Source of the DNA: Halarcobacter sp.
Lineage (GTDB): Bacteria > Campylobacterota > Campylobacteria > Campylobacterales > Arcobacteraceae
Direction: 5' to 3'
Length of the DNA: 64,000 bases
Assembly: GCA_048571215.1 (NCBI GenBank)
Contig: CP182352.1
Span: forward strand, 3,520,001 to 3,584,000
Shown here: in pieces, positions 1-64,000 of the stretch
How the letters are laid out: the number at the start of each line of letters is the position of its first letter
Numbering within the stretch: the stretch's first letter is position 1
Translations under genes and position numbers: made by a program
The notes under the pieces: generated by a model
Told to the model about the DNA's origin: nothing
Seen by the model: the letters and a program-made list of their open reading frames with translations, nothing else
Database searches by the model: none

Positions 1-1
1 C

Positions 2-529
2 AAGTTTTGGAGTGATTTTACAAAATTAAAAAAAGTTTTAAATAAACATCTTCCAAATCAAATTAGAATTAAAAATATAAAAAGTGTTCCTAAAGAGTTT
101 CATTCAAGGTTCCATGCAAAAAAAAGAGTTTATAGATATATAGTTACAAATAAAGAGCTTAGTGCTTTTAATTGTAATTATATCTCATATAATAAAAATA
201 TAAATGAAGAAAAAATTAAAGAGGCTATAAAAGAGTATATTGGAGTTCATGACTTTGAGTATTTTCATAAAATAGGTAGTGATAAAGATAATACTGTAAG
301 GGAAGTTTATGATGCTAAGTTTTATAAATATAAAGATATTTATGTTTTTAAGTTTACGGCAAACTCATATTTACGATCACAAATTAGACTTATGGTAGGT
401 TTCTTATTAGCTATTAGTGATAAAAAAGCTACCCTAGAAGATTTAAAAAGTCAGTTAGCAAAAAAGAAAAAAGTATTTAGAATGCCAGCTTCCCCTTATG
501 GCTTATATCTATCGCGGGTATATTACTAA
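2..529 (+). CDS. truA: tRNA pseudouridine(38-40) synthase, 5'-truncated by window edge
   Basis: Frame 2 reads ...LNKHLPNQIRI...EFHSRFHAKKRVYRY...GVHDF...ANSYLRSQIRLMVG...ASPYGLYL; stop TAA 527-529 overlaps the next ATG (TAATG). Confidence 0.92.
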   Translation, partial: KFWSDFTKLKKVLNKHLPNQIRIKNIKSVPKEFHSRFHAKKRVYRYIVTNKELSAFNCNYISYNKNINEEKIKEAIKEYIGVHDFEYFHKIGSDKDNTVREVYDAKFYKYKDIYVFKFTANSYLRSQIRLMVGFLLAISDKKATLEDLKSQLAKKKKVFRMPASPYGLYLSRVYY

Positions 530-3102
530 TGTTACGAAAAAGAAGATTTTATACTTTACAAGATATTAGAAAACATATAGTATATACCCCTTTAATTTTT
601 GTTTTTTTAACTGCAATTATCTCAATTCTAGTAATAATATCTATACAAAATTTTCAAAAAAACAATGAAATAAATCTATACAAACAAAAAGAATCATATA
701 AAAAAACCCAAATATTAGCACAATATATAAATGATGTAAAATTTAATTCAAGTGCAATGTTTGATAAAAATGAGAAAATATTAAACAATGCAGTTATCTC
801 TTTAAAAGCTCTAATTGAGCATTCACCTATCAAGTTAGATTTAAATTTTTTAATAAAAAAGATAAAAGAGTTTGAAAAAGATACTCATCTAGATTTTGTT
901 TTATTTAATAAAAAAAGTTTAAAAGTTTTATATGGTGAACCAAGTATTGATTATCTAAAAACTATTACAAATTCAAGAATCAATATGAAAAAATTTAAAT
1001 TTCATATGTTAGAGAGTATCGCATATATAAGTGATGATAATTTGATTTATTGGATTGATAATCAAAAAAGAAAGATAAGACTGAGTTATTTTAAAGGGAT
1101 AAAAAATAGCAATTGGTTTTTAGGGGCCTTTTCAAAGATTGATGATATGAAGTATTTAACACAGAGTGTTATTTTAGATTCTATTATGAAAAAAAGTAAA
1201 TATTATGAAAATAGCTATTTTTGGTTTTATGATTATGGCTCAAAAAAGGTTTTTAATTATTTTAATAATGAAAAAACATTTAGTGTTGATGAGATTCTAA
1301 AAAAAGATAAAAGTGCATATGCAAATAGAATTTTAATAAAATATTTAAAAAGTGAAAAAGAGTTTGAGGATGTATATGATTTTAAAAAATATAGTTTTTT
1401 AGTTTCTATAAAAAGTAATGAAATTGACAAAATGATTAAAAAAATAGATAAAGAGTATGAATCAAAATTTAGAATCTCAGCAGCTATTGTTATTTTAATC
1501 TCACTTTTTTTGATTGTAGCTTCATTTATTTTTTCGAGGTTTATTAATACAATTTTCTATAGATACAATAAAAGAATAGAAACAAAAAATAAGATGTATA
1601 AAAAGTGGAAAGATAGATATGAACTTGCGATTATCGCTTCAAATGATGGTCTTTGGGATGTGGATTTAGAGACAAATGAGATTTATTTTTCTAAAAAATG
1701 GCTAGAGATGTTTGGTTATGAAGCCTCAGATATAAAAAATATTGATGGATGGTTAAACTTGATTCACCCAGAAGATAAACTTTTAGTTAAAGAGAAGTTA
1801 AAAAATCATTTCAAAGGTAAAAGCTCCCATTTTATTTGTGAATATAGAATTAAAGATAAAAACAATAGATATAAATGGATATTAGTAAGAGGAAAAGCCT
1901 TTAAAGATGAAAAACATTCTAAAAAAAGAATGTTAATGATGTCTATGGATATTCAAGAAAGAAAAAGATTAATAAAAGAGTTAAAATATGTTGATTTATT
2001 GGTAGAATATGGAAGAATAGTTATTTTTAAGTGGAAAAATGATGATAGTTTAACTGTAAATTATGTATCAAAAAGTATAAGCTCTTATGGGTATAGTGTA
2101 GAAGAGTTTGAAAATCAAGAGATTAGATATTTTGACTTTGTATATGAAGAGGATATAAAAAACTTTCTTGAACAATTAAATAAAGCAATAAACAATAATG
2201 AAAAGTCATTTACTCATGTTTATAGGGTTAGAGATAAAAACAATACTTTGCGATGGGTTTTTAATAGAACAATTTTTTTAAAAGATGATTTTGGAAATAT
2301 CACTCATTTGTATGGATATATAAATGATATTACTCAAATGAAACTTACCGAGCAAGAGTTAAAAGATAAAATTGAACAAGAGGTTTTAAAAAATACTGAA
2401 AAAGATAGACTTTTAGTTCATCAAAGTAAATTAGCAGCAATGGGAGAGATGCTTGGAAGTATAGCTCACCAATGGAGACAGCCTTTAAATAATATCAATC
2501 TACTAACATATTTTATAAGAGATAATTTTGAGAAGTTTACCAAAGAACAAATGGATAATACAACAGCAGATATAAATAGACAAATCGATTATATGTCTCA
2601 TACTATTGATGATTTTAGAAATTTTTATCAACCAAATAAGGATAAAGTTAAATTTGATGTAAAAGAGGCTATAGAATCAAGTGCAAAAATAACATCAACC
2701 CAGTTTGAACAAAACGATATATCTCTGAAGATATCAGGTGATGATATACAGATAATAAATTTTCAAAATGAGTTTCAACAAGTTATATTAAATATCTTAA
2801 ACAATGCCATTGATGCAGCACAAATAAAAAAACAAAATAAAGATTTTGATGCTTTAGTGAAAATAGATGTTAAAAGAGTTGAAGATAAGATTATAATAGA
2901 GATAGTTAATAATTGTGGAAAAGCTAGTGATAATGTATTGGAAAGAATGTTTGAACCATATTTTACTACAAAGTTTGAAAACCAAGGTACGGGAATAGGT
3001 TTATATATGACAAAAACAATTATAGAAAAAAATATGAATGGTACAATTGAAGCTGAAAATTATAAAGATGGAGTTCTTTTTAAAATTAATTTACCACTTT
3101 AA
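529..3102 (+). CDS. Membrane sensor histidine kinase (periplasmic Cache-like region, two PAS domains, HisKA, HATPase)
   Basis: Two TM segments; PAS motifs (DGLWD...IHPED, EYRI..K..YKW); H-box IAHQWRQPL; FEPYFTTK and GTGIGLY. Confidence 0.9.
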   Translation: MLRKRRFYTLQDIRKHIVYTPLIFVFLTAIISILVIISIQNFQKNNEINLYKQKESYKKTQILAQYINDVKFNSSAMFDKNEKILNNAVISLKALIEHSPIKLDLNFLIKKIKEFEKDTHLDFVLFNKKSLKVLYGEPSIDYLKTITNSRINMKKFKFHMLESIAYISDDNLIYWIDNQKRKIRLSYFKGIKNSNWFLGAFSKIDDMKYLTQSVILDSIMKKSKYYENSYFWFYDYGSKKVFNYFNNEKTFSVDEILKKDKSAYANRILIKYLKSEKEFEDVYDFKKYSFLVSIKSNEIDKMIKKIDKEYESKFRISAAIVILISLFLIVASFIFSRFINTIFYRYNKRIETKNKMYKKWKDRYELAIIASNDGLWDVDLETNEIYFSKKWLEMFGYEASDIKNIDGWLNLIHPEDKLLVKEKLKNHFKGKSSHFICEYRIKDKNNRYKWILVRGKAFKDEKHSKKRMLMMSMDIQERKRLIKELKYVDLLVEYGRIVIFKWKNDDSLTVNYVSKSISSYGYSVEEFENQEIRYFDFVYEEDIKNFLEQLNKAINNNEKSFTHVYRVRDKNNTLRWVFNRTIFLKDDFGNITHLYGYINDITQMKLTEQELKDKIEQEVLKNTEKDRLLVHQSKLAAMGEMLGSIAHQWRQPLNNINLLTYFIRDNFEKFTKEQMDNTTADINRQIDYMSHTIDDFRNFYQPNKDKVKFDVKEAIESSAKITSTQFEQNDISLKISGDDIQIINFQNEFQQVILNILNNAIDAAQIKKQNKDFDALVKIDVKRVEDKIIIEIVNNCGKASDNVLERMFEPYFTTKFENQGTGIGLYMTKTIIEKNMNGTIEAENYKDGVLFKINLPL

Positions 3103-3113
3103 AAAAACTTTTT

Positions 3114-3122
3114 TGTTATAAT
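3114..3122 (+). promoter_or_regulatory. Putative extended -10 promoter (TGnTATAAT) of the response regulator
   Basis: TGTTATAAT ending 25 nt before ATG 3148. Confidence 0.4.
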
Positions 3123-3147
3123 ACTACAAATTATATGGGATAAGATT

Positions 3148-3873
3148 ATGAAAAAATATATTACAAGAGTTTTACTTGTTGAAGATGAAGATGTAGCAAG
3201 AAAAACTTTATCATTTTATTTAAATACGATTTTTGATGAGGTTGTAACTGCATGTGATGGAAATGAAGCAAATATGATATATAAGAAAAACTTTAACGAA
3301 AAGAAAAGTTTTGATTTAGTACTAACTGATCTTAAAATGCCAAATAAAGATGGTATCACTATGATTGATGAGATTAGAGAGTTAGTGCCAAACCAAAGGT
3401 TTATTATAGTTAGTGCCCACAAAAATGAAGATGATTTACTCAAACTTATCAACTTAAGAGTACTAGGTTATTTTGTAAAACCTTTAAATATTGATAATAT
3501 GATGGAGATGTTAAAAAAAGCAAAAGAGGAAGTTCTAGCAGATAATAACAGCAGCCTAGAAGAGGAAAATAACTTATTAACATTAAATAGTAGATATACC
3601 TATGATAAATTAAACAATAAGCTCTACAATGAACAAAATATAGTTAAATTATCAAAAAAAGAGTTAGATATCTTAATGGTTTTGATTAATCATCTAGGCG
3701 AAGTAGTTCCCGTTGAAAAGTTTAAAGAGGTTGTTTGGGATGATATAAATACAAATGATTCTGCTTTTAGAACGGTTATGAAAAGATTAAAAGATAAGGT
3801 TAAAGAAGACGATTTTATAATCTCTCATAAGGGTTTTGGTTATATTATTGAAAAGAAACTTGTAAAAAATTAA
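3148..3873 (+). CDS. OmpR-family response regulator
   Basis: LLVEDE, LTDLKMP, VKP receiver motifs; C-terminal winged helix ending HKGFGY. Confidence 0.9.
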   Translation: MKKYITRVLLVEDEDVARKTLSFYLNTIFDEVVTACDGNEANMIYKKNFNEKKSFDLVLTDLKMPNKDGITMIDEIRELVPNQRFIIVSAHKNEDDLLKLINLRVLGYFVKPLNIDNMMEMLKKAKEEVLADNNSSLEEENNLLTLNSRYTYDKLNNKLYNEQNIVKLSKKELDILMVLINHLGEVVPVEKFKEVVWDDINTNDSAFRTVMKRLKDKVKEDDFIISHKGFGYIIEKKLVKN

Positions 3874-3876
3874 TCT

Positions 3877-3905
3877 ATAAAAGAGACGAAAATCGTCTCT
3901 TTTAT
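3877..3905. terminator. Bidirectional intrinsic terminator
   Basis: ATAAAAGAGACG-AAAAT-CGTCTCTTTTAT hairpin between convergent genes. Confidence 0.75.
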
Positions 3906-6010
3906 ATTTTCTCTTCTAAAGGTTTTCCACCTCTTTTTTGAAAAATATACATCCCTACAAAGATTGCTATACCTATTACATATGATAAATAGTGTGACGG
4001 AAGAGCTAAATGTGCTTCTATAATTTTTGGTAAAAACATAAAAGGTACAATAGCTAAAAATATAAATCTTTCTATAACATTTATTTTTTTGACAAAATAC
4101 CCTTGCGTAAAGCATGAGAATGCCATCATCCCAATAAATGCAGTTGTAAAGATTATAGCTATTTCTATAGGATTAGTTATCCATACCCAACCATCTGGGT
4201 TTGCTGGATTTAGTGGGTCAACTTCTGAGATAAGTAGAAGTTCTGAGTTAAAAAAGAACATAAAAGGTAATATGGCTGTTCTAATATCATATTTGAACCC
4301 TTGAATACCAGTTTTAATTGGATCTGCTTTTGCAATACCCGCAGCAGCATAGGCTGCAAGTCCAACAGGTGGGGTGTCATCTGCTAAGATACCAAAATAA
4401 AATACAAATAGATGAGCTGCAATAGCAGGTACTAAGTATCCATTATCTTGTGCTAAGATTAAGATTACAGGTGCTGTTAAAGATGCCATTACTATATAGT
4501 TAGCAGTTGTAGGAAGACCCATTCCTAAGATTAGTGAAATAAGACCTGCTAAAATAAGGATAATAAAAATATTTCCATCTGATAATGTTTCTATCACATC
4601 TAGTAAAACTTGTCCAAGTCCTGTTAATGTTATGGAACCAACAACAATACCAGCTAAAGCAGTTGCTATTGCTATTGGAATCATATTTTTAGCACCACTA
4701 ATCATTCCTGCTAAAATATCTACAAACCCAGACAATAATACATCTCTTGTGATTTTTTCTTTTGCTAAAAAGGCCCTAAATGGATGTTGCACTACCATAA
4801 GAAGCATTAAAAGCATAATAGCATTATATGCAGCACTAGCAGCACTTTCCCTTAAAACCATCAAGGTAAAGAGCAAGAAAAATATTGGTATTAGATAGTG
4901 AATACCTCTTATAAAAGTTTTAAATTTTGGAGGAAGATCCTCTTTATCCATCCCTTTTAGTCCAAGCTTTAAAGCTTCTAAATGCACAATATAAAAAAGT
5001 GCAAAATATGAAACAAAAGCAGGTATAAAAGCTGCAAAAATTACATCTGTATATGATAGACCTAAAAATTCTGCAATAATAAAAGCTGCTGCACCCATTA
5101 CCGGAGGCATTAATTGACCATTAGTGGAAGCTGCAACTTCAACGGCACCTGCTTGTTCAGGTCTAAACCCAGTACGCTTCATAAGTGGAATTGTAAAAGT
5201 ACCTGTAGTAACAGTATTAGCAATAGATGAACCACTCATAATCCCCGTAAAACCTGAGGCTACAACAGCAGCTTTTGCTGGACCACCTCTAAATCTTCCA
5301 AGTAGAGAAAACGCAAGATTGATAAAATATTCTCCAGCTCCTGCTTTATCTAAAAGTGAACCAAAAAGTACAAATAGAAATACAAAACCAGTTGAAACTC
5401 CTAAAGGTACCCCAAAAATTCCCTCTGTTGTTAAAAACATATGGCCTGCAAGTTTATTCAAGCTGGCACCCTTATGGATAATAAGTTCGGGCATATATGG
5501 ACCTAAAATATCATAAGAGATAAAAACAATTGCAATGATTGAAAGGGCAAGACCAAGTACTCTTCTTCCTGCTTCTAATAGTATAACTATACCAATTAGG
5601 GCAACAATAATATCTACTTGTGTGTAATCTCCTGGTCTTAAAGCTAAATCTTCAAAGAAAAAAGCAATATATCCTGCTGTACAAAGTCCTATTGCTGCTA
5701 GGGTATAACCAAACCACCTTATCTTTTTCAAAAAATATTCTCTTCTCATCATTGGGTAAATCATAAAAGCTAAAAGTAAAGCAAAAGATAGGTGTATAGA
5801 CCTAGATATGGTAGAGTTTGTTGGTTCTATTACAATATATAATTGAAACAAAGACCACACTAAAGCTATTGTAGAGATAATCCAAAATTCATAATGTTCT
5901 TTCCCAAAGACTCTTTGTCCTTCAAGTTCATTTAAAACCTTTCTAGATTCCTCTGCTTGTTCATCCTCAAGTTCTTTTAATGTATGGGGTTTTTCGTGAT
6001 AAATATCCAT
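3902..6010 (-). CDS. TRAP transporter fused permease (4TM/12TM, TAXI type)
   Basis: Many TM segments; GRFRGGPAKAAV, SGSSIANTVTTG, GQLMPPVMGAAAF, TPPVGLAAYAAA motifs. Confidence 0.93.
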   Translation of the reverse strand: MDIYHEKPHTLKELEDEQAEESRKVLNELEGQRVFGKEHYEFWIISTIALVWSLFQLYIVIEPTNSTISRSIHLSFALLLAFMIYPMMRREYFLKKIRWFGYTLAAIGLCTAGYIAFFFEDLALRPGDYTQVDIIVALIGIVILLEAGRRVLGLALSIIAIVFISYDILGPYMPELIIHKGASLNKLAGHMFLTTEGIFGVPLGVSTGFVFLFVLFGSLLDKAGAGEYFINLAFSLLGRFRGGPAKAAVVASGFTGIMSGSSIANTVTTGTFTIPLMKRTGFRPEQAGAVEVAASTNGQLMPPVMGAAAFIIAEFLGLSYTDVIFAAFIPAFVSYFALFYIVHLEALKLGLKGMDKEDLPPKFKTFIRGIHYLIPIFFLLFTLMVLRESAASAAYNAIMLLMLLMVVQHPFRAFLAKEKITRDVLLSGFVDILAGMISGAKNMIPIAIATALAGIVVGSITLTGLGQVLLDVIETLSDGNIFIILILAGLISLILGMGLPTTANYIVMASLTAPVILILAQDNGYLVPAIAAHLFVFYFGILADDTPPVGLAAYAAAGIAKADPIKTGIQGFKYDIRTAILPFMFFFNSELLLISEVDPLNPANPDGWVWITNPIEIAIIFTTAFIGMMAFSCFTQGYFVKKINVIERFIFLAIVPFMFLPKIIEAHLALPSHYLSYVIGIAIFVGMYIFQKRGGKPLEEKI

Positions 6011-6079
6011 AATATCTTCCTTGTGAATTTTATTATATGTAATTTAATTGTGGCAAAATCATATATAATAAAACAGTCT

Positions 6080-6104
6080 ATTCAAAGGCGTAAAGCCTTT
6101 GAAT
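6080..6104 (-). terminator. Hairpin downstream of the TAXI gene (terminator or mRNA stabiliser)
   Basis: ATTCAAAGGC-GTAAA-GCCTTTGAAT. Confidence 0.55.
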
Positions 6105-6113
6105 TAGTTTAGA

Positions 6114-7085
6114 TTATAATAATCCAGCCTCTTTAAAGTATTTTTTTGCACCTTCATGTAAAGGAGCACTTAAACCATCAAGTAATGATTTTTTTGTAAT
6201 ATTAGCATATGCAGGATGAAGTTTTTTGAAAGCATCAAAGTTTTCTAAAATTGCTTTTACTAATGTATATACCGCTTTATCACTTACATCTGTACTTGAA
6301 ACTAAAACAGCTTTTACACCAAATGTAGGAACAGGAGTATCAACACCTCTATAGATTCCAGCAGGAACATCAGCTTGTGCAAAGTATGGATTTGCTTTTA
6401 CAAACTTATCAACTACAGGACCATTTATAGGAGTGATTCTAATATCAACTGAGTTTGATGCATCTTTAATATTTGCAGTTGGATGTCCAACCATGTAGAA
6501 ATATCCATCAATTTTATTATCTCTTAAAGCATCAGGTGCTTCACCAGCTTTTAAAACCCCAGCAAATGCTAAATCATCTTTACTAATGCCAATTGCTTTA
6601 AATAGTGCTAAAGCTGTTGCTTCATTACCACTTCCTGGATTTCCTAAATTGATTCTTTTCCCTTTAACATCCATTATACTTTTGATACCAGCTTCTTTTC
6701 TTGTAACTAAAGTAAATAGTTCAGGATAGATAGCCATTACAGATCTAAGTTTTTTAACAGGTTCACCTTTAAATTTCTTTTGACCATTTGCAGCTTGATA
6801 TACAACATCAGATTGTGCAATACCAAAATCTAATTCACCATTTTTGATTGTGTTAATATTGTATACAGAACCACCAGTTGATTCAACAGAACATCTGATT
6901 TTTGTCTCTTTTTTATACTTATTAACAAGTCTACATACTGCACCACCTGTTGGATAGTAAGTACCTGTTACACTACCTGTACCGATAGTAATAAATTCAG
7001 CAGCAAAAGCTGGAATAGTTAATGCAGAAGCTACAACAGCAGCTGCAATCTTTTTACCCATAGGGATCCCATTTATTCTCAACAT
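6114..7085 (-). CDS. TAXI-family TRAP solute-binding protein
   Basis: Signal peptide; IGTGSVTGTYY, STGGSVYN, GNPGSG, PLHEGA motifs; AAGGAG SD before ATG. Confidence 0.93.
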   Translation of the reverse strand: MLRINGIPMGKKIAAAVVASALTIPAFAAEFITIGTGSVTGTYYPTGGAVCRLVNKYKKETKIRCSVESTGGSVYNINTIKNGELDFGIAQSDVVYQAANGQKKFKGEPVKKLRSVMAIYPELFTLVTRKEAGIKSIMDVKGKRINLGNPGSGNEATALALFKAIGISKDDLAFAGVLKAGEAPDALRDNKIDGYFYMVGHPTANIKDASNSVDIRITPINGPVVDKFVKANPYFAQADVPAGIYRGVDTPVPTFGVKAVLVSSTDVSDKAVYTLVKAILENFDAFKKLHPAYANITKKSLLDGLSAPLHEGAKKYFKEAGLL

Positions 7086-7249
7086 ATTATCTCCTTTTGA
7101 TATAGATTAAGCTAATTAAAGTTTAATTGTGAATAATAAACACAATTACTAGTCAAAAGTATAACATAGTTATATAAAAGTTGTATAAAAATTTCAACTA
7201 ATAAAATTTATATATACAAAATATATAAAAAATTTTTTTATAAAAAAGA

Positions 7250-7270
7250 CTTGACATTTACACACTCATA
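7250..7270. promoter_or_regulatory. HAIR-like (HspR) operator overlapping the promoter
   Basis: CTTGACA-N7-ACTCATA versus HAIR consensus CTTGAGT-N7-ACTCAAG. Confidence 0.5.
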
Positions 7271-7279
7271 TAGTATAAT
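7251..7279 (+). promoter_or_regulatory. Sigma70 promoter of hrcA-grpE-dnaK
   Basis: TTGACA (7251-7256), 17-nt spacer, TATAAT (7274-7279). Confidence 0.85.
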
Positions 7280-7283
7280 CATT

Positions 7284-7310
7284 TTAGCAGTTTAAGATTA
7301 GAAGTGCTAA
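7284..7310. promoter_or_regulatory. CIRCE operator (HrcA site)
   Basis: TTAGCAGTT-N9-AAGTGCTAA versus consensus TTAGCACTC-N9-GAGTGCTAA, just downstream of the -10 and upstream of hrcA. Confidence 0.85.
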
Positions 7311-7320
7311 AATATAAAAA

Positions 7321-8121
7321 GTGAATATGAAAATGGACAAAAAAGAGTTTTTATTACACTCAATTATTAAAGCATATATTGAGCATTTAGAACCAATTGG
7401 ATCATCTCAATTGAAATCTATGTATGATATTACATATTCACCTGCAACTATTAGAGGTTACTTTAAAAAGTTAGGTGATGAAGGATTTTTAGCTCAAGAG
7501 CATGTAAGTAGTGGGAGAACTCCAACTACTGAAGCTTTAAAGCTTTATTGGAATGAGAAAATAGATTTTAAGTTAGACTTTGTTGATGAGAAGGCAATAG
7601 AATATTTTGCACACGAAATAGGTTTATCTGTTTTTTTACAAGAACAAAAATCTGATGTGTTGAAAAATATTTTGAATGTTGAAAACAGATATATGATATT
7701 GGAGTTTTCTTCTTTTGCCATAACAGTAAAGTTTACTGATCCCTTGTATAGATTTTTAAATGATATGGTAGGTTTGGAGCTTACACATATTGTTAATATA
7801 TCTAAACAAGTTGGAGCAATTGAGATTTATGAGAAGGTTAGTCAATATTTGCAAAATAAGAATTTTCATATTTATAATACAAAAGAGTTTTTCTCTTTAG
7901 CACTTAATTATAACTTTGACGAAAGAAGTATTAACTCTTTTTTAAAAGGTAGAATTTTAGACTCAATTGATGAAGGTTTGTATTTTGATAATATAATTCC
8001 ACAAGGGTACATCGCTATTTGTCATAATTGTAAAATACAAAATATAGACACTAAGATGTTAGTTGTTGGAGAATTATCAAAAGATTATGAATATTTCTAT
8101 AATAAAATTAGTATGGTTTAG
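7321..8121 (+). CDS. hrcA: Heat-inducible transcription repressor HrcA (short epsilonproteobacterial type); start may be ATG 7327 or 7333
   Basis: PIGS, SPATIR, HVSSGRTPT motifs; upstream of grpE-dnaK. Confidence 0.93.
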   Translation: MNMKMDKKEFLLHSIIKAYIEHLEPIGSSQLKSMYDITYSPATIRGYFKKLGDEGFLAQEHVSSGRTPTTEALKLYWNEKIDFKLDFVDEKAIEYFAHEIGLSVFLQEQKSDVLKNILNVENRYMILEFSSFAITVKFTDPLYRFLNDMVGLELTHIVNISKQVGAIEIYEKVSQYLQNKNFHIYNTKEFFSLALNYNFDERSINSFLKGRILDSIDEGLYFDNIIPQGYIAICHNCKIQNIDTKMLVVGELSKDYEYFYNKISMV

Positions 8122-8130
8122 GAGATTAGT

Positions 8131-8712
8131 TTGAGCGAAAAAACTGAAAATATACAAGAAGAATTGAATGAACAAGGTCAAGAAGAGCAAAATGTCGAGC
8201 TTGTTGATGATTCAAAAGAGCAAGAGAGTAAAGAATCAACTTCAGAAGACAAAATTGCAGAACTTGAAACTAAATTAAAAGAGTGTGAAGATAAATATTT
8301 AAGAGTTCATGCCGATTTTGAAAACATTAAAAAAAGATTGGAAAAAGAAAAGTATCAAGCAATAGATTATGCAAGTGAAAAGTTTGCAAAAGATTTACTT
8401 TCACCGATTGATACTTTAGAGATGGCATTAGCGGCTGAAGAAGCTTCGAAAGAATTGCCAACTGAAGAACTTTTAGCAAAGTTAAAAGAGGGTGTAGAGC
8501 TTACGATTAAGAATTTTTATACAGCCTTTGAAAAACATGATATTACAATAGTTGATACAGATGGTGAATTTGATCCAAATTACCATGATGCAGTTATGCA
8601 AGTAGATAGTATAGATCATGAAGATGGACAAATTGTTCAAAGACTTCAAAAAGGGTATAAGTTCAAAGACAGGTTATTAAGACCTGCGATGGTTAGTATT
8701 TGTAAAAAGTAA
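8131..8712 (+). CDS. grpE: Nucleotide exchange factor GrpE
   Basis: [31 protein letters not shown]. Confidence 0.97.
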
Positions 8713-8726
8713 AACTTTTTACAAAT

Positions 8727-8798
8727 AAATGAATAGGGAATAAGTAATAATGAATAATAAAAAATCATTATTCGCTATTCACTATTAGTTATTCATTT
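8727..8798. repeat. Imperfect inverted repeat built from 7-bp units
   Basis: AAATGAATAGGGAATAAGTAATAATGAATAA ... TTATTCGCTATTCACTATTAGTTATTCATTT. Confidence 0.5.
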
Positions 8799-8987
8799 GA
8801 AGCGAAGCTTCAATGACCGTAATGTCATAAAACTATAAATATAAAATATAAACAACAATGAAGGTGAAATAAACAAGCTTCTGCTTGTCCTTTAGGATTG
8901 GTTCTTAGTTTGAATTTATTTCAAGCGTTAAAGAACATTAGATATGAAAGGTCCCTTCATTTTATAAAATAAAATTAAGGAATTAAA

Positions 8988-10883
8988 ATGAGTAAAGTTA
9001 TTGGTATAGATTTAGGTACAACAAACTCTTGTATGGCAGTTTATGAAGGTGGTGATGCAAAGGTTATTCCTAATAAAGAGGGAAAAAACACAACACCTTC
9101 TATTGTTGCTTTTACAGATAAAGGTGAGGTTTTAGTTGGTGATCCAGCAAAAAGACAAGCTATTACAAACCCTGAAAAAACTATTTATTCTGTAAAAAGA
9201 ATTATGGGTTTAATGATGGATGAAGAAAATGCTAAAGAAGCACAAGAAAAAGTTGGATATAAAATTGTAAATAGAAATGGTGCAGCAGCAGTTGAAATTG
9301 GAGATAAAGTATATACTCCTCAAGAGATTTCTGCAAAAATTTTAGGTAAATTAAAAACTGATGCAGAAGAGTATTTAGGACAAGCTGTAACTGATGCAGT
9401 TATTACTGTACCTGCATACTTCAATGATGCACAAAGAAAAGCGACTCAAGAAGCAGGAACAATTGCAGGACTTAATGTATTAAGAATTATCAATGAGCCA
9501 ACAGCTGCATCATTAGCTTATGGACTTGATAAAAAAGGTGAAGAAAAAGTTCTTGTATACGATTTAGGTGGTGGTACATTTGACGTTACTGTTCTAGAAA
9601 TTGGTGATGGAACATTTGAAGTACTTTCAACTGATGGTAATGCATTCCTAGGTGGAGATGACTTTGATAATAGAATTATTGATTGGTTAGCAAAAGAGTT
9701 CAAAGATGAAAACGGATTTGATATCAAAACTGATAAAATGGCATTACAAAGATTAAAAGATGCAGCTGAAAATGCGAAAAAAGAGCTTTCATCTGCTGAA
9801 TCAACAGAGATTAACTTACCATTTATCTCTATGGGAAATGCAGGACCAGTTCACTTAGTTAAATCATTAACAAGAGCAAAATTTGAGTCAATGACTGAAG
9901 ATTTAATCAAAGAAACTTTAGATCATATTAAAACTGCTCTTAAAGATGCAGGTTTAGATAAAGGTGATATTCAAGAGATTATTATGGTTGGTGGATCTAC
10001 TAGATTACCAAAAGCAAATTCTGTTGTTAAAGAATTCTTTGGAAAAGATTTAAATAAAGGTGTAAACCCAGATGAAGTTGTTGCCGCTGGTGCTGCTGTT
10101 CAAGCTGGTGTATTAAAAGGTGATGTTAAAGATGTATTATTACTAGATGTTACTCCTTTATCACTTGGTATTGAAACTTTAGGTGGAGTATTAACAAAAC
10201 TTATTGAAAAAGGTACTACAATTCCAGTTAAAAAATCTCAAGTTTTCTCAACTGCTGAAGATAATCAACCAGCAGTATCTATTCATGTAGGTCAAGGGGA
10301 AAGAGAATTTGCAAAAGATAACAAATCTTTAGGTATGTTTGAATTATCAGATATTCCAGCAGCACCAAGAGGTGTTCCTCAAATTGAAGTAACATTTGAT
10401 ATTGATGCAAATGGGGTTTTAAATGTAAGTGCTAAAGATAAAGGTACTGGAAAAGAAAACAAAATTACTATCTCTGGTTCATCTGGATTAAGTGATGAAG
10501 AGATTGAAAAAATGGTAAATGAAGCAGAAGCTAATAAAGAAGCAGATGCTAAGAAAAAAGAGGTAATTGAGATTAGAAATCAAGCTGATGCTTTATTACA
10601 CTCAACAAGAAAAACTTTAGAAGAAAATGAAAGTGCTGTTTCAGAAGAAGAGAAACAAAAAATCATTGATGCAGCAGCAGCTTTAGAAGAAACTTTAAAA
10701 GATGAAAATGCTACAAAAGAGCAAATTGAAGAGAAAGTAAAAGCTTTAACTGAGGTTTCTCATAAATTAGCTGAAGCAATGTATAAAAAAGAGGGTGGTG
10801 ACCAAGCAGGTGCTGCTGGTGCACAACCAAATGCAAAAGCTAAAAAAGATGACGATGATGTTATCGATGCTGAGGTTGAATAA
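8988..10883 (+). CDS. dnaK: Chaperone DnaK (Hsp70)
   Basis: [26 protein letters not shown]-terminal DAEVE. Confidence 0.99.
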
Positions 10884-10901
10884 TATCTAGTTTGTAAGTT
10901 T

Positions 10902-10942
10902 TAAGTTGGAAGAGTTAGAAAAGTCTAGTTCTTCCCAACTTA
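10902..10942 (+). terminator. Hairpin after dnaK
   Basis: TAAGTTGGAAGAGTTAGA-AAAG-TCTAGTTCTTCCCAACTTA imperfect stem. Confidence 0.5.
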
Positions 10943-10973
10943 ATTAAAAGCTACTAACTTAGCAAATAAATTT

Positions 10974-11255
10974 ATGCAAACAATAATTCTACTAATAATT
11001 CTTTTTCTAATAACAATTTTTTCTGTTATGTTATACTTTAAAAATAAACACTCAAGGGTTGATAAACTAAATTCAGGAGAGTGCCCCTCTTGTGGTCAGA
11101 AAACAAAAACCTTTTATGATGAAAATACAAAAACTACTTTTAAATCAGAAGTTATAAAAGCAAGATTGCTCAAAGGTGATTGTTGCTCAGGTGTAAAAGA
11201 GATTGAATACACTTGTAAATCATGTGGATTAAAAGAAGTATATTCTCAAGTTTAG
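10974..11255 (+). CDS. Small membrane-anchored zinc-ribbon-like protein
   Basis: N-terminal TM; CPSCG ... CKSCG. Confidence 0.7.
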   Translation: MQTIILLIILFLITIFSVMLYFKNKHSRVDKLNSGECPSCGQKTKTFYDENTKTTFKSEVIKARLLKGDCCSGVKEIEYTCKSCGLKEVYSQV

Positions 11256-11310
11256 CTTTTATTAACTTTTAGATGCTAATATTTCAATCAAATATTAAAA
11301 AAGGTTTTTT

Positions 11311-12402
11311 ATGAGGTATCTTATATTTTCAATTTTTTCTTTAATTTTACTTTTTACAGGGTGTACTCCCAAATATGAAACAATAAGCAAAGTATCAAAA
11401 AAAGCAAAACTTAAAAAAATCACATTTGAACAAATAGATGGTTTTTATGAAGATGATTTAAATTATGCTTTTGAAGTTTTCAAAAAAGATTGCAAAAGAG
11501 CAAAGAGGTTTGAACTACTTAAAAATGTATGTGAAAAGGCAAATCAATATACTAATGCCTCGGAATTTTTTACTACAAATTTTACCCCTTATGAACTTAT
11601 AAATTCAGATGGTTCAAATTTAGGAACTATAACAGGATATTATGAACCACTTTTACATGGAAGTTTGGAAAAAACTGAAAAATATAAATATCCAGTTTAT
11701 AAATCTCCTGATGATATGATTACTGTTAAATTAACTTCAATTTACCCAGAGCTAAAAAAATATAGATTAAGGGGAAAAATAAAAGGTAATACTTTAATCC
11801 CTTATGATGATAGGGAAGCGATTAAAAAAAGGGATGATTTAGAGGCTATTTGTTATGTTGATGATAAACTTGATTTATTTTTTCTTCAAATTCAAGGTTC
11901 AGGTAAAGTAAAACTTGAAAATGGAGATATTTTAAATATAGGTTATGCAAATCAAAATGGACATAAATATACAGGTATTGGACGACTTTTATTAAATGAA
12001 AAAGTTCTTCAAGGTTATGGAGCTTCTATGCAAGGTATAAAAGCTTATTTAAAAGATAACCCACAAAGAGTTGATGAAGTTCTAAATAAAAATAAGAGTT
12101 ATATCTTTTTTTCAAAAAGAGATAGTGGAGCAGTTGGAGCTTTGGGTACACCTTTAGTTGCTTATAGAAATTTAGCAGTTGATAGAAGATACATACCTTT
12201 AGGGATGCCTGTATTTATAAATACAAAGAATTCTGTTACCCAAGATAAAATTTCAAACTTAACGGTTGCAGCTGATGTAGGTGGAGCTATAAATGGTCAA
12301 ATACGTGCAGACTTTTTTTATGGATTTGGTAAAGATGCAGAAGTTTATGCAGGTGGGATGCATGAAAAAGGAAGCTTAACAGTTCTAATTCCCAACGAGT
12401 AA
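11311..12402 (+). CDS. mltA: Membrane-bound lytic murein transglycosylase A
   Basis: Lipobox FTGC; TGYYEP, FFLQIQGSG, ADVGGAING...RADFFYG. Confidence 0.93.
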   Translation: MRYLIFSIFSLILLFTGCTPKYETISKVSKKAKLKKITFEQIDGFYEDDLNYAFEVFKKDCKRAKRFELLKNVCEKANQYTNASEFFTTNFTPYELINSDGSNLGTITGYYEPLLHGSLEKTEKYKYPVYKSPDDMITVKLTSIYPELKKYRLRGKIKGNTLIPYDDREAIKKRDDLEAICYVDDKLDLFFLQIQGSGKVKLENGDILNIGYANQNGHKYTGIGRLLLNEKVLQGYGASMQGIKAYLKDNPQRVDEVLNKNKSYIFFSKRDSGAVGALGTPLVAYRNLAVDRRYIPLGMPVFINTKNSVTQDKISNLTVAADVGGAINGQIRADFFYGFGKDAEVYAGGMHEKGSLTVLIPNE

Positions 12403-12429
12403 CAATATAGACTCTAAGAGTCTATATTG
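12403..12429. terminator. Bidirectional terminator hairpin
   Basis: CAATATAGACTC-TAA-GAGTCTATATTG between convergent genes. Confidence 0.65.
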
Positions 12430-12431
12430 AA

Positions 12432-12671
12432 CTAGTTACAGTGTCCACCACCACAACATCCAGATGGTTTGTCTTGTGCAAATGTAATCACAAAGTTATC
12501 ATTAAACTCAACTAAATCAAAATCGTGTTTACCACAGAACTCATCATTCATTTGATTTTTCATCTCAATTGCTTTGCTTAAAGCATCATCTTTTGATTCA
12601 ATTTGTAAATTATTATCTAAAGTACTTTTTTTAAAACAACCACACTCTTTTTCTACTTTTATTGTAAACAT
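12432..12671 (-). CDS. Small Cys-rich hypothetical protein
   Basis: AAGGA SD; ECGCFKKS, FCGKH, C-terminal GCCGGGHC. Confidence 0.75.
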   Translation of the reverse strand: MFTIKVEKECGCFKKSTLDNNLQIESKDDALSKAIEMKNQMNDEFCGKHDFDLVEFNDNFVITFAQDKPSGCCGGGHCN

Positions 12672-12801
12672 CTATATTTCCTTTTATAAATTTTTGTATT
12701 TCTAAATCGAAGATTATCACATTTACTTCAAAAAAATCTTAGGTATTTATTTTAAATAGTAATTTTAAAAATCAAGATAAGTTTAGGTAGAATACAAAAA
12801 A

Positions 12802-13626
12802 TTGATAAAAATAGGGTTTTTAATGCATATAACAAATTTGATTTCTCAGTATTTTGGAAAGTTTGCGAAAACTGAATTTCCTTCTCTTATTCAAAGATTT
12901 ATAAACAACAGTTATGTGAAGTTTTTGAATCTTGATATGAGTGAATTTAGAAATGGTAAATATTATAAATCTTTAAATGATTTATTTACAAGAGAGTTAG
13001 CAATCCCAAGAGAAATTAACAATGATAAAGATAATTTTATCTCTCCAACAGATAGTTTAATTACCCAATGTGGGGAGTTAAAAAAAGACTTGCTTTTACA
13101 AATAAAAGGGATGGAGTACAGTGTTGAAGAGCTTTTAACATATAGTTGTGCTAATAACTTTGATAAGTTGCAAGATGGAAAATATATGAATTTTTATCTT
13201 TCACCGAAAGATTATCATAGATATCATGCACCTAGTGATTTTAAAGTTACAAAACTTATCCATGTACCAGGGAAGCTTTATCCTGTAAATTTAAAATATT
13301 TAAATAAAAAATTAGACTTATTTATTGAAAATGAAAGGGTTATCTTAGAATGTATTTTTGAAGATAAACTTTTTTATATGGTATTTGTTGGAGCTTTAAA
13401 TGTGGGACAAATGGTTTTTAATTTTGAGCCTAGGGTTGAAACTAATATTGATGTAAAAGAGATAAAAGTTTATGAGTATGAAAATCTTACAATAAAAAAA
13501 GGTGATTGTTTAGGATACTTTAAAATGGGTTCAACTGTGGTAATGGTTTGGCAAAAAGATTTTGTAAAATTAAAGAACATAGTAGGTCGAGATGTGAGAT
13601 TTGGAGAAATAATTGCAAAGAGATAA
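12802..13626 (+). CDS. psd: Phosphatidylserine decarboxylase proenzyme (start probably ATG 12823)
   Basis: SLNDLFTR, YLSPKDYHRYHAP, VGALNVG, FKMGSTVV self-cleavage motif. Confidence 0.93.
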   Translation: MIKIGFLMHITNLISQYFGKFAKTEFPSLIQRFINNSYVKFLNLDMSEFRNGKYYKSLNDLFTRELAIPREINNDKDNFISPTDSLITQCGELKKDLLLQIKGMEYSVEELLTYSCANNFDKLQDGKYMNFYLSPKDYHRYHAPSDFKVTKLIHVPGKLYPVNLKYLNKKLDLFIENERVILECIFEDKLFYMVFVGALNVGQMVFNFEPRVETNIDVKEIKVYEYENLTIKKGDCLGYFKMGSTVVMVWQKDFVKLKNIVGRDVRFGEIIAKR

Positions 13627-13728
13627 GGGTTCTTAAAAAGAATAAATTTAGTTATCAAACTTTAAGATAATAAAAGTTTCTTTTTGTAAAAATAGAGTAT
13701 ATTTAATTAAATTATAAAAGGATTTAAA

Positions 13729-13959
13729 ATGGCAACAACAAAAATAGGAGAACTTCCATTACATGGAACAAAAAAAGGTCTAATTTCAATTTCAAATGTA
13801 AGTGAACCATATGGACAAGGAACTCCTGATATTGTAAGTATTGGTATCTTACTAAATGGAAAAGATGTAGAGTGGAAATCTCATATCCCATATGAGAATT
13901 TAGATGATGTAATAGAAATTTTACAAAAAGCAAGTGCGGCTAAAAAAGACTCAGAATAG
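13729..13959 (+). CDS. Small hypothetical protein
   Basis: AAGGA SD; 76-aa ORF followed by a terminator. Confidence 0.75.
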   Translation: MATTKIGELPLHGTKKGLISISNVSEPYGQGTPDIVSIGILLNGKDVEWKSHIPYENLDDVIEILQKASAAKKDSE

Positions 13960-13969
13960 AGTCTTTTTT
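13942..13969. terminator. Bidirectional terminator
   Basis: AAAAAAGACTC-AGAATA-GAGTCTTTTTT. Confidence 0.7.
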
Positions 13970-14324
13970 ATTTAAATTCAACATCTCTATTTTCTTGGCA
14001 CCACAATGCCATGCCTCCCATCAAATGAGCAACATTTTTATATCCATGTTGTTGAATTAAAAAATCTCCAACAACTCTAGTTCTATTTGCATGGGCACAG
14101 ATTAATACAAAAGTTTCTTCCTTTGATTTAACTATTTTTTCAAACTCCCTAAGCCAAGTTGGAATATCATGATTCCCATATTCATCAAAAAATGTTAATT
14201 TATAAGCATTTTTAATGGTTCCTGTATCTTCCCATTCTTCAGCTCTTCTAATATCAATCATCGGAATATTATCTTCAATCATAAACTCAACACTTTTAGG
14301 TGGTAAGTCAATAAGGGTACTCAT
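13968..14324 (-). CDS. Rhodanese-like domain protein
   Basis: IDIRRAEEW..GTI, active-site ICAHANRT, HLMGGMALW. Confidence 0.85.
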   Translation of the reverse strand: MSTLIDLPPKSVEFMIEDNIPMIDIRRAEEWEDTGTIKNAYKLTFFDEYGNHDIPTWLREFEKIVKSKEETFVLICAHANRTRVVGDFLIQQHGYKNVAHLMGGMALWCQENRDVEFK

Positions 14325-14477
14325 CTTAAAAACCTTTATCTATTTTGAATTATATTATCAAAAAAGGCTTGATAGTTTTATAAATATTTATTATAATTCA
14401 AAATATTAAATTAACTGTATTAATTAACAAACTCTTTACAATATTTCAATATAATAACATTAAAAAAAGGTTGATGT

Positions 14478-14846
14478 GTGTTAAAAAAGAGTTTTGTTAT
14501 ATTATTATTTAGTTATATTTCGCTTTTTGGTTTTGAGCATTTAAATCCATTGGATATGAAAGAAAAACTAGAGAATAAAAAAGTTGTTATTGATTTTTAT
14601 GCTACTTGGTGTCCCCCTTGTAAAATAGTTGCACAAAATTTAGTTGAGTTTGATAAGATAAAACCTAAAGATGTTTTTATATATAAAGTGGATGTTGATG
14701 AGTATAAAGAGATAGCACTTGATTATGGTGTTCAAGGATTACCAACTTTGGCATACTTTAAAAATGGTAAACTTGTGGCAAAAGAATTGGGTCTAAGAAG
14801 TGTAAAACAACTTTCACAAGATGTGAAAAAATATCTAGAAAAATAA
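14478..14846 (+). CDS. Exported thioredoxin-family protein
   Basis: Signal peptide; DFYATWCPPCK; GLPTL. Confidence 0.85.
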   Translation: MLKKSFVILLFSYISLFGFEHLNPLDMKEKLENKKVVIDFYATWCPPCKIVAQNLVEFDKIKPKDVFIYKVDVDEYKEIALDYGVQGLPTLAYFKNGKLVAKELGLRSVKQLSQDVKKYLEK

Positions 14847-14855
14847 GGAAGTTTT

Positions 14856-16592
14856 ATGAAAAAGATTTTATTGTTACTTGTTTGTTCAATCTTTGCTTTT
14901 GCAGTTGAGCAAAATTTCTTAGAACCTGAAGAAGCTTTCAAGGTAAAATTAACTCAAAATCAAGATGCTGTTAATATTAATATAGAACTTGGGAAAGATA
15001 TATATTTATATGATGATAAATTAAAAGTTGAATTAACTAAACCCAACAAAGAGGATATTACCTCAAAACTTGATATGCCAAAACCAGAAGCCTACCATGA
15101 GTTTATAGTGCATTTTAATAGTTTTAGTGTTGATGTACCAAATAGTTTAATATCTAAGTTAATTAGTGACAATAATTATGAGCTAACAATCTATTTTCAA
15201 GGTTGTTCAAAAGCTGGGCTTTGTTATGCTCCAATGAGTGAGAGTAAAAGTTTTAGTTTAAAAACGAACAAAGCAGAAACAAAAAGTGTTGCACAAAAAA
15301 AAGTTGCAAAAGATAGTCTAAATGAAACGGACTCTATTGCAAATAGTTTAAAAGATGGAAGTGTACTTTTAATACTAGCTACATTTTTTGGTTTTGGATT
15401 ACTTCTTTCTTTTACCCCATGCGTGTTTCCTATGATTCCTATATTATCATCAATTATTGTAAAAGCTGGAAATGAATCTCAAATGAGTGCTAAAAAAGGC
15501 TTTTTATTATCTTTGGTATATGTCTTAGCTATGAGTTTTGCATATACTATTGCAGGGGTTTTAGCAGGATTATTTGGAGCAAACTTACAAGCATCTTTAC
15601 AAAACCCTTATGTGTTAGTTGCCTTTGCTTTAATATTTGTGATTTTGGCTTTTTCTATGTTTGGATATTTTAAACTTGAACTCCCTCAAAGTTTACAGAA
15701 TAAAATAAATAAAACAACAGATGGAAAAGAGAAACAAGGTGTATTTGGAATAGCTATTATGGGATTTTTATCTGCACTTATTGTAGGACCTTGTGTTGCT
15801 CCTCCACTTGCAGGTGCTTTAGTATATATAGGTCAAACTGGGGATGCCATCTTAGGTGGAATGGCACTATTTGTGATGAGTTTAGGTATGGGAGTTCCTT
15901 TACTTGCTATAGGTATTGGAGCAGGAAAATTTATGCCAAAACCAGGTGGTTGGATGGATTCTGTAACCAAAATCTTTGGAATCATAATGCTAGCAATTGC
16001 AGTTTGGATGTTAGATAGAGTATTAGACCCAACACTAATTATGTTTTTATGGGCATTTTTATTAATAGGTGCTGCTTTATATTTAAAAATTTATGAACAT
16101 ATATTAGTAAGATTATTAACAACTGTAATTTTTATCTATGGGGTTTTAGTTTTTGTTGGAGCAGTAAGTGGAGCAACAAATGTTTTAAAACCTTTAGACT
16201 CTTTTAGTTCAACAAAAATAGTAAGAGCTAGTAGTAGTGCTTTAAACTTTACAAAAGTTAAAAATTTAGATGAGTTAGAAAAAGCAATAAAAGCTTCTAA
16301 AAAACCAGTTATGTTGGATTTTTGGGCTTCTTGGTGTGTAGCTTGTAAAGAGTTAGAAGAAAACACTTTTAAAGATGAAGATGTTATTAAAAAACTTTCT
16401 GGATTTACCCTTTTACAAGCTGATGTAACAGCTAATAATCAAGAAGATAAAGAGCTTATGAAAAGATTTTCTATCTTTGGACCTCCTGGAATTATCTTTT
16501 GGGATGAAAACAATAATGAAATTAGTAGTGCTAAGATTGTTGGATATAAAGATCCAAAAGAGTTTTTAGAGATAGTAAATAAGAATTTTTGA
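14856..16592 (+). CDS. dsbD: Thiol:disulfide interchange protein DsbD
   Basis: QGCSKAGLCY, FTPCVFPMIP, GPCVAPPL, WCVACKE. Confidence 0.96.
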   Translation: MKKILLLLVCSIFAFAVEQNFLEPEEAFKVKLTQNQDAVNINIELGKDIYLYDDKLKVELTKPNKEDITSKLDMPKPEAYHEFIVHFNSFSVDVPNSLISKLISDNNYELTIYFQGCSKAGLCYAPMSESKSFSLKTNKAETKSVAQKKVAKDSLNETDSIANSLKDGSVLLILATFFGFGLLLSFTPCVFPMIPILSSIIVKAGNESQMSAKKGFLLSLVYVLAMSFAYTIAGVLAGLFGANLQASLQNPYVLVAFALIFVILAFSMFGYFKLELPQSLQNKINKTTDGKEKQGVFGIAIMGFLSALIVGPCVAPPLAGALVYIGQTGDAILGGMALFVMSLGMGVPLLAIGIGAGKFMPKPGGWMDSVTKIFGIIMLAIAVWMLDRVLDPTLIMFLWAFLLIGAALYLKIYEHILVRLLTTVIFIYGVLVFVGAVSGATNVLKPLDSFSSTKIVRASSSALNFTKVKNLDELEKAIKASKKPVMLDFWASWCVACKELEENTFKDEDVIKKLSGFTLLQADVTANNQEDKELMKRFSIFGPPGIIFWDENNNEISSAKIVGYKDPKEFLEIVNKNF

Positions 16593-16609
16593 TTAATTTT
16601 GAAGTGTCT

Positions 16610-16635
16610 AAAAGAAGAGCGTAAGCTCTTCTTTT
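16610..16635. terminator. Bidirectional terminator
   Basis: AAAAGAAGAGC-GTAA-GCTCTTCTTTT between convergent dsbD and DASS genes. Confidence 0.75.
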
Positions 16636-18044
16636 TAGATAAATATTAAAGCACCAACTATTATTACTGCTAGGTATAGGGCTCCGAAGATTGCACCTAA
16701 TCCCCACCATCTAGCCTGACTTATATATCCTGCACCGTACCAAATTGGTGAAGGTCCTGTTGCATATGGAGTTATGATACCCATAAGTCCTAAACTCCCT
16801 GCAAGTAAGATTGAAAATGGTATTAATTGTTCTGGTGTCATCAATTTTACAGCAATGGCTAAGAAGATTGGCATCAATGCAGTTGTATGCGCTGTTGTAC
16901 TTGCAAAGAAGTAGTGTAAGACAAAGAACAATAACAACATTGAGATAATCAACATTGTTGGAGTCATTCCTGCTAAGTATACTTCAGCACTGTTTCCAAT
17001 CCAAGTTAACACTCCAACTTTTTTAAGTCCTGCCGCCATAGCAACTAATGAAGCAAACCAGATAAGTACGTTAAAGGCTGCTTTATTTGAAATAACATCA
17101 TCCCAAGTAATCACTCGAGTACCAACCATAATGGCAACAATTGAAATTGCAGCTGTTGTAGAATGAATACCAAAATCTTTACCAAAAATCCACAAGAAGA
17201 GTGCTAAAACAGCTAAACCTGCCATTAATAACTCTTTTGAAGTGATTTTCCCCAGTTTTTTTAACTCTGTTGCTGCCCAAGCGGGTGCTTCAGGAGAAGT
17301 TTTTTGAGTTGGTGGATAAACCACATAGACTAACCATGGTGTAAGTAAGAACAATGGAATCATCAAAGGAATCATAATGCTTGCCCAAGCAGACCATGTG
17401 ACTGTGTTTCCTGTCCCTTGGTTGATTAAATCAACTGCAAGTAAGTTTGGTGCAAGTGCTGTTAAGAACATTGAACTTGTTACACACGTTGTTGCAATTG
17501 CAACCCAAGAGATATATGAACCTAGTTTTCGTGGTTCATTCTCTGGAGTTGAATCAAAAATTAATGGAATGTTACTTGCTACTGGATAAATAGTCCCTGC
17601 ACTTCTTGCTGTGTTAGATGGCATAAATGGTGCTAATATTAAGTCTGAGAATGCCACAGCATATCCAAGTCCCAATGAGCTTTTTCCCATGTATTTAATC
17701 ATAATAAGTGAAATTCTTCTACCGAGACCTGTTTTTTTATACCCTAATGCAAACATAAATGCTGCAAAAATAAGCCAAATTACTGTGTTAGAAAAACCAG
17801 AAAGTGCCCATGAAATACTAGCTTTTGCATTTCCCATTAATCCAAGTAATGCAACAATAGAAATCCCTGTGAATCCTACAAGCGCAGCTGGTACTGGCTC
17901 AACGATAAGTCCTACGACAACTGCAAAGAATACAGCTAAAAAGTGCCAAGCTTCAATGCTCAAACCTTCAGGTGCTGGAATAAACCAGAATACTAATAGT
18001 GTAGCAATTGGCACCAACGATTTAAAAGATAGAATCGGTGACAT
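16635..18044 (-). CDS. DASS-family di/tricarboxylate antiporter (CitT/TtdT-like)
   Basis: PSNTARS, SSMFLTALAPN, HYFFASTTAH, TPYATGPSPIWYG. Confidence 0.9.
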   Translation of the reverse strand: MSPILSFKSLVPIATLLVFWFIPAPEGLSIEAWHFLAVFFAVVVGLIVEPVPAALVGFTGISIVALLGLMGNAKASISWALSGFSNTVIWLIFAAFMFALGYKKTGLGRRISLIMIKYMGKSSLGLGYAVAFSDLILAPFMPSNTARSAGTIYPVASNIPLIFDSTPENEPRKLGSYISWVAIATTCVTSSMFLTALAPNLLAVDLINQGTGNTVTWSAWASIMIPLMIPLFLLTPWLVYVVYPPTQKTSPEAPAWAATELKKLGKITSKELLMAGLAVLALFLWIFGKDFGIHSTTAAISIVAIMVGTRVITWDDVISNKAAFNVLIWFASLVAMAAGLKKVGVLTWIGNSAEVYLAGMTPTMLIISMLLLFFVLHYFFASTTAHTTALMPIFLAIAVKLMTPEQLIPFSILLAGSLGLMGIITPYATGPSPIWYGAGYISQARWWGLGAIFGALYLAVIIVGALIFI

Positions 18045-18141
18045 CTTAAACTCCTTAATTTATTTTTATAATTAAATTATAGAATTAAGTTAGGGATAAA
18101 AATAGGACTTTTTTGATAATATAAGAAAAAAAATAAGAAAT

Positions 18142-20340
18142 ATGATGAAATTTTTAATAGTTTTTATAATTTGTACCTTATCACTGTTTGCTTTTGAGAA
18201 AAATGAGATACTTTTATTACACTCTTATAATAAGGGTTTAAAATGGAGTGATGGAATATCAAAGGGTGTTAATGAAGTGTTTGAAAAACATCCAGAATAT
18301 GAACTGACAACTGAATATATGGATAGTAAGAAGATTGATACAGATGAATATCTAGAAACACTTTTAAGACTTTATGAACTTAAATTCTCAAAAAGAGAGT
18401 ACAAAGCTGTAATAGTTGCAGATAATTATGCTTATATATTTGCTTTAAAATATCATAAAAAGCTTTTTAAAAATGTACCAATAATATTTTGTGGACTTGA
18501 GAATTTTGAAGAAAATATAATTCCTAAAAACTTAAGAAATAAAATTACAGGGGTGATAGAGTATAAGGATGTTAAAAAAAATCTAAAGCTAATTAGTAGG
18601 GTTATAAAAAACTTGAATACAGTTTATATAATAAGTGATGATACTTTATCGTCAAATAAAATTAAACCACAAATTTTGGAAGATGCTAAAGCTTTCGAAA
18701 AAAAATTTAATGTAATCTATGATAATAAAATTGAGTTTGGAAAATTAAATAATACAGTAAAAAAACTGCCAAAAAATAGTGCAGTTTTATTTACAAGTTT
18801 TTATGTAGATAAAAATGGTGAGTATATTCCGTATAATAAAATAAGAGAGTTTTTTAAAACATCTAAATATCCAGTTTTTGCTCTAAATACTATACATCTA
18901 GGAGAAGGTGTAGTTGGTGGTATTATGATAGACCCTCAACAACAAGGTATTTTGGCTGCAAAAAAAGTTTTTGAAATCTTTTCAGGAAAAAAGATTAGTA
19001 ATATACCAGTGGAAAAACCTACAGGTAAATACTATTTTGACTATAAAGTTTTAAAAAAGTTTGATTTACTAAATAGTAATATCTCTACCCTTTCAACTAT
19101 TATAAATAAACCAAAAAACTTTTTTGATAATAATAGGGAATTAGTAAATAGTGTATTTGTTATGGTACCTATATTGATATTGTTATTGCTGGGACTAATT
19201 GTGGCTATTGTTAGAAATACAAAGGCTGAGATAAAACTATTTGAGCAAAATAAACTTGATAATGTTTTACTGAACAACATAAAAAATGCAATATTTTGGG
19301 AAAGTAATGATGGAGTTGTATTGGGATGCAACAATGCATTTTGTAAATTTGTAAAACTTCATAAAGATGATATTTTGGGAAACAAAGTTTTTAATCTTAT
19401 GCCTGTTGGAATACAAAGATTAAAAATTTTACATAAAACCTTTGAAGAGGAAGAGATTCTTATAAAAGATGAAAAAAATCAAGAAAGATATCTATTTATA
19501 AGAAGAAAACAGTATTTTGATAAAAAAGAGAGAAAAGCTGGTGTTGTTACAGTTATAAGTGATCATACAAATATAAAACAACTTGAGAAAAGACGACAAA
19601 ATGATGAGAAGTTTGTAGTCCAAAGAGCAAAAACTGCAGAAATAGGGGAGATGATAACCTCAATTGCCCACCAATGGAAAAAACCTCTTATTGAGATTTC
19701 TACTATAGTTCAAGAGTTACTATATAAAAGAAGTAAAAAAGATATTAGTGTAAAAGAGACTAAAGAGTATGTAGATGAGATTATGACACAAGTTCAATAT
19801 ATGACACAAACTATTGATAATTTTAGAAGTTTTATAAAACCCTCTATAAAAAAGAGTAACTTTTGTATAAAGAAATCATTTGATTCTATTTTAGAGGTGA
19901 TGGAGCATAGTATTAAATATAATTATGTAGATTTGAAAGTTAGTTATGAAGGGGATAACTTAAGAATTTGTGCCTATGAAAATGAGTTTAAACAGTGTAT
20001 AATAAGTATTATAAATAATAGTATTGATAGCATAAAAAAACAAAAAAAACAAAAAGATATTGAGGGTAAAATAGTTATAGATGTATATGAAGAGAGTGAA
20101 AAAATATTTATAAGTGTAAAAGATAATGGAATAGGTATAAAACAGGATAATTTAAAAAAGGTATTTGACCCATTTTTTAGTACAAAACCAAATGGAGATG
20201 GTTTTGGACTCTATATGACAAAACTTATAATTGAAGAAAAAATGTCTGGAAGTATAGAGGCTTTAGAGTGTAATGATGGGGCAAATATTTTAATAAAATT
20301 TGAAAATAAAAGTTGTAAAGATGAAAATACTAGTACTTGA
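18142..20340 (+). CDS. Sensor histidine kinase with ABC-substrate-binding-like periplasmic domain and PAS
   Basis: ILLLHSY..W periplasmic start; TM; IAHQWKKPL; DNGIGI, FFSTK, GFGLY. Confidence 0.88.
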   Translation: MMKFLIVFIICTLSLFAFEKNEILLLHSYNKGLKWSDGISKGVNEVFEKHPEYELTTEYMDSKKIDTDEYLETLLRLYELKFSKREYKAVIVADNYAYIFALKYHKKLFKNVPIIFCGLENFEENIIPKNLRNKITGVIEYKDVKKNLKLISRVIKNLNTVYIISDDTLSSNKIKPQILEDAKAFEKKFNVIYDNKIEFGKLNNTVKKLPKNSAVLFTSFYVDKNGEYIPYNKIREFFKTSKYPVFALNTIHLGEGVVGGIMIDPQQQGILAAKKVFEIFSGKKISNIPVEKPTGKYYFDYKVLKKFDLLNSNISTLSTIINKPKNFFDNNRELVNSVFVMVPILILLLLGLIVAIVRNTKAEIKLFEQNKLDNVLLNNIKNAIFWESNDGVVLGCNNAFCKFVKLHKDDILGNKVFNLMPVGIQRLKILHKTFEEEEILIKDEKNQERYLFIRRKQYFDKKERKAGVVTVISDHTNIKQLEKRRQNDEKFVVQRAKTAEIGEMITSIAHQWKKPLIEISTIVQELLYKRSKKDISVKETKEYVDEIMTQVQYMTQTIDNFRSFIKPSIKKSNFCIKKSFDSILEVMEHSIKYNYVDLKVSYEGDNLRICAYENEFKQCIISIINNSIDSIKKQKKQKDIEGKIVIDVYEESEKIFISVKDNGIGIKQDNLKKVFDPFFSTKPNGDGFGLYMTKLIIEEKMSGSIEALECNDGANILIKFENKSCKDENTST

Positions 20341-20971
20341 AGATAATACAAGATTATCAAAACTTATTAAAGAATCTTTAGAAGAAAAAAACTATAAGGT
20401 TGATCTTTTTGAAGATGGAAAAGAGGCAGTTAAAAAAATATATGATGGATATGATTGTTTTGTTTTGGATATAAATGTTCCAGGGATTGATGGACTTACA
20501 ATACTTAGTGAAATTAAAAATATTGAGAAAAAAATCCCATGTATAATTATTAGTGCAAATGTGGATTTAGAAACCTTAAAAGATGCCTATGGAAAAGGGT
20601 GCAACGAATATTTGAAAAAACCATTTTATATATATGAGTTAGAATTAAAAATAGAAAAGCTTTGTAAAAAAGATAGGGATCTGATTTTATTAAAAGATGA
20701 TACATCTTATAGCTTAGAAAAAGAAAAACTTTTTAAAGGTGAAGAGGAGATTAAACTATCAAAAAAAGAGATACTTCTTTTAAACCTTTTTTCTAAAAAT
20801 TTAGAAAAAATAGTTACCTTTGAACATATTGAACAATATGTATGGGAAGGGGATTTAACTACTACTGAAAACATAAGAGCCCTTATAAAAAGAATTAGAA
20901 GAAAACTGCCAAAAGATACAATAGTTTCCCAAGGTGGTATGGGATACAAATTGGTTTTAAGGGATAAATAG
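20321..20971 (+). CDS. OmpR-family response regulator
   Basis: MKILVLEDN start (ATG 20321), LDINVPG, KKPF, GGMGYKL. Confidence 0.88.
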   Translation: MKILVLEDNTRLSKLIKESLEEKNYKVDLFEDGKEAVKKIYDGYDCFVLDINVPGIDGLTILSEIKNIEKKIPCIIISANVDLETLKDAYGKGCNEYLKKPFYIYELELKIEKLCKKDRDLILLKDDTSYSLEKEKLFKGEEEIKLSKKEILLLNLFSKNLEKIVTFEHIEQYVWEGDLTTTENIRALIKRIRRKLPKDTIVSQGGMGYKLVLRDK

Positions 20972-21916
20972 ATGATAGATTTTTCTAGTTCATTAAATTT
21001 TTTGAAACCAAATATACAAATAGATTATAGTAGTTTTGATACTATAAAAGAGCATAACTATAAAAAACTTTTAACACTACTTGCAAAAAAATATAATCTT
21101 TCAAAATCAAAAATAGAATTATACAATGGCTATAGTTCATCAATATATTCTATATTGAAATTTTTGGATTTGAAGTATTGTTTTATCTATAAACCTTGTG
21201 AATTAGAATATCAAAAAGCAGCTATTAATCTAGGATATGAACTAAGGGCTATAAATAGATTTGAAAATATATATTTGCCCATAAAAGAGAAAAGTGTTGT
21301 TATCTTTATGAATCCTTCTTTTTTAGATGGGACATATTATGAACTAGATAAATTGTTTGAATATTGGGTTTCAAAAGATGCAAGAATAATTATAGATGAG
21401 AGTTTTTTAGATTATTGTAATCTAAAATCAAAAGTTGAAGATATAGAAAAATATGAAAATCTTTATGTCATAAAAGATTTTAGTAGATATTTTTCAAATA
21501 ATTTACTAAATGTTTCTTCTATTTTTTCAAGTGAAGAAAATATAAAGAAACTTAGAAAATATGAACCAAGTAGTAAACTTTCAATTTATGATATAAAATA
21601 TTTAGAAGAATCTTTAAAAGATGAAAAATTTAAAACTATATCAAATAGTGTAAATATAAAAAATAGGATTGAGCTTGAAAATGCTTTTTTTGCTACAGGA
21701 TTAGTTGATATAGTTTTTCAAAGCAGTTCAAATTCATTGTTGATAAAACTAAAAGATGAGGTAGATGTAGAAAGCTTGCAAAATAAATTTAAACAGAAAA
21801 ATATAAATATTTTAACTTGTGCTAAATATGACTTCTTGGATGAGTTTTATATAAATATCTATGTGAACTCTAAAGATAAAATTGAGAAGTTAAAAGAGGT
21901 TTTAGATGTTATTTAA
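20972..21916 (+). CDS. Degenerate class I/II PLP-fold protein (CobD/HisC-like) lacking the PLP lysine
   Basis: FMNPS, IIIDESFLDY, then YVIKDFSRYF where active members have S-x-(T/S)-K. Confidence 0.65.
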   Translation: MIDFSSSLNFLKPNIQIDYSSFDTIKEHNYKKLLTLLAKKYNLSKSKIELYNGYSSSIYSILKFLDLKYCFIYKPCELEYQKAAINLGYELRAINRFENIYLPIKEKSVVIFMNPSFLDGTYYELDKLFEYWVSKDARIIIDESFLDYCNLKSKVEDIEKYENLYVIKDFSRYFSNNLLNVSSIFSSEENIKKLRKYEPSSKLSIYDIKYLEESLKDEKFKTISNSVNIKNRIELENAFFATGLVDIVFQSSSNSLLIKLKDEVDVESLQNKFKQKNINILTCAKYDFLDEFYINIYVNSKDKIEKLKEVLDVI

Positions 21917-22505
21917 AAGTAAAACAGCTTATATTTTGTCTACACTTATCTCAATATTCTCTATTGTATTTTTTATCATTATTATTTATAAATCTTTTTT
22001 TATAGTTAAAAATCAGTTTATAGATATAGAAGGCTTAACTTATGTAAATCAAGTTCAAACAGATGATTATATAAAAAATTTAGCAAACAATTTAACACAA
22101 GGGTGTGATAATAAAGTTTGTGAAGTACAAAGTATGTTGGATTTTGTTACAAATATACCATACAAAGTGAATAAATCAGTTGCAAGAAGTGCACAAAATG
22201 TTATAAAACAAAACTTTGGGGATTGTGATGACAAGAGTAATTTACTTATTTCTCTACTTCATGCAAAAGGATATGAAGCTTATTTTGTAGTTGTACCAAA
22301 ACATATTTTTGTTATTGTTCATTTAAATAAAAAGATAAATAAAAAAGCACTTTATGTAAATGGTAAAGCCTATTATAAATTGGAAAGCACTGCAAAAGGT
22401 TCAACAATAGGGTTCCCCCTAAAATATAGATTTAGTGAGATAAAAGCTATTATTGATCCATTTAAAAATAAAAAGTTGGTAGTTGAGTCTTTATCTTACC
22501 AATAA
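21906..22505 (+). CDS. Membrane-anchored transglutaminase-like domain protein
   Basis: N-terminal TM; GDCDDKSNLL and PKHIF catalytic Cys/His region. Confidence 0.75.
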   Translation: MLFKSKTAYILSTLISIFSIVFFIIIIYKSFFIVKNQFIDIEGLTYVNQVQTDDYIKNLANNLTQGCDNKVCEVQSMLDFVTNIPYKVNKSVARSAQNVIKQNFGDCDDKSNLLISLLHAKGYEAYFVVVPKHIFVIVHLNKKINKKALYVNGKAYYKLESTAKGSTIGFPLKYRFSEIKAIIDPFKNKKLVVESLSYQ

Positions 22506-22616
22506 TAAAAGAACTATTTTCACTCATCTTTTGCATTGTTAGTTCTTTTATTTTAATTTAGTAAAATATTTTAAATGATAAAAACAAAGATATTAATAAA
22601 GGAAAATGATTAGACT

Positions 22617-23066
22617 ATGATAGCAGTGATTCAAAGAGTAAGTTCTTCAAGTGTAAAAGTAGAGGGTGATGTTGTTGGAAAAATAGGAAAAGGTTTAAAT
22701 ATTTTACTTGGTGTTAAAAAGGGTGACTCTAGTGAAGATATAAAAAAGTTGGTTTCAAAAATTGTAAATCTTAGAATTTTTCAAGATGAAAATGAGAAGA
22801 TGAATCTATCACTAAAAGATATCCAAGGTGAAGCTTTAGTTATCTCTCAATTTACACTTGCAGGCAATATAAAAAAAGGAAGGCGTCCAAGCTTTGATTT
22901 AAGTGAAACTCCCAAAATAGCAAATAAGCTTTATGAAGAGTTTATAGATGATATGATAAAAGAAGATATCAAAGTAGAATGTGGTCTCTTTGGTGCAAAG
23001 ATGGATGTAAGTATTCAAAACGATGGGCCAGTTACTTTTATAATAGATTCTAAGGAATTAAATTGA
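22617..23066 (+). CDS. dtd: D-aminoacyl-tRNA deacylase
   Basis: AVIQRV, SQFTL, GRRPSF, NDGPVT. Confidence 0.97.
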   Translation: MIAVIQRVSSSSVKVEGDVVGKIGKGLNILLGVKKGDSSEDIKKLVSKIVNLRIFQDENEKMNLSLKDIQGEALVISQFTLAGNIKKGRRPSFDLSETPKIANKLYEEFIDDMIKEDIKVECGLFGAKMDVSIQNDGPVTFIIDSKELN

Positions 23067-23488
23067 CATATAATGAATGGTTTGAAGCTCATGGAAAAAA
23101 ACATGCAAAGATAATAGAAAAACTAAAAGATAAAAGTGATGATGAGCTTATAGCGTATTTTAGATTTGATAATATGGTTAAAAAAGAGCCTGACTTTTGT
23201 CCACTATATAAGGATAATAAAAAGTGCCATGATTATGAAGAGTTGAACTGTTATTTATGTGCTTGTCCAAATTTTAGATTTGATGATGAGGGTTTTGAAA
23301 AACAAGGGGATAAAACTTTATTTTCTTATTGTAGTATTGATTCTAAAGATGGGGATCAATATCTTGGAGAAGATTATATTCATCAAAATTGTTCTGGGTG
23401 TTTAGTTCCCCATAAAGAAAGATATATAAAAAAACATTTTCATAGAAATTGGTTCAAAATCATGCAAAAGGTTAGTCCAAAACAATAG
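23063..23488 (+). CDS. Cysteine-rich small-domain protein
   Basis: FCPLY...KCH...LNCYLCACP...CSGCLVPH. Confidence 0.75.
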   Translation: MTYNEWFEAHGKKHAKIIEKLKDKSDDELIAYFRFDNMVKKEPDFCPLYKDNKKCHDYEELNCYLCACPNFRFDDEGFEKQGDKTLFSYCSIDSKDGDQYLGEDYIHQNCSGCLVPHKERYIKKHFHRNWFKIMQKVSPKQ

Positions 23489-24692
23489 AGAAGATATTTT
23501 CACCTTTGTGATGGGTATAGCTTAGTTTATAATCGTGTAGATTTGCAATGGTTTTTACTATATAGAGTCCAAGCCCAAAACCATCACTTCTTTTTTCCTC
23601 TTGAGAAAATGGTTCTGTGTAGTATTCTAGTTTATTTTTAAGAGGTTCCCCTTTTGAGATGACATCGATTCTATATTTAGTAGCTTTTATAGTTGCATGA
23701 TTATCTTCTGAAAACTTAATTGCATTGTCTATTAGATTTTTAAGGGCAATAGAAAACATAGAAGCATCTGCATTTAGTTTAAAGTCATTGATTTTTGTAC
23801 TGATTTTGCTAGCATTTATCATAGCAATCTCAATAGTTTTTGTATATATATTAAAAAATGAGGTTAACTCCTTGTAAACAAAAGTATTATTTGAGGTTAA
23901 CTTCTCAACCATTGCTAACTCTTTTATAATATCATCCATTCTGTGAAAAGCTTTTTGTAGAGTGTTTCTTTTTTTATCATCATCCAAAGTTTCAGCTATA
24001 AACATCGCTTTTGTAATTGGAGTTTTTAGTTCATGCATCATATTTCGCATAAATAGGTCTTTTGACTTTGTTTGGTTGTTAATATGTGTTATAGCATCAT
24101 TAAAAGTTTTTGCAATAGTTCCAATCTCATCTGAACTATTAGAGCATATTTTTACATTTAAATCCCCATTTGAAAATCTTTTTATCTCTTTATTTAATTT
24201 TTTAAGGGGTTTTAGTTTTCTTTTTAATATATAGTATAAGAGTACTAAAATACCCAATGAAAAGGTCATTGCAATAAAGATTATAATAAGATTGTATTTA
24301 TAACCTTGGGTATCTTGGAACATAATATTGTATCCATCTCTTTGCACATAGATATATAAAGTATCATCTAAAATATAGATTCTATACATCCCTTGGCTTG
24401 TATCTCTTAGGATTAATTGTTTTGCAGTATTTATAATATTTAGCTTAATATCATCATCTTCAATAAGTTTTATTTTAAATTGGTCTGTAAATATTTTTAC
24501 TCCACTTACAGTTGGTTTGGTATCTAAAGTTTTTAAAATACTTTCAGCTATTAATTCATGTTTTTTTTGAGTAGTTATTATATATCTTTGTTTATCTAAT
24601 TTTATAAAAATTGCAAAGGTAAGGGTAACAGCAATAACTGCCAAAATAAAAATAGTATTGATAAAAGCAGATATAGATATATTTTTTATCAT
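23472..24692 (-). CDS. cprS: ArsS/CprS-type sensor histidine kinase
   Basis: TM-HAMP, MHELKTPITK, GFGLGLYIV; same order as C. jejuni htrA-cprR-cprS. Confidence 0.75.
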   Translation of the reverse strand: MIKNISISAFINTIFILAVIAVTLTFAIFIKLDKQRYIITTQKKHELIAESILKTLDTKPTVSGVKIFTDQFKIKLIEDDDIKLNIINTAKQLILRDTSQGMYRIYILDDTLYIYVQRDGYNIMFQDTQGYKYNLIIIFIAMTFSLGILVLLYYILKRKLKPLKKLNKEIKRFSNGDLNVKICSNSSDEIGTIAKTFNDAITHINNQTKSKDLFMRNMMHELKTPITKAMFIAETLDDDKKRNTLQKAFHRMDDIIKELAMVEKLTSNNTFVYKELTSFFNIYTKTIEIAMINASKISTKINDFKLNADASMFSIALKNLIDNAIKFSEDNHATIKATKYRIDVISKGEPLKNKLEYYTEPFSQEEKRSDGFGLGLYIVKTIANLHDYKLSYTHHKGENIFSIVLD

Positions 24693-25363
24693 AAAAGTTG
24701 GTAACCTATTCCTCGTACAGATTTTATATAGGTTTTACTATCATCAATTTTAGATAGTTTTGAACGGATTCTAGAAACCATAACATCAATATTTTTTAAA
24801 CTACTATCATCTTCTATATGGTCACTAGCATAAATAAAATCTTCCCTTGCTATAACAGCACCATTTCTTTGAATAAGAAGTTTTAATATATCAAATTCTG
24901 CTAAGGTAAGGGTTAGAAGTTGCTCTTTAAAATATATTTGAATATCATCCTCTTTTAGTAAAAAATCAGATTTTTTTATATTATCTTGTTTTTTCTCTAA
25001 AGGAGTTATCCTTTTTAAAATAGCCTTTATTCTAGCTTGTAGCTCTCTTGGATTGTATGGTTTAGGAAGATAATCATCAGCGCCTCTTTCTAATCCCATT
25101 ACTTTATCTAAGATATCATCCCTTGCACTAGAGATAATAATAGGAATTTCTGATTTTTGTCTAATTTTTGGAATTAATTCTAGACCATCTATTTCAGGTA
25201 GGGTCAAATCTAAGATAATTAGTTTATAATCTTTCAAACTTAGCATTGATAGCCCATTATATGGGCTATCTGTATTTGTAACTTCTATATCATAAGAAGC
25301 TAAATAGTCAGTGATGATTTGTGCTAGCTCTAAATCATCCTCTATCATAAGTACTTGTACTAT
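24689..25363 (-). CDS. cprR: OmpR-family response regulator (CprR/ArsR-like); probable ATA start at 25363 (first ATG is 25348)
   Basis: (I)VQVLMIEDD, LDLTLP, GADDYLPKPY, VRGIGY; AAGGA SD 6 nt before ATA; downstream of htrA. Confidence 0.78.
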   Translation of the reverse strand: MVQVLMIEDDLELAQIITDYLASYDIEVTNTDSPYNGLSMLSLKDYKLIILDLTLPEIDGLELIPKIRQKSEIPIIISSARDDILDKVMGLERGADDYLPKPYNPRELQARIKAILKRITPLEKKQDNIKKSDFLLKEDDIQIYFKEQLLTLTLAEFDILKLLIQRNGAVIAREDFIYASDHIEDDSSLKNIDVMVSRIRSKLSKIDDSKTYIKSVRGIGYQLL

Positions 25364-25373
25364 GGCAAATCCT

Positions 25374-26792
25374 TTATTTAATAGCTAAAAGAATAGTTTG
25401 TCCATATCTATTGACATAAACTCTTTTGTTTTTATTATTATACTTTCTTATAGCTTGTTGTACATCAGCGAAACTCTTAATTTCTATATCTTCTATTTGA
25501 ATAATAACATCACCTGCTTGAAAACCAACTTTTTCAGCTTGTGAATTTGGTTCTACTCCTGTTACTAAAACTCCAGTTGAATTTGAACTAAGTCTAAATC
25601 TTTGGATCATATTTGCATCTAATTCTGATAGAAGTAAACCACCTAAAAAATTCCCATTATTTGCATCTGATGTTACAAGTCCAGCCCTATTTCCTAGGGT
25701 AATATTAAGTTCGATATTTCTTTTATCTCTTTCAAGTTTTATTGATACAGTATCATTTGGTTTAAATGAAGCGATAACATTTTGTAAATCTTTTCTATTT
25801 TTAATCTCTTTATTGTTTATAGAGTAGATTAAATCTCCCCTTTTTAGTCCAGCTTTTTGTGCAGGTGTGTCATTTGCAACATCTAAGATTAATGCCCCTT
25901 TATTATGTGAATAAAGTTTTTCTATATTTGGTTTTAAATCATCTATTACAACACCTAAATAACCTCTTGTAACTTTTCCATCAGCAATAAGTTTTTTTGC
26001 TACATCTTTTACCATTGAGATAGGAATTGCAAAACCAATACCATTGTTTCCACCACTTTTTGAGATAATTGCACTATTAATACCAATTAAAGCACCTCTA
26101 CTATCTACAAGTGCACCACCTGAGTTTCCTGGGTTAATTGAAGCATCTGTTTGAATAAAGTTTTCATATCTATTTATACCTACATGGTCTTTATTTAGTG
26201 CAGAGATAATACCTTGGGTTACTGTTGTACCTATCCCAAATGGGTTCCCAATAGCAAAAATCAAATCTCCAACTTTTAAATCAGTTGAGTAGCCAAATTC
26301 GATTGCTTTAAAATTGTTACCTTCTATTTTTATAACTGCCAAATCACTATCAGAGTCTTTTCCTATAACTCTTGCGTTGTACTCTTTTGGGTTATCCCCA
26401 ATAGTTACAGATATCTCATCTGCATTTTCAACAACATGATTATTTGTAATTATATAACCATCTTTCGAGATAATAACACCAGAACCAAGTGATCTTTGAA
26501 TTTTATTTTGCTGAAATCTATCATTAAATTGATCTCCAAAAAATCTTCTTAAAAATGGGTCATTGAACATTTGAAATGGGATATTTCCTGCATTTGCAAT
26601 TACCCTTCTTTTGGCTGCAATATTTACAACTGATTTCATTGAGTCTTTAATACTGTTGTTAAAAGATAAAATTTCATTAGCACTATTTGGAATTACTCTT
26701 GCAGGTTCTTTTGGTGCCATTTGAAATTCAACATTGGCTGCAAATATATTGGTAGCAATTAATGTAGCTATCAAAAAACTTTTGTTTAACAT
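25374..26792 (-). CDS. htrA: Periplasmic serine protease HtrA/DegQ with two PDZ domains
   Basis: LGSGVI, TNNHVV, DLAVIK, IQTDASINPGNSGGAL. Confidence 0.96.
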   Translation of the reverse strand: MLNKSFLIATLIATNIFAANVEFQMAPKEPARVIPNSANEILSFNNSIKDSMKSVVNIAAKRRVIANAGNIPFQMFNDPFLRRFFGDQFNDRFQQNKIQRSLGSGVIISKDGYIITNNHVVENADEISVTIGDNPKEYNARVIGKDSDSDLAVIKIEGNNFKAIEFGYSTDLKVGDLIFAIGNPFGIGTTVTQGIISALNKDHVGINRYENFIQTDASINPGNSGGALVDSRGALIGINSAIISKSGGNNGIGFAIPISMVKDVAKKLIADGKVTRGYLGVVIDDLKPNIEKLYSHNKGALILDVANDTPAQKAGLKRGDLIYSINNKEIKNRKDLQNVIASFKPNDTVSIKLERDKRNIELNITLGNRAGLVTSDANNGNFLGGLLLSELDANMIQRFRLSSNSTGVLVTGVEPNSQAEKVGFQAGDVIIQIEDIEIKSFADVQQAIRKYNNKNKRVYVNRYGQTILLAIK

Positions 26793-26826
26793 TTTTGGTC
26801 CTTCTTAAAATTTTATTAATATTTAA

Positions 26827-26870
26827 ATTATAATAGCTAAATGTAAACTATTATTGAATAAAATGTAAAT
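26827..26870 (-). promoter_or_regulatory. htrA promoter with candidate CprR boxes
   Basis: TATAAT on minus strand (26832-26827); AAATGTAAA repeated 22 bp apart, giving GTAAAC (26843) and GTAAAT (26865) on the + strand. Confidence 0.5.
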
Positions 26871-26919
26871 AAATAATTAACGCAAAGTGTAGAAATTGTG
26901 GAGTTTTGAAGGGTTTTTG

Positions 26920-26948
26920 CTAAGATGTAGTATAAAACTACATCTTAG
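26920..26948 (-). terminator. ilvD terminator hairpin
   Basis: CTAAGATGTAG-TATAAAA-CTACATCTTAG immediately after the stop. Confidence 0.6.
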
Positions 26949-26950
26949 TA

Positions 26951-28642
26951 TTAAAATAGGTCAGTTTTTAAAACAGCTCCACTACTTGCATTTGTAACTA
27001 AGCTTCTATATTGTCCTAACCATTTAGATTTTAGAGTCTTTTTAAGAGGAGTAAACTCTGCTTTTCTTTTTTCTATCTCTTCCTCAGATAAGTTTACAGA
27101 TAAAATATATTGGTCAACATCAATATGAATCTCATCACCATCTTTAAGTAAACCAATCATTCCACCTTCAGCAGCTTCAGGAGATACATGTCCAATTGAA
27201 GCTCCTCTTGTAGCACCTGAAAATCTTCCATCAGTGATAAGGGCAACTTTATCTCCAAGTCCCATACCCATGATAAGTGAAGTTGGAGCTAGCATCTCTT
27301 GCATACCTGGGCCACCTTTTGGACCTTCATATCTAATAACAACTACATCGCCAGCTTTTACTTTACCACCAACAATTCCAGCAATTGCTTCAGGTTGTCC
27401 ATCAAAACAAACAGCACTACCTGTAAATACTCTTTCTCCTGTTATACCAGCAGTTTTGATAACAGCACCTTGTTCTGCTAAATTTCCATAAAGAATAGCA
27501 AGACCACCAACTTTTGAATAAGGGTTATCAATAGTATGGATGATATTAGTATCTTTTATATATGCATCAGAGATTTTTTCATATAAAGACTCACCTGAGA
27601 TAGTTAAATTATCTATTAAGATATCATCACCTCTTTTTGTCATCTCTTTCATAACTGCATTAACCCCACCAGCTTTATTTATATCTTCCATGTGTACTGT
27701 TGAAAGTGATGGAGAGATTTTAGCTATATGTGAGACTTTTTTAGAAATAGAGTTTATATCTTCAAGATTAAAACTAACTTCTGCTTCTTTTGCAATAGCA
27801 AGCATATGTAGAACTGTATTTGAACTTCCACCCATTGCCATATCAACTGCAAAAGCATTTCTAACTGCATTTTCATTTAAGATATTTCTTAATTGATATT
27901 TTTCTCTTGCTTTTGCATCTTTTGCTATTTCACAAATTCTTCTTGCAGCTTTTCTATATAACTCTTCTCTTTCAGGGGTTAAAGCTAGTATTGTTCCATT
28001 TCCTGGAAGTGCAATTCCCATAGCTTCCATAAGTGTATTCATAGAGTTAGCTGTAAACATACCAGAACATGAACCTCCACTAGGACAGGCATTACATTCA
28101 ATATCTTTTAAGTCTTCATCACTCATTTGACCAGCTTCATGTTTTCCCACTGCTTCAAATGCAGTAGCTAAATCAATAGGAGTTCCATCTTTAGTATGAC
28201 CTTTTTGCATAGGTCCACCTGAAACAAATATTGTAGGTACATTTACTCTTAATGCACCCATTATCATACCTGGAACAATTTTATCACAGTTTGGAATAGC
28301 AATCATGGCATCAAGTTTATGTGCATTCATTACTGTTTCAATAGAGTTTGCAATTATCTCTCTACTTGGTAAGGAAAAAAGCATACCATCATGACCCATA
28401 GCAATACCATCATCAACACCAATAGTATTAAACTCAAAAGGAACACAACCATTTGCTTTTATCTCATCTTTTATAATATCTGATACTTTATCTAAGAAAA
28501 AATGTCCTGGAATCAACTCTATAAATGAGTTAGCAACACCAATAAATGGTTTGTCAAAATCTTCATCTTTTAATCCTGTAGCTCTTAACAATGACCTATG
28601 AGGCGTTCTATCAAAACCTTTTTTTACTTCATCACTTCTCAT
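26951..28642 (-). CDS. ilvD: Dihydroxy-acid dehydratase
   Basis: [40 protein letters not shown]. Confidence 0.98.
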
Positions 28643-28711
28643 AAAAACAACCTTTAAATATTTAAATTAAAATGATTATATCAAAAATTTTAAAAAATTT
28701 TATTAAAACTC

Positions 28712-28740
28712 TTGACAAATAAAAAATTTTTGAATATAAT
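28712..28740 (+). promoter_or_regulatory. Sigma70 promoter of the tRNA operon
   Basis: TTGACA-17 nt-TATAAT, perfect consensus. Confidence 0.88.
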
Positions 28741-28788
28741 TCCACTCCAATTTGAAAGAAACGTCTTTCAAATACTACAATTTAGAGT

Positions 28789-28875
28789 GCGAGTGTGGCG
28801 GAATAGGTAGACGCGTGGGACTTAAAATCCCATTCCGGTTTCGGAGTGTGAGTTCGATTCTCACCATTCGCACCA
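28789..28875 (+). tRNA. tRNA-Leu(TAA)
   Basis: Acceptor GCGAGTG/CATTCGC, anticodon arm TGGGA-CTTAAAA-TCCCA, long variable arm, GTTCGA, CCA end. Confidence 0.96.
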
Positions 28876-28900
28876 CTTTAATTATAATCAAAATACTAGT

Positions 28901-28989
28901 AGAGAGTTGACAGAGTTGGTCGAATGTACCGGTTTTGAAAACCGGCGAGGTTCACGCCTCCGAGGGTTCGAATCCCTTGCTCTCTGCCA
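28901..28989 (+). tRNA. tRNA-Ser(TGA)
   Basis: Acceptor AGAGAGT/GCTCTCT, anticodon arm CCGGT-TTTGAAA-ACCGG, long variable arm, GGTTCGAATCC, G73-CCA. Confidence 0.95.
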
Positions 28990-29049
28990 CTATATATAAA
29001 TCATCTAACTTTTTTTAAATTTTAAATGATTTACTCAAAACTTTTTGTT

Positions 29050-29125
29050 GGAGCTATAGCAAAGCTGGTAATGCCTCGGATTGCAAATCCGATATGCGTT
29101 GGTTCGAGTCCGACTAGCTCCTCCA
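29050..29125 (+). tRNA. tRNA-Cys(GCA)
   Basis: Acceptor GGAGCTA/TAGCTCC, anticodon arm TCGGA-TTGCAAA-TCCGA, U73-CCA. Confidence 0.96.
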
Positions 29126-29206
29126 CTTTTTTTTAATCAAATACATTATTATCAATGTATTTACAATATTAATTTGTAAGCTAGTATTAGTTCTTAAGTT
29201 TTTATT

Positions 29207-31018
29207 CTAATCTTTATATTTTTCATGAATTTCAACAATCTCATCAAAAGAGTCAATAAAAGCTTTTACACATTTTGGATCAAAATGTGTACCACTTTGT
29301 TTTATTATAATCTCTTTTGCTTTTGATGCTGGCATACTATTTTTATAACATCTTTTTGAAACTAAAGCATCAAATACATCAGCAATTGCAACAATTCTTG
29401 CAAATAGAGGTATTTCATTCTCTTTTAATTTTTGTGGATAGCCAGTTCCATCCCATTTTTCATGGTGATAAAGTGCTATAACTCTTCCATTTTCCATTAG
29501 ATTTGAGCTTGGATTATCTAAGATATTGGCACCTATTTTTGAGTGTGTTTCCATTACAACTCTTTCTTCAGGGGATAATTTTGCAGGTTTCATTAAGATA
29601 TTATCGGGAATGGCAAGTTTACCTATATCGTGCATACCACTTGCATGTTTTAAAATATAAAGGTCATCATCACTAAGATTAAGTTTTTTCCCAATAGCTA
29701 CACAATAATAACCTATTCTTTTGATATGCTCAGCCGTATCTGTATCTTTGAATTCAGAAGCAATAGCAAGTCTTAATAACGTGTCTGTATAAGCTTTTTT
29801 TAGACTATTTTTCATCTTATTAGATGCATTGATTGTTTCATTAAACTCAGTAAATATTGTTGGTTTTAAATCTGGGATATTAAGATTTAAATTATTCAAC
29901 TCTTTTGCCATATATTGCAGTTTTTGTATAGAATTATTTATTGACCTTGCAACAAAATATCCAATAATAATAAATAAAAAACCAAATATTATAGTAATTA
30001 AAATATTTAGTTGTTGATTTCTTTTTATAGTTCCCAAATAGTCATCTTCTGGCAAATACATACCTATTATCCACTTTATATTATTCATATTAAAGGGTAT
30101 AAATAGACTATGATATGTGGTGCCATCGTCTGTTGTAAAAGTTAAATATTCTCTTTTGTTTATATTAAATCCATTCTTAGCTTTAATTATATTGTATGCT
30201 TTTAATGCAATCTCATCTCCAAGTTGATGAATATCTTTTAACTCCGATTTATTTTCTTTTTTTATAACAACATTTTTATTTGGAAAAGCCATCATTTTTA
30301 ATGTATCATCCATCATAAAAACTTTACTATTTTTACTTATTTTAAGACTTGTGATAAATTTTGTTAATTCACTTATCTCTATATCTACTCCAATAACACC
30401 TTCAAACTCATTATTTGAATTATAAATTGGAGATGCAGTTGTTATTCCTAACTTTTGAGAAGTAAAAAAGATATATGGATTTGTCCAAATTAAACTTTTT
30501 TTCTCTACTGCTTTTTTAAACCAAATTCTAGATCTTGGGTCATATAGCCCTTTAGATGTTGTTTTTTCTAAAATATTTTTCATTGTATTATCATATTGAA
30601 TTTTTAAAGCTACTTTTTCCCCTAATTCATTTGTAAAAACTCTTTTTGCAAAATAACCTTTTTTATTTTTTAATAACATTGTAAAATTACTATTTTTATT
30701 TCCATAATAGAGGGCTGAAAACTCTTTATTTATTTGTAGCTGTTCATAAAAGTAGTGAATCATCAAGTTAAAATCTTTGCTATTTACAACTTTATTTGAA
30801 GCTAATCTTTGTGATAAATTTGCGGCATCTTTCGCTTTATACATAAACTGTTTTGATTTGTCTAATGCAAAATCGGAAATATTTAACATAATTTGATTTG
30901 CATGTTTTAACATAGATTGTTTTGATGAATAGTATGATGAAAATACAATAATACTAATTAAGAAAAAAGTACCTAAAACTAATCCTATCATTAATAAAGT
31001 TTTTATTGATAATCTCAA
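29207..31018 (-). CDS. dCache-HAMP-HD-GYP cyclic-dinucleotide phosphodiesterase
   Basis: Two TMs; YDPRSRIWF and WTNPYIF (dCache); HDIGK, HHEKWDGTGYP, ADVFDAL; AGGAG SD before TTG. Confidence 0.9.
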   Translation of the reverse strand: MRLSIKTLLMIGLVLGTFFLISIIVFSSYYSSKQSMLKHANQIMLNISDFALDKSKQFMYKAKDAANLSQRLASNKVVNSKDFNLMIHYFYEQLQINKEFSALYYGNKNSNFTMLLKNKKGYFAKRVFTNELGEKVALKIQYDNTMKNILEKTTSKGLYDPRSRIWFKKAVEKKSLIWTNPYIFFTSQKLGITTASPIYNSNNEFEGVIGVDIEISELTKFITSLKISKNSKVFMMDDTLKMMAFPNKNVVIKKENKSELKDIHQLGDEIALKAYNIIKAKNGFNINKREYLTFTTDDGTTYHSLFIPFNMNNIKWIIGMYLPEDDYLGTIKRNQQLNILITIIFGFLFIIIGYFVARSINNSIQKLQYMAKELNNLNLNIPDLKPTIFTEFNETINASNKMKNSLKKAYTDTLLRLAIASEFKDTDTAEHIKRIGYYCVAIGKKLNLSDDDLYILKHASGMHDIGKLAIPDNILMKPAKLSPEERVVMETHSKIGANILDNPSSNLMENGRVIALYHHEKWDGTGYPQKLKENEIPLFARIVAIADVFDALVSKRCYKNSMPASKAKEIIIKQSGTHFDPKCVKAFIDSFDEIVEIHEKYKD

Positions 31019-31267
31019 TTGAACTCCTAGTATTAAGCTCTTAAGTTAGTATAGTATAAATAAGATTAATTTATAATTGCATAAATTATAGTTATCTAAA
31101 AGTTCAATATTCTATAGTTTATTAAGAGATAAATAGATAATTTTTATTTAAATTATGACAAATTTATAAATTTCTTTATATTATAAGTTCAGCTTATGTA
31201 ATATTAAGTTTATTTTTAACTTTAATGCGTATAATTACTTTGATTAATTTCATGCATATCTATAGTT

Positions 31268-31305
31268 AAAAAGGGCTCATCTGTAAAAGATGAGCCCTTT
31301 TTTTT
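31268..31305 (+). terminator. Strong intrinsic terminator with no upstream + strand CDS
   Basis: AAAAAGGGCTCATC-TGTAAAA-GATGAGCCCTTTTTTTT. Confidence 0.8.
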
Positions 31306-31338
31306 AATATTATTATTACTTATAGTAATAATAATATT
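31306..31338. repeat. Perfect 15-bp AT-rich inverted repeat (candidate operator)
   Basis: AATATTATTATTACT-TAT-AGTAATAATAATATT. Confidence 0.6.
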
Positions 31339-31474
31339 GCAATAATAATATTAAACTAATATAGTTACTATCAAATTTTATTTCTAGATTTTCATTTGAA
31401 CTCATAACCTTTAATCTTGTTGTTAATAAGGATATAATAAAATAATTACTTATTTTAAAACTAAAGAGAGAGAT

Positions 31475-32806
31475 ATGAAAAGAGTTAAGTTTTTACTGAT
31501 AACAATTTTATGTGTATTTACTGTAGGCTGTGCTGATAAGGGTGAAAAACTTCTTACTGAAATAAAGCCAATGGATAGAGAAAATATAATTCAAAAATCT
31601 ACAATTCATGATGCAGTTAGAATAAATGATTTAAAGTTAGTTGATTATTTCATAAAAAGTGGTACAGATATTAATACAAAAGATAAATTTGGTTATACCC
31701 CTTTACATCTTGCTGCAAGATTTAATCACCTAGATATCGCAAAACTACTGATAAAAAATGGTGCAGATATAAACACACAAGATAAATATTTTGATACTCC
31801 ACTTATAGACTCAACAAGAAATGGTTATTCTGCAATGTCTGAATTACTTATTTGCAATGGTGCTAAAAGAGATATGGTAGATAAATATAAAATGACCCCT
31901 TCTGATTATGCATTAAGAGCAAATGATACAAGATTATCAAAGCTTTTAAAACTTAAAGACCTAAGTGGATATTGTCAAAATAAGATAAAAAAAGAGAAAA
32001 AAATTGAAGTTGAGAAAGATAATAACTCAAATGAAAATGGTACTTCGATAAATATTGATGATCATGCAATCATAAATCAAAGTAAACCCCTAATTTGTGG
32101 TGATATTATTGACCCTACGGTTCTTCAAATTCAAGTTTCACTTGATGAAGGGAAAACTGTATATGATGCAAATTTAGATAATGAAAACAAAAGATGGTGT
32201 GCAAAAATACCTACTAAGCTTGAAGCAGGTGATTATAATATCGCTGCAATATCTATAAACAAATTTAATAAAATGAGTAGAGTAGATGATGATTTTAAAA
32301 TCGAGTTTTCTTCTAAACTTTTTGATTCTTTGAAAAATGAGTTTAAAGATGATTTTAAAAAATGGAATTTAGTATTATTAGAAGATAATAATATTTTAAG
32401 ATTCAAAAACCCTTCATCTATGTTTTCAAGGGGACGAGATAATATAAGTGAAAAATATCAAAAGATATTTAATGACTTTTTCCCAAGATATATAAAGATT
32501 ATAGAAAAACATAAAAATGAGATTAAATCTATTTTTGTTGAGGGACATACCTCTTCAAGATATAGAACTGCAAAAACAAAAGAGGAAAAGTTTGAAAAAA
32601 ATAGAATACTTTCTCAAAAAAGAGCAAATGAAGTTTTATCATTTTTAAAAAATATTAATGATTCAAGGGTGCACGAAAATTTAGGCTTAATAGATGAACT
32701 TTTCACAGCAAAGGGGATGTCTTCATCACAATTAATTTATAATGAAGATGGAAGTGAAAATATTGAAGCTTCAAGAAGAGTTGAATTTAAAATAGAATTA
32801 AAATAG
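31475..32806 (+). CDS. Lipoprotein with ankyrin repeats, Ig-like domain and OmpA/MotB-like C-terminal domain
   Basis: Lipobox TVGC; GYTPLHLAA ankyrin; VEGHTSS, LSQKRA, SRRVEFKI. Confidence 0.85.
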   Translation: MKRVKFLLITILCVFTVGCADKGEKLLTEIKPMDRENIIQKSTIHDAVRINDLKLVDYFIKSGTDINTKDKFGYTPLHLAARFNHLDIAKLLIKNGADINTQDKYFDTPLIDSTRNGYSAMSELLICNGAKRDMVDKYKMTPSDYALRANDTRLSKLLKLKDLSGYCQNKIKKEKKIEVEKDNNSNENGTSINIDDHAIINQSKPLICGDIIDPTVLQIQVSLDEGKTVYDANLDNENKRWCAKIPTKLEAGDYNIAAISINKFNKMSRVDDDFKIEFSSKLFDSLKNEFKDDFKKWNLVLLEDNNILRFKNPSSMFSRGRDNISEKYQKIFNDFFPRYIKIIEKHKNEIKSIFVEGHTSSRYRTAKTKEEKFEKNRILSQKRANEVLSFLKNINDSRVHENLGLIDELFTAKGMSSSQLIYNEDGSENIEASRRVEFKIELK

Positions 32807-32821
32807 ATAAGGTCTTATTAT

Positions 32822-35800
32822 ATGGGAAAAGAGGTAGGGTACATAAAAGAGATTATTTTAAAAGTAAGGGAATCCCTATCTTTTGGAAGCACTTTTTCAA
32901 TATCAAATCAAGAACAATTGGCTTATAATCCAAAAATATCTCAAGTTTATATAACTTTATTTCAAGAGGGATTAAAGCCAATACGTTGGGGTTCAAGAAA
33001 AAAAACACTTGAAGAGTCAATTCAAAGAATTATTTTTAAGCTTAAAACTAATTCTAATTTTTATAATTTTAATATAAGTGAAAATACAAAATGTAGAATT
33101 TTGTTTGAGATGGTTACTAAAGAGTATCCTTGTAATATTAGAAATTTAACTACAATGAATATGGATTCGCCAAATAGATTTGAATCAGGAGTAAATGGTT
33201 TAAAGTATAAATATAATGCACAAACAAGATTTTTTATGCCAACTGATGGATATACAAAATCGATTATGAGTGTAAATCAGCTTTTGAATTATTTATCAAA
33301 ACAGTGTGGGATATCAAAAAAAACAAATAAGATTAGTGAACGGGTTCATTTAATGAGAAGAGAGCCAATTGAGTACACTTTTATAGAATCTATAGCCTTT
33401 ATAACTTATGGTGACGAAGTGTTAAAACTTGAAAGAGGCTATCCTTTACCTATTGATTTTAATAAAGATATAATTTATGACAAGATGATGAAAAGTGTTG
33501 ATTGGTTAATAAAAAATATGAATAATGATGGTAGTTTTTTATACTATTATGATCCATATAAAGACACAATTGTAGATGATATGCATCCTAAGATGATAAA
33601 CCCTTTATATAACAATATATTAAGACATAGTGGAGGAACAATCTCTTTATTAAGAGCTTATGAATTAAGTGATAATAAAATTTATTTACAAAAAGCAAAA
33701 GAGTCTATAGAGTTTTTAATAACTACATTTAAAGAACATCAATATAATAATCAGTATGCTTGTTTCCCATTTTTTAATAAAAAATCAAAATTAGGTGGTG
33801 CAGGGATTGGTTTAGTAGCAATGATGCACTATTATATGCATACAAAAGATGAAAGTTATAGAAAATATTTAGATGGTCTTGTAAGACATATTTTAAGTAG
33901 AGTTGATGAAAGTGGAGAGCTAATTGGTTATTATATTCATCCCCAATTTAATGAGGGAAAACCTTTAATAAATCCAAGTGATGAAGTTAAGAAAAATTTA
34001 TTTTCTTTCTATTATCCTGGGGAAGCACTTTTAGGTCTTGCTTTATATTATCTTTATATTGATAACATTGATGAAGAGTTGAAGAGTGATATAAAAGAAA
34101 AGAGTGAAAAAGCCTTAGACTTTTTAGTTGATATTAGACCTATAAAATATGATTATATGTTTGATACACTACCCGCTGATGCTTGGCTTATGCAAGCGAT
34201 TGAAGAGTGGGTTAAAGTTGATGGTTTAAAAAAACAAAGCTATATTGATTTTGTTTTTAATGATACTAAGCAGATGTTTGAACATATGTATAAAGAAGAG
34301 AACACTTTAGCAACAAATAAAGACTATATAGGTGGATTTTATTATGAATATGGTGATCATGTTTATCATGATGCATCGAGATGTGAAGGGGTTGTTAGCG
34401 CCTACTATTTAGCAAAATATTTAAAAGATGAAAATAAAGCTTCTTGGATAATGGAAAATATGATCTTAAGTGCAAAGGGTTTAATGAAAACATTTCATGA
34501 TGAAAAATCTGTTTATGCCCATATAAATCCAGAAAAAGCGCTTCATAGTTTTAGATTTAAACTCACAAGACAGTGGGTTAGGGTTGATTCAGTTCAACAC
34601 GCTTCATGTTTTTTTGCTAGATTAATCCCTGTTTTTGATGACAAAAAAAAATTAGATAATAATATATTAAATAAATATGAGATTGTAGATACTATTGATA
34701 AAGCAGGGTATAGTACCGTGTATCTAGTAAAAGACAAGTCATCAAAGCTTTTTGCTATGAAGAAAATAGAACAAACCAGATATTTAAGATTAATAGAAAA
34801 TGAGATTAAATTTTTAAGAGTTTTAAATGAATTTAACAGTTTAAAATTTATTGAAGTTATAAAAAATGGTGAAGAGCTTTATTTAATATTTGATTATGCA
34901 GAAGCTGGAAATTTAAAAAAACATGTTGAAAAAAATGCAGTTTTATCAGATGAAGAAACTTTTGAGTATTTGAAGCAGATGTTAGAAGTTTTGAATTTTA
35001 TTAATCAAAAAGGGATTTTGCATTTAGATTTGAAACCTGCAAATACCTTAATTTATAATAAAAAGTTTATTTTGGCTGATTGGGGTAATGCGGAAAAAAC
35101 AAGAGTATCAAAAAGTGTACATCTAAAAGGAAATCCAATCTATATTGCTCCAGAGTTTTATTGGGGGGAAAGAACTATCTCCTCAGAGATTTATTCTTTA
35201 GGTTGCTCTTTATATTTTTTATTAACAGGTAAACATATTTACAGTTTACGAAATAGATATTCATTACTTCAAAAGATATATTCAAGTTTATATTTTCATG
35301 CAGATTTATCTGAAATAAAATCAAATAAGATGAAATATATTTTGGGTAGAATGTTAGAAAAAGAGCCTCAAAAAAGAATCGGTTTAGATGAATTAAATAA
35401 AGAGTTAAAAAAAGATGAAAGTGCTTTTGAAGATTTTTTATATATAAAATATAAAAATGAACAAGTAGATTTTTCAGATGAGGAAAAACTTTATGATAAA
35501 ATGTTAAAAGATAATATTCCTTTTTTATTTAATGAAAAAGGCAGATTGTTTATAAAACAAGGTGAATTTCAAAAAGCTTATGAGATGTTTGAAAAAGGTG
35601 CAAAGGCGGGATATGTAAATGCACAATTAAATCTTGCATTGATGCATTATAATAAAAAATATGAGATCCTAGATTTAAAAAAGGCATTTTATTGGATAGA
35701 AAAAGCTTCACAAGTTGAATATGACAAGGCTCAATATTTTATGGGAATATTTTACGAAAATGGTCTATATGTAGATAAAGATTTAGAAAAAGCTATTTTT

Positions 35801-35890
35801 TGGTTTAAAAAATCTGCACGAAATGCATATAGAAAAGCTTATACAAAACTGGATAAGTACAATATTAAATTGGAGGTAAATTTAAAATGA
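32822..35890 (+). CDS. Fusion: AMMECR1-like + alpha/alpha-toroid-like domain + Ser/Thr protein kinase + Sel1 repeats
   Basis: YNNILRHSG, KLGGAG, YYPGEA, VRVDSVQH; kinase FAMKK, HLDLKPAN, DWG, YIAPE; Sel1 AQYFMGIFYENG...KAIFWFKKSA. Confidence 0.75.
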   Translation: MGKEVGYIKEIILKVRESLSFGSTFSISNQEQLAYNPKISQVYITLFQEGLKPIRWGSRKKTLEESIQRIIFKLKTNSNFYNFNISENTKCRILFEMVTKEYPCNIRNLTTMNMDSPNRFESGVNGLKYKYNAQTRFFMPTDGYTKSIMSVNQLLNYLSKQCGISKKTNKISERVHLMRREPIEYTFIESIAFITYGDEVLKLERGYPLPIDFNKDIIYDKMMKSVDWLIKNMNNDGSFLYYYDPYKDTIVDDMHPKMINPLYNNILRHSGGTISLLRAYELSDNKIYLQKAKESIEFLITTFKEHQYNNQYACFPFFNKKSKLGGAGIGLVAMMHYYMHTKDESYRKYLDGLVRHILSRVDESGELIGYYIHPQFNEGKPLINPSDEVKKNLFSFYYPGEALLGLALYYLYIDNIDEELKSDIKEKSEKALDFLVDIRPIKYDYMFDTLPADAWLMQAIEEWVKVDGLKKQSYIDFVFNDTKQMFEHMYKEENTLATNKDYIGGFYYEYGDHVYHDASRCEGVVSAYYLAKYLKDENKASWIMENMILSAKGLMKTFHDEKSVYAHINPEKALHSFRFKLTRQWVRVDSVQHASCFFARLIPVFDDKKKLDNNILNKYEIVDTIDKAGYSTVYLVKDKSSKLFAMKKIEQTRYLRLIENEIKFLRVLNEFNSLKFIEVIKNGEELYLIFDYAEAGNLKKHVEKNAVLSDEETFEYLKQMLEVLNFINQKGILHLDLKPANTLIYNKKFILADWGNAEKTRVSKSVHLKGNPIYIAPEFYWGERTISSEIYSLGCSLYFLLTGKHIYSLRNRYSLLQKIYSSLYFHADLSEIKSNKMKYILGRMLEKEPQKRIGLDELNKELKKDESAFEDFLYIKYKNEQVDFSDEEKLYDKMLKDNIPFLFNEKGRLFIKQGEFQKAYEMFEKGAKAGYVNAQLNLALMHYNKKYEILDLKKAFYWIEKASQVEYDKAQYFMGIFYENGLYVDKDLEKAIFWFKKSARNAYRKAYTKLDKYNIKLEVNLK

Positions 35891-36852
35891 AAACTTTTTT
35901 TTTAATTCTATTATTAACTATTTCTTTAAATGCAGGATGGAAAACACAAAGGGAAAATCTTGATAAGGTTTATATTTTAGGAGATTTTAGAGTTTTTTAT
36001 ACTTTAAAAGGAAAGGATGCCCTTCCTAGAAAAAATAGAGTGGATTTAAATAAAAACTCTATTCCTGATTATGTAGAAAATATTGCACAAAGATTAAATG
36101 TAACAAAAGAACTTTATACAAAAATATTGGGGTTTCAAGATCCTCTAAAATCAAAAAGATATAGAGGGGTAAAATATATTGATATACATATTTTAAATTC
36201 AAAACATAGTTCATCAGGAGATGCTGTTGTAACTTTTAACTATAAAATTTTAGATAAAGAAGATGAAGTTATAAGTATGAAAATAAGAAACAATCTTGAT
36301 AAAGATACTTTAACTCCTTCCCATGAATATTTTCACTTGCTTCAAAATAGTTATAGTATGTTTAAAAATAGATGGTATACAGAAGGTACTGCAAGATGGT
36401 CTGAAAGAGTATTTAAAAAAGGTACTGGTAAAAGAGGAATATTACCCCAAAATTCAAGATCTTTAGATGTATTATTAGATATGACATATGATGCAAAGGG
36501 ATTTTGGAGAAAATTAGCTTACCTTTGTGATACAAATAATGGGAGTTTTGTAAATAGTCTAAATCTTAAAACAGATGTACCAAATTATCCAAACTTGATA
36601 GAAGACAGAAGGATTTATGGTTATGAATTTATAAGAGTCTTTTTAGAAAATTTGGACAAACAAGATAATATTGTTTCTAAAAAAAGAGGTTATGGTGAGT
36701 TTGATTGGAGTGAAAAAAATCAAAAATATAATGAAGACAACAACAAGTATATTTTAAAAGCTGTAGTTGATACTATAAATACAGTTTGTCCAAAAACAAA
36801 TCAAGAGATAAACAATTTTAAAATTGTTGCAAAAGATTATATTAGAAGATAA
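35887..36852 (+). CDS. Secreted zinc metallopeptidase-like protein
   Basis: Signal peptide (SLNA-); HEYFH followed by WYTEGTA (gluzincin-like). Confidence 0.7.
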   Translation: MKTFFLILLLTISLNAGWKTQRENLDKVYILGDFRVFYTLKGKDALPRKNRVDLNKNSIPDYVENIAQRLNVTKELYTKILGFQDPLKSKRYRGVKYIDIHILNSKHSSSGDAVVTFNYKILDKEDEVISMKIRNNLDKDTLTPSHEYFHLLQNSYSMFKNRWYTEGTARWSERVFKKGTGKRGILPQNSRSLDVLLDMTYDAKGFWRKLAYLCDTNNGSFVNSLNLKTDVPNYPNLIEDRRIYGYEFIRVFLENLDKQDNIVSKKRGYGEFDWSEKNQKYNEDNNKYILKAVVDTINTVCPKTNQEINNFKIVAKDYIRR

Positions 36853-39254
36853 TGGAAAATAAATTACTATTTTCATTAAAAGAGATTGAATCTATTACAG
36901 GTGGTAAATGGGTTAATTTTGATGAAAAATTAGTTATAGATGAGTTTGTCCATCTACTACCACATATAAAAGACGGGGATCTTTTTATTGTACATTATGC
37001 AAATTGGTATAATAAAAAAACAGATAATGAAAAGGATATTCCAAGAGCTATTAAAAAAGGTGCTCGTGCTTTAATGGTTCAAAAACAAACTGATATATCA
37101 AATTTATCTATGCCTGTTTTAGTAGTAGATGACACTTATTATGCCTTAAAAAATTTAGCTTTGTATGCATCCGAAAAAGCAAGTTCAAAACGAGTTGTTA
37201 TCACAGGAAGTTATGGAAAAACAGGTTTCAAAAATCACTTATATCATTTGATAAAAGATAAAACAAAAGTATTTGCAAGACTTAGTAGTTCAAATAGAGT
37301 TGCTTCAACCTATGGAAACTTAGCTTCCCTAAAAAAAGATACAGAAGTTTTATTAGTTGAAATCCCTATTAGTACTAGAAATAAAACACAAAGACGAGCA
37401 GGTTATGTTAGACCTGATATTTGTGTTATAACTTCAATTGGGCATGAACATATAGAAAGACATGCTAGTGTAAATAATATTATAAAAAAGAAGTGTTCTA
37501 TTGCTGGAACTTTGCCAGAAGAAGGAAAAATAATTGTACCTAGTGATGGAGAATATAGTGATCTTATAAAAAAAGAGTTAAGAAAATATGAAGATATAGA
37601 GGTTTTAACTTTTGGATATAAAGATAATTGTAATGCTCAGTTATTAAGTGTATGGTACGAGAATTATAGATATAAGGTGATTGCTAGAATTGAAGAGGAA
37701 CTTGTGCAATATGAAGTTCCTTTTGTAGATGATCATGCACCTCTTAGTTCAATATGTGAATTATTGTGTATAAAACACTTAGGTTTTGATATATATGAAT
37801 GTGCAAAAAATTATAAAAATATTAAAAATTTTAGAAGTAGTGGGAATTTATATAAATTAGAATATAAAGAAAAAACCTTTTATCTGTATGACCATAGTAG
37901 AAGGGGTGGAGTAGAAGGGTACCGTTCTTTTTTGAAAACAATTAAAAAGATTAATCCTAAGGGAAAAGGAAGAAAAATATTTGTTACTTCTGAGTTTGTA
38001 GATATTCAAGATGGTGAAGAGAAGTTTATAGATAAAAATGAGTTTAAACAATTGATTGAAGAAGCATCAATTGATCAGTTTTATACAGTAGAAAATTTTA
38101 AAGCTGTTCATGAAGATTTAATAAGTGATAAAAAAAAGTGGATACAACACTCTTTAAAAGTTGAAGATTTAAGAGAAAATTTTCTTAATAATATTCATGA
38201 GGGAGATGTTATTTGTATAAAAGCTATATTTGAAAGCTCTCTTCAGCTACTTAGTAAAGATATTTTACACAATTCAGAAATATTAAACTCTCAGCAAGAA
38301 TATAATACAAAGGTTGATTTATTAAAAAACTGTAGGATAATTGATACAAAATATATGGAAAGATTTTATTCTATAATGGACAATGCAAAAAAAGAGAATT
38401 GGGTTAATTATTTTCCTTTTTTATATACCTTCTCTGCCTCAAAAAGTAGAAAAATTTTACTAAATTTTGAAGATGATGTAATGAGTGTTTATTTTTTAAG
38501 ACATCTAAACAGTAGAAGAAGAGAACCTTTTTTACAATTGTATTTTATACCTATACCTTTTAGTTCTCAAAAGTTAAAAAAAGCATTAACCTTAGTTAAA
38601 GAGTTTAATCATGCATCTTCAAATACAATTCTTTGGTGTGATGCAGAGGATATAAAAAGAGTTAGAGAAAATAAAGAATTTGATAAGGTAATAAAATTTA
38701 GATATAAGGAGTCTGAGTTTATATATTCTCCACAAAATTATGAAACTTTATCAGGTAGTAAATACAAATATTTAAGACGACAAATAGGATGGATAAATGC
38801 TTTAAAAGATGTAAAAGTAACCTCTTATAAAAAAGAGCATTTAAAAGACTGTTTATCTTTATATGATGATTGGAAAAAAACTCAAGGTCTTAAATATGAA
38901 TCTATAGAAGATGAATCTTATACAAAACTTTGTCTTTATCATAGTTTTGATTTTCCTAAAGAGATATTAGATGGAATAGTGGTCTTAATAGATAATCAGG
39001 TTAAATCTTTTGCTTTTTATGGAAAAATCACAAATGAAATATCAAATATGTTTATTGCAAAAAGTGACCATAGTATAAGAGGTTTGCAAGTTTTTACAAA
39101 TTATCAAATATTATTAAGATTAGAAGATTACAAATATGCAAATGCTTCAGGAGGAGATTTAAGTAAAGGTTTATACGAATCCAAAAAAAAATTCAGACCT
39201 TCAAAAATGCATAAAATTTATAAAGGGGCTGTTAAATTTAGTTTTTTTAGATAA
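36852..39254 (+). CDS. Divergent MurF-like ligase fused to a DUF2156/MprF-C-like aminoacyltransferase domain
   Basis: ITGSYGKTG, RPDICVITSIGHEH; C-terminal EFIY...LSGSKYKYLR, IRGL, GLYESKKKFRP. Confidence 0.75.
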   Translation: MENKLLFSLKEIESITGGKWVNFDEKLVIDEFVHLLPHIKDGDLFIVHYANWYNKKTDNEKDIPRAIKKGARALMVQKQTDISNLSMPVLVVDDTYYALKNLALYASEKASSKRVVITGSYGKTGFKNHLYHLIKDKTKVFARLSSSNRVASTYGNLASLKKDTEVLLVEIPISTRNKTQRRAGYVRPDICVITSIGHEHIERHASVNNIIKKKCSIAGTLPEEGKIIVPSDGEYSDLIKKELRKYEDIEVLTFGYKDNCNAQLLSVWYENYRYKVIARIEEELVQYEVPFVDDHAPLSSICELLCIKHLGFDIYECAKNYKNIKNFRSSGNLYKLEYKEKTFYLYDHSRRGGVEGYRSFLKTIKKINPKGKGRKIFVTSEFVDIQDGEEKFIDKNEFKQLIEEASIDQFYTVENFKAVHEDLISDKKKWIQHSLKVEDLRENFLNNIHEGDVICIKAIFESSLQLLSKDILHNSEILNSQQEYNTKVDLLKNCRIIDTKYMERFYSIMDNAKKENWVNYFPFLYTFSASKSRKILLNFEDDVMSVYFLRHLNSRRREPFLQLYFIPIPFSSQKLKKALTLVKEFNHASSNTILWCDAEDIKRVRENKEFDKVIKFRYKESEFIYSPQNYETLSGSKYKYLRRQIGWINALKDVKVTSYKKEHLKDCLSLYDDWKKTQGLKYESIEDESYTKLCLYHSFDFPKEILDGIVVLIDNQVKSFAFYGKITNEISNMFIAKSDHSIRGLQVFTNYQILLRLEDYKYANASGGDLSKGLYESKKKFRPSKMHKIYKGAVKFSFFR

Positions 39255-39282
39255 TATTTAAATATTAAATAAGAGGATATGT

Positions 39283-40731
39283 ATGATTGTATTAAATAAT
39301 AGTGAAATTGAAGAAGCAACAAAAGGGACTTGGATAAATAAAATTGATGAATTAGATATAAAAAGAGTAATATTTAGTAGTACAAAAATTCAAAATTCAG
39401 ATTTTTATTTCCCATACAATCAAGAAAAATTTCTAGAAGACAGTGAAGAAAATATCAATTTAATAAATAGAGTATTTAAAAAAGGTGCTATTGCTATAGC
39501 TTTACCTAAAAATTCCAAAATAAAAATTGACAAACCAACCCTTCTTGTTGATCATTTAAGAGATTCTTTTAGAGATTTAGCATTAGCTTCTACTAATAAA
39601 ACCCAAGCAACAAAAATTTTAGTAACTGGTTCCTATGGAAAAACAGGATTTAAAAATCAACTTTATACTTTGATAAATGAGTTTAAAAACACTTTTACTT
39701 TTTTAGATTCTGCAAATAAAAGTCTTCCTATATATAAAACTTTAAGTTCAATTCCTAGTGATTGTGAAGTTGCTATAGTTGAAGTTGCTGCTCCTGGCTA
39801 TGAGATATCAAAAAAAAGAGCCAATTATGTGAAACCAGATATTGCAGTTATAACAAATATTGGGCCTGAACATTTAAGACAACATGGTGGTAGTATTGAA
39901 AATGTTATTGAGAATAAATCAAGAGTTGCATATGGACTTAAAGATAATGGTTTGATAATAATTCCTAACCAAAAAGAATATAATACAAAAGAAAAAATGA
40001 CTAAGTATATCCATGAGATAAACCCTACACTAGAAATATTGAGTTTTGGAGAAGATAGTGATAATAATGCATATATTTTAGAAAAAAACTTTTTAGATGT
40101 AGGATGGAATTTAAAAATAAAAATAAATGATAAAGAAATAGATTTTACACTACCTTTTTTAGAAGAGTATTCAGTAAAAGCAACTTTACCTATTTTATTA
40201 GTTTGTGATTACTTAGATTTAGATTTAAAGCAGATTGTTACAAAATATAAAAACTATACACACTTTGCAAGTAGTGGAAACTTTTATAAGGTAACTTCAT
40301 ATGAAAAAACCTTTTATCTTTATGATCAAAGTATTAGGGGAATATTAGATGGATTCAAAGAGACTTTAAAAGTAATTAGTCAAATGAAACCTCAAAAAAA
40401 GGGAAAGAAAATAGCACTTTTTTCTGAGTTTATAAATTTTGATGAGAGTTCGGTTGATGTTGTTAATTTGGATGAGTTTAAACTTTTGTTTAAAAATTCA
40501 GGTTTAAAATCATTATTTACAATCAATAAGTTTTGTGAGCATATAAATGTATTGCATGATAAATCAATATGGAAAGAGCATAGATTTAGTATAAATGATA
40601 TTATGGATAAAGTTATAGCTGATATAGAAGATGATGATATGCTTTTTATTCGTGCGACTCAAGAAAGTAAAGCAGACACTTTAGTAAAAAATATCTTGGA
40701 TAATGCAAGTAGTGTAGAACAATATTATTAA
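39283..40731 (+). CDS. Divergent MurF-like amino-acid ligase
   Basis: VTGSYGKTG, KPDIAVITNIGPEH; paralog of 36852 and 47819. Confidence 0.8.
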   Translation: MIVLNNSEIEEATKGTWINKIDELDIKRVIFSSTKIQNSDFYFPYNQEKFLEDSEENINLINRVFKKGAIAIALPKNSKIKIDKPTLLVDHLRDSFRDLALASTNKTQATKILVTGSYGKTGFKNQLYTLINEFKNTFTFLDSANKSLPIYKTLSSIPSDCEVAIVEVAAPGYEISKKRANYVKPDIAVITNIGPEHLRQHGGSIENVIENKSRVAYGLKDNGLIIIPNQKEYNTKEKMTKYIHEINPTLEILSFGEDSDNNAYILEKNFLDVGWNLKIKINDKEIDFTLPFLEEYSVKATLPILLVCDYLDLDLKQIVTKYKNYTHFASSGNFYKVTSYEKTFYLYDQSIRGILDGFKETLKVISQMKPQKKGKKIALFSEFINFDESSVDVVNLDEFKLLFKNSGLKSLFTINKFCEHINVLHDKSIWKEHRFSINDIMDKVIADIEDDDMLFIRATQESKADTLVKNILDNASSVEQYY

Positions 40732-40749
40732 AATAGATGTGGAATTAAG

Positions 40750-41505
40750 ATGATTAATATAATAACAAACCCTTTTTTAAAAAAAAGATATTTTTCCGAC
40801 TTTTCAAATGAATATATTATAAAAAGTAATACTAGTTTGAGTGGAGCAATTTTATTAATGTTTAGTCTAACAGTAGTTTCATTTGTATTCTTTTGGATAT
40901 TTTCAAATGAACTACTTATAAACAGTACTCCTATAGCTATAGAAAATGTAAAGAATTTTTCTTTTGTAAGTGGAGTGATCTCTTTTATTATAGCTTTTTT
41001 TGCATATTATAAGCCAGGATTATCTCCAATCTTAGCACCCTTATATGCAGTTTTTTCGGGTATTTTTATCTCAGGTCTGAGTTTTGCTGCAGAACAAAAG
41101 TTTCCAGGTATTGCAATGCTAACTGCTGAAGTTACTTTAACAACTTTTATTATTGTTTATATTGGATATAAGATTGGTATTATTAAAGTAACACAAAAAT
41201 TTAAATCTATAGTTTATTCACTTATTGGGATTATATCATTTTTGTATTTATTGAGTTTCATCTTAATGCTTTTTAATACCACTATCCCTTTGATTCACGA
41301 AGCAGGTATAGGTGGAGTAATATGGACTTTTTTTATTATGGCTACAGCTTCATTTCATCTTGCAATAGATATAGATAAGGTAGAAAAATCTAATACTAAC
41401 AAAGGGTATGAAAACTGGAACTTAGCTTTAGGATTAATGGTATCTTTGATATGGCTTTATTTTTCAACTTTAAGATTTTTATCTCGAATTAAGAGTCTAA
41501 AATAG
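40750..41505 (+). CDS. Bax inhibitor-1/YccA-family membrane protein
   Basis: ~7 TMs; SPILAPLYA, LGLMVSLIWLY. Confidence 0.8.
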   Translation: MINIITNPFLKKRYFSDFSNEYIIKSNTSLSGAILLMFSLTVVSFVFFWIFSNELLINSTPIAIENVKNFSFVSGVISFIIAFFAYYKPGLSPILAPLYAVFSGIFISGLSFAAEQKFPGIAMLTAEVTLTTFIIVYIGYKIGIIKVTQKFKSIVYSLIGIISFLYLLSFILMLFNTTIPLIHEAGIGGVIWTFFIMATASFHLAIDIDKVEKSNTNKGYENWNLALGLMVSLIWLYFSTLRFLSRIKSLK

Positions 41506-41582
41506 GGATTTGAAATGAAATATTTTAAGCTAATATAGGGAATTTTTTGGTATTATTATTGGCAAAAGAGGGATATTAAAAT

Positions 41583-43286
41583 ATGCAAATATTATTTTTG
41601 ACAGATCAAAATATTAATGAAAAATATTCTAAAGTTATTTTACAATATAACAAAGCACTTACTCAAAATATCTTATTAGTTAATTATTCTTCCCTATATG
41701 AAAAACAAAAGTTTATTTATGCAAAAGAGTGTATGGTATTAAATAAAGAGGAAGTGCTTACTGACGTACTTCTTTCCCCATCTATTGTTATTGATTTAAG
41801 TCAAACTTTAGAATATACAATTTTAGAAAAATATTTAAAAACATGTTGGGTAAATGTACAACAAGCATTTTTCCAAAAAGATGAAGCAAAACAAAACTCC
41901 ATTGGAAGCATAGAATCTTCTGCAAAAGTATCAAATTGTATTTGTTATACCAATAATAATGAAGCACCAATATTAAAAGTTATTGAAGATAGTATTAATT
42001 TATCTTCAGACAATAAAATATTAAGCCCTTTTAACACAATTGGATTAATCGAACAAGCTATTACTGAATTTTTTGCAGATATAAATTATTTTAGTCAATT
42101 TGAGTGGCCTAGAAATAAGGATATTTCAAATCATCAAAGTACAGTATTCTTTGTACAATTTGAAGTTTTTGAAAGATTTGGTGATTTTATAGTAGAAAAT
42201 ATTCAATATCAATCTTTAAATTATGAACAACTCATATCTTATAATAATCATTTTCTTTTTAAATATATTGATGATTTATTAGACTTTAGACTTGATAGGT
42301 ATATCCAACAAGTAAAATTTAGAACACATATTATAAAGCTTTGTGAAAAATATAAAATAGATTTAGAACCTTCATATTATAAAACTTTTGTACTTACCAA
42401 AGATAATCATATTGGACTACAACGTAGATATTATGGATCACTTAATAGTAAAAGAGGTATAAATATTATAAATGATAAACATAAGACTAATACTTTTTTA
42501 AGAGAAAATGGTTTTAATGCTAACTTATCTTATGAATATACACTAAAGCAATTACTTGAAGAGGAAGTAATTGATAATTTGCCAATTGATTATCCCCTAA
42601 CTTTAAAACCTACGGATAAAAAAGAGGGTTATGGGGTTGTAACTAATATTCCCAATAAAAAGCGTATGAAAATCTCTATCAAAAAAATGTTAAACTTAGA
42701 GGATATCAATTCAGTTTTAATTGAAGAGTTTTTTGAGGGTGTAACCTATCGAGTATTAGTTGTTAGTGGTGAAGTTACGGCAGTACTTAAATATATCCCA
42801 GCATCTATTTTAGGAGATGGAGAGAGTAGTATTGAAGAGCTTATAAAAAATAAAAATCTTATTTCTAAGTCAAGAGTAAGGATAAATAATGCTCTTAGAT
42901 TAAGTATTTTTAATGATGAAAAAAGATGGGAAACTGTATTACCTGAAGGGAAGAAATATATTATAAGTCATAATTCCCATGCATCAAATGGGGGACAATC
43001 AATAAATGTTACTAATCTTTTTGATGAAAAGTATAAAAAAGTTTGTTCTCAAGCATGTAAAAGCTTAGGATTGAAAATGGCAGGTATCGATATGATAGTA
43101 AACTCAGCTGGAGATTATAGAATTATTGAGATAAATTGTGGTCCTGCTTTGGCAACACATGTTAATCCTAAACATGGCTCTTCTATTAAAACATATACAA
43201 AAGTCTTATATTCACTGTTAGAAGAGGTGGATATTGAAAAAGATGAAAATAGTTATCTAAAAGATTTAGTACCATATCATAAATAA
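41583..43286 (+). CDS. ATP-grasp ligase, cyanophycin synthetase/GshAB-like (paralog 1)
   Basis: INDKHKT, LKPTDKKEGYGV, LIEEFFEG, YRVLVV, GIDM, IIEINCGP. Confidence 0.82.
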   Translation: MQILFLTDQNINEKYSKVILQYNKALTQNILLVNYSSLYEKQKFIYAKECMVLNKEEVLTDVLLSPSIVIDLSQTLEYTILEKYLKTCWVNVQQAFFQKDEAKQNSIGSIESSAKVSNCICYTNNNEAPILKVIEDSINLSSDNKILSPFNTIGLIEQAITEFFADINYFSQFEWPRNKDISNHQSTVFFVQFEVFERFGDFIVENIQYQSLNYEQLISYNNHFLFKYIDDLLDFRLDRYIQQVKFRTHIIKLCEKYKIDLEPSYYKTFVLTKDNHIGLQRRYYGSLNSKRGINIINDKHKTNTFLRENGFNANLSYEYTLKQLLEEEVIDNLPIDYPLTLKPTDKKEGYGVVTNIPNKKRMKISIKKMLNLEDINSVLIEEFFEGVTYRVLVVSGEVTAVLKYIPASILGDGESSIEELIKNKNLISKSRVRINNALRLSIFNDEKRWETVLPEGKKYIISHNSHASNGGQSINVTNLFDEKYKKVCSQACKSLGLKMAGIDMIVNSAGDYRIIEINCGPALATHVNPKHGSSIKTYTKVLYSLLEEVDIEKDENSYLKDLVPYHK

Positions 43287-43310
43287 GTAAGAAAGGATAA
43301 AATAAAAATT

Positions 43311-44261
43311 ATGAGTAAATTAAATATATTAAAAGAGTTTGATCATCGACAGTTATTCCGTTTCTTTGTAGATGGGCGTTTATATGTAAAAGAAAATGGT
43401 TGGGAAGGTTATGAAAGTAGACAACCTGGATGCATAAAAGGGATGAGCCTATCTTATGCCCATATGGTTAATAACTTTGAATTAAAAGATGGTTTAACTT
43501 TGGAATATATATCTAAATTACATGACCTTACATTTTATAATATTGAAAAAAAATTACGTAGAAATCGTTACCCTGGTGAGATTAGAGAGTTTAGAATTAG
43601 TTTTCTTGTTAAACCTGTTATTACAAAGGGTGGTATAGCAGAGTTAATGGGAGATAGAACAGTTGTTGATGCTTTTAAAAAGGGTATAAGAGGGTGTAAT
43701 ACTGCAGAAGATATATATAATGCTATTATGGCTGGGAAAAAAATCCGTTATATTTCAGAAGTTGGTTATTTAACACCAGAATTAAATCAAGCATCTTTGG
43801 ATAGAGAGCCAAAAGATTTATATCTTAAAGCAAGAGCACAAGTTAAAAAGAATATTACAGAAAAAACATTACAACTTATTAATGAGTATAATGAAAAAAT
43901 CAATACTTTAGAGGAAGAAGAGAAAATCTATTTTATTGTAGATGTAATTAAAAGATTAGAAAGATTACACCCTTTTGTTGATGGAAATATTCGTGTATTT
44001 GTTACTATTTTACTAAACCATTTATTGATGTTAAATGATTTTTATCCAGCTATTTTTGAAGAACCAAGTGTTTTTGATGCTTATACAACAAAGGAGATAG
44101 TAGAAGAGGTTAAAAAGGGGCAAGAGTTAGTTAAACAATTGATTGATAATCCAGAGAGTAGAGTATTTGGACATTCAATAACTGATGAAAGTGAAGAAAA
44201 CATTTCAACAATTTGTGAGTTGATGTCTGAATTTTCAGAAGCAATAAAAAATCATAATTAA
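43311..44261 (+). CDS. AnkX-like Fic-domain protein (putative CDP-aminoalcohol:protein phosphotransferase) without ankyrin repeats
   Basis: Fic motif HPFVDGNIR (His220); N-terminal FFVDGRLYVKENGWEGYESRQPGC closely resembles the AnkX CMP-binding segment as recalled from memory. Confidence 0.8.
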   Translation: MSKLNILKEFDHRQLFRFFVDGRLYVKENGWEGYESRQPGCIKGMSLSYAHMVNNFELKDGLTLEYISKLHDLTFYNIEKKLRRNRYPGEIREFRISFLVKPVITKGGIAELMGDRTVVDAFKKGIRGCNTAEDIYNAIMAGKKIRYISEVGYLTPELNQASLDREPKDLYLKARAQVKKNITEKTLQLINEYNEKINTLEEEEKIYFIVDVIKRLERLHPFVDGNIRVFVTILLNHLLMLNDFYPAIFEEPSVFDAYTTKEIVEEVKKGQELVKQLIDNPESRVFGHSITDESEENISTICELMSEFSEAIKNHN

Positions 44262-44267
44262 TCAAAC

Positions 44268-45947
44268 ATGCAAATTTTATTTTTAGTTGAAGATAAAGAA
44301 AATTTATGGGAAGAGTCTCGTATTAAATTAGAGCCCCTTTTAAAATATAATAAGTCTTTATCTCAAAATATTTTATTATCAGATTGTGCTTATATTTCTA
44401 ATGGTTTTTCAAGTAAATGTTTAGTCGTAAATACAAACGAGATGAAAAAACTTGTAATGTTATCACCCTCTTTGATTGTAAATCTTTATAATAAAAAATC
44501 TCAATTGGATATTGAAGCATATTTTCGTGTCAAATGGCCTAGTGCACAAATAGTTTGTTGGAATAAAAAATATTTAGATAAAAGATATTTTGATAATTTT
44601 ATAGATGAAAAAGATATTATAGAATCTATAGCATATACAACAAATTTAGAAGCACCAAAATTTAAATTACTTAGTAAAACTGTTAAAGATGAAGATTTTA
44701 TTGGTCTTATTGAGCAAGCAGTAACTGAGTATTTCTCAGATAGAAACTTTTACAAATCTTTTAAATTACTTCAAACAAGTAAGATTTTAAAAAACCGTAG
44801 TATTATCTTTAAATTTCAATATAAAATTATAAAAGAAAATGCTGATTATACTATTAAAATCAATTCTGTATCTTTACTTAGTTTTTTTGATTTAGTTGAA
44901 TTGGATATAAATTATGTTTATGAGTATTTTGATGAGGTATTAGATTTTAGATATAAATATTATATAGAACAAGTTAAATTAAGACAATATATAGATGATT
45001 TATGTAAAAAGCATAATATTAATCTTGAACCCTCAATTTTTAGAACTTTTGTTTTATCAAAAGATGATAAATTAGGATTACATAGACCATATTTTGGTGG
45101 AGTTAATGACTTAGAAGGTATAAAAACAATTAATGATAAACATTTAACGAATGTTATTTTAAAAGAGAAAGGGTTTAAAACAAATATCTCTTATGAATAT
45201 TCATTAGATGAACTCAATAATGAAAAAGTTATTGAAGAGATTCCTTTGGAGTATCCATTGGTTTTAAAACCAACAGATAAGAAAAAAGGATATGGTGTAG
45301 TAACAAATATTTTAAATCCAGAAAAAATGCTTTTTTCAGTTAAGGAACTAATGAAACTAGGAGATATAAAACCTGTTTTAATTGAAGAGTTTTTTGTTGG
45401 TATGACATATCGTGTTTTAGTAGTTGCAGAAGAGGTAATTGCTGTACTTAAATTTATGCCTACTTATATTGTAGGAAATGGAAAATTAACTATTAAAGAG
45501 TTGATACTATCAAAAAATATACTTTTAAGATCTCGTATTCGTATAAATGATGCCTTAGAGTTGAATCTTTTAAATGATGGGTATAATTATAGTACAATAT
45601 TAGAAAATGGTCATAAATATATTCTTAGTCATAACTCTCATGCTTCAATGGGTGGACAAGCTACTAATGTAACTGATATATTTAGTGATGAATTAAAACA
45701 AATATCATGTGAAGTTACTAAAAGTTTAGGTTTAACACATACAGGAATAGATATGAATGTAAATGCTCAAGGAGATTATCGTATATTAGAAGTTAATTGT
45801 GCTCCAGCATTATCATCACATTTATATCCTAAATATGGAACATCAATTGATACTTATAGCAAAGTTTTAGAAGCTTTTTTTACTCATACTGACTTACAAA
45901 GAGTAGAAAATAAATATCTTCCCGAAATGTTTAAATATCATAAGTAA
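44268..45947 (+). CDS. ATP-grasp ligase, cyanophycin synthetase/GshAB-like (paralog 2)
   Basis: INDKHLT, LKPTDKKKGYGV, LIEEFFVG, GIDM, ILEVNCAP; collinear with 41583. Confidence 0.82.
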   Translation: MQILFLVEDKENLWEESRIKLEPLLKYNKSLSQNILLSDCAYISNGFSSKCLVVNTNEMKKLVMLSPSLIVNLYNKKSQLDIEAYFRVKWPSAQIVCWNKKYLDKRYFDNFIDEKDIIESIAYTTNLEAPKFKLLSKTVKDEDFIGLIEQAVTEYFSDRNFYKSFKLLQTSKILKNRSIIFKFQYKIIKENADYTIKINSVSLLSFFDLVELDINYVYEYFDEVLDFRYKYYIEQVKLRQYIDDLCKKHNINLEPSIFRTFVLSKDDKLGLHRPYFGGVNDLEGIKTINDKHLTNVILKEKGFKTNISYEYSLDELNNEKVIEEIPLEYPLVLKPTDKKKGYGVVTNILNPEKMLFSVKELMKLGDIKPVLIEEFFVGMTYRVLVVAEEVIAVLKFMPTYIVGNGKLTIKELILSKNILLRSRIRINDALELNLLNDGYNYSTILENGHKYILSHNSHASMGGQATNVTDIFSDELKQISCEVTKSLGLTHTGIDMNVNAQGDYRILEVNCAPALSSHLYPKYGTSIDTYSKVLEAFFTHTDLQRVENKYLPEMFKYHK

Positions 45948-45981
45948 GTAAATCAAGAAGATAAAAAAGGAGAACTGTAAT

Positions 45982-47787
45982 ATGCAAGCACTAATACTAG
46001 CAGCAGGTACAGGGAGTAGATTAGGTAAATATACAAAAGAAAATACTAAATGTATGTTAGAAGTTAATGGTGAAACTTTAATTAATCAAGCTCTAGCTAA
46101 ATTAAATAATGTAGGTATAAAAAAACTAATAATGGTTGTTGGGTATAAAAAAGATAATCTAATTGAACATGTAGGAAATAGATATAAAAATATTGAAATT
46201 GAATATATAGAAAATCCAATTTATAGTACTACAAACAATATTTATTCTTTGTATTTAGCTAAAGATAAGTTAGCGCAAGATGATACTATATTATTAGAAA
46301 GTGATTTACTTTTTGAAGAAAAAATTCTTTTGAATTTAATAAATGATAAAAGAAAGTCATTGGCAGTAGTGGATAAGTATCAGGCTTGGATGGATGGAAC
46401 AGCTGTTACCTTGAGTGATAATGATGATATTTTAGGTTTTTATGGTAAAAAAGCATTTCAGTTTAAAAATGTTGATAAATATTATAAAACAGTAAATATT
46501 TATAAATTTTCAAAAGAGTTTTCTTTAGATGTATATATCCCTTTTTTAGAAGCATATTCAAAGGCAATGGGTGACAATGAATATTATGAATCTGTATTAA
46601 GAGTAGTTTTAATGCTAGAAGACCAAGAGTTAAAAGCTTTAAAACTTAATGGTGAAAAATGGTATGAGATTGATGATGTACAAGATAAAGCAAATGCAGA
46701 AGTAATATTCTCTAAAAATGCAAAAGATAAATTAAAATTGATTCAAAGTAGATATGGGGGTTATTGGAAGTTTCCAGAGTTAAAAGATTTTTGTTATTTA
46801 GTTAATCCATATTTTCCAACTTTTAAAATGCAAGAGGAGATGAAAGCATATTTTTATGAACTTCTTTCTCAATATCCATCAGGGCAATCAACACTAAGAC
46901 TTCTTGCTGGGAAAATGTTTAAAGTAGAGGCTGAAAATATTTTAGTTGGAAATGGAGCATCAGAGATAATAAGAGGCTTAGGAAATGCAATTGAGGGAAC
47001 TTTTGGTTTAGCTTTTCCAACATTTAATGAATATCCTGAAAGTCTAGGTTATAATAGAATAGTTAAATTTATGCCAAAAAATGACCAATTTTCTTATGAT
47101 ATAAATGATATGATGAATCTAGCTAATAATTGTGACAATCTATTATTAATCAATCCTGACAATCCAAGTGGTAATTTTATATCAAAAGATTTTTTATTAG
47201 AGCTTGTAGAAAAACTTCAAAAAATAAATAAGAATTTAATTTTAGATGAGTCTTTTGTTGATTTTTCAACACAAGGTGAAAAAGAGACTATGATTACACA
47301 AAAAATAATAGATAGATATCCTAATTTAATAGTTATAAAAAGTATATCAAAAAGTTATGGAGTTCCAGGTATAAGACTTGGAGTTGTAGCAACATCAAAT
47401 ATGAAAATTATGTCAGCACTAGAAAAAGAAGTAACTATATGGAACATTAATTCTTATGGTGAATTTTTCTTACAAATTATTGGAAAATATAAAAAAGATT
47501 ATAATGCAAGTTGTGAAGAGATTTCCATGGAAAGAGATAGATTTTATATTAAACTTCAAGAAATCTCCTATCTAAAAGTTGTCTCTTCTCAGGCGAATTA
47601 TTTTTTACTACATGTAAGTGATAAATTTACAGCAACTGAACTCACTGAGTTATTATTATATAAATATGAAATTTATATAAAAGACTTGACAGGAAAAATT
47701 GGTTTTGAAGATAAACAATGTATACGAATAGCTGTAAGAAGTTATGAAGATAATGAGTTTTTAATTGATAGATTAAAAGAGTTATAA
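45982..47787 (+). CDS. LicC-like cytidylyltransferase fused to a class I/II PLP enzyme (CobD/HisC-like)
   Basis: LILAAGTGSRL, TNNIYSL, LLESDL, WYEIDDVQD; NPDNPSG, DESFVDF, KSISKSYGVPGIRLG. Confidence 0.87.
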   Translation: MQALILAAGTGSRLGKYTKENTKCMLEVNGETLINQALAKLNNVGIKKLIMVVGYKKDNLIEHVGNRYKNIEIEYIENPIYSTTNNIYSLYLAKDKLAQDDTILLESDLLFEEKILLNLINDKRKSLAVVDKYQAWMDGTAVTLSDNDDILGFYGKKAFQFKNVDKYYKTVNIYKFSKEFSLDVYIPFLEAYSKAMGDNEYYESVLRVVLMLEDQELKALKLNGEKWYEIDDVQDKANAEVIFSKNAKDKLKLIQSRYGGYWKFPELKDFCYLVNPYFPTFKMQEEMKAYFYELLSQYPSGQSTLRLLAGKMFKVEAENILVGNGASEIIRGLGNAIEGTFGLAFPTFNEYPESLGYNRIVKFMPKNDQFSYDINDMMNLANNCDNLLLINPDNPSGNFISKDFLLELVEKLQKINKNLILDESFVDFSTQGEKETMITQKIIDRYPNLIVIKSISKSYGVPGIRLGVVATSNMKIMSALEKEVTIWNINSYGEFFLQIIGKYKKDYNASCEEISMERDRFYIKLQEISYLKVVSSQANYFLLHVSDKFTATELTELLLYKYEIYIKDLTGKIGFEDKQCIRIAVRSYEDNEFLIDRLKEL

Positions 47788-47818
47788 AAATTATTAAAAT
47801 TTTGCTAAAGGTTAATCA

Positions 47819-49270
47819 ATGGACGATAGAGTGATGTTATTAAACTCAGATGATATAGCACAAATCACTGGTGGGGAATGGTTTAATTTAAATGAAACAA
47901 TAAAGTTTCATGGAATTAGAGTGAATATTAAACGTTTAGAAAAAAATGATATATGCTTTTGTACAAATCCTGAACAATGGGGTAAAAAGATTGTTAACTC
48001 AGAAAAATCGCTTCAGAAGATTTTTGAAAGAGGAGCTAGTGCAGCTGTAATTGTAAATAAAGAACTTGTAAATAGTATAAAAAAACCATTATTATTAGTT
48101 GAAAATAGTAAAAAAGCTTTAGAAGATATAGCTTTTTATGTTAGAGATAATATTAATATTCCTAGAGTTTTAGTTACTGGTACAGAAGGTAAAACAGGTT
48201 TTAAAAATCAAATTTATTCACTATTGTCAAGACAGATTAATGTACATGCCAAACTCGATAGTTCAAATTTAAATGTACCTATAATGTGCTCTTTGGCAAG
48301 TTTATCGGAGAATGATAAAGTAGAAATTTTAGAAGCATCTGTTGCAGGTCCAAATGTTGGTGTGACTAGAAGCAATATAGTAAAACCAGATATATGTGTA
48401 ATAACACAAGTTGGTATTGCCCATATTACTACTCATGGTTCAGTTGATAATATGATTGAAAATAAAGCATCAATAATAGATGCCCTTAAGAAAGATGGTA
48501 TTTGTATTGTAAATGCAGATAGTGATAATTATGATAAATTAAGAGAAGCTATATATAGAAGAAAATATGTTGATATCAAAACCTTTGGAAGTAGTTCTAA
48601 ATGTAATGCTAGGATAATTGAATCTTCATTTGATAAAAAAGAACTTTTATGGAATGTAAAAGCTAATATAGAGGGGATAGAACTAGAGTATAAAGTTCCT
48701 TTATTGGGTGATTATGTTCCTGTTGCTAGTTTAATACCTTTACTTACGATTCATTATTTAGGCTATGATGTAAAAAAAGCTGCAGCTGATTTTATATATT
48801 TTAAAAGTATGGATACTATGGGTGGATTGAGTGAAATTGTTTGTAAAGATAAAACATTTAGATTTTTTGATCATTCTCATAGGGGTTCACTTTTAGGTTA
48901 TAGCTCTGCTTTAAAAGATTTTGCTTATATGCATCCTAAAAAAAATGGTAAAAAGATTGCAGTTATTGGAAATATGATGAATATAGGAAAAATATCAAAA
49001 AAAGCTCATGCTGATTTAGTACCTTTAATAGAAGAAGCAAAAGTTGAAAGATTATATACCGTAGGTAAATTTGCAAAACCAATACATGAAAAACTTAAAG
49101 ATAAATCAATTTTAATAAATCATGCAGATAAATATCAAGATATAGAAAAACAAATTTTAGCAGATATAGATGATGGCGATGTAATTTTTATGAAAGGTAA
49201 TCATAGAATTTGGTTAAAAGAACTTGCTGCAAAGATATATGATATGGGAGAACGACATGCGATCAGATGA
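47819..49270 (+). CDS. MurF-like amino-acid ligase (least degenerate of the three)
   Basis: VTGTEGKTG, KPDICVITQVGIAH, IAVIGNMMNIG, FMKGNH. Confidence 0.83.
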   Translation: MDDRVMLLNSDDIAQITGGEWFNLNETIKFHGIRVNIKRLEKNDICFCTNPEQWGKKIVNSEKSLQKIFERGASAAVIVNKELVNSIKKPLLLVENSKKALEDIAFYVRDNINIPRVLVTGTEGKTGFKNQIYSLLSRQINVHAKLDSSNLNVPIMCSLASLSENDKVEILEASVAGPNVGVTRSNIVKPDICVITQVGIAHITTHGSVDNMIENKASIIDALKKDGICIVNADSDNYDKLREAIYRRKYVDIKTFGSSSKCNARIIESSFDKKELLWNVKANIEGIELEYKVPLLGDYVPVASLIPLLTIHYLGYDVKKAAADFIYFKSMDTMGGLSEIVCKDKTFRFFDHSHRGSLLGYSSALKDFAYMHPKKNGKKIAVIGNMMNIGKISKKAHADLVPLIEEAKVERLYTVGKFAKPIHEKLKDKSILINHADKYQDIEKQILADIDDGDVIFMKGNHRIWLKELAAKIYDMGERHAIR

Positions 49271-50336
49271 TAATGTAGATATTTTCTTTTTAGGAGATAC
49301 GTATTTTGGCGAATGGCATATGAGACTTCGTGGAAGAAAAGGGCAGTCTAATATTTTAGAGGAAAAAGGTTATTTACATTTTGGTAAAAATTTTGAAGAA
49401 ATACTAAGTGATGGTGATGAGGTTCTTATGAATTTAGAATGTACTATTACCGAAATAGAACCATCACCTTTGAAAGGTACTGAAAAAAAACATCTTTATT
49501 CTGCAAGAGCAGAAGGAACAATTTCAGCACTTAAAAAGTTAAATATAACCACATGTATTTTAGCAAATAATCATGCGGTAGATTATGGTAAGGCTGGACT
49601 TATTGATACTATTACAAATTTAGAAGAAGCTGGTATTAAATATATTGGAGGAGGTAGAAATGAAGCAGAAGCAGCGGCTCCACTAATATTTCAAAAAAAA
49701 CTAGGTGATAAAAAATTCAAAGCAGCTATAGTATCAACATACAATTATGGTGTAGCATCTGATAGATATGGATTTTATGCAAAGGGTGATATCCCAGGAG
49801 TTAATAGAAAAAATTTATCAAAAATTACAGAACAAATTAAAAAAATAAAAGCAAAAGACAATGATATAATGTATATTTTGTCTCCCCATTGGGGACCAAA
49901 TTATGTATGGAGAACTTTTACTCAACAAAAACAAGGTGAAGAATTTATAAGATCAGGTGTTGATTTAATAGTTGGACATAGTGCCCATATGATTCAGGAA
50001 GTTGAATATTATAAAGATAGACTTATAATATATAGTATAGGTAATTTTCTTATAAATGGTAATGGTGAATATAAAAGAAGAAGATTGCCACCTTATAGTT
50101 TTATAGCAAGATTGAATGTGCAAAATATTGATAATACTTTTGTTAAAAAGATCTATTTATATCCTATATTTGTTGATAATATGGCAAGTGATTTTACCCC
50201 TAGATTTGTAGATAAAAAAGAGTTTATTCATGTAAAAGATATATTAAGAAGTCATGAAATAAGTACAGATATATTTGATAATACAGTAATTTTAGGTCAA
50301 GATAAGTTTGGATATTTTTTAGAATATGAAATTTAA
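49257..50336 (+). CDS. CapA/PgsA-family metallophosphoesterase, no signal peptide
   Basis: FLGD, NLEC, ANNHAVDYG, HWG, GHSAH, YSIGNF; GGGAG SD before ATG 49257. Confidence 0.87.
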   Translation: MRSDDNVDIFFLGDTYFGEWHMRLRGRKGQSNILEEKGYLHFGKNFEEILSDGDEVLMNLECTITEIEPSPLKGTEKKHLYSARAEGTISALKKLNITTCILANNHAVDYGKAGLIDTITNLEEAGIKYIGGGRNEAEAAAPLIFQKKLGDKKFKAAIVSTYNYGVASDRYGFYAKGDIPGVNRKNLSKITEQIKKIKAKDNDIMYILSPHWGPNYVWRTFTQQKQGEEFIRSGVDLIVGHSAHMIQEVEYYKDRLIIYSIGNFLINGNGEYKRRRLPPYSFIARLNVQNIDNTFVKKIYLYPIFVDNMASDFTPRFVDKKEFIHVKDILRSHEISTDIFDNTVILGQDKFGYFLEYEI

Positions 50337-50343
50337 TTAAAAA

Positions 50344-50375
50344 GCAACTTTTAGGCAACTTTTATAATTTATAAT
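50344..50375 (+). promoter_or_regulatory. Candidate OmpR/PhoB-type direct repeat plus -10 box upstream of the giant gene
   Basis: GCAACTTTTA-G-GCAACTTTTA (11-bp period); TATAAT at 50363 and 50370. Confidence 0.55.
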
Positions 50376-50409
50376 TAGAAAGATAAGAGTCTATAGTAAG
50401 GAATACAAG

Positions 50410-53400
50410 ATGATTAAGCTAATAATTAGACACACAAATGCTGAGATTGAAGAAAAAGTTGTTGAAGATGGTATGAAGTTTCAACCATTGGAAGGTGAAC
50501 AATTCTACTTCATAGGTTCTGATGGTTATACATTTACTTTATCAGGGAATGAATCTACAGTAAATCTTTCTTTAATGGATGGTAATGAAAGAGTTAGTGT
50601 AAGTCTTGATAACATGGCAGATTTAATAAAAGCTAATAATCCTGGAGATGCATTTGCTTTAACTACAGCACTAGGGGTGTCTTCAACTCCGGATGGTGCA
50701 GCTGAAATAGAACAAGCATTAGCAGACCCAAATTTAGAATCAGCACAAATTATAGATGTATTAAAAGAGAATTTATCAGAAAGTACTGTTGCAGAAAATG
50801 ATGGTGCAATTATTGATAACTTTGGTTCATTGGCAGAAGCTCTTGATGCAGCTGCAGCAGGTGCAATACAGAGTGATCCGACTTTATTTATAGACGAAAC
50901 TAGAGGGCAAGAAGAAACTCCAGCAGATACGGAGAGAGGTGAACGAATCGAGACTGATACCGACACGGATACTGATACAGATACAGATACTGACACGGAT
51001 ACAGATACCGATACTGATACCGACACAGATACGGACACGGACACAGATACAGACACGGATACTGATACAGACACTGACACAGACACTGATACAGATACTG
51101 ACACGGATACAGATACCGACACAGACACTGATACAGATACTGATACCGACACCGACACTGACACCGATACTGATACAGACACAGATACAGACACGGACAC
51201 AGACACGGACACAGACACGGACACAGACACGGATACAGACACGGATACCGATACCGACACTGACACCGATACTGATACAGACACCGATACAGATACTGAT
51301 ACAGACACTGATACAGACACTGATACCGACACAGACACGGATACAGATACTGATACCGACACTGACACAGACACTGATACAGATACAGACACCGATACTG
51401 ATACTGATACCGATACTGACACAGACACGGATACAGATACTGATACCGATACTGATACCGACACGGATACAGATACTGATACCGATACTGATACCGACAC
51501 GGATACTGACACAGACACCGATACAGACACTGATACAGATACAGACACCGATACTGATACTGATACCGACACAGATACTGACACAGACACGGATACAGAT
51601 ACTGATACCGACACGGATACAGATACTGATACTGACACGGATACAGACACCGATACTGATACCGATACCGACACTGATACCGATACAGACACAGATACAG
51701 ATACTGACACAGACACTGATACTGATACAGACACTGATACTGATACTGATACCGACACGGATACAGATACGGACACTGACACAGACACGGACACGGACAC
51801 TGATACAGATACTGACACAGACACTGATACCGACACGGATACAGACACGGATACAGATACGGATACAGATACTGATACTGATACAGATACTGACACGGAT
51901 ACAGATACCGACACGGACACAGACACTGATACAGATACTGACACGGACACTGATACAGATACTGACACAGACACTGATACAGATACAGATACAGATACCG
52001 ACACTGACACAGATACAGATACAGATACTGATACAGATACAGATACAGATACTGATACAGACACGGATACAGATACTGATACCGACACGGATACAGACAC
52101 GGATACAGATACAGACACGGATACAGATACTGATACTGATACAGATACTGACACGGATACAGATACCGACACGGACACAGACACTGATACAGATACTGAC
52201 ACGGATACAGATACTGATACCGACACTGACACAGATACAGACACCGATACTGATACAGACTCTGATTCAGACAGTGATACCGATTCGGATTCAGACTCTG
52301 ACACCGATAGTGATAGTGACTCAGACACTGATTCAGATACCGACAGTGATAGTGATTCAGACACAGACTCTGACTCAGACAGTGATACGGATTCTGATAG
52401 TGACTCAGATTCTGATTCGGATAGTGATTCAGACTCAGATAGTGACTCTGATTCAGATACTGACACGGATACGGACACAGATACCGACACAGACACTGAT
52501 ACGGACGCAGACACTGACACAGACACTGACACGGATACAGATACAGATACGGACACAGACTCTGACTCAGATAGCGATACCGATAGTGATAGTGACTCAG
52601 ACACAGACAGTGATACAGATTCAGACACAGATTCGGATAGCGACTCAGATACAGACTCTGATTCAGACAGTGATACCGATTCGGATTCAGACTCTGACAC
52701 CGATAGTGATAGTGACTCAGACACTGATTCAGATACCGACAGTGATAGTGATTCAGACACAGACTCTGACTCAGACAGTGATACGGATTCTGATAGTGAC
52801 TCAGATTCTGATTCGGATAGTGATTCAGACTCAGATAGTGACTCTGATTCAGATACTGACACGGATACGGACACAGATACCGACACAGACACTGATACTG
52901 ATACGGACACAGACACTGATACCGACACAGACACTGATACGGACACAGACACTGATACCGACACAGACACGGATACCGATACTGATACGGACACAGATAC
53001 GGACACAGACACTGATACAGACACAGACACTGACACGGATACAGATACAGATACGGACACAGACTCTGACTCAGATAGCGATACCGATAGTGATAGTGAC
53101 TCAGACACAGACAGTGATACAGATTCAGACACAGATTCGGATAGCGACTCAGATACAGACTCTGATTCAGACAGTGATACCGATTCGGATTCAGACTCTG
53201 ACACCGATAGTGATAGTGACTCAGACACTGATTCAGATACCGACAGTGATAGTGATTCAGACACAGACTCTGACTCAGACAGTGATACGGATTCTGATAG
53301 TGACTCAGATTCTGATTCGGATAGTGATTCAGACTCAGATAGTGACTCTGATTCAGATACTGACACGGATACGGACACAGATACCGACACAGACACTGAT

Positions 53401-56400
53401 ACTGATACGGACACAGACACTGATACCGACACAGACACTGATACTGATACTGATACGGACACAGACACTGATACCGACACAGACACGGATACCGATACTG
53501 ATACGGACACAGACACTGATACGGACACAGACACTGATACAGACACAGACACGGATACAGATACGGACACAGACTCTGACTCAGATAGTGATAGTGACTC
53601 AGACACAGACAGTGATACAGATTCAGACACAGATTCGGATAGCGACTCAGATACAGACTCTGATTCAGACAGTGATACCGATTCGGATTCAGACTCTGAC
53701 ACCGATAGTGATAGTGACTCAGACACTGATTCAGATACCGACAGTGACAGTGATTCAGACACAGACTCTGACTCAGACAGTGATACGGATTCTGATAGTG
53801 ACTCAGATTCTGATTCGGATAGTGATTCAGACTCAGATAGTGACTCTGATTCAGATACTGACACGGATACGGACACAGATACCGACACAGACACTGATAC
53901 TGATACTGATACGGACACAGACACTGATACCGACACAGACACTGATACTGATACTGATACGGACACAGACACTGATACCGACACAGACACGGATACCGAT
54001 ACTGATACGGACACAGACACTGATACGGACACAGACACTGATACAGACACAGACACGGATACAGATACGGACACAGACTCTGACTCAGATAGTGATAGTG
54101 ACTCAGACACAGACAGTGATACAGATTCAGACACAGATTCGGATAGCGACTCAGATACAGACTCTGATTCAGACAGTGATACCGATTCGGATTCAGACTC
54201 TGACACCGATAGTGATAGTGACTCAGACACTGATTCAGATACCGACAGTGATAGTGATTCAGACACAGACTCTGACTCAGACAGTGATACGGATTCTGAT
54301 AGTGACTCAGATTCTGATTCGGATAGTGATTCAGACTCAGATAGTGACTCTGATTCAGATACTGACACGGATACGGACACAGATACCGACACAGACACTG
54401 ATACTGATACGGACACAGATACTGATACTGATACGGACACAGACACTGATACCGACACAGACACTGATACCGACACAGACACTGATACCGACACAGACAC
54501 GGATACCGATACTGATACGGACACAGATACGGACACAGACACTGATACAGACACAGACACTGACACGGATACAGATACAGATACAGATACGGACACAGAC
54601 TCTGACTCAGATAGCGATACCGATAGTGATAGTGACTCAGACACAGACAGTGATACAGATTCAGACACAGATTCGGATAGCGACTCAGATACAGACTCTG
54701 ATTCAGACAGTGATACCGATTCGGATTCAGACTCTGACACCGATAGTGATAGTGACTCAGACACTGATTCAGATACCGACAGTGACAGTGATTCAGACAC
54801 AGACTCTGACTCAGACAGTGATACGGATTCTGATAGTGACTCAGATTCTGATTCGGATAGTGATTCAGACTCAGATAGTGACTCTGATTCAGATACTGAC
54901 ACGGATACGGACACAGATACCGACACAGACACTGATACTGATACTGATACTGATACGGACACAGACACTGATACCGACACAGACACTGATACTGATACTG
55001 ATACGGACACAGACACTGATACCGACACAGACACGGATACCGATACTGATACGGACACAGACACTGATACGGACACAGACACTGATACAGACACAGACAC
55101 GGATACAGATACGGACACAGACTCTGACTCAGATAGTGATAGTGACTCAGACACAGACAGTGATACAGATTCAGACACAGATTCGGATAGCGACTCAGAT
55201 ACAGACTCTGATTCAGACAGTGATACCGATTCGGATTCAGACTCTGACACCGATAGTGATAGTGACTCAGACACTGATTCAGATACCGACAGTGATAGTG
55301 ATTCAGACACAGACTCTGACTCAGACAGTGATACGGATTCTGATAGTGACTCAGATTCTGATTCGGATAGTGATTCAGACTCAGATAGTGACTCTGATTC
55401 AGATACTGACACGGATACGGACACAGATACCGACACAGACACTGATACTGATACGGACACAGATACTGATACTGATACGGACACAGACACTGATACCGAC
55501 ACAGACACTGATACCGACACAGACACTGATACGGACACAGACACTGATACCGACACAGACACGGATACCGATACTGATACGGACACAGATACGGACACAG
55601 ACACTGATACAGACACAGACACTGACACGGATACAGATACAGATACGGACACAGACTCTGACTCAGATAGCGATACCGATAGTGATAGTGACTCAGACAC
55701 AGACAGTGATACAGATTCAGACACAGATTCGGATAGCGACTCAGATACAGACTCTGATTCAGACAGTGATACCGATTCGGATTCAGACTCTGACACCGAT
55801 AGTGATAGTGACTCAGACACTGATTCAGATACCGACAGTGATAGTGATTCAGACACAGACTCTGACTCAGACAGTGATACGGATTCTGATAGTGACTCAG
55901 ATTCTGATTCGGATAGTGATTCAGACTCAGATAGTGACTCTGATTCAGATACTGACACGGATACGGACACAGATACCGACACAGACACTGATACTGATAC
56001 GGACACAGACACTGATACCGACACAGACACTGATACTGATACTGATACGGACACAGACACTGATACCGACACAGACACGGATACCGATACTGATACGGAC
56101 ACAGACACTGATACGGACACAGACACTGATACAGACACAGACACGGATACAGATACGGACACAGACTCTGACTCAGATAGTGATAGTGACTCAGACACAG
56201 ACAGTGATACAGATTCAGACACAGATTCGGATAGCGACTCAGATACAGACTCTGATTCAGACAGTGATACCGATTCGGATTCAGACTCTGACACCGATAG
56301 TGATAGTGACTCAGACACTGATTCAGATACCGACAGTGACAGTGATTCAGACACAGACTCTGACTCAGACAGTGATACGGATTCTGATACCGATTCAGAT

Positions 56401-58101
56401 TCAGATAGTGACACCGATTCTGATAGCGATAGTGACACAGATTCAGATTGTGATACAGATGTTGATGCAGATAAACCAATTGCAGATATTGAAGTTGAGT
56501 ATGAAAAAACAGTTACCGTAAATGAAGTTTGTTCTACTTCACAAAATCTAGGTAATTTAGCTGCTTATTTAGATGGTATGAATAATGTAAATGCAAATGA
56601 AGTTGTTGATTTAGCAAAAGATCAAAATGGTAACCCACAACAAGATCAATACAACTTAGAATTGACTTCATTTGGAGATGGAGATTTAGCATTATATGAT
56701 AATGAATCTAATCAAAATGAAACTAGAGATATCAATGATATTGATTTAAATGATGTTACACCATTTGATCCATCAAATGCAGAAGTAGTAAATAACACCA
56801 TAAATCATACATACAATATGACATCAAATGAAGTTATTTTTGAAGGTGATATTGTTCAAAATGGTAATGTAATAGGAACATCAGACAATGATGTGATTAT
56901 TGTAAAAGGTGAGGTTCAAGGTGGTTCAAATGTTAATGCAGGTGCTGGAAATGACCTTATTGCAATAGTAGGAAATATTGGAGAAAATCAACCAGCAATT
57001 GATGGGGATAGTGGTACAGACATACTATATCTAAGTAAACCTGCATCTAATTATGAGTTTTTAGATATCCACTTCCATGACAATTTAGATGGACATATTT
57101 TAGATAAAGAGACTCAAAGTGTATTAACATTTAATAACATAGAAGGAATTGCCTTTGGTGATGGTTCTGGGGTAAATTGTAAAGTAAATACATCAACAAG
57201 CTATCAATACAATGTAAGTATAAGTGCTGCATTAACTGATATTGATGGAAGTGAAACTTTATCTGTAGCAATATCTGGAGTGCCAAATGGTGCTACACTA
57301 TCAAGTGATACCTATACATTAATTGATAATGGAAATGGAAATTGGACAGTTGAAGTACCAAATGGAGATGTATCTATAGTTGATGATATTACTATGAATG
57401 TTCCATCAGATATAGGAGATTTTAACCTTGAAATAACAGCAAGAGCAACTGAAATCAATGATAATGATGGTACTGATTATGCAGAAACAACAGATAGTGA
57501 TTTTGTAACTGATGATATCGATCCAGATACAGAAATCAATAAATTTGACTTAGTAGGAAATGTAACTACTGGTTCAGGAGATGATACAATTAATGTGTCA
57601 GATGATATATTCTTAGCTAATGTTGATACTGGAGCAGGAGATGATACAATCAATGTAGGAGATGATATAGGATTATTTACTTCAATAGATACCGGAGCAG
57701 GAGATGATACAATTAATATTGGTGACAATATTAGTTATTCAGCTCAAATTGATATGGGTGATGGTATTGATACCCTAAGTTTAGATGATGATATTGATTT
57801 ATCTGATATAGCAAAAAATGTTGATAATGTTGAAATAATTGATTTGGATAATGATGAAGACCAAGATCTAGAAATAGATTTAGATTCAATTATCGATTTA
57901 ACTGATGATGATAATGATTTAGTTGTTATTGGTGATAATGGTGACAAAATTGACTTTAATGATTCTGGTTGGGAAAAAGGCGATAGCACAAAAACTGTTG
58001 ATGGACAAGATGGAGAGTTTACTGAATACACAAATACAAACAATCCAAATGTATCAATTTTAATTGATAATGACATTGACGTAGATGATGATGACATTTA
58101 A
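50410..58101 (+). CDS. Giant Asp-Thr/Asp-Ser repeat surface protein, putative T1SS substrate (LapA-like)
   Basis: No Sec signal; AAAAG at aa 147-151; ~1830-aa TD/SD tract; DIDGSETL Ig-like module; RTX-like G(A/S)GDDTIN repeats; acidic C-terminus; T1SS genes downstream. Confidence 0.88.
50953..56448 (+). repeat. 6-bp (Thr/Ser-Asp) coding tandem repeat with ~500-bp higher-order units
   Basis: (ACN GAY)218 at 50953-52260, then 9 copies of an SD-rich block starting 52261, 52657, 53161, 53659, 54163, 54697, 55207, 55753, 56251. Confidence 0.97.
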
Positions 58102-58108
58102 AAAAACT

Positions 58109-58140
58109 ATATAAGATAGCATTTCGCTATCTTATATTTT
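58109..58140 (+). terminator. Terminator after the giant gene
   Basis: ATATAAGATAGC-ATTTC-GCTATCTTATAT-TTT. Confidence 0.7.
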
Positions 58141-58153
58141 ATATAGGTTTAAT

Positions 58154-58966
58154 TTGACTTTAGATGAGTTAAAAAAAGAGAATGAAACTCTTAAAAATGA
58201 AATTGTACTGTTGAATAGTAAAATATCAGAGAATCTAGAACAAAATAGAATCAATGATAAGATGCTATTTCAACAAAGTAAAATGGCTTCAATGGGTGAA
58301 ATGATTGGAAATATTGCACACCAATGGAGACAACCTCTTATGGAGCTTTCTTCTATTTTTATGTTAATTCAAACTAAAATTGAGTTTGAAGGAGATATAG
58401 AAAATAGTGAACTTATTGATTTTATTAAAAAATCTGACGAAATTACCCATTACATGTCTCAGACAATAGATGATTTTAGAAACTTCTTTGCAAAAGAAAA
58501 AATTAAAGTTGATTATAAAATATCAAACCAAGTAAGTTTAGCTGTAAGTATGTTAAATATGTGTTTAAAACAGCATGGAATAAAAGTAGAAATAGTTGTT
58601 CTTAAAAATCCAAAACTTTATGGTTTTAAAAATGAATATTCGCAAGTTCTTATTAATATTTTAAATAATTGTAAGGATGCTTTGATTCAAAGAAATATAA
58701 AGAATCCCAAAATCAAGATTATAATTAATAAAAAAGATGATAAATCAGTTTTAACAATTGAAGATAATGCTAAAGGAATAAATATAGAACCTATAGAAAA
58801 AATATTTGAACCATTTTTTACCCATGACAAAAAAAATGGAACAGGAATAGGTTTATTCATGTCAAAACTAATAATTGAAAATAATATGAATGGAAGATTA
58901 TTTGTTGAAAATATTAACAATGGTGCAAAATTTACTATAACAGTACCCTTTAGTCATAAGTTATAA
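58154..58966 (+). CDS. Cytoplasmic histidine kinase with no sensor domain
   Basis: Short coiled coil then IAHQWRQPL, EDNAKGI, FEPFFT, GTGIGLF; no TM. Confidence 0.85.
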   Translation: MTLDELKKENETLKNEIVLLNSKISENLEQNRINDKMLFQQSKMASMGEMIGNIAHQWRQPLMELSSIFMLIQTKIEFEGDIENSELIDFIKKSDEITHYMSQTIDDFRNFFAKEKIKVDYKISNQVSLAVSMLNMCLKQHGIKVEIVVLKNPKLYGFKNEYSQVLINILNNCKDALIQRNIKNPKIKIIINKKDDKSVLTIEDNAKGINIEPIEKIFEPFFTHDKKNGTGIGLFMSKLIIENNMNGRLFVENINNGAKFTITVPFSHKL

Positions 58967-59642
58967 GTTGGTATCCTACACTAGAAATATTTTTTATGGA
59001 ATCTTTTCCAATTTTATTTCTTAATTTATTCATTAAAGATTTAAATGCAGATTCTGTAGAGCTATAACTATCTTCCCAGACATGACATTGAATCTCCTCT
59101 TTAGAAACAACTCTATTTTTATTTTCATACAAGTATTCAAGTAATAGTATCTCTTTTGCTGTAATGTCTATTATTTTAGTATCTATTGATAATATCTTTT
59201 TATTAAAATTATATTCTATTTTATTATTGAACTTTATTATAAAATCATTATTCTCAAAGTATTCATTTCCTGCATTTAGTAATGCTTTTTTAAGTTTATT
59301 AAAATCAATGGGTTTTGTTAAATAATCCACAAGTTTTAATCTTGCTGCTTTTAATAAAAACTTAGTATCGGTATGTGCCGTTAAGAGTATCACTGGTATA
59401 GTGATTTTTTCTTTTCTTAAATATTCTACAAAATCTAAACCTGTTTTTCCAGGCATACTTATATCACTTAATATCACATGCACACAATTAGATGAAAAAA
59501 CCTTTAAGGCATCATCTACACATGATACAGAGTAGACATTTTTAAATATATAACCTAATATTTTAGTTATATTTTCTCTTATTTGATTTTCATCTTCTAG
59601 ATACAAAATATTTAATTGTTTTAAAGAATTATCTTTTACCAT
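58950..59642 (-). CDS. OmpR-family response regulator
   Basis: LYLEDE, LSDISMP, TKP, SSVGYQL. Confidence 0.9.
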   Translation of the reverse strand: MVKDNSLKQLNILYLEDENQIRENITKILGYIFKNVYSVSCVDDALKVFSSNCVHVILSDISMPGKTGLDFVEYLRKEKITIPVILLTAHTDTKFLLKAARLKLVDYLTKPIDFNKLKKALLNAGNEYFENNDFIIKFNNKIEYNFNKKILSIDTKIIDITAKEILLLEYLYENKNRVVSKEEIQCHVWEDSYSSTESAFKSLMNKLRNKIGKDSIKNISSVGYQLITYD

Positions 59643-59751
59643 AAAGTATTATACCAAAAATGTATAAATAAATTACTAAAATTTATTTTAGTCGCTAAAA
59701 AGTTACTATAAAATAATTTTTTAAGTAACTTGTAAACTTAATTAAAGTATT

Positions 59752-61593
59752 ATGTTTTTACAATCAAACAATATGGATAAAACTATGAAAACAATAATCG
59801 AAAGAATTCTCATTTTAAGTCTCTTTGTAACATATGCTAGTTCAACTTCTTTAAAAGATTCAGTTATAAGTACTTTAGGTAAAAACCCTGATGTATTATC
59901 TGAAAAATTAAATAGGGATGCTTATCAAAAGTATGTTGATGAAGAAAAAGGTGATTATTATCCAACACTAGATTTTCAAGGATATGTTGAAAAATCTAGA
60001 ACAAGAAATGATAGAGATAATGTTGCTACAGATCCAAGCAGTGCAAAAAAAGATGGATGGCATGCTGCATTAACTTTTGAACAGATCATTTATGATGGTG
60101 GACAAACACCAAGTCAAGTAGAACAGTATAAACATACTTATCTATCAAATAAGTACAGAAGTTTAATTAGAGTTGATGAAATTGTAAGGTCAACTATTGA
60201 TAATTATCTTAATGCAGTTAAATATCAAGAGTTAATTGATCTTTCTCAATTAAATCTACAGGTACATGAAGATTATTTAGTGATTGCACAAGAGAAAGAA
60301 AATATAAGTGGAGAAATCTTAGAGACTTATCAAGTAAACTCTAAAAAACATTATGTGATAGACAGATATTTGGAACAAAAAATAAATGAAGATGAGGCAA
60401 GAAATATTTTTGCAGAAAAGTCAGGTATTGAAAATCCAGGAAATATTTGTAGACCTACAATTAATGAAGCTTTTATACCTAGTACTTTAGAAGAAGCAAT
60501 AGAAAAAGCAGTTAGAAATAGTCCAAAAATATTAAGAGCTATTGAAGATATTAAGGAGCAAAGGGAAAATGTAGTACAAGCTAATGCTACATATCTACCT
60601 ACTTTAAGATTCCAATGGGTAGGAAGTTTAGATGATGATTTATCAAATGCAGAAAATGGTAGACAAGATATATCTAGATTTAGAATTATTATGGATTGGA
60701 ATCTATTTGAAGGTGGAAAAAATAAAATTGCAAAAGAAAGAGAAGTTCTTTTTTTACAAGAAAAACAAAAAATTCTTGATACAACAGTAAATCAAGTTAT
60801 TCAAGAGGTTACCACAAGTTATAAAAAGTATTTTTCTTTTAAAGAAAAAATAGAAAATTATAAAAAATATGTTAAAGATAACTATTATATTAAAGAGGTA
60901 TATTTTAAACAATTAACAGATGGTACTAGAACTTTTATTGATATACTAGATGCAGAATCAGAATATTATAGATCATCATTAGATTTAATAGATTTTGAAT
61001 ATCAGTTATATGGATATTATTATGATATTTTAAATCATAGTGGTCTATTGAGTACAAGCATTTTGATGTCTGAAAATCAAGTATGTAAAGAATTCAAATT
61101 ATCAAAATATGAAAGTAGATTTAAACAAAAAGTAAAAGATAATAATAGTGAATTAAATGACTTAGATTTACTCCAAGAGCTTGGTCAAGCACAAAGTAAA
61201 ACAAAAACTGAGGAAGGAAATACAAAAGAAGTAGATATGGAGATTGATAATTTAATCAATGGTACCTCTGTAGGGGAGAACAATGAAACTAAAAATCCAG
61301 ATGAAAATGCAGTAAAAAATTTACCTACAGGAAAGTATACTATTAAGCTTGCGACTTTTGATCAAAACTATGATATTAATTCATTTATAGAAAAAAATAA
61401 ACTAAATCCAGATGATGTATATGCATACAGTACTAACAATAATATAAATGTTATTTATGGGCACTTTAATAAGCTTGGTGATGCTAAAGCACTATTAAGC
61501 AGTTTAGATAAAAGTTTAATTAATAGTAATGTATATATTGATATTCTTGAAAAACATAGAAAACTTTATCAAAAATATAAAACAAATAATTAG
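59752..61593 (+). CDS. TolC/LapE-family outer-membrane channel with C-terminal SPOR-like extension (start may be 59773 or 59785)
   Basis: YYPTLD, YLPTL, WNLFEGG, GTRTFIDILDAESE; tail KYTIKLATF...VIYGHF. Confidence 0.9.
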   Translation: MFLQSNNMDKTMKTIIERILILSLFVTYASSTSLKDSVISTLGKNPDVLSEKLNRDAYQKYVDEEKGDYYPTLDFQGYVEKSRTRNDRDNVATDPSSAKKDGWHAALTFEQIIYDGGQTPSQVEQYKHTYLSNKYRSLIRVDEIVRSTIDNYLNAVKYQELIDLSQLNLQVHEDYLVIAQEKENISGEILETYQVNSKKHYVIDRYLEQKINEDEARNIFAEKSGIENPGNICRPTINEAFIPSTLEEAIEKAVRNSPKILRAIEDIKEQRENVVQANATYLPTLRFQWVGSLDDDLSNAENGRQDISRFRIIMDWNLFEGGKNKIAKEREVLFLQEKQKILDTTVNQVIQEVTTSYKKYFSFKEKIENYKKYVKDNYYIKEVYFKQLTDGTRTFIDILDAESEYYRSSLDLIDFEYQLYGYYYDILNHSGLLSTSILMSENQVCKEFKLSKYESRFKQKVKDNNSELNDLDLLQELGQAQSKTKTEEGNTKEVDMEIDNLINGTSVGENNETKNPDENAVKNLPTGKYTIKLATFDQNYDINSFIEKNKLNPDDVYAYSTNNNINVIYGHFNKLGDAKALLSSLDKSLINSNVYIDILEKHRKLYQKYKTNN

Positions 61594-61604
61594 TTAGTGA
61601 AGAT

Positions 61605-63734
61605 ATGGAAGAATTAGAAAAAACAGTTAATAGAAAAGTAGATACTCTTTTAGAGTCTCTATTTTTTATTGCTAAATATTATCAAAGAGCGACTTCTAAA
61701 GAGTCATTACTTAATGGCTTGTCAATTTTTGGAGATGTAATGGATGTTGATAATTTTATTCAAGCATCAAAAAAGGTTGCATTAATCTCAAAATTTGTTA
61801 AAAGAGATAATATTGAAGATATAAATAAATTAACATTTCCAGCTGTAATTTTCACAACAAAATACGACTCTATGATTTTACTTGACTACGATGAAGAAGG
61901 GAATAGTGCAAATTTGATTATTCCTGAATTGAGTTTAGGTGAAACTACTATGCCATTAGATGAACTTAATTCACTTTATACAGGCAGGGTAATTATTATT
62001 AAGCCTGCATATAATTTTGAAAATCGTTCTTCAAGAGAAGTATCTATCTTAAATCCAAAAAAATGGTTTTGGGATACAATGAAGAAAAGTAAAGAGTTCT
62101 ACGCAAGAGTTATTGTTGCAACTATTTTTATCAATATCTTTGTGATAGCTTTACCTTTATTTATAATGAATGTCTATGATAGAATTTTACCAAACAATGC
62201 TATTGAATCCTTATGGGCATTAGCAATTGGTGTATTTGTTGTAATGATATTTGATTTTATTCTTAAAATTATTAGGTCGTATTACATTGGTAAAGCTTCA
62301 AAAAAAGCAGATATCATTATGTCAAATAAAATATTTGATCATCTTTTAAATTTAAGGCTTGATTCTAGACCTTCATCTACTGGTATGTTTGTTAATAGAT
62401 TACAATCTTTTGAATCTATAAAAGAGTTTTTTACAACAGCAACAATTACTACTTTAGTGGATATTCCATTTTTATTTATTTTTGTAGCAATTATTTTTTA
62501 TATTGGTGGACCTTTAGGATGGATTCCTGTAATTACAATAATTATAGCTCTAATTAGTTCTTTTTTTATGCAAAAGATAATTAAAAAAAATGTTACAAAT
62601 ACAGTTAATGAGGAACAATTAAAACAAACAACATTAAATGAAACTGTAACAGGATTAGAAATAATAAAAAGTGTTCGCGGTCAAAATAGAATGAAAACAC
62701 ACTGGGATAAATCATTAAGTCAAACAGCATATTATGGAGAAAAAACACAACTTTTCTCACAAGTTGCAAGTGGCCTTACCGATTTTATAACAAAGTTTTC
62801 AAATGTAGTTATTATTGTATTTGGAGTTTTTTTAGCTTCAAGTGGTGATATGACGATGGGTGCAATCGTAGCTTCAATGATGTTAAACAGAAGAGCAGTT
62901 GCTCCTGCATCAAAGATTGTGAATCTAGTTATAAAATATGATAGAGCAATGATTGCATTAAAAAATATTGATGACATTATGAGTTTAGATGTTGAAAAAG
63001 ATCATAAAGTATATTTAAGTAGACCCCATTTAATTGGAGACATAGAGTTTCAAGATGTAAGTTTTTCTTATAAAAAACAAAATTATGAAGTATTAAAAAA
63101 TATAAATTTAAAGATAAATCAAGGTGAAAAAGTAGCGATTTTAGGAAAAATTGGTTCAGGAAAGTCAACACTAATTAAGATGATTCAAAATCTTTATGTT
63201 CCAACAAAAGGTTCAATTTTAATTGATAATACAGATGTTAGACAAATTGACCCAGTAGATTTAAGAAAGGCTATAGGTGTTGTTCCTCAAGAATCATTTT
63301 TATTTATGGGAAGTGTAAAAGATAATATTACAATAGGAGATCCTTTTGCAACAGATGAGGAGATATTAAAAGCTTCAAAAATTGCTGGAGTTCATGATTT
63401 CTTAGGTAAACATGAAGCGGGTTATGATTTTCTTGTAGGTGAAAGAGGAGAAGGATTAAGTGGTGGTGAAATTCAATCTATTACTTTAGCAAGAGCACTT
63501 GTAAGTAATCCAGATTTTATGATATTTGATGAGCCTACAAACTCAATGGATAAACAAACAGAAAGAGATTTTTTAAAAAAATTAAAACTTATTTTAGATA
63601 AACAAACTGTGATTATTGTTACCCATAAGTTATCTTTATTGTCTTTGGTTGATAGGGTAATAGTTTTAGATAATGGTAAAATAGTAGCTGATGGTCCAAA
63701 AGAAAAAGTATTTTCTAAAGCGAATAAAGAGTAG
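61605..63734 (+). CDS. Type I secretion ABC transporter (LapB/HlyB-type, C39-like N-terminus)
   Basis: PLFIMNVYDRILPN, GKIGSGKST, LSGGEIQ, IFDEPT. Confidence 0.95.
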   Translation: MEELEKTVNRKVDTLLESLFFIAKYYQRATSKESLLNGLSIFGDVMDVDNFIQASKKVALISKFVKRDNIEDINKLTFPAVIFTTKYDSMILLDYDEEGNSANLIIPELSLGETTMPLDELNSLYTGRVIIIKPAYNFENRSSREVSILNPKKWFWDTMKKSKEFYARVIVATIFINIFVIALPLFIMNVYDRILPNNAIESLWALAIGVFVVMIFDFILKIIRSYYIGKASKKADIIMSNKIFDHLLNLRLDSRPSSTGMFVNRLQSFESIKEFFTTATITTLVDIPFLFIFVAIIFYIGGPLGWIPVITIIIALISSFFMQKIIKKNVTNTVNEEQLKQTTLNETVTGLEIIKSVRGQNRMKTHWDKSLSQTAYYGEKTQLFSQVASGLTDFITKFSNVVIIVFGVFLASSGDMTMGAIVASMMLNRRAVAPASKIVNLVIKYDRAMIALKNIDDIMSLDVEKDHKVYLSRPHLIGDIEFQDVSFSYKKQNYEVLKNINLKINQGEKVAILGKIGSGKSTLIKMIQNLYVPTKGSILIDNTDVRQIDPVDLRKAIGVVPQESFLFMGSVKDNITIGDPFATDEEILKASKIAGVHDFLGKHEAGYDFLVGERGEGLSGGEIQSITLARALVSNPDFMIFDEPTNSMDKQTERDFLKKLKLILDKQTVIIVTHKLSLLSLVDRVIVLDNGKIVADGPKEKVFSKANKE

Positions 63735-63736
63735 TT

Positions 63737-64000
63737 ATGAAAAAGAATAATGATATAAATTTTGTGCATAACCTTTATGGTCAAGCAAATGAAAAAGCTT
63801 CATCAAAAATAGATTTTTTATTTATATTTATTTTATGCTTTTTAGTAGCTGCCATTGTTTGGTCAAGTATAGCTCAAATAGATGAATTAGCAAGGGGTCA
63901 AGGTAAAGTAATCCCTTCAAGTAAAATCCAAACTATTCAATCTTTAGATGGAGGATTAGTTGAAGAGATTTTAGTTAAATCTGGTGATCAAGTAAAAAAA
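63737..64000 (+). CDS. HlyD/LapC-family T1SS membrane fusion protein, 3'-truncated by window edge
   Basis: TM then IDELARGQGKVIPSSKIQTIQSLDGGLVEEILVKSGDQV. Confidence 0.93.
   Translation, partial: MKKNNDINFVHNLYGQANEKASSKIDFLFIFILCFLVAAIVWSSIAQIDELARGQGKVIPSSKIQTIQSLDGGLVEEILVKSGDQVKK

What the first reader, a model, noticed from the sequence alone, without database searches (positions are those of the whole stretch)
31475..64000. Candidate new system: enzyme assembly line decorating a T1SS-exported giant Asp-Thr/Asp-Ser scaffold
Seen: twelve co-oriented, closely spaced genes lead directly into a protein with ~916 Asp alternating with ~915 Thr/Ser, followed by a T1SS. No glycosyltransferase, sugar-nucleotide pathway, flippase, LicD or choline kinase is present in the window. 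Known chemistry: CobD/Cj1436/Cj1437-like PLP enzymes make aminoalcohol phosphates; LicC-like enzymes convert these to CDP derivatives; AnkX transfers phosphocholine or phosphoethanolamine from CDP donors to protein Ser/Thr; cyanophycin synthetase uses an ATP-grasp domain plus a Mur-like domain, the latter ligating an amino acid to Asp beta-carboxyls; DUF2156/MprF-type domains transfer amino acids from aminoacyl-tRNA. Inference: the enzyme set matches the two side chains in the repeat (OH for Fic and kinase, COOH for Mur and ATP-grasp ligases). This suggests a ribosomally templated bottle-brush surface polymer, a non-sugar analogue of glycosylated staphylococcal SD-repeat proteins. I do not know of a described system with this composition.
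Basis: partly seen in the sequence, partly recalled or inferred. Interest (0 to 1): 0.95.

Follow-up and report, generated by a model that had tools for sequence, protein, structure and literature searches.

The report
Enzyme kit decorating aspartate-repeat adhesin
A bacterium encodes a giant secreted protein made mostly of alternating aspartate and threonine/serine, beside enzymes that most likely coat it with amino acids and phospho-amines instead of sugars, around a core protein shared with similar surface proteins of many distant bacteria.

Summary
In detail: twelve co-oriented genes precede a 2563-aa protein with 917 Asp alternating with 915 Thr/Ser, then a type I secretion system. The link is not chance. 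In the host family 8 of 184 genomes have an Asp-X repeat, and all 8 carry the cluster's core gene (10 of 184). It also sits beside DT, DS, DA or DG repeat surface proteins in Agrobacterium, Listeria, staphylococci, Klebsiella and others. It is homologous to S. aureus GtfC, which is needed for full glycosylation of the Pls SD repeat. Partner enzymes swap with the repeat: hydroxyl-directed ones (Fic, GT4, phosphotransferase, sulfotransferase) occur in 19 of 32 Ser/Thr-rich loci and 1 of 16 Ala/Gly-rich loci, while MurF-like or ATP-grasp ligases occur with both. Best reading: a sugar-free relative of Pls-GtfC/GtfD. The Fic adds phosphoethanolamine to Thr/Ser and the ligases add amino acids, probably to Asp. 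No chemistry is shown. Distant barrel relatives mostly lack a nearby repeat (4 of 24 blind loci have one), and three enzyme clusters showed none.

The parts
31475..32806 (+). Ankyrin + Ig + OmpA-type peptidoglycan-binding lipoprotein (accessory; a 36% identical paralogue follows hlyD)
   Evidence: Pfam Ank, Big_13, OmpA; paralogue; lipoprotein signal read by eye
32822..34660 (+). Core protein: AMMECR1-like N domain + (alpha/alpha)6 barrel, GtfC family (N-terminal part of ORF 32822-35890)
   Evidence: AF2 model pLDDT 91.5; Foldseek 1zq7 and barrel enzymes; VIA Z 28.8, rmsd 3.2, 336 aligned; profile match to the GtfC group, probability 100%, E 3e-63
34661..35890 (+). Ser/Thr kinase + Sel1 repeats fused to the core protein (accessory; not fused in most relatives)
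   Evidence: Pfam Pkinase E 1.9e-39, Sel1; motifs; relatives
35887..36852 (+). HExxH putative metalloprotease with signal peptide (MXAN_6640-like), frequent companion
   Evidence: NCBIfam NF045524 E 3.3e-15, below cut-off; recurs in Klebsiella, Variovorax, Geobacter, Roseospira loci
36852..39254 (+). MurF-like ligase 1 fused to DUF2156/LPG_synthase_C (aminoacyl-tRNA-dependent transferase-like) domain
39283..40731 (+). MurF-like ligase 2
40750..41505 (+). Bax inhibitor-1-like membrane protein (accessory)
   Evidence: Pfam BaxI_1 E 7e-40; also in L030, L098, L208
41583..43286 (+). ATP-grasp ligase 1, cyanophycin-synthetase/GshF-like C half
   Evidence: 43% identical to ligase 2
43311..44261 (+). 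AnkX-type Fic domain (CDP-donor phosphotransferase), no ankyrin tail
   Evidence: PDB AnkX E 2e-27; D21, R23, Y34, R37 and HPFxDGNxR
44268..45947 (+). ATP-grasp ligase 2
   Evidence: cyanophycin synthase G domain E 2e-21
45982..47787 (+). LicC/PntC-like cytidylyltransferase fused to CobD-like PLP decarboxylase (predicted CDP-ethanolamine supply)
   Evidence: best PDB hit 6oux E 2e-51; 6pd1 and 1jyk for the N domain
47819..49270 (+). MurF-like ligase 3
49224..50336 (+). CapA/PGA_cap metallophosphoesterase-fold protein, no signal peptide seen; epimerase or hydrolase
   Evidence: Pfam PGA_cap E 3e-51; NCBIfam MslH epimerase E 3e-12, far below cut-off
50410..58101 (+). Giant scaffold, 2563 aa: 182-aa N domain, 917 Asp-X dipeptides (50956-56457), C-terminal RTX-like region
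   Evidence: N and C domains 55-72% and 40-70% identical in relatives
58154..58966 (+). Histidine kinase, conserved at this position in relatives
58950..59642 (-). Response regulator
59752..61593 (+). TolC-family outer membrane channel
61605..63734 (+). LssB/LapB-type T1SS ABC transporter
   Evidence: TIGR03375 823 bits, above cut-off 693
63737..64000 (+). Start of hlyD membrane fusion protein (447 aa, runs past the window)
   Evidence: L001:3738-5081

Best explanation
The cluster is a cytoplasmic tailoring line for the adjacent Asp-Thr/Asp-Ser protein, which is then exported by the T1SS as a capsule-like surface brush. Step 1 (inferred from homology and GtfC genetics): the AMMECR1-barrel protein engages the Asp-X tract and enables the other enzymes, by presenting it or by a priming reaction on Asp. 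Step 2 (inferred, about 0.6): the PLP domain decarboxylates phosphoserine, the LicC-like domain makes CDP-ethanolamine, and the AnkX-type Fic transfers phosphoethanolamine to Thr/Ser. Step 3 (inferred, about 0.5): the MurF-like ligases activate Asp side-chain carboxyls and attach amino acids or dipeptides; the ATP-grasps and the DUF2156 domain supply or extend these; CapA epimerises or trims. Shown here: gene content, folds, motifs, co-occurrence and module swapping. Not shown: any reaction.
For: Family: Asp-X pattern in 8 of 184 genomes, core gene in 10 of 184, all 8 overlapping; the other 2 are assemblies of about 290 and 490 contigs. In closed genome G088 the Mur/Fic cluster is gone and the repeat has 17 units, against 347-1240 in relatives with the cluster and a fully assembled tract. 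16 of 18 plasmid-collection records opened have an Asp-X run beside the core gene. Runs of 5 or more units occur in 27 of 80 metagenome loci and 10 of 32 Mur loci, against 0 of 24 control Mur loci and 1 of 180 host tiles. The core protein is fused to Mur (Agrobacterium, Sulfitobacter), three ATP-grasps (Agrobacterium Tul002), GT4 (K. aerogenes) or Fic+Mur (G100, L048, L055). Hydroxyl-directed enzymes occur in 19 of 32 Ser/Thr-rich and 1 of 16 Ala/Gly-rich loci. 12 of 13 loci with the NTP transferase also have the Fic, and G053 swaps in an aminoethylphosphonate pathway. An Asp/Asn beta-hydroxylase lies between the DG repeat and core gene in G291. GtfC primers map inside the L088 core gene, and gtfC loss gives weak or no Pls glycosylation (PMC5230774 section 10).
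Against: No biochemical data for this locus. In blind samples only 4 of 24 core-gene loci (2 of 4 with E<1e-100) had a run of 5 or more units in the fetched flanks. Oceanospirillum G184 (41 kb of a 47-kb contig), Methylococcaceae G186 (whole 40-kb contig) and Sulfurimonas G188 (69 kb) have core+Fic+Mur+NTP transferase but no run seen. A. baumannii L176 and Variovorax L180 have none either. 13 of 32 Ser/Thr-rich loci show no hydroxyl enzyme, and Roseospira (DA) has an APH gene. The 50 tabulated loci were chosen by me and many are kin. All three window Mur proteins lack the Arg of MurF's GR motif and alter its DSYNA motif. Whether a heavily branched chain passes a T1SS is unknown.
Confidence: 0.66

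Rival explanations
1. The scaffold is modified only at Thr/Ser. Fic installs phosphoethanolamine and the Mur, ATP-grasp and DUF2156 enzymes build peptides on that amine or on the donor, leaving Asp free to bind calcium.
For: Fic is fused to a Mur ligase in most relatives. The only published modification in a GtfC system is HexNAc on Ser (PMC5230774 abstract). ATP-grasp and DUF2156 enzymes need an amine acceptor (established knowledge).
Against: Mur or ATP-grasp ligases accompany DA and DG repeats with almost no hydroxyl and no Fic (Agrobacterium, Nitratireductor, Sulfitobacter, Thioclava, L044).
Confidence: 0.14
2. The enzymes make a separate poly-amino-acid or small-molecule surface product (poly-gamma-glutamate- or cyanophycin-like) and merely share a surface-biogenesis island with an unmodified adhesin.
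For: CapA, ATP-grasp and Mur folds are those of PGA and cyanophycin synthesis. Some clusters show no repeat nearby. Gene content varies like a capsule locus.
Against: No polymer exporter, CapB/CapC-type membrane synthase or flippase was hit. Enzyme type tracks the repeat's second residue. GtfC acts on the neighbouring repeat protein.
Confidence: 0.11
3. The core protein is a non-catalytic chaperone for a polyanionic chain, and the remaining genes are hitch-hiking or act on the cell wall.
For: GtfC alone gives no PAS signal. The core gene stands alone beside the repeat in Listeria, Enterococcus, G088 and G762.
Against: Polar residues are invariant across 21 divergent rows (N-x-x-RH, KLG, YxGE, RxDxxxH), which suggests chemistry. 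Repeated fusion to different enzymes. The host has a separate distant Mur gene elsewhere.
Confidence: 0.06
4. The Fic and kinase are secreted effectors or defence proteins aimed at other cells.
For: Best Fic match is a Legionella effector. G088 has an AvrB-like ORF at this site.
Against: No ankyrin tail or export signal seen; Fic is usually fused to Mur and travels with its own CDP-donor genes.
Confidence: 0.03

Closest known systems
S. aureus Pls with GtfC/GtfD (and SesJ with GtfA/GtfB)
   Same: Asp-X repeat surface protein next to a GtfC-family gene and a hydroxyl-modifying enzyme; the core protein is homologous over about 480 columns (PMC5230774, PMC7029136).
   Different: No glycosyltransferase here; Fic, CDP-donor supply, Mur, ATP-grasp, DUF2156 and CapA instead; Thr-rich repeat; T1SS rather than a sortase anchor; about 23% identity.
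SD-repeat MSCRAMMs glycosylated by SdgA/SdgB
   Same: Asp-alternating stalk modified on its hydroxyls (passage in PMC7029136).
   Different: Only the low-complexity repeat matches (all below cut-off); no SdgA/B-type enzyme in the window.
Paracoccus denitrificans BapA and Acinetobacter beta-type BAPs
   Same: T1SS-exported giant proteins with 500-900 Asp-X dipeptides; BapA runs high on SDS-PAGE and modification was not excluded (PMC5588039, PMC4647330, passages).
   Different: The passages seen name no modifying enzymes. Whether P. denitrificans has the core gene was not tested.
Cyanophycin synthetase CphA1
   Same: ATP-grasp domains resemble its G domain; a Mur-like domain acting on Asp beta-carboxyls is the chemical precedent (recalled).
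   Different: Domains are on separate proteins; the Mur proteins are closer to MurF than to CphA; the backbone would be ribosomal.
Legionella AnkX
   Same: Fic plus CMP-binding region; 4 of 4 diagnostic residues of PMC4454073 are present.
   Different: 316 aa, no ankyrin repeats, encoded with donor-synthesis genes; proposed target is the cell's own protein.

Membership tests
GtfC family (S. aureus SACOL0051) | Full-length homology to GtfC | tested here: met
   Two gtfC primers map in the L088 gene with 0 and 3 mismatches; window vs L088 E 1e-9, 23% over 560 columns; profiles E 3e-63. GtfC itself was not retrieved.
Pls-GtfC/GtfD system | Adjacent Asp-X repeat surface protein | tested here: met
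Pls-GtfC/GtfD system | GT4 glycosyltransferase partner (GtfD) | tested here: not met
   No GT family hit in the cluster or window ORFs scanned
Pls-GtfC/GtfD system | Repeat is covalently modified and this depends on the core gene | not testable with these tools
   needs purified protein and mutants
AnkX-type Fic | Fic motif plus at least 3 of D28, R30, Y41, R44 (criterion of PMC4454073) | tested here: met
   D21, R23, Y34, R37 and HPFVDGNIR
AnkX effector (NF043028) | Full length with ankyrin repeats, above cut-off | tested here: not met
   112.6 bits against 1400; covers model 7-302 of 938
Housekeeping MurF | Score above the TIGR01143 cut-off | tested here: not met
   121-184 bits against 288.6; a separate distant Mur gene lies at C1:2045100-2046038
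Mur ligase superfamily | P-loop GKT and conserved Glu, His, Lys | tested here: met
   GKT in all three; E172, H202, H206, K216 invariant in 21 rows; GR and DSYNA motifs altered
Cyanophycin synthetase CphA1 | N, G and M domains in one chain above cut-off | tested here: not met
   141 bits against 850, G domain only
Poly-gamma-glutamate (cap/pgs) synthesis | CapB and CapC membrane synthase with CapA | tested here: not met
   only PGA_cap found
LssB/LapB-type T1SS | ABC with C39-like domain above cut-off, TolC, HlyD | tested here: met
AGE/cellobiose epimerase or GH76/88/105 barrel enzymes | Shared catalytic residues, not only the fold | tested here: inconclusive
   fold match at 8-13% identity, many families within a few Z units; residues not compared

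The most novel reading that the evidence does not exclude
Bacteria from at least five phyla use ribosomally made (Asp-X)n tracts as templates for a modular polymer chemistry. A GtfC-family barrel, often mislabelled as a glucosyltransferase, primes or presents the Asp residues. Swappable MurF-like, ATP-grasp and tRNA-dependent ligases grow peptide side chains on Asp, possibly with D-amino acids made by CapA. A self-targeting AnkX-type Fic adds phospho(no)-amines to Thr/Ser. The product is a protein-borne peptide capsule exported through a T1SS, and it may be the ancestral role of AnkX-like enzymes.
Probability: 0.42. Interest if true: 0.96.

Novelty: new variant of a known kind. Interest (0 to 1): 0.87.

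Why it matters
If true, it adds a sugar-free route to hypervariable surface coats and a new protein modification: peptide branches on hundreds of Asp residues. It gives a testable role to a widespread unexplained protein, GtfC/'poly(glycerol-phosphate) alpha-glucosyltransferase', whose relative here has no glycosyltransferase fold. It offers a reason why Asp-Ala, Asp-Gly and Asp-Thr stalks of adhesins in Listeria, staphylococci, Agrobacterium and Klebsiella keep dedicated neighbours. It gives AnkX-type Fic domains a native bacterial substrate. The minimal two-gene versions make the chemistry directly testable on short synthetic peptides.

Tried and rejected
Assembly artefact: rejected for the existence of the repeat (18 different codon pairs; similar tracts in 7 other family genomes). 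The number of copies of the roughly 85-dipeptide block was not checked against reads. The three long overlapping ORFs over the repeat are frame shadows. Promoter scan: no excess over shuffles (134 against 142); 8 terminator-like sites against 3.8, none between capA and the scaffold gene; uninformative. Complex prediction of the core protein with a 40-aa piece of the repeat: no answer, score 0.00. The core domain had no PDB sequence match, no plasmid match when the window protein was the query, and only unnamed Atlas clusters. The 24 most distant Mur loci (L061-L084) were treated as unrelated and used as controls. Earlier scan findings: three look-ups, nothing returned. The paper on structure 6oux is not held. 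A lanthipeptide-like reading (kinase plus LanC-like barrel) was rejected because the barrel also serves DA and DG repeats and the kinase is usually absent.
Full report
1. Observation. The window lies in a closed 3.61-Mb, 28.5% GC genome. Family member G093 is the record titled Arcobacter sp., so the host is taken to be an Arcobacteraceae member. Twelve co-oriented ORFs (31475-50336) precede a 2563-aa protein whose residues 183-2016 are 917 Asp alternating with 591 Thr, 324 Ser, 1 Ala and 1 Cys. The first 217 units are pure DT; the rest is a tandem block of about 85 dipeptides. A kinase/regulator pair, tolC, an LssB-type ABC transporter and hlyD follow. The C terminus has RTX-like Gly/Asp nonapeptides and the N domain ends in an AAAAG motif like the LapA cleavage site (both labels recalled). 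The island starts about 2.3 kb after three tRNA genes.

2. Enzymes. The Fic protein matches AnkX (E 2e-27) and has all four CMP-site residues used as a test in PMC4454073 (passages). That paper also noted one AnkX-type protein annotated as a UDP-N-acetylmuramyl pentapeptide synthase, probably a Fic-Mur fusion like those found here (my inference). The PLP domain's best structure match is 6oux (E 2e-51), which I recall as a serine-phosphate decarboxylase; the N domain matches LicC and PntC-type chains. The three Mur proteins are MurF-like, 31-34% identical to each other and below the MurF cut-off. The ATP-grasps match the cyanophycin synthetase G domain. CapA weakly matches the MslH peptide epimerase model and structures 8gq9/8gqb (that these are MslH is recalled, as is the report that PgsA is an epimerase).

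3. The core gene. Residues 1-613 of ORF 32822 fold confidently (pLDDT 91.5) into an AMMECR1-like domain (Foldseek 1zq7, E 2.4e-5; title gives only M. mazei Q8PZK8, the family label is recalled) and an (alpha/alpha)6 barrel (best Z 28.8, rmsd 3.2, 336 aligned, 12% identity). Polar motifs are invariant across 21 divergent rows. The staphylococcal members are GtfC relatives: two gtfC primers printed in PMC5230774 map inside the L088 gene with 0 and 3 mismatches, the S. epidermidis, S. simulans and S. haemolyticus genes have the same 538-aa length, and the window and GtfC groups align at E 3e-63. In that paper (passages, section 10 and the first part of section 19) loss of gtfD abolishes Pls glycosylation, loss of gtfC leaves weak (COL) or no (1061) glycosylation, and GtfC was not a CAZy-predicted glycosyltransferase. 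This is the only experimental anchor, and it concerns a 23% identical relative.

4. Co-occurrence in the family. Of 184 genomes, 8 have the Fic, 8 an Asp-X tract of at least 8 units and 10 the core gene. All 8 repeat genomes have the core gene; the two without a repeat are fragmented. In 6 of 7 relatives with the Fic, the scaffold gene directly follows the cluster; the seventh contig ends inside it. Gene content between core gene and scaffold differs in nearly every genome. The donor arm swaps among a fused class I PLP, split class I, class V and an aminoethylphosphonate pathway. Closed genome G088 keeps only the core gene and a 17-unit repeat. These genomes are kin, so this is one lineage's pattern.

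5. Beyond the family. The Mur profile found 56 loci, of which 32 were close relatives. All 15 of their genomes that I searched also hold the core gene, one only as a contig-end fragment. I opened 18 plasmid-collection records out of 37 and 55 hits; 16 have an Asp-X run beside the core gene: Agrobacterium (DA 349 and 252), Rhizobium, Nitratireductor, Sulfitobacter, Thioclava (DG 55), K. aerogenes (DS over 900), Listeria (DA 145), two enterococci and six staphylococci. The Listeria pair is probably lmo1799/lmo1798 (gene order recalled; Lmo1799 has 226 Ala-Asp repeats per PMC8687577, passage). A. baumannii and Variovorax had no run; PMC4647330 (passages) reports that the A. baumannii bap site holds an SD-repeat protein in strain SDF. 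Among the 80 best of 253 metagenome loci, 27 had a run of 5 or more units (20 of 41 loci of at least 10 kb), against 0 of 24 control loci and 1 of 180 host tiles. Export routes vary: T1SS, sortase, and TPS-domain proteins; some core proteins there have N-terminal hydrophobic segments.

6. Results against. Blind samples of 301, 400 and 251 genomes gave 22 new genomes with 24 core-gene loci (one genome was not scored). Only 4 of 24 had a run of 5 or more units in the fetched flanks, 2 of the 4 strongest hits; two more had short DG motifs in the adjacent gene. The barrel family is therefore wider than this system, or works in trans. Three Fic+Mur+core clusters showed no repeat in 40-69 kb, nor did L157, L163, L167, L173 or L154. 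The reverse question outside the family remains open.

7. Test of the two-side-chain idea. I tabulated 50 loci of my choosing, 48 with a repeat. Among 32 with at least 35% Ser/Thr at X, 19 carry a hydroxyl-directed enzyme: Fic 11, APH-type 5, GT4 2, sulfotransferase 1. Among 16 with under 30%, BLAST found none; Pfam on neighbours of ten of them found one APH gene (Roseospira), and Sulfitobacter has an annotated glycosyltransferase about 13 kb away. Mur or ATP-grasp ligases occur in both classes, including pure DA and DG. Four unrelated hydroxyl chemistries on one side, and carboxyl-amine ligases on both, fit Asp as the constant handle. No tree-aware statistic was run.

8. Mechanism. The best model is in Best explanation. 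That the cluster modifies the scaffold at all I put near 0.8; the specific chemistry is lower. The core protein's reaction is unknown: presentation, or priming such as epimerisation or isomerisation next to a carboxylate, as its fold relatives do on sugars.

9. Literature. Ten full-text searches found Asp-X adhesins and the GtfC/GtfA-type neighbours, but no description of Mur, ATP-grasp, CapA or Fic partners for them, nor of GtfC's fold. Papers seen as passages: PMC5588039, PMC2034487, PMC4647330, PMC8687577, PMC12472024, PMC7029136, PMC8360574, PMC4454073; PMC5230774 as above. Others were seen as listings only. No supplements were read; those of PMC4647330 (gene-context figures) and PMC5230774 may bear on novelty. 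Subscription journals are mostly not held. Cyanophycin, DUF2156 and LicC chemistry are recalled.

10. Verdict. Real, conserved and modular; a sugar-free variant of the Pls-GtfC/GtfD kind that may prove to be a new class of protein-borne peptide polymer. Interest 0.87.

Noticed in passing
L090:1788-2375 (G088): An AvrB/AvrC-like 195-aa ORF replaces the enzyme cluster between the core gene and a scaffold whose repeat has shrunk to 17 units and gained about 3000 aa of other sequence.
   Followed up: partly
L206:7544-8158 (G291): An Asp/Asn beta-hydroxylase gene lies between a DG-repeat gene and the core gene.
   Followed up: no
L203, L204, L205: Alphaproteobacterial core genes with N-terminal membrane segments sit near genes that look like PEP-CTERM/exosortase sugar transferases (recalled); the adjacent gene has short DG motifs in L203 and L205.
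   Followed up: no
L157, L163, L167, L173; L212: Core-gene relatives without a repeat; L157 and L212 lie beside phosphonate genes.
   Followed up: partly
L179:11734-14616: Two stand-alone condensation-domain genes precede the core-Mur fusion in Sulfitobacter, with a polyketide synthase beyond the DA-repeat gene.
   Followed up: no
L044:5263-8004: LapG- and LapD-like genes between the DA-repeat/TolC genes and the core gene, suggesting c-di-GMP-controlled release.
   Followed up: no
proteins P0041-P0122: The Mur subfamily is fused to CapA, Fic, kinases, APH, methyltransferases, TTL/YheCD ATP-grasps and a D-Ala-D-Ala carboxypeptidase domain (42 proteins scanned).
   Followed up: partly
L031, L039, L044, L046, L060: A transglutaminase-like gene recurs in these clusters.
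   Followed up: no
window 31475-32806 and L001:5071-7197: Paired Ank-OmpA lipoproteins flank the locus, followed by a WG-repeat protein; the arrangement is kept in most relatives.
   Followed up: partly
window 20972-21916: Short CobD-like ORF with no Pfam hit; the same position in relatives holds a PLP enzyme, so it may be degenerate.
   Followed up: no
G103 (L015): The scaffold gene is split into 3534-aa and 657-aa ORFs about 700 bp apart.
   Followed up: no

Follow-up and report, generated by a model that had tools for sequence, protein, structure and literature searches.

A predicted CDP-ethanolamine synthase fusion beside an AnkX-type Fic protein and a giant Asp-Thr repeat protein in Halarcobacter sp.

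The window (the whole stretch analysed, 64,000 nucleotides of contig CP182352.1) carries 13 consecutive genes on one strand (31475-58101), with less than 80 bases between neighbours (Table 1). The run starts with an OmpA-ankyrin gene, followed by the genes for an AMMECR1-like/kinase protein, a putative metalloprotease, a MurF-LPG_synthase_C protein, a MurF-like ligase, a BaxI-like protein, an ATP-grasp ligase and a Fic protein, and it ends with a second ATP-grasp ligase, the cytidylyltransferase-PLP enzyme fusion under study, a further MurF-like ligase, a CapA protein and the repeat protein of 2563 aa. After it come the genes of a two-component pair, of TolC and of a C39-ABC transporter. The sole strong terminator-like hairpin (31268-31302) precedes the cluster, and a promoter scan was at chance (133 versus 140.6 in shuffles). 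Note that the CapA gene may start at the ATG at 49257, where its homolog at fusion locus L025 begins.

Table 1. Positions of the cluster genes and of the domains and tracts discussed in the text
Feature	Position	Strand	Basis or remark
AMMECR1-like/six-hairpin (aa 1-610) + protein kinase + Sel1 repeats	32822..35890	+	domain scan
MXAN_6640-like putative metalloprotease	35887..36852	+	below cut-off; related clusters have homologs too
MurF-like ligase fused to LPG_synthase_C (aminoacyl-tRNA transferase-like)	36852..39254	+	domain scan
MurF-like ligase 2	39283..40731	+	domain scan
Bax-inhibitor-1-like membrane protein	40750..41505	+	also in the Sulfurimonas cluster version
ATP-grasp ligase 1	41583..43286	+	cyanophycin-synthetase/GshF-like C-terminal domain, below cut-offs
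AnkX-type Fic, stand-alone, 316 aa	43311..44261	+	likely phospho-aminoalkyl transferase (predicted)
ATP-grasp ligase 2 (paralogous to ligase 1)	44268..45947	+	directly upstream of the fusion, 34-base gap
Cytidylyltransferase + PLP-enzyme fusion, 601 aa, ATG start	45982..47787	+	intact ORF; likely CDP-ethanolamine synthase
Fusion N-domain, PntC/LicC-type cytidylyltransferase	aa ~1-245, nt 45982-46716	+	Pfam, PDB matches
Fusion C-domain, fold-type-I PLP, SMUL_1544/FrbH-like group	aa ~246-601	+	Pfam, PDB matches
MurF-like ligase 3	47819..49270	+	directly downstream of the fusion, 31-base gap
CapA/PGA_cap metallo-enzyme	49224..50336	+	weak MslH epimerase match
2563-aa repeat protein, candidate acceptor	50410..58101	+	five GxGxD-type nonamers near C-terminus
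Asp-Thr/Asp-Ser tract, aa 183-2016	50956..56457	+	917 Asp, 591 Thr, 324 Ser
TolC-like type I secretion gene	59752..61593	+	domain scan
C39-ABC transporter, type I secretion	61605..63734	+	domain scan

In Pfam, residues ~1-245 of the fusion match NTP_transf_3/NTP_transferase and residues 309-598 match Aminotran_1_2, and the AlphaFold model, built on an alignment of 26 sequences, has two well-folded domains (mean pLDDT 90.3). The N-terminal half carries the GxG(T/S)R...K signature of PF12804 (G9-x-G11-S-R13, K23) and the metal-binding acidic residues D108, E229 and D231; the Pro of the PF12804 nucleotide-binding motif is a Thr in this protein. The PLP motifs of the C-terminal half are intact (N394-P395, D422, K457 within SKS, R465 and R582), all of them conserved without exception in the 26 fusions aligned. 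The first-pass annotation had described a LicC-like domain plus an intact PLP domain. Both domains are present with intact motifs, but by sequence the first one is equally PntC-like and LicC-like, its top PDB matches being PntC-AEPT 6PD1 (59.5 bits) and LicC 1JYK (53.1 bits).

A cytidylyltransferase followed by a class I/II PLP domain in a single chain is also the layout of FrbH, from the FR-900098 pathway, to which the fusion is likened here by published description. The FrbH substrate 2-amino-4-phosphonobutyrate is a carbon isostere of phosphoserine. In the available parts of two papers, FrbH is an N-terminal cytidylyltransferase joined to a C-terminal PLP decarboxylase, which cytidylylates 2-amino-4-phosphonobutyrate and then decarboxylates (PMC8976061, PMC9088020). 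Considered alone, the fusion is therefore a new member of a known architecture. However, FrbH acts on a phosphonate for an antibiotic, whereas the fusion is predicted to act on a phosphate ester in a context of surface-protein modification, because no PEP mutase, and hence none of the phosphonate supply that goes with a PntC-type enzyme, was found genome-wide. Two PEP_mutase-family (PF13714) matches exist in the genome, both outside the window: the strong one is PrpB and the second (34 bits) looks, from its N-terminus, like PanB.

The PLP half points to ethanolamine. Its best solved match is SMUL_1544 (6OUX; ~180 bits, 32-36% identity), whose reaction is also the one predicted for the PLP half, compared with 89 bits for CobD and 67 bits for HisC in the PDB. 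It scores 85 bits with the CobD and 71 bits with the HisC of the same genome, 57 bits with the HisC-like enzyme of genome G006, and lies below the curated cut-offs for CobD (TIGR01140, 164.7 versus 290.55 bits) and HisC (TIGR01141, 143.8 versus 276.55 bits). In a quick tree of 31 rows a serine-O-phosphate decarboxylase copy, itself on a long branch, nests among the fusions with a support of 93, and the genome's own CobD and HisC and the G006 and G016 enzymes fall outside. This copy, which in its genome adjoins a reductive dehalogenase, cbiB and cobU, comes from a cobamide cluster and is identical at 392 of 392 residues to the record 'norcobamide biosynthesis serine-O-phosphate decarboxylase'. 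The predicted fold has no power to separate phosphoserine from phosphothreonine, the rmsd of the model being 2.3 A to CobD versus 4.2-4.5 A to 6OUX. Cj1436 is likened to the PLP half by function. Both SMUL_1544 and Cj1436 are stand-alone enzymes, feeding the cobamide linker or capsule amidation, whereas the PLP domain of the fusion is joined to a cytidylyltransferase. We consider it likely that the fusion makes CDP-ethanolamine from phosphoserine and CTP. The earlier proposal of CDP-ethanolamine, CDP-serinol or CDP-aminopropanol is thus narrowed to a preference for the first, but not to it alone, CobD and HisC-type enzymes being much more distant in sequence from the PLP half than SMUL_1544.

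The amine pocket is in line with a primary amine. The fusion, the PntC-AEPT protein Tde1415 (6PD1/6PD2) and LicC (1JYK) belong to the same cytidylyltransferase family, although Tde1415 has, unlike the fusion, a class V transaminase acting on a phosphonate as its second domain. In the part of PMC6697681 available, Glu104 and Glu196 of PntC contact the primary amine and LicC has Asp at both sites. The fusion residues E106 and E203, invariant in 26 of 26 fusions, align with these glutamates, whereas LicC has Asp105 and Asp192 there; E203 pairs directly with its counterpart in the G027 PntC, and in the phmmer alignment after a shift of one residue. Phosphocholine specificity goes with the Asp/Asp pair, whose smaller side chains make space for choline, and LicC needs LicA/LicB; the fusion has a Glu/Glu pair and no LicA nearby. 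Moreover, no close relative of the N-methyltransferases found beside other fusions was detected genome-wide (best E 1e-6, 26%), which makes CDP-choline unlikely.

Cytidylyltransferase-PLP fusions are common. The homolog search scored 7997 candidates, all at E<=1e-3, and the best 120 of these 7997, query aside, are relatives at 70-83% identity. We confirmed 130 genome loci with a fusion and kept 80, mostly from Bacteroidota with some from Bacillota and Campylobacterota, for a survey of neighbours by tblastn with Pfam-confirmed seeds; several loci are short contigs. An amine-modifying gene lies within 3 kb of the fusion in 71 of the 80 (54 loci with an opine dehydrogenase, 14 with an OCD/mu-crystallin-type reductase, 4 with a SAM methyltransferase; one locus has two), which fits a primary amine product. 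Together with the E106/E203 pair, this supports the first reading that the product is not CDP-choline but a primary aminoalkyl phosphate activated with CMP. N-carboxyethyl-ethanolamine phosphate occurs in O-antigens; a literature search for it there found nothing. LicD was present at 62 of the 80 loci and an AnkX-like Fic at one (L025, without LicD). The annotation had suggested asking whether LicD and AnkX-like Fic are mutually exclusive, and in agreement with this the two occur together at 0 of 80 loci.

Closer to the window, the fusion was found only in the present genome (G000) among 184 genomes of the family, and the fusion or its PLP half in 10 of 401 order genomes sampled. Its closest relative, at 82%, is in a Sulfurimonas genome, where the neighbouring Fic, ATP-grasp, MurF and CapA genes are 63-80% identical to those of the window, suggesting that the cassette moved between lineages. 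Plasmid-borne fusions (31-36% identity) sit in DXR-containing FR-900098-like clusters.

The Fic protein is, by sequence, of the AnkX type. This type is defined in the part of PMC4454073 available by a Fic domain plus at least three of the AnkX residues D28, R30, Y41 and R44; one such protein was noted there as misannotated as MurF, and no pathway was proposed in that part. The window Fic keeps all four CMP-binding residues (D21, R23, Y34, R37) together with the catalytic H220, D224, N226 and R228. AnkX is its only solved-structure match by sequence, and a fold search with its model gave eight AnkX chains at E<=4e-11 (TM-score 0.71-0.76 over the query, 25% identity), the only matches below 1e-3, with the next at 4e-3. 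Of the residues that might tell ethanolamine from choline in the head-group pocket, F98, E217 and D256 match AnkX F107, E226 and D265, and I227 replaces G236; the idea that this substitution makes a smaller pocket was dropped since the column varies in both Fic tiers. Unlike AnkX, the protein has no ankyrin repeats and no AnkX insertion domain: its only Pfam domain is Fic and it scores 112.6 bits against a cut-off of 1400 for the AnkX effector family NF043028. A profile search gave 331 representatives at E<=1e-30; of 156 proteins carried forward to the tree set, 147 cover the domain. In this tree 39 of the 40 top-scoring rows, the window's included, group on one branch with a support of 99, and the AnkX-like rows that carry ankyrin repeats lie outside it; Mur or YheCD ATP-grasp domains are fused to the Fic in 19 of 27 scanned top-tier proteins. 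The search for plasmid relatives returned no real one and one partial match.

The variety of donor genes in Fic clusters provides the strongest support for the idea of the first-pass annotation. Profile matches to the Fic were found in 8 of 184 family and 4 of 401 order genomes, and 11 Fic-positive Campylobacterota genomes, taken from both sets plus G539, were read; as these genomes are kin, counts of Fic, module and tract are not independent. In ten of the 11 the cluster pairs a cytidylyltransferase with an amine-forming PLP enzyme, and four kinds of module interchange in the same slot: the present fusion (G000, G539), a module with a HisC-like enzyme (G006, G016), one with a class V enzyme (G002, G017, G019, G364, G479), and in G027 a complete PEP mutase/Ppd/PntC/AEP transaminase set, i.e. 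the aminoethylphosphonate pathway. The eleventh genome, G200, is Fic-positive; its 290 contigs, one of which ends inside the Fic-MurF gene, yielded neither a tract nor a cytidylyltransferase. What these modules share is a route to a CMP-activated aminoalkyl phosphate or phosphonate beside one CMP-binding transferase. LicD was absent from the 11 Fic clusters (a profile over 357 ORFs matched only the control region), which supports the proposal that the Fic takes the position usually held by LicD. It is probable, judging from these motifs and gene neighbourhoods, that the AnkX-type Fic consumes the CMP-activated product of the fusion.

The candidate acceptor is the repeat protein of the window, with its unbroken 1834-residue Asp-X tract and RTX-like nonamers, a likely type I secretion substrate from its sequence. 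A ten-unit D-(T/S) pattern matched 8 of 184 family genomes; seven have 106-1226 matches, all of them among the eight Fic-positive genomes, and G012 has only 3. Tracts are also present in the Fic-positive G364, G479 and G539, in the last as a 1074-residue tract directly before the cluster. A long Asp-Thr/Asp-Ser tract is thus found in 10 of the 11 Fic-positive genomes, beside the cluster in eight. Tract DNA was matched in 9 of 401 order genomes, four with Fic and five without. Among the latter, G504, G474 and G380 (complete) have short tracts (138 aa in G504) and only the AMMECR1-like gene; G494, in which no Fic was found, has a long tract on a contig that ends inside the cluster, 750 bases after the AMMECR1-like gene; and G044 has a 135-base tract match and no AMMECR1-like gene. 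The complete genome G012 keeps an orthologous adhesin with a 32-residue tract and the AMMECR1-like gene (72%), and between them no Fic, cytidylyltransferase, PLP or Mur genes. The AMMECR1-like gene is therefore a more constant neighbour of the repeat protein than the Fic gene is, and its presence beside tracts even without Fic makes the AMMECR1-like/six-hairpin protein the core companion. The module of Fic, donor and ligases goes with long tracts.

We propose the following scheme, in which all the chemistry is deduced from domains, motifs, kinship, gene order and co-occurrence. The fusion would convert phosphoserine and CTP to CDP-ethanolamine and CO2, with CO2 lost either before CMP is added, on the SMUL_1544 model, or after, on the FrbH model. 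In the cytoplasm the Fic would then use CDP-ethanolamine to place phosphoethanolamine on the oxygen of tract Thr/Ser, releasing CMP, which would parallel the transfer of phosphocholine to serine by AnkX. The ATP-grasp, Mur-type and tRNA-dependent ligases might acylate the amine, either while it is still part of the nucleotide or once it sits on the protein, a step to which we give an even chance. Cyanophycin synthetase adds amino acids to Asp side chains, and the ligases might alternatively do so here. The decorated adhesin would leave by type I secretion. That the adhesin tract is the final acceptor, modified in the cytoplasm before export, seems reasonably likely; the joint claim of CDP-ethanolamine as product, Fic as consumer and adhesin as acceptor, whose parts share evidence, is evenly balanced. 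Since the fusion lies beside an AnkX relative and a giant secreted repeat protein, the bacterium likely decorates its own surface protein by AnkX-type chemistry. We put forward more tentatively, at somewhat less than even, a general picture of a so far undescribed protein-modification system, in which a non-effector clade of AnkX-type Fic proteins would receive a CMP-activated aminoalkyl donor from exchangeable modules (for phosphoethanolamine, aminoethylphosphonate or perhaps serinol phosphate) and place the aminoalkyl group on hundreds of tract Thr/Ser, the Mur/ATP-grasp ligases extending the amines and a bottle-brush protein leaving by type I secretion.

Other readings of the donor have to be considered. 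The PLP domain may be a transaminase or a phosphothreonine decarboxylase, the donor then being CDP-serinol or CDP-aminopropanol and the Fic and adhesin steps remaining the same. HisC-like and class V transaminase-like enzymes occupy the same slot in relatives, CobD fits the fusion model fold as well as 6OUX does, and Cj1437 makes serinol phosphate in the part of PMC12409886 available. In addition, three Campylobacterales fusions at 40% identity adjoin PEP mutase and Ppd, in phosphonate clusters, a setting in which one would look for a transaminase, and they score higher with the PLP half (265 bits for L146) than SMUL_1544 (181 bits), suggesting that the family may include transaminases. Nevertheless, the scores of the CobD and HisC enzymes given above are far from the 181 bits of the serine-phosphate decarboxylase, and the genome has a CobD-like gene separate from the fusion, beside a cbiB-like gene, which makes this reading unlikely. 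An NDP-amino sugar as product is highly improbable: the fusion does have weak matches to sugar-1-phosphate nucleotidyltransferases, but these reach 20-25 bits in the PDB against 53-60 for PntC/LicC, the PLP half belongs to class I/II rather than resembling DegT, and the cluster proteins scanned included neither a sugar dehydratase nor a glycosyltransferase.

The destination of CDP-ethanolamine could also differ. The Fic may use it on a small peptide, a carrier or a glycan made by the Mur/ATP-grasp ligases, with the AMMECR1-like protein acting on the repeats. The occurrence of the AMMECR1-like gene with the repeat protein and without Fic (G012, G504, G474, G380) is consistent with this, the Fic-ligase fusions tie the Fic to ligases first, and in the part of a preprint available phosphonate clusters with ATP-grasp and Mur domains, perhaps including the present ones, are read as making phosphonylated peptidoglycan. 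We see this as a minority prospect, because the AnkX target is a protein serine (PMC7228754, in the part available), long tracts accompany the module and short ones occur without it, and the same-strand gene run reaches the adhesin. Quite unlikely, finally, is that the product feeds a distant LicD, or that an ATP-grasp protein amidates Asp with ethanolamine phosphate, the Fic doing something else. LicD pairing predominates at the homolog loci, and in the part of PMC12409886 available Cj1438 amidates a carboxylate with ethanolamine phosphate. The sole LicD match in the genome combines ATP-grasp, TPR and LicD domains, has a large Ig-domain protein as neighbour and, like the fusion, was found in G000 only among 25 genus genomes. 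The product may conceivably feed it, a point that would count against the first-pass annotation. However, it lies outside the window, 1.28 Mb away, and adjoins its own HIGH-family cytidylyltransferase; the CMP-binding site of the Fic is complete; and amidation with free ethanolamine phosphate needs no cytidylyltransferase, yet 10 of 11 clusters have one. We retain the adhesin, decorated by the Fic with the fusion's product, as the preferred reading.

The absence of licA, licD and PEP mutase noted for the window was confirmed, the genome-wide matches to these families all lying outside it. The sole choline-kinase-like match is beside a PnuC-type transporter; as a LicA candidate it was rejected, being below all cut-offs and having thiamine-kinase-like proteins among its matches.

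Serine-rich and Ser-Asp repeat adhesins have dedicated cytoplasmic glycosyltransferases (GtfA/B, SdgA/B). As occurs with these, a dipeptide-repeat surface protein is encoded here with modifying enzymes and an exporter, but with type I secretion, Asp-Thr-rich repeats and a predicted phosphodiester-linked amine instead of sugars. AnkX, from Legionella, is the characterised Fic using a CDP donor and acts on host proteins, whereas the window Fic, with the key residues of the CMP-binding segment and Fic core all kept, is encoded with a predicted donor pathway and likely has a protein of its own cell as target. Full-text searches, which covered few subscription papers, found nothing on the fusion family as CDP-ethanolamine synthase and no AnkX-type Fic that comes with a donor pathway and targets a repeat protein. 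What appears new is therefore the partner Fic system, a variant of AnkX-type chemistry, rather than the fusion, whose family would nonetheless give bacteria a kinase-free route to CDP-ethanolamine. If true, a biosynthetic Fic clade with its own donor would give AnkX chemistry a role in free-living bacteria, provide a candidate enzyme for the attachment of phosphoethanolamine and phosphonate to proteins, and offer a reason for the kilobase Asp-Thr tracts; G027 would then make a phosphonylated protein.

Finally, a metagenome scan with the window Fic returned one short locus. Far from the cluster, the genome also has one sulfatase/EptA-like gene and three CDP-alcohol phosphotransferases.

The genome that carries the Fic system, in which an AnkX-type Fic protein, a donor module and Mur/ATP-grasp ligases lie beside the Asp-Thr/Asp-Ser-repeat adhesin, also has a second adhesin locus. 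Its large protein, of about 3000 aa, is Thr/Ser-rich with FG-GAP/Ig domains, and the locus looks like a LicD-based counterpart to the Fic system. Among 25 genus genomes, this LicD-type locus was found in this one alone.

Locations of the features discussed
Feature	Location	Content
Second adhesin locus (G000, genome of the window)	L023:9794-20000; L154 (G000 C1:2279793 onward)	ATP-grasp-TPR-LicD, HIGH-family cytidylyltransferase, TIGR03032/DUF4915, large adhesin
AMMECR1-like/six-hairpin domain	window 32822-34651; L163:15609-18936	
Plasmid fusions, Priestia and Bacillus	L160:1534-9638; L161:2443-11741	DXR, acetyltransferase, ATP-grasp genes
Plasmid fusions, Rahnella and Erwinia	L159:5980-13788	
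XopAH/AvrB-like ORF (G012)	L126:16789-17376	195 aa
Asp2-like gene (G494)	L168:14245-15015	
Extra long frames over the repeat tract	window 50526-56521	

Homologs of the cytidylyltransferase-PLP enzyme fusion were also found in other settings. In three genomes (G332, G238 and G536; loci L146-L148), fusions 40% identical to ours lie directly inside PEP mutase and phosphonopyruvate decarboxylase clusters, which also carry APS-kinase-like, radical SAM and formyltransferase genes; these fusions could be a class I/II enzyme forming aminoethylphosphonate. In four Campylobacterota loci (L026, L027, L031 and L032) a SAM methyltransferase gene starts no more than 20 bases after the fusion, and two of the four contain LicD. 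Here the fusion and the methyltransferase might provide a de novo CDP-choline route without choline uptake.

Other homologs are plasmid-borne. The Priestia and Bacillus fusions (31-36% identity) are grouped with the genes listed in the table, the Priestia cluster having in addition a weak N-hydroxylase match, and the shown stretches of these clusters carry no annotated PEP mutase. They are candidates for making a phosphate-ester analogue of fosmidomycin, for example fosfoxacin or fosfocytocin. In Rahnella, whose plasmid fusion, like that of Erwinia, is about 31% identical, a CDP-alcohol phosphatidyltransferase, HAD phosphatases and an ATP-grasp gene follow downstream, and these neighbours are candidates for a third type of consumer.

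Across the Fic clusters the AMMECR1-like/six-hairpin domain shows 72-83% conservation, and it is still kept (48%) in minimal loci that otherwise consist of just a short Asp-Thr protein and a type I exporter. In one relative (G494), the gene 3' of the AMMECR1-like gene gave a weak match, below the cut-off, to Asp2 of the accessory Sec system, and related hydrolase domains were found in other clusters too; a parallel with serine-rich-repeat adhesin systems is possible. In G012, a relative without the AnkX-type module, the slot of that module holds a lone XopAH/AvrB-like ORF (match below the cut-off), which is also of the Fido fold and adjoins an adhesin with a tract of 32 aa. Another relative (G017 C7; L011 and L012) carries two AnkX-type Fic genes within one cluster, one MurF-fused and the other stand-alone, inverted and accompanied by ATP-grasp and MurF genes.

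Finally, long open reading frames also run across the repeat tract on the other strand and in a different frame; these are by-products of its six-base repeat.

Follow-up and report, generated by a model that had tools for sequence, protein, structure and literature searches.

The locus raises the question of what purpose is served by a stretch of protein in which every second residue is Asp, and whether the enzyme genes that run into its gene act upon it. The window, i.e. the whole stretch of Halarcobacter DNA that was analysed (64,000 nucleotides), contains a strict x-Asp run whose longest extent is aa 182–2021 (nt 50953–56472, plus strand). It comprises 920 pairs or 1,840 residues, so that the original prediction of a strictly alternating array of about 1830 residues was slightly short in length and otherwise correct, including the 218 initial Thr-Asp pairs and the GCA-encoded Ala at 52507. 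The x position is occupied by Thr in 592, Ser in 324, Ala in two, Cys in one and Val in one of the pairs, and the run ends in ...[10 protein letters not shown]. A six-frame search of the genome, a single contig of 3.61 Mb, for x-Asp runs of at least eight pairs found this array alone. A microsatellite origin was ruled out, as 21 different codon pairs encode the array, GAC makes up 45% of its Asp codons compared with 10% in the long ORFs of the genome, and identical neighbours among the hexamers of the first Thr-Asp block numbered 18, below the shuffle mean of 32.3 (7 of 2,000 shuffles were as low). The features of the locus are listed in Table 1.

Table 1. Features of the x-Asp adhesin locus, in coordinates of the window.
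Feature	Position	Strand	Basis or remark
AMMECR1-domain and (alpha/alpha)6 barrel protein (aa 1–610), fused to Ser/Thr kinase and Sel1 repeats	32822..35890	+	
HExxH putative metalloprotease with N-terminal hydrophobic segment	35887..36852	+	NF045524 below cut-off
MurF-like ligase fused to LPG_synthase_C (aminoacyl-transferase-like) domain; P-loop intact	36852..39254	+	
MurF-like ligase; P-loop intact	39283..40731	+	
ATP-grasp ligase resembling cyanophycin synthetase G domain	41583..43286	+	
AnkX-like Fic protein, stand-alone; residues aligned to AnkX Tyr41, Phe107, His229 and Asp265 kept	43311..44261	+	
Second ATP-grasp ligase	44268..45947	+	
LicC/PntC-like nucleotidyltransferase and CobD-like PLP enzyme fusion	45982..47787	+	Best PDB match 6OUX, E 2e-51
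MurF-like ligase; P-loop intact	47819..49270	+	
CapA (PGA_cap)-family protein, ending 73 nt before adhesin start	49224..50336	+	
Giant T1SS substrate (adhesin), 2,563 aa, without N-terminal hydrophobic signal	50410..58101	+	ORF
N-terminal domain, 181 aa, predicted beta-rich part followed by helices; presumably a non-canonical retention module	50410..50952	+	
AAAAG motif, aa 147–151, candidate LapG cleavage site	50848..50862	+	Conserved in orthologues, 14-row alignment
Thr-Asp block, 218 pairs, synonymous codons scrambled	50953..52260	+	Codon-level map, shuffle test
Remaining 702 x-Asp pairs, with nine S-rich blocks and TD runs in alternation; recent duplication of units of ~400–550 nt	52261..56472	+	
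C-terminal region, 542 aa, GG-like repeats at 57568, 57628 and 57691, acidic end	56473..58101	+	
TolC-family outer membrane protein	59752..61593	+	Pfam OEP
LssB/LapB-type T1SS ABC transporter	61605..63734	+	TIGR03375, 823 bits vs cut-off 693
Likely membrane fusion protein, 447 aa	start 63737		

By prediction, the protein is a surface adhesin that leaves the cell through the T1SS encoded next to it. As originally proposed, it has the marks of a T1SS substrate, above all the TolC-family and LssB/LapB-type genes just downstream; a less clear sign may be the GG-like repeats, three TGxGDDTIN[VI] motifs without a Pfam or NCBIfam RTX match. The secretion signal is likely to reside in the C-terminal region. 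The N-terminal domain is conserved in 22 of 24 genomes of the same genus and belongs to no Pfam or NCBIfam family. That it is a canonical retention module was rejected: NF033682 did not match the adhesin at E 0.1, comparison with canonical retention-module profiles gave a probability of 1.7% with only an AAAG stretch aligned, and for the predicted structure Foldseek returned no match at E 0.001, VIA a best Z of 4.9 and Atlas no support. The pLDDT of this model is middling (66), so the absence of structural matches is no sign of a new fold. The AAAAG motif after this domain is a candidate di-alanine LapG cleavage site. LapG (PF06035) and LapD (PF16448) are both encoded in the genome with scores over cut-off, adjacent at C1:589 kb and 2.296 Mb and unlinked to the adhesin locus.

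Among the orthologues, x-Asp arrays of 348–1,243 pairs occur at the equivalent position. G012 carries 17 pairs together with Pfam LapA repeats (PF20579), and five others (G023, G010, G014, G015 and G018) have no array over the whole gene. Because two orthologues, G012 and G023, contain LapA repeats at the array position, the x-Asp stalk replaces folded repeats in this protein family, which bears out the original prediction. Together with the LapB-type transporter, LapG, LapD and the AAAG motif, these repeats liken the protein to the LapA-type, BTLCP-linked adhesins with two-step secretion treated in part of PMC7730722; the missing NF033682 match, the unlinked LapG and LapD genes and the dipeptide stalk set it apart.

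SD repeats had been regarded as typical of Gram-positive sortase-anchored proteins, but T1SS proteins with an SD stalk are also on record from Acinetobacter, Klebsiella and Enterobacter (PMC4647330, section 8). These beta-BAPs and SD-rich lap-linked adhesins also lie beside lapEBC-type genes and contain hundreds of x-Asp dipeptides instead of Ig-like repeats. In contrast to them, Thr-Asp dominates here, the N-terminus is an Arcobacteraceae-specific domain without BAP-type homology among the Pfam and NCBIfam families searched with its 181 residues, and the neighbours are barrel, Fic, Mur and cytidylyltransferase genes, whereas a glycosyltransferase and an acetyltransferase are listed for the beta-BAP island, with no modification system proposed in the portion of PMC4647330 dealing with it. 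Modified SD stalks have a precedent in the staphylococcal SD-repeat proteins, where SdgA and SdgB act on a dipeptide-repeat stalk as its dedicated enzymes (PMC3794999, in excerpt). Those MSCRAMM proteins are Sec-exported, sortase-anchored and receive GlcNAc from glycosyltransferases, whereas the present protein lacks a signal segment, ends in an acidic non-LPXTG C-terminus and has no glycosyltransferase among the 12 upstream genes scanned.

These twelve genes are co-directional, spaced −47 to 77 nt apart, and run into the adhesin gene. Hydrophobic N-termini are absent from the barrel protein, the Fic protein, the ligases and the CapA-like protein. The Fic protein aligns to AnkX with E 2e-27, its Y34, F98, H220 and D256 corresponding to AnkX Y41, F107, H229 and D265, and carries the motif HPFVDGNIR. 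The residues that set CDP-alcohol specificity match those of AnkX, with Ile109 lying beyond the printed alignment. Thus, it shares the CMP-binding and Fic regions of the phosphocholine transferase AnkX (PDB 4BER; PMC8605245 and PMC10115812, both in part). Unlike AnkX, it has 316 residues, is stand-alone or Mur-fused and has no ankyrin repeats (113 bits against the full-length AnkX model NF043028, cut-off 1,400); furthermore, its bearers are free-living bacteria that encode a predicted CDP-donor pathway alongside it, and its predicted target is a surface protein of the same cell. Plasmid searches gave weak Fic matches on three Legionella plasmids and no barrel match. The ATP-grasp and Mur-like ligases recall cyanophycin synthetase CphA1, whose Mur-like domain couples an amino acid to the side-chain carboxylates of Asp (PMC9262961, as excerpted). 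Here, they are separate genes scoring about 141 bits against TIGR02068 (cut-off 850), not a single N-G-M polypeptide, and the presumed backbone is ribosomal.

The distribution of these genes largely follows that of the array. All seven genomes with long arrays (G000, G002, G006, G016, G017, G019 and G027) carry barrel, Fic, MurF-like, nucleotidyltransferase and PLP enzyme genes at the orthologous locus. In G012 the barrel gene is the sole remnant of the cluster, and the five orthologous loci without an array have no cluster gene within 20 kb upstream. Among 301 genomes drawn from the order, the barrel occurs in exactly the four with at least 24 array hits (G000, G027, G259 and G275) and is absent from a fifth with one 10-pair hit; among 401 genomes of the class of an Oceanospirillum record, the two with a barrel at E<1e-100 are the two with more than 100 array hits, all these counts including kin that are not independent, so that Fisher values overstate the association. 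In G628, barrel and array lie 2.2 kb apart; in G259, array gene and cluster are found on different contigs. By genome content, the AMMECR1-barrel is the tightest partner of the array. Arrays were also detected in 26 of 38 genomes with a Fic locus, across several classes; three of the other 12 lack the cluster and the rest are mostly fragmented MAGs. Because the array carriers adjoining the cluster are of unrelated types (canonical NF033682 retention-module proteins, an outer-membrane-protein-like ORF and lipoprotein-like ORFs), the enzymes evidently track the x-Asp tract rather than the carrier protein. A literature search, with most subscription papers outside its scope, found no published description of this coupling. 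The coupling of the array to the upstream gene run is new; the x-Asp stalk architecture itself was already known.

From gene neighbourhood and homology, we favour, with some reserve, the view that a dedicated tailoring system in the cytoplasm acts on the array, probably placing phosphoethanolamine on Thr and Ser and carrying out ligation on Asp. The array would form the central stalk of the adhesin and would be decorated in the cytoplasm by the upstream enzymes ahead of T1SS export. The PLP domain may decarboxylate phosphoserine, and the nucleotidyltransferase may provide CDP-ethanolamine; with PepM/Ppd present, it may instead provide CMP-aminoethylphosphonate. The Fic protein would move that group onto Thr and Ser hydroxyls; AnkX is able to transfer phosphoethanolamine from CDP-ethanolamine (PMC10115812, in part). 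The MurF-like and ATP-grasp ligases might use the Asp side chains or the newly introduced amines as attachment points for amino acids, a step modelled on the Mur-like domain of cyanophycin synthetase adding Arg to Asp. The AMMECR1-barrel, sole partner in minimal loci, would act on or bind the x-Asp chain itself. The product could be a charge-tuned, protease-resistant, brush-like spacer that holds the C-terminal head at a distance from the cell; the N-terminal domain would serve as its anchor, and LapG would release it. Graspetide-like formation of Thr-Asp ester cross-links by the ATP-grasp enzymes was ranked low, as ATP-grasp genes were matched in only three of 43 Fic loci.

More tentatively, and with less confidence than for the locus itself, x-Asp tracts might be a portable tag for an undescribed protein-tailoring system in Campylobacterota and Gamma-, Alpha- and Betaproteobacteria. 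A ribosomal backbone would become a grafted brush polymer, resembling cyanophycin and exported via T1SS, through the action of an AMMECR1-barrel 'writer' and optional modules (an AnkX-like Fic with its own supply of CDP-ethanolamine or CMP-aminoethylphosphonate, and Mur-like/ATP-grasp ligases). The coupling bears on the function of AMMECR1-(alpha/alpha)6 proteins, on the role of AnkX-type Fic proteins in free-living bacteria and on whether polypeptides with heavily grafted side chains are exported by type I secretion. If the proposal is true, AnkX-type Fic domains would gain a housekeeping role, the AMMECR1-toroid family its first substrate, and a new route to a cell-surface polymer with a gene-encoded backbone would emerge, with relevance for how sulfur-oxidising and methanotrophic bacteria attach and, in the presence of PepM/Ppd, for the fate of environmental phosphonates.

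Alternatively, the array could be a bare polyanionic spacer, possibly binding Ca2+ or mineral, while the cluster makes a separate surface polymer, a capsule of peptide or phosphonate, and accompanies the adhesin through joint function or a shared island. With 1,076 acidic and 24 basic residues, the protein would bind cations through charge alone; CapA-like, MurF-like and ATP-grasp proteins are polymer-building families, and the barrel resembles sugar-acting toroids, its nearest folds being sugar epimerases and hydrolases. Array-less barrels also exist: gut metagenome homologues with about 44–46% identity are stand-alone without an array at the locus, an array is present in just 12 of the 35 barrel loci from metagenomes that measure at least 10 kb, and four distant gammaproteobacterial barrels lack an S/T array. 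On the other hand, the cluster within the window showed no genes for polymer export, the cluster decayed exactly where the array was lost (G012 and G023), the coupling follows the tract over unrelated carrier proteins, and the characterized relative of this Fic protein modifies protein hydroxyls. We regard a separate polymer as rather unlikely.

A less probable reading still takes the barrel as the only true partner, which would epimerize, cleave or chaperone the x-Asp backbone without decorating it, the other genes being optional passengers with other targets. G275 and G628 fit this reading, as they combine barrel and array with no Fic or Mur gene nearby; because of these two, decoration cannot be universal. 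The x position tolerates Ala, Asn or Leu (147 Ala in 24 tracts) with Asp fixed, and the barrel has many invariant Arg, Lys and His residues. As a single protein, the barrel matched nothing in the PDB, and as a profile it gave weak GH76 matches only (best E 0.007); in structure comparison, cellobiose 2-epimerase was best (Z 28.9, rmsd 3.3, 337 aligned), closely followed by GH76. A common toroid fold, however, proves no function, and Fic, nucleotidyltransferase and PLP enzyme genes occur together in 25 of 43 Fic loci and adjoin arrays in distant classes.

Two further readings are both very improbable. In the first, the array would be largely an assembly over-expansion or the gene silent. Beyond the first Thr-Asp block, the nine S-rich blocks lie within units of 198–546 nt; because these share nearly one codon string, they are evidently recent tandem duplications of about 500 bp, a type of sequence that assemblers get wrong. 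Public DNA contigs match both array flanks exactly and reach 57 and 113 letters into the array; because no contig from the public sequencing runs spans the whole, its exact length is provisional. Nevertheless, the units differ in length and codons, the reading frame is open throughout, and the size of 920 pairs is in range because three single-contig relatives have 742, 751 and 1,243 pairs. Contigs from one RNA-labelled run, in which DNA carry-over is possible, cover both ends of the gene and speak against a silent gene.

In the second, the alternating Ser-rich and Thr blocks would be a code for block-wise modification or mineral templating. Modification of the array as such, also part of the original prediction, gains support from the coupled enzyme cluster; the block code was rejected on the codon-level map and the layouts in relatives, as a single unit, copied with hardly any change at the DNA level, accounts for the blocks, arrays in G006 and G016 contain almost only Thr, and regular alternation is absent from every relative read, these having either Thr only or one Thr block followed by one Ser block. 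The sole recurring feature of the layout, and the one point in favour of such a code, is the order of the two residues, TD preceding SD in G000, G002, G017, G019 and G259.

The x-Asp array is a real feature of the adhesin gene. ORF translation gave 920 strict x-Asp pairs (aa 182-2021), with Thr 592, Ser 324, Ala 2, Cys 1 and Val 1 at the x positions. As described in the original prediction, the first 218 pairs are all TD, and the single-Ala site that it named carries an Ala codon. A whole-genome search (3.61 Mb, 28.5% GC, single contig) showed that this is the sole such run in the genome. The array codons are GC-shifted and scrambled, which together with fewer identical neighbouring hexamers than in shuffles fits selection at the protein level better than slippage. 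Further along, the array consists of recent tandem copies of one ~500-nt unit. Public DNA contigs, possibly the source's own data, match both flanks and reach into the array, and none spans it. In one RNA-labelled run, contigs with ~99% identity match parts of the upstream enzyme cluster and both ends of the adhesin gene, which is weak evidence for expression.

Features of the window, of loci in other genomes (L) and of the remaining Halarcobacter genome (G000)
Feature	Coordinates	Strand	Description
Adhesin ORF	50410-58101	+	2,563 aa, carries x-Asp array
x-Asp array	50953-56472	+	
Ala codon	52507		
Barrel-kinase fusion	32822-35890		barrel, Ser/Thr kinase, Sel1 repeats
Bax-inhibitor-1-like membrane protein	40750-41505		
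Nucleotidyltransferase-PLP fusion	45982		
Outer-membrane-protein-like ORF	L069:11154-12593		alphaproteobacterial, 70-pair x-Asp insert
Adhesin orthologue, G015	L028:5111-12859		
Adhesin orthologue, G016	L020:4304-17601		
RTX-rich frames	G000:C1:1080886-1115998		4,416 and 7,303 codons
Giant ORFs	G000:C1:3182610-3233090	-	12,405 and 4,096 codons

Comparison of the orthologous adhesins in related genomes shows that the array replaces folded repeats and varies in length. G002 has 348 pairs (T116 then S230), G019 742 (T661 then S79), and G006 and G016 have 1,243 and 751 with x almost all T; G017 and G027, where the array runs into contig ends, have at least 390 and 76, respectively. Where these carry the array, G012 continues after 17 pairs with repeats and G023 has repeats only, in both cases Pfam LapA PF20579 over cut-off, which agrees with the predicted stalk standing in for folded domains. 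Regular S/T alternation is private to the window genome, and only the T-before-S order recurs. In G015, an orthologue without the cluster, a Glu-Pro repeat occupies the position of the others' x-Asp. Close to the 3′ end, the G016 adhesin gene falls into at least two frames, and the G012 orthologue likewise stops early.

The N-terminal 181 aa of the adhesin, ending in a conserved AAAAG motif, were found in 22 of 24 same-genus genomes. Neither the NF033682 HMM nor profile comparison matched them to the canonical retention module, and structure searches with the predicted model matched no solved fold. Three GG-like repeats are present in the C-terminus. Encoded downstream are a TolC-family protein, an ABC transporter of LapB type (over its NCBIfam cut-off), a two-component pair and a probable membrane fusion protein; LapG and LapD are encoded elsewhere in the genome, unlinked to the locus. 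The stalk architecture is already known from β-BAPs, lap-linked proteins with SD tracts instead of Ig repeats, whose neighbours are a glycosyltransferase and an acetyltransferase (PMC4647330). As SdgA/SdgB illustrate, SD stalks can serve as dedicated substrates (PMC3794999). The window adhesin would work in the manner of β-BAP and LapA-type adhesins, but differs from the latter in its retention-module result and from the former in its N-terminal 181 aa, which match no Pfam or NCBIfam family, and in the enzyme set beside it.

The adhesin gene is preceded by a run of twelve genes in the same orientation, spaced at -47 to 77 nt. The run opens with an ankyrin-OmpA lipoprotein, followed by the barrel-kinase fusion and an HExxH protein, and includes three MurF-like ligases, one of which is a fusion with an aminoacyl-transferase-like domain, as well as two CphA-like ATP-grasp ligases; the AnkX-like Fic protein, the nucleotidyltransferase-PLP fusion and a CapA-like protein also belong to it. 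The barrel, Fic and CapA-like genes are single-copy in the genome. In relatives the barrel is fused to Fic/Mur or to nothing; the kinase fused to it here is another candidate for modifying the stalk. The Bax-inhibitor-1-like protein also lies within the cluster, and no match to it was listed upstream in relatives.

Coupling of array and cluster recurs across several classes. At the orthologous locus, all seven long-array genomes have the barrel, Fic, Mur, nucleotidyltransferase and PLP enzyme; G012 has kept the barrel alone from the cluster, and in G023, G010, G014, G015 and G018 the array is absent and the cluster is absent in 20 kb upstream. The cluster is also missing in G001, G003, G005 and G007, whose adhesins were read at most in part. 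Because related genomes are not independent, Fisher values for co-occurrence overstate. Across 301 genomes drawn evenly from the order, four had the barrel, three of these also Fic, and five had the array pattern, namely the four barrel genomes (909, 107, 187 and 24 matches) and one with a single 10-pair match in an unrelated protein. Among 401 genomes of the class to which an Oceanospirillum record belongs (one not scored for the barrel), 15 had pattern matches, with more than 23 only in the chosen centre and G628, the two genomes with a barrel at E<1e-100. The remaining listed matches were mostly perfect hexamer runs, and four distant barrels were without an S/T array.

A Fic profile search returned 43 loci (Sulfurimonas, Methylococcaceae, Oceanospirillum, Francisella, Burkholderiales, Aestuariivirgaceae, Desulfobulbus and others), 38 with Mur-like genes, 29 with the barrel and 25 with both nucleotidyltransferase and PLP enzyme. 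The array lies inside the locus in 10 of the 43, and a whole-genome pattern search of 38 (omitting four from already counted genomes and one partial match) found arrays in 26. S/T/A/N-Asp tracts accompany 15 of 69 metagenome barrel loci (12 of the 35 of at least 10 kb). Carriers near the cluster, labelled by eye except for NF033682 matches, include canonical retention-module proteins, an outer-membrane-protein-like ORF, lipoprotein-like ORFs and others. The L069 carrier stands beside Fic, the barrel and a PepM/Ppd/AEP-transaminase set. A short GNNGxGNGDQDAPG-like motif directly follows the array in unrelated carriers (L078, L111, L171, L187, L168).

Against the coupling, 12 of the 38 Fic genomes are without an array, G275 and G628 hold barrel and array but no nearby Fic or Mur genes, and G259 has the cluster and the array on separate contigs. 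Gut metagenome contigs (L151-L164) also contain barrels of ~44-46% identity that stand alone in loci free of arrays; according to the Atlas, Melainabacteria are common in clusters of this kind. Array and cluster probably form an undescribed tailoring system. In the literature searched, the coupling of array, barrel and Fic was not described; a 2009 amidoligase survey may touch such gene clusters. Tailoring of the array by the cluster enzymes is, by a modest preference, the mechanism we favour.

The barrel model (pLDDT 93) combines an AMMECR1 domain (1ZQ7, 1VAJ) with an (α/α)6 toroid, whose predicted structure most resembles those of cellobiose 2-epimerase (Z 28.9) and GH76 (Z 27.6). The protein has numerous Arg, Lys, His, Asp and Glu residues that are invariant. 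In the nucleotidyltransferase-PLP fusion, a domain resembling LicC and PntC-type cytidylyltransferases (1JYK, 6PD1) is joined to a PLP domain with best match 6OUX (E 2e-51), presumably the Sulfurospirillum serine-phosphate decarboxylase SMUL_1544. SMUL_1544 was proposed to make ethanolamine phosphate (PMC4585668). Instead, PepM, Ppd and an AEP transaminase are present in G027 and L069. The only PDB relatives of Fic are AnkX entries (E 2e-27), and Fic keeps the residues aligned to AnkX Tyr41, Phe107 and Asp265, which, according to a review, set flipped CDP-choline binding (PMC8605245); AnkX in vitro also transfers phosphoethanolamine from CDP-ethanolamine (PMC10115812). From the Fic residues, the fusion matches and the PepM set, we infer coherently that a CDP-ethanolamine or CMP-aminoethylphosphonate donor may feed a Ser/Thr-directed Fic, for which the array offers 916 hydroxyls. 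The P-loops of the Mur-like ligases are intact, and these might graft onto the 920 Asp of the array; a precedent is cyanophycin synthetase, whose Mur-like domain attaches Arg to the side chains of Asp (PMC9262961).

Elsewhere in the genome, two adjoining RTX-rich frames, in different frames with ~40-nt overlap, appear to be a single giant gene that a frame change has divided. Two further giant ORFs have similar starts and identical last 40 residues.
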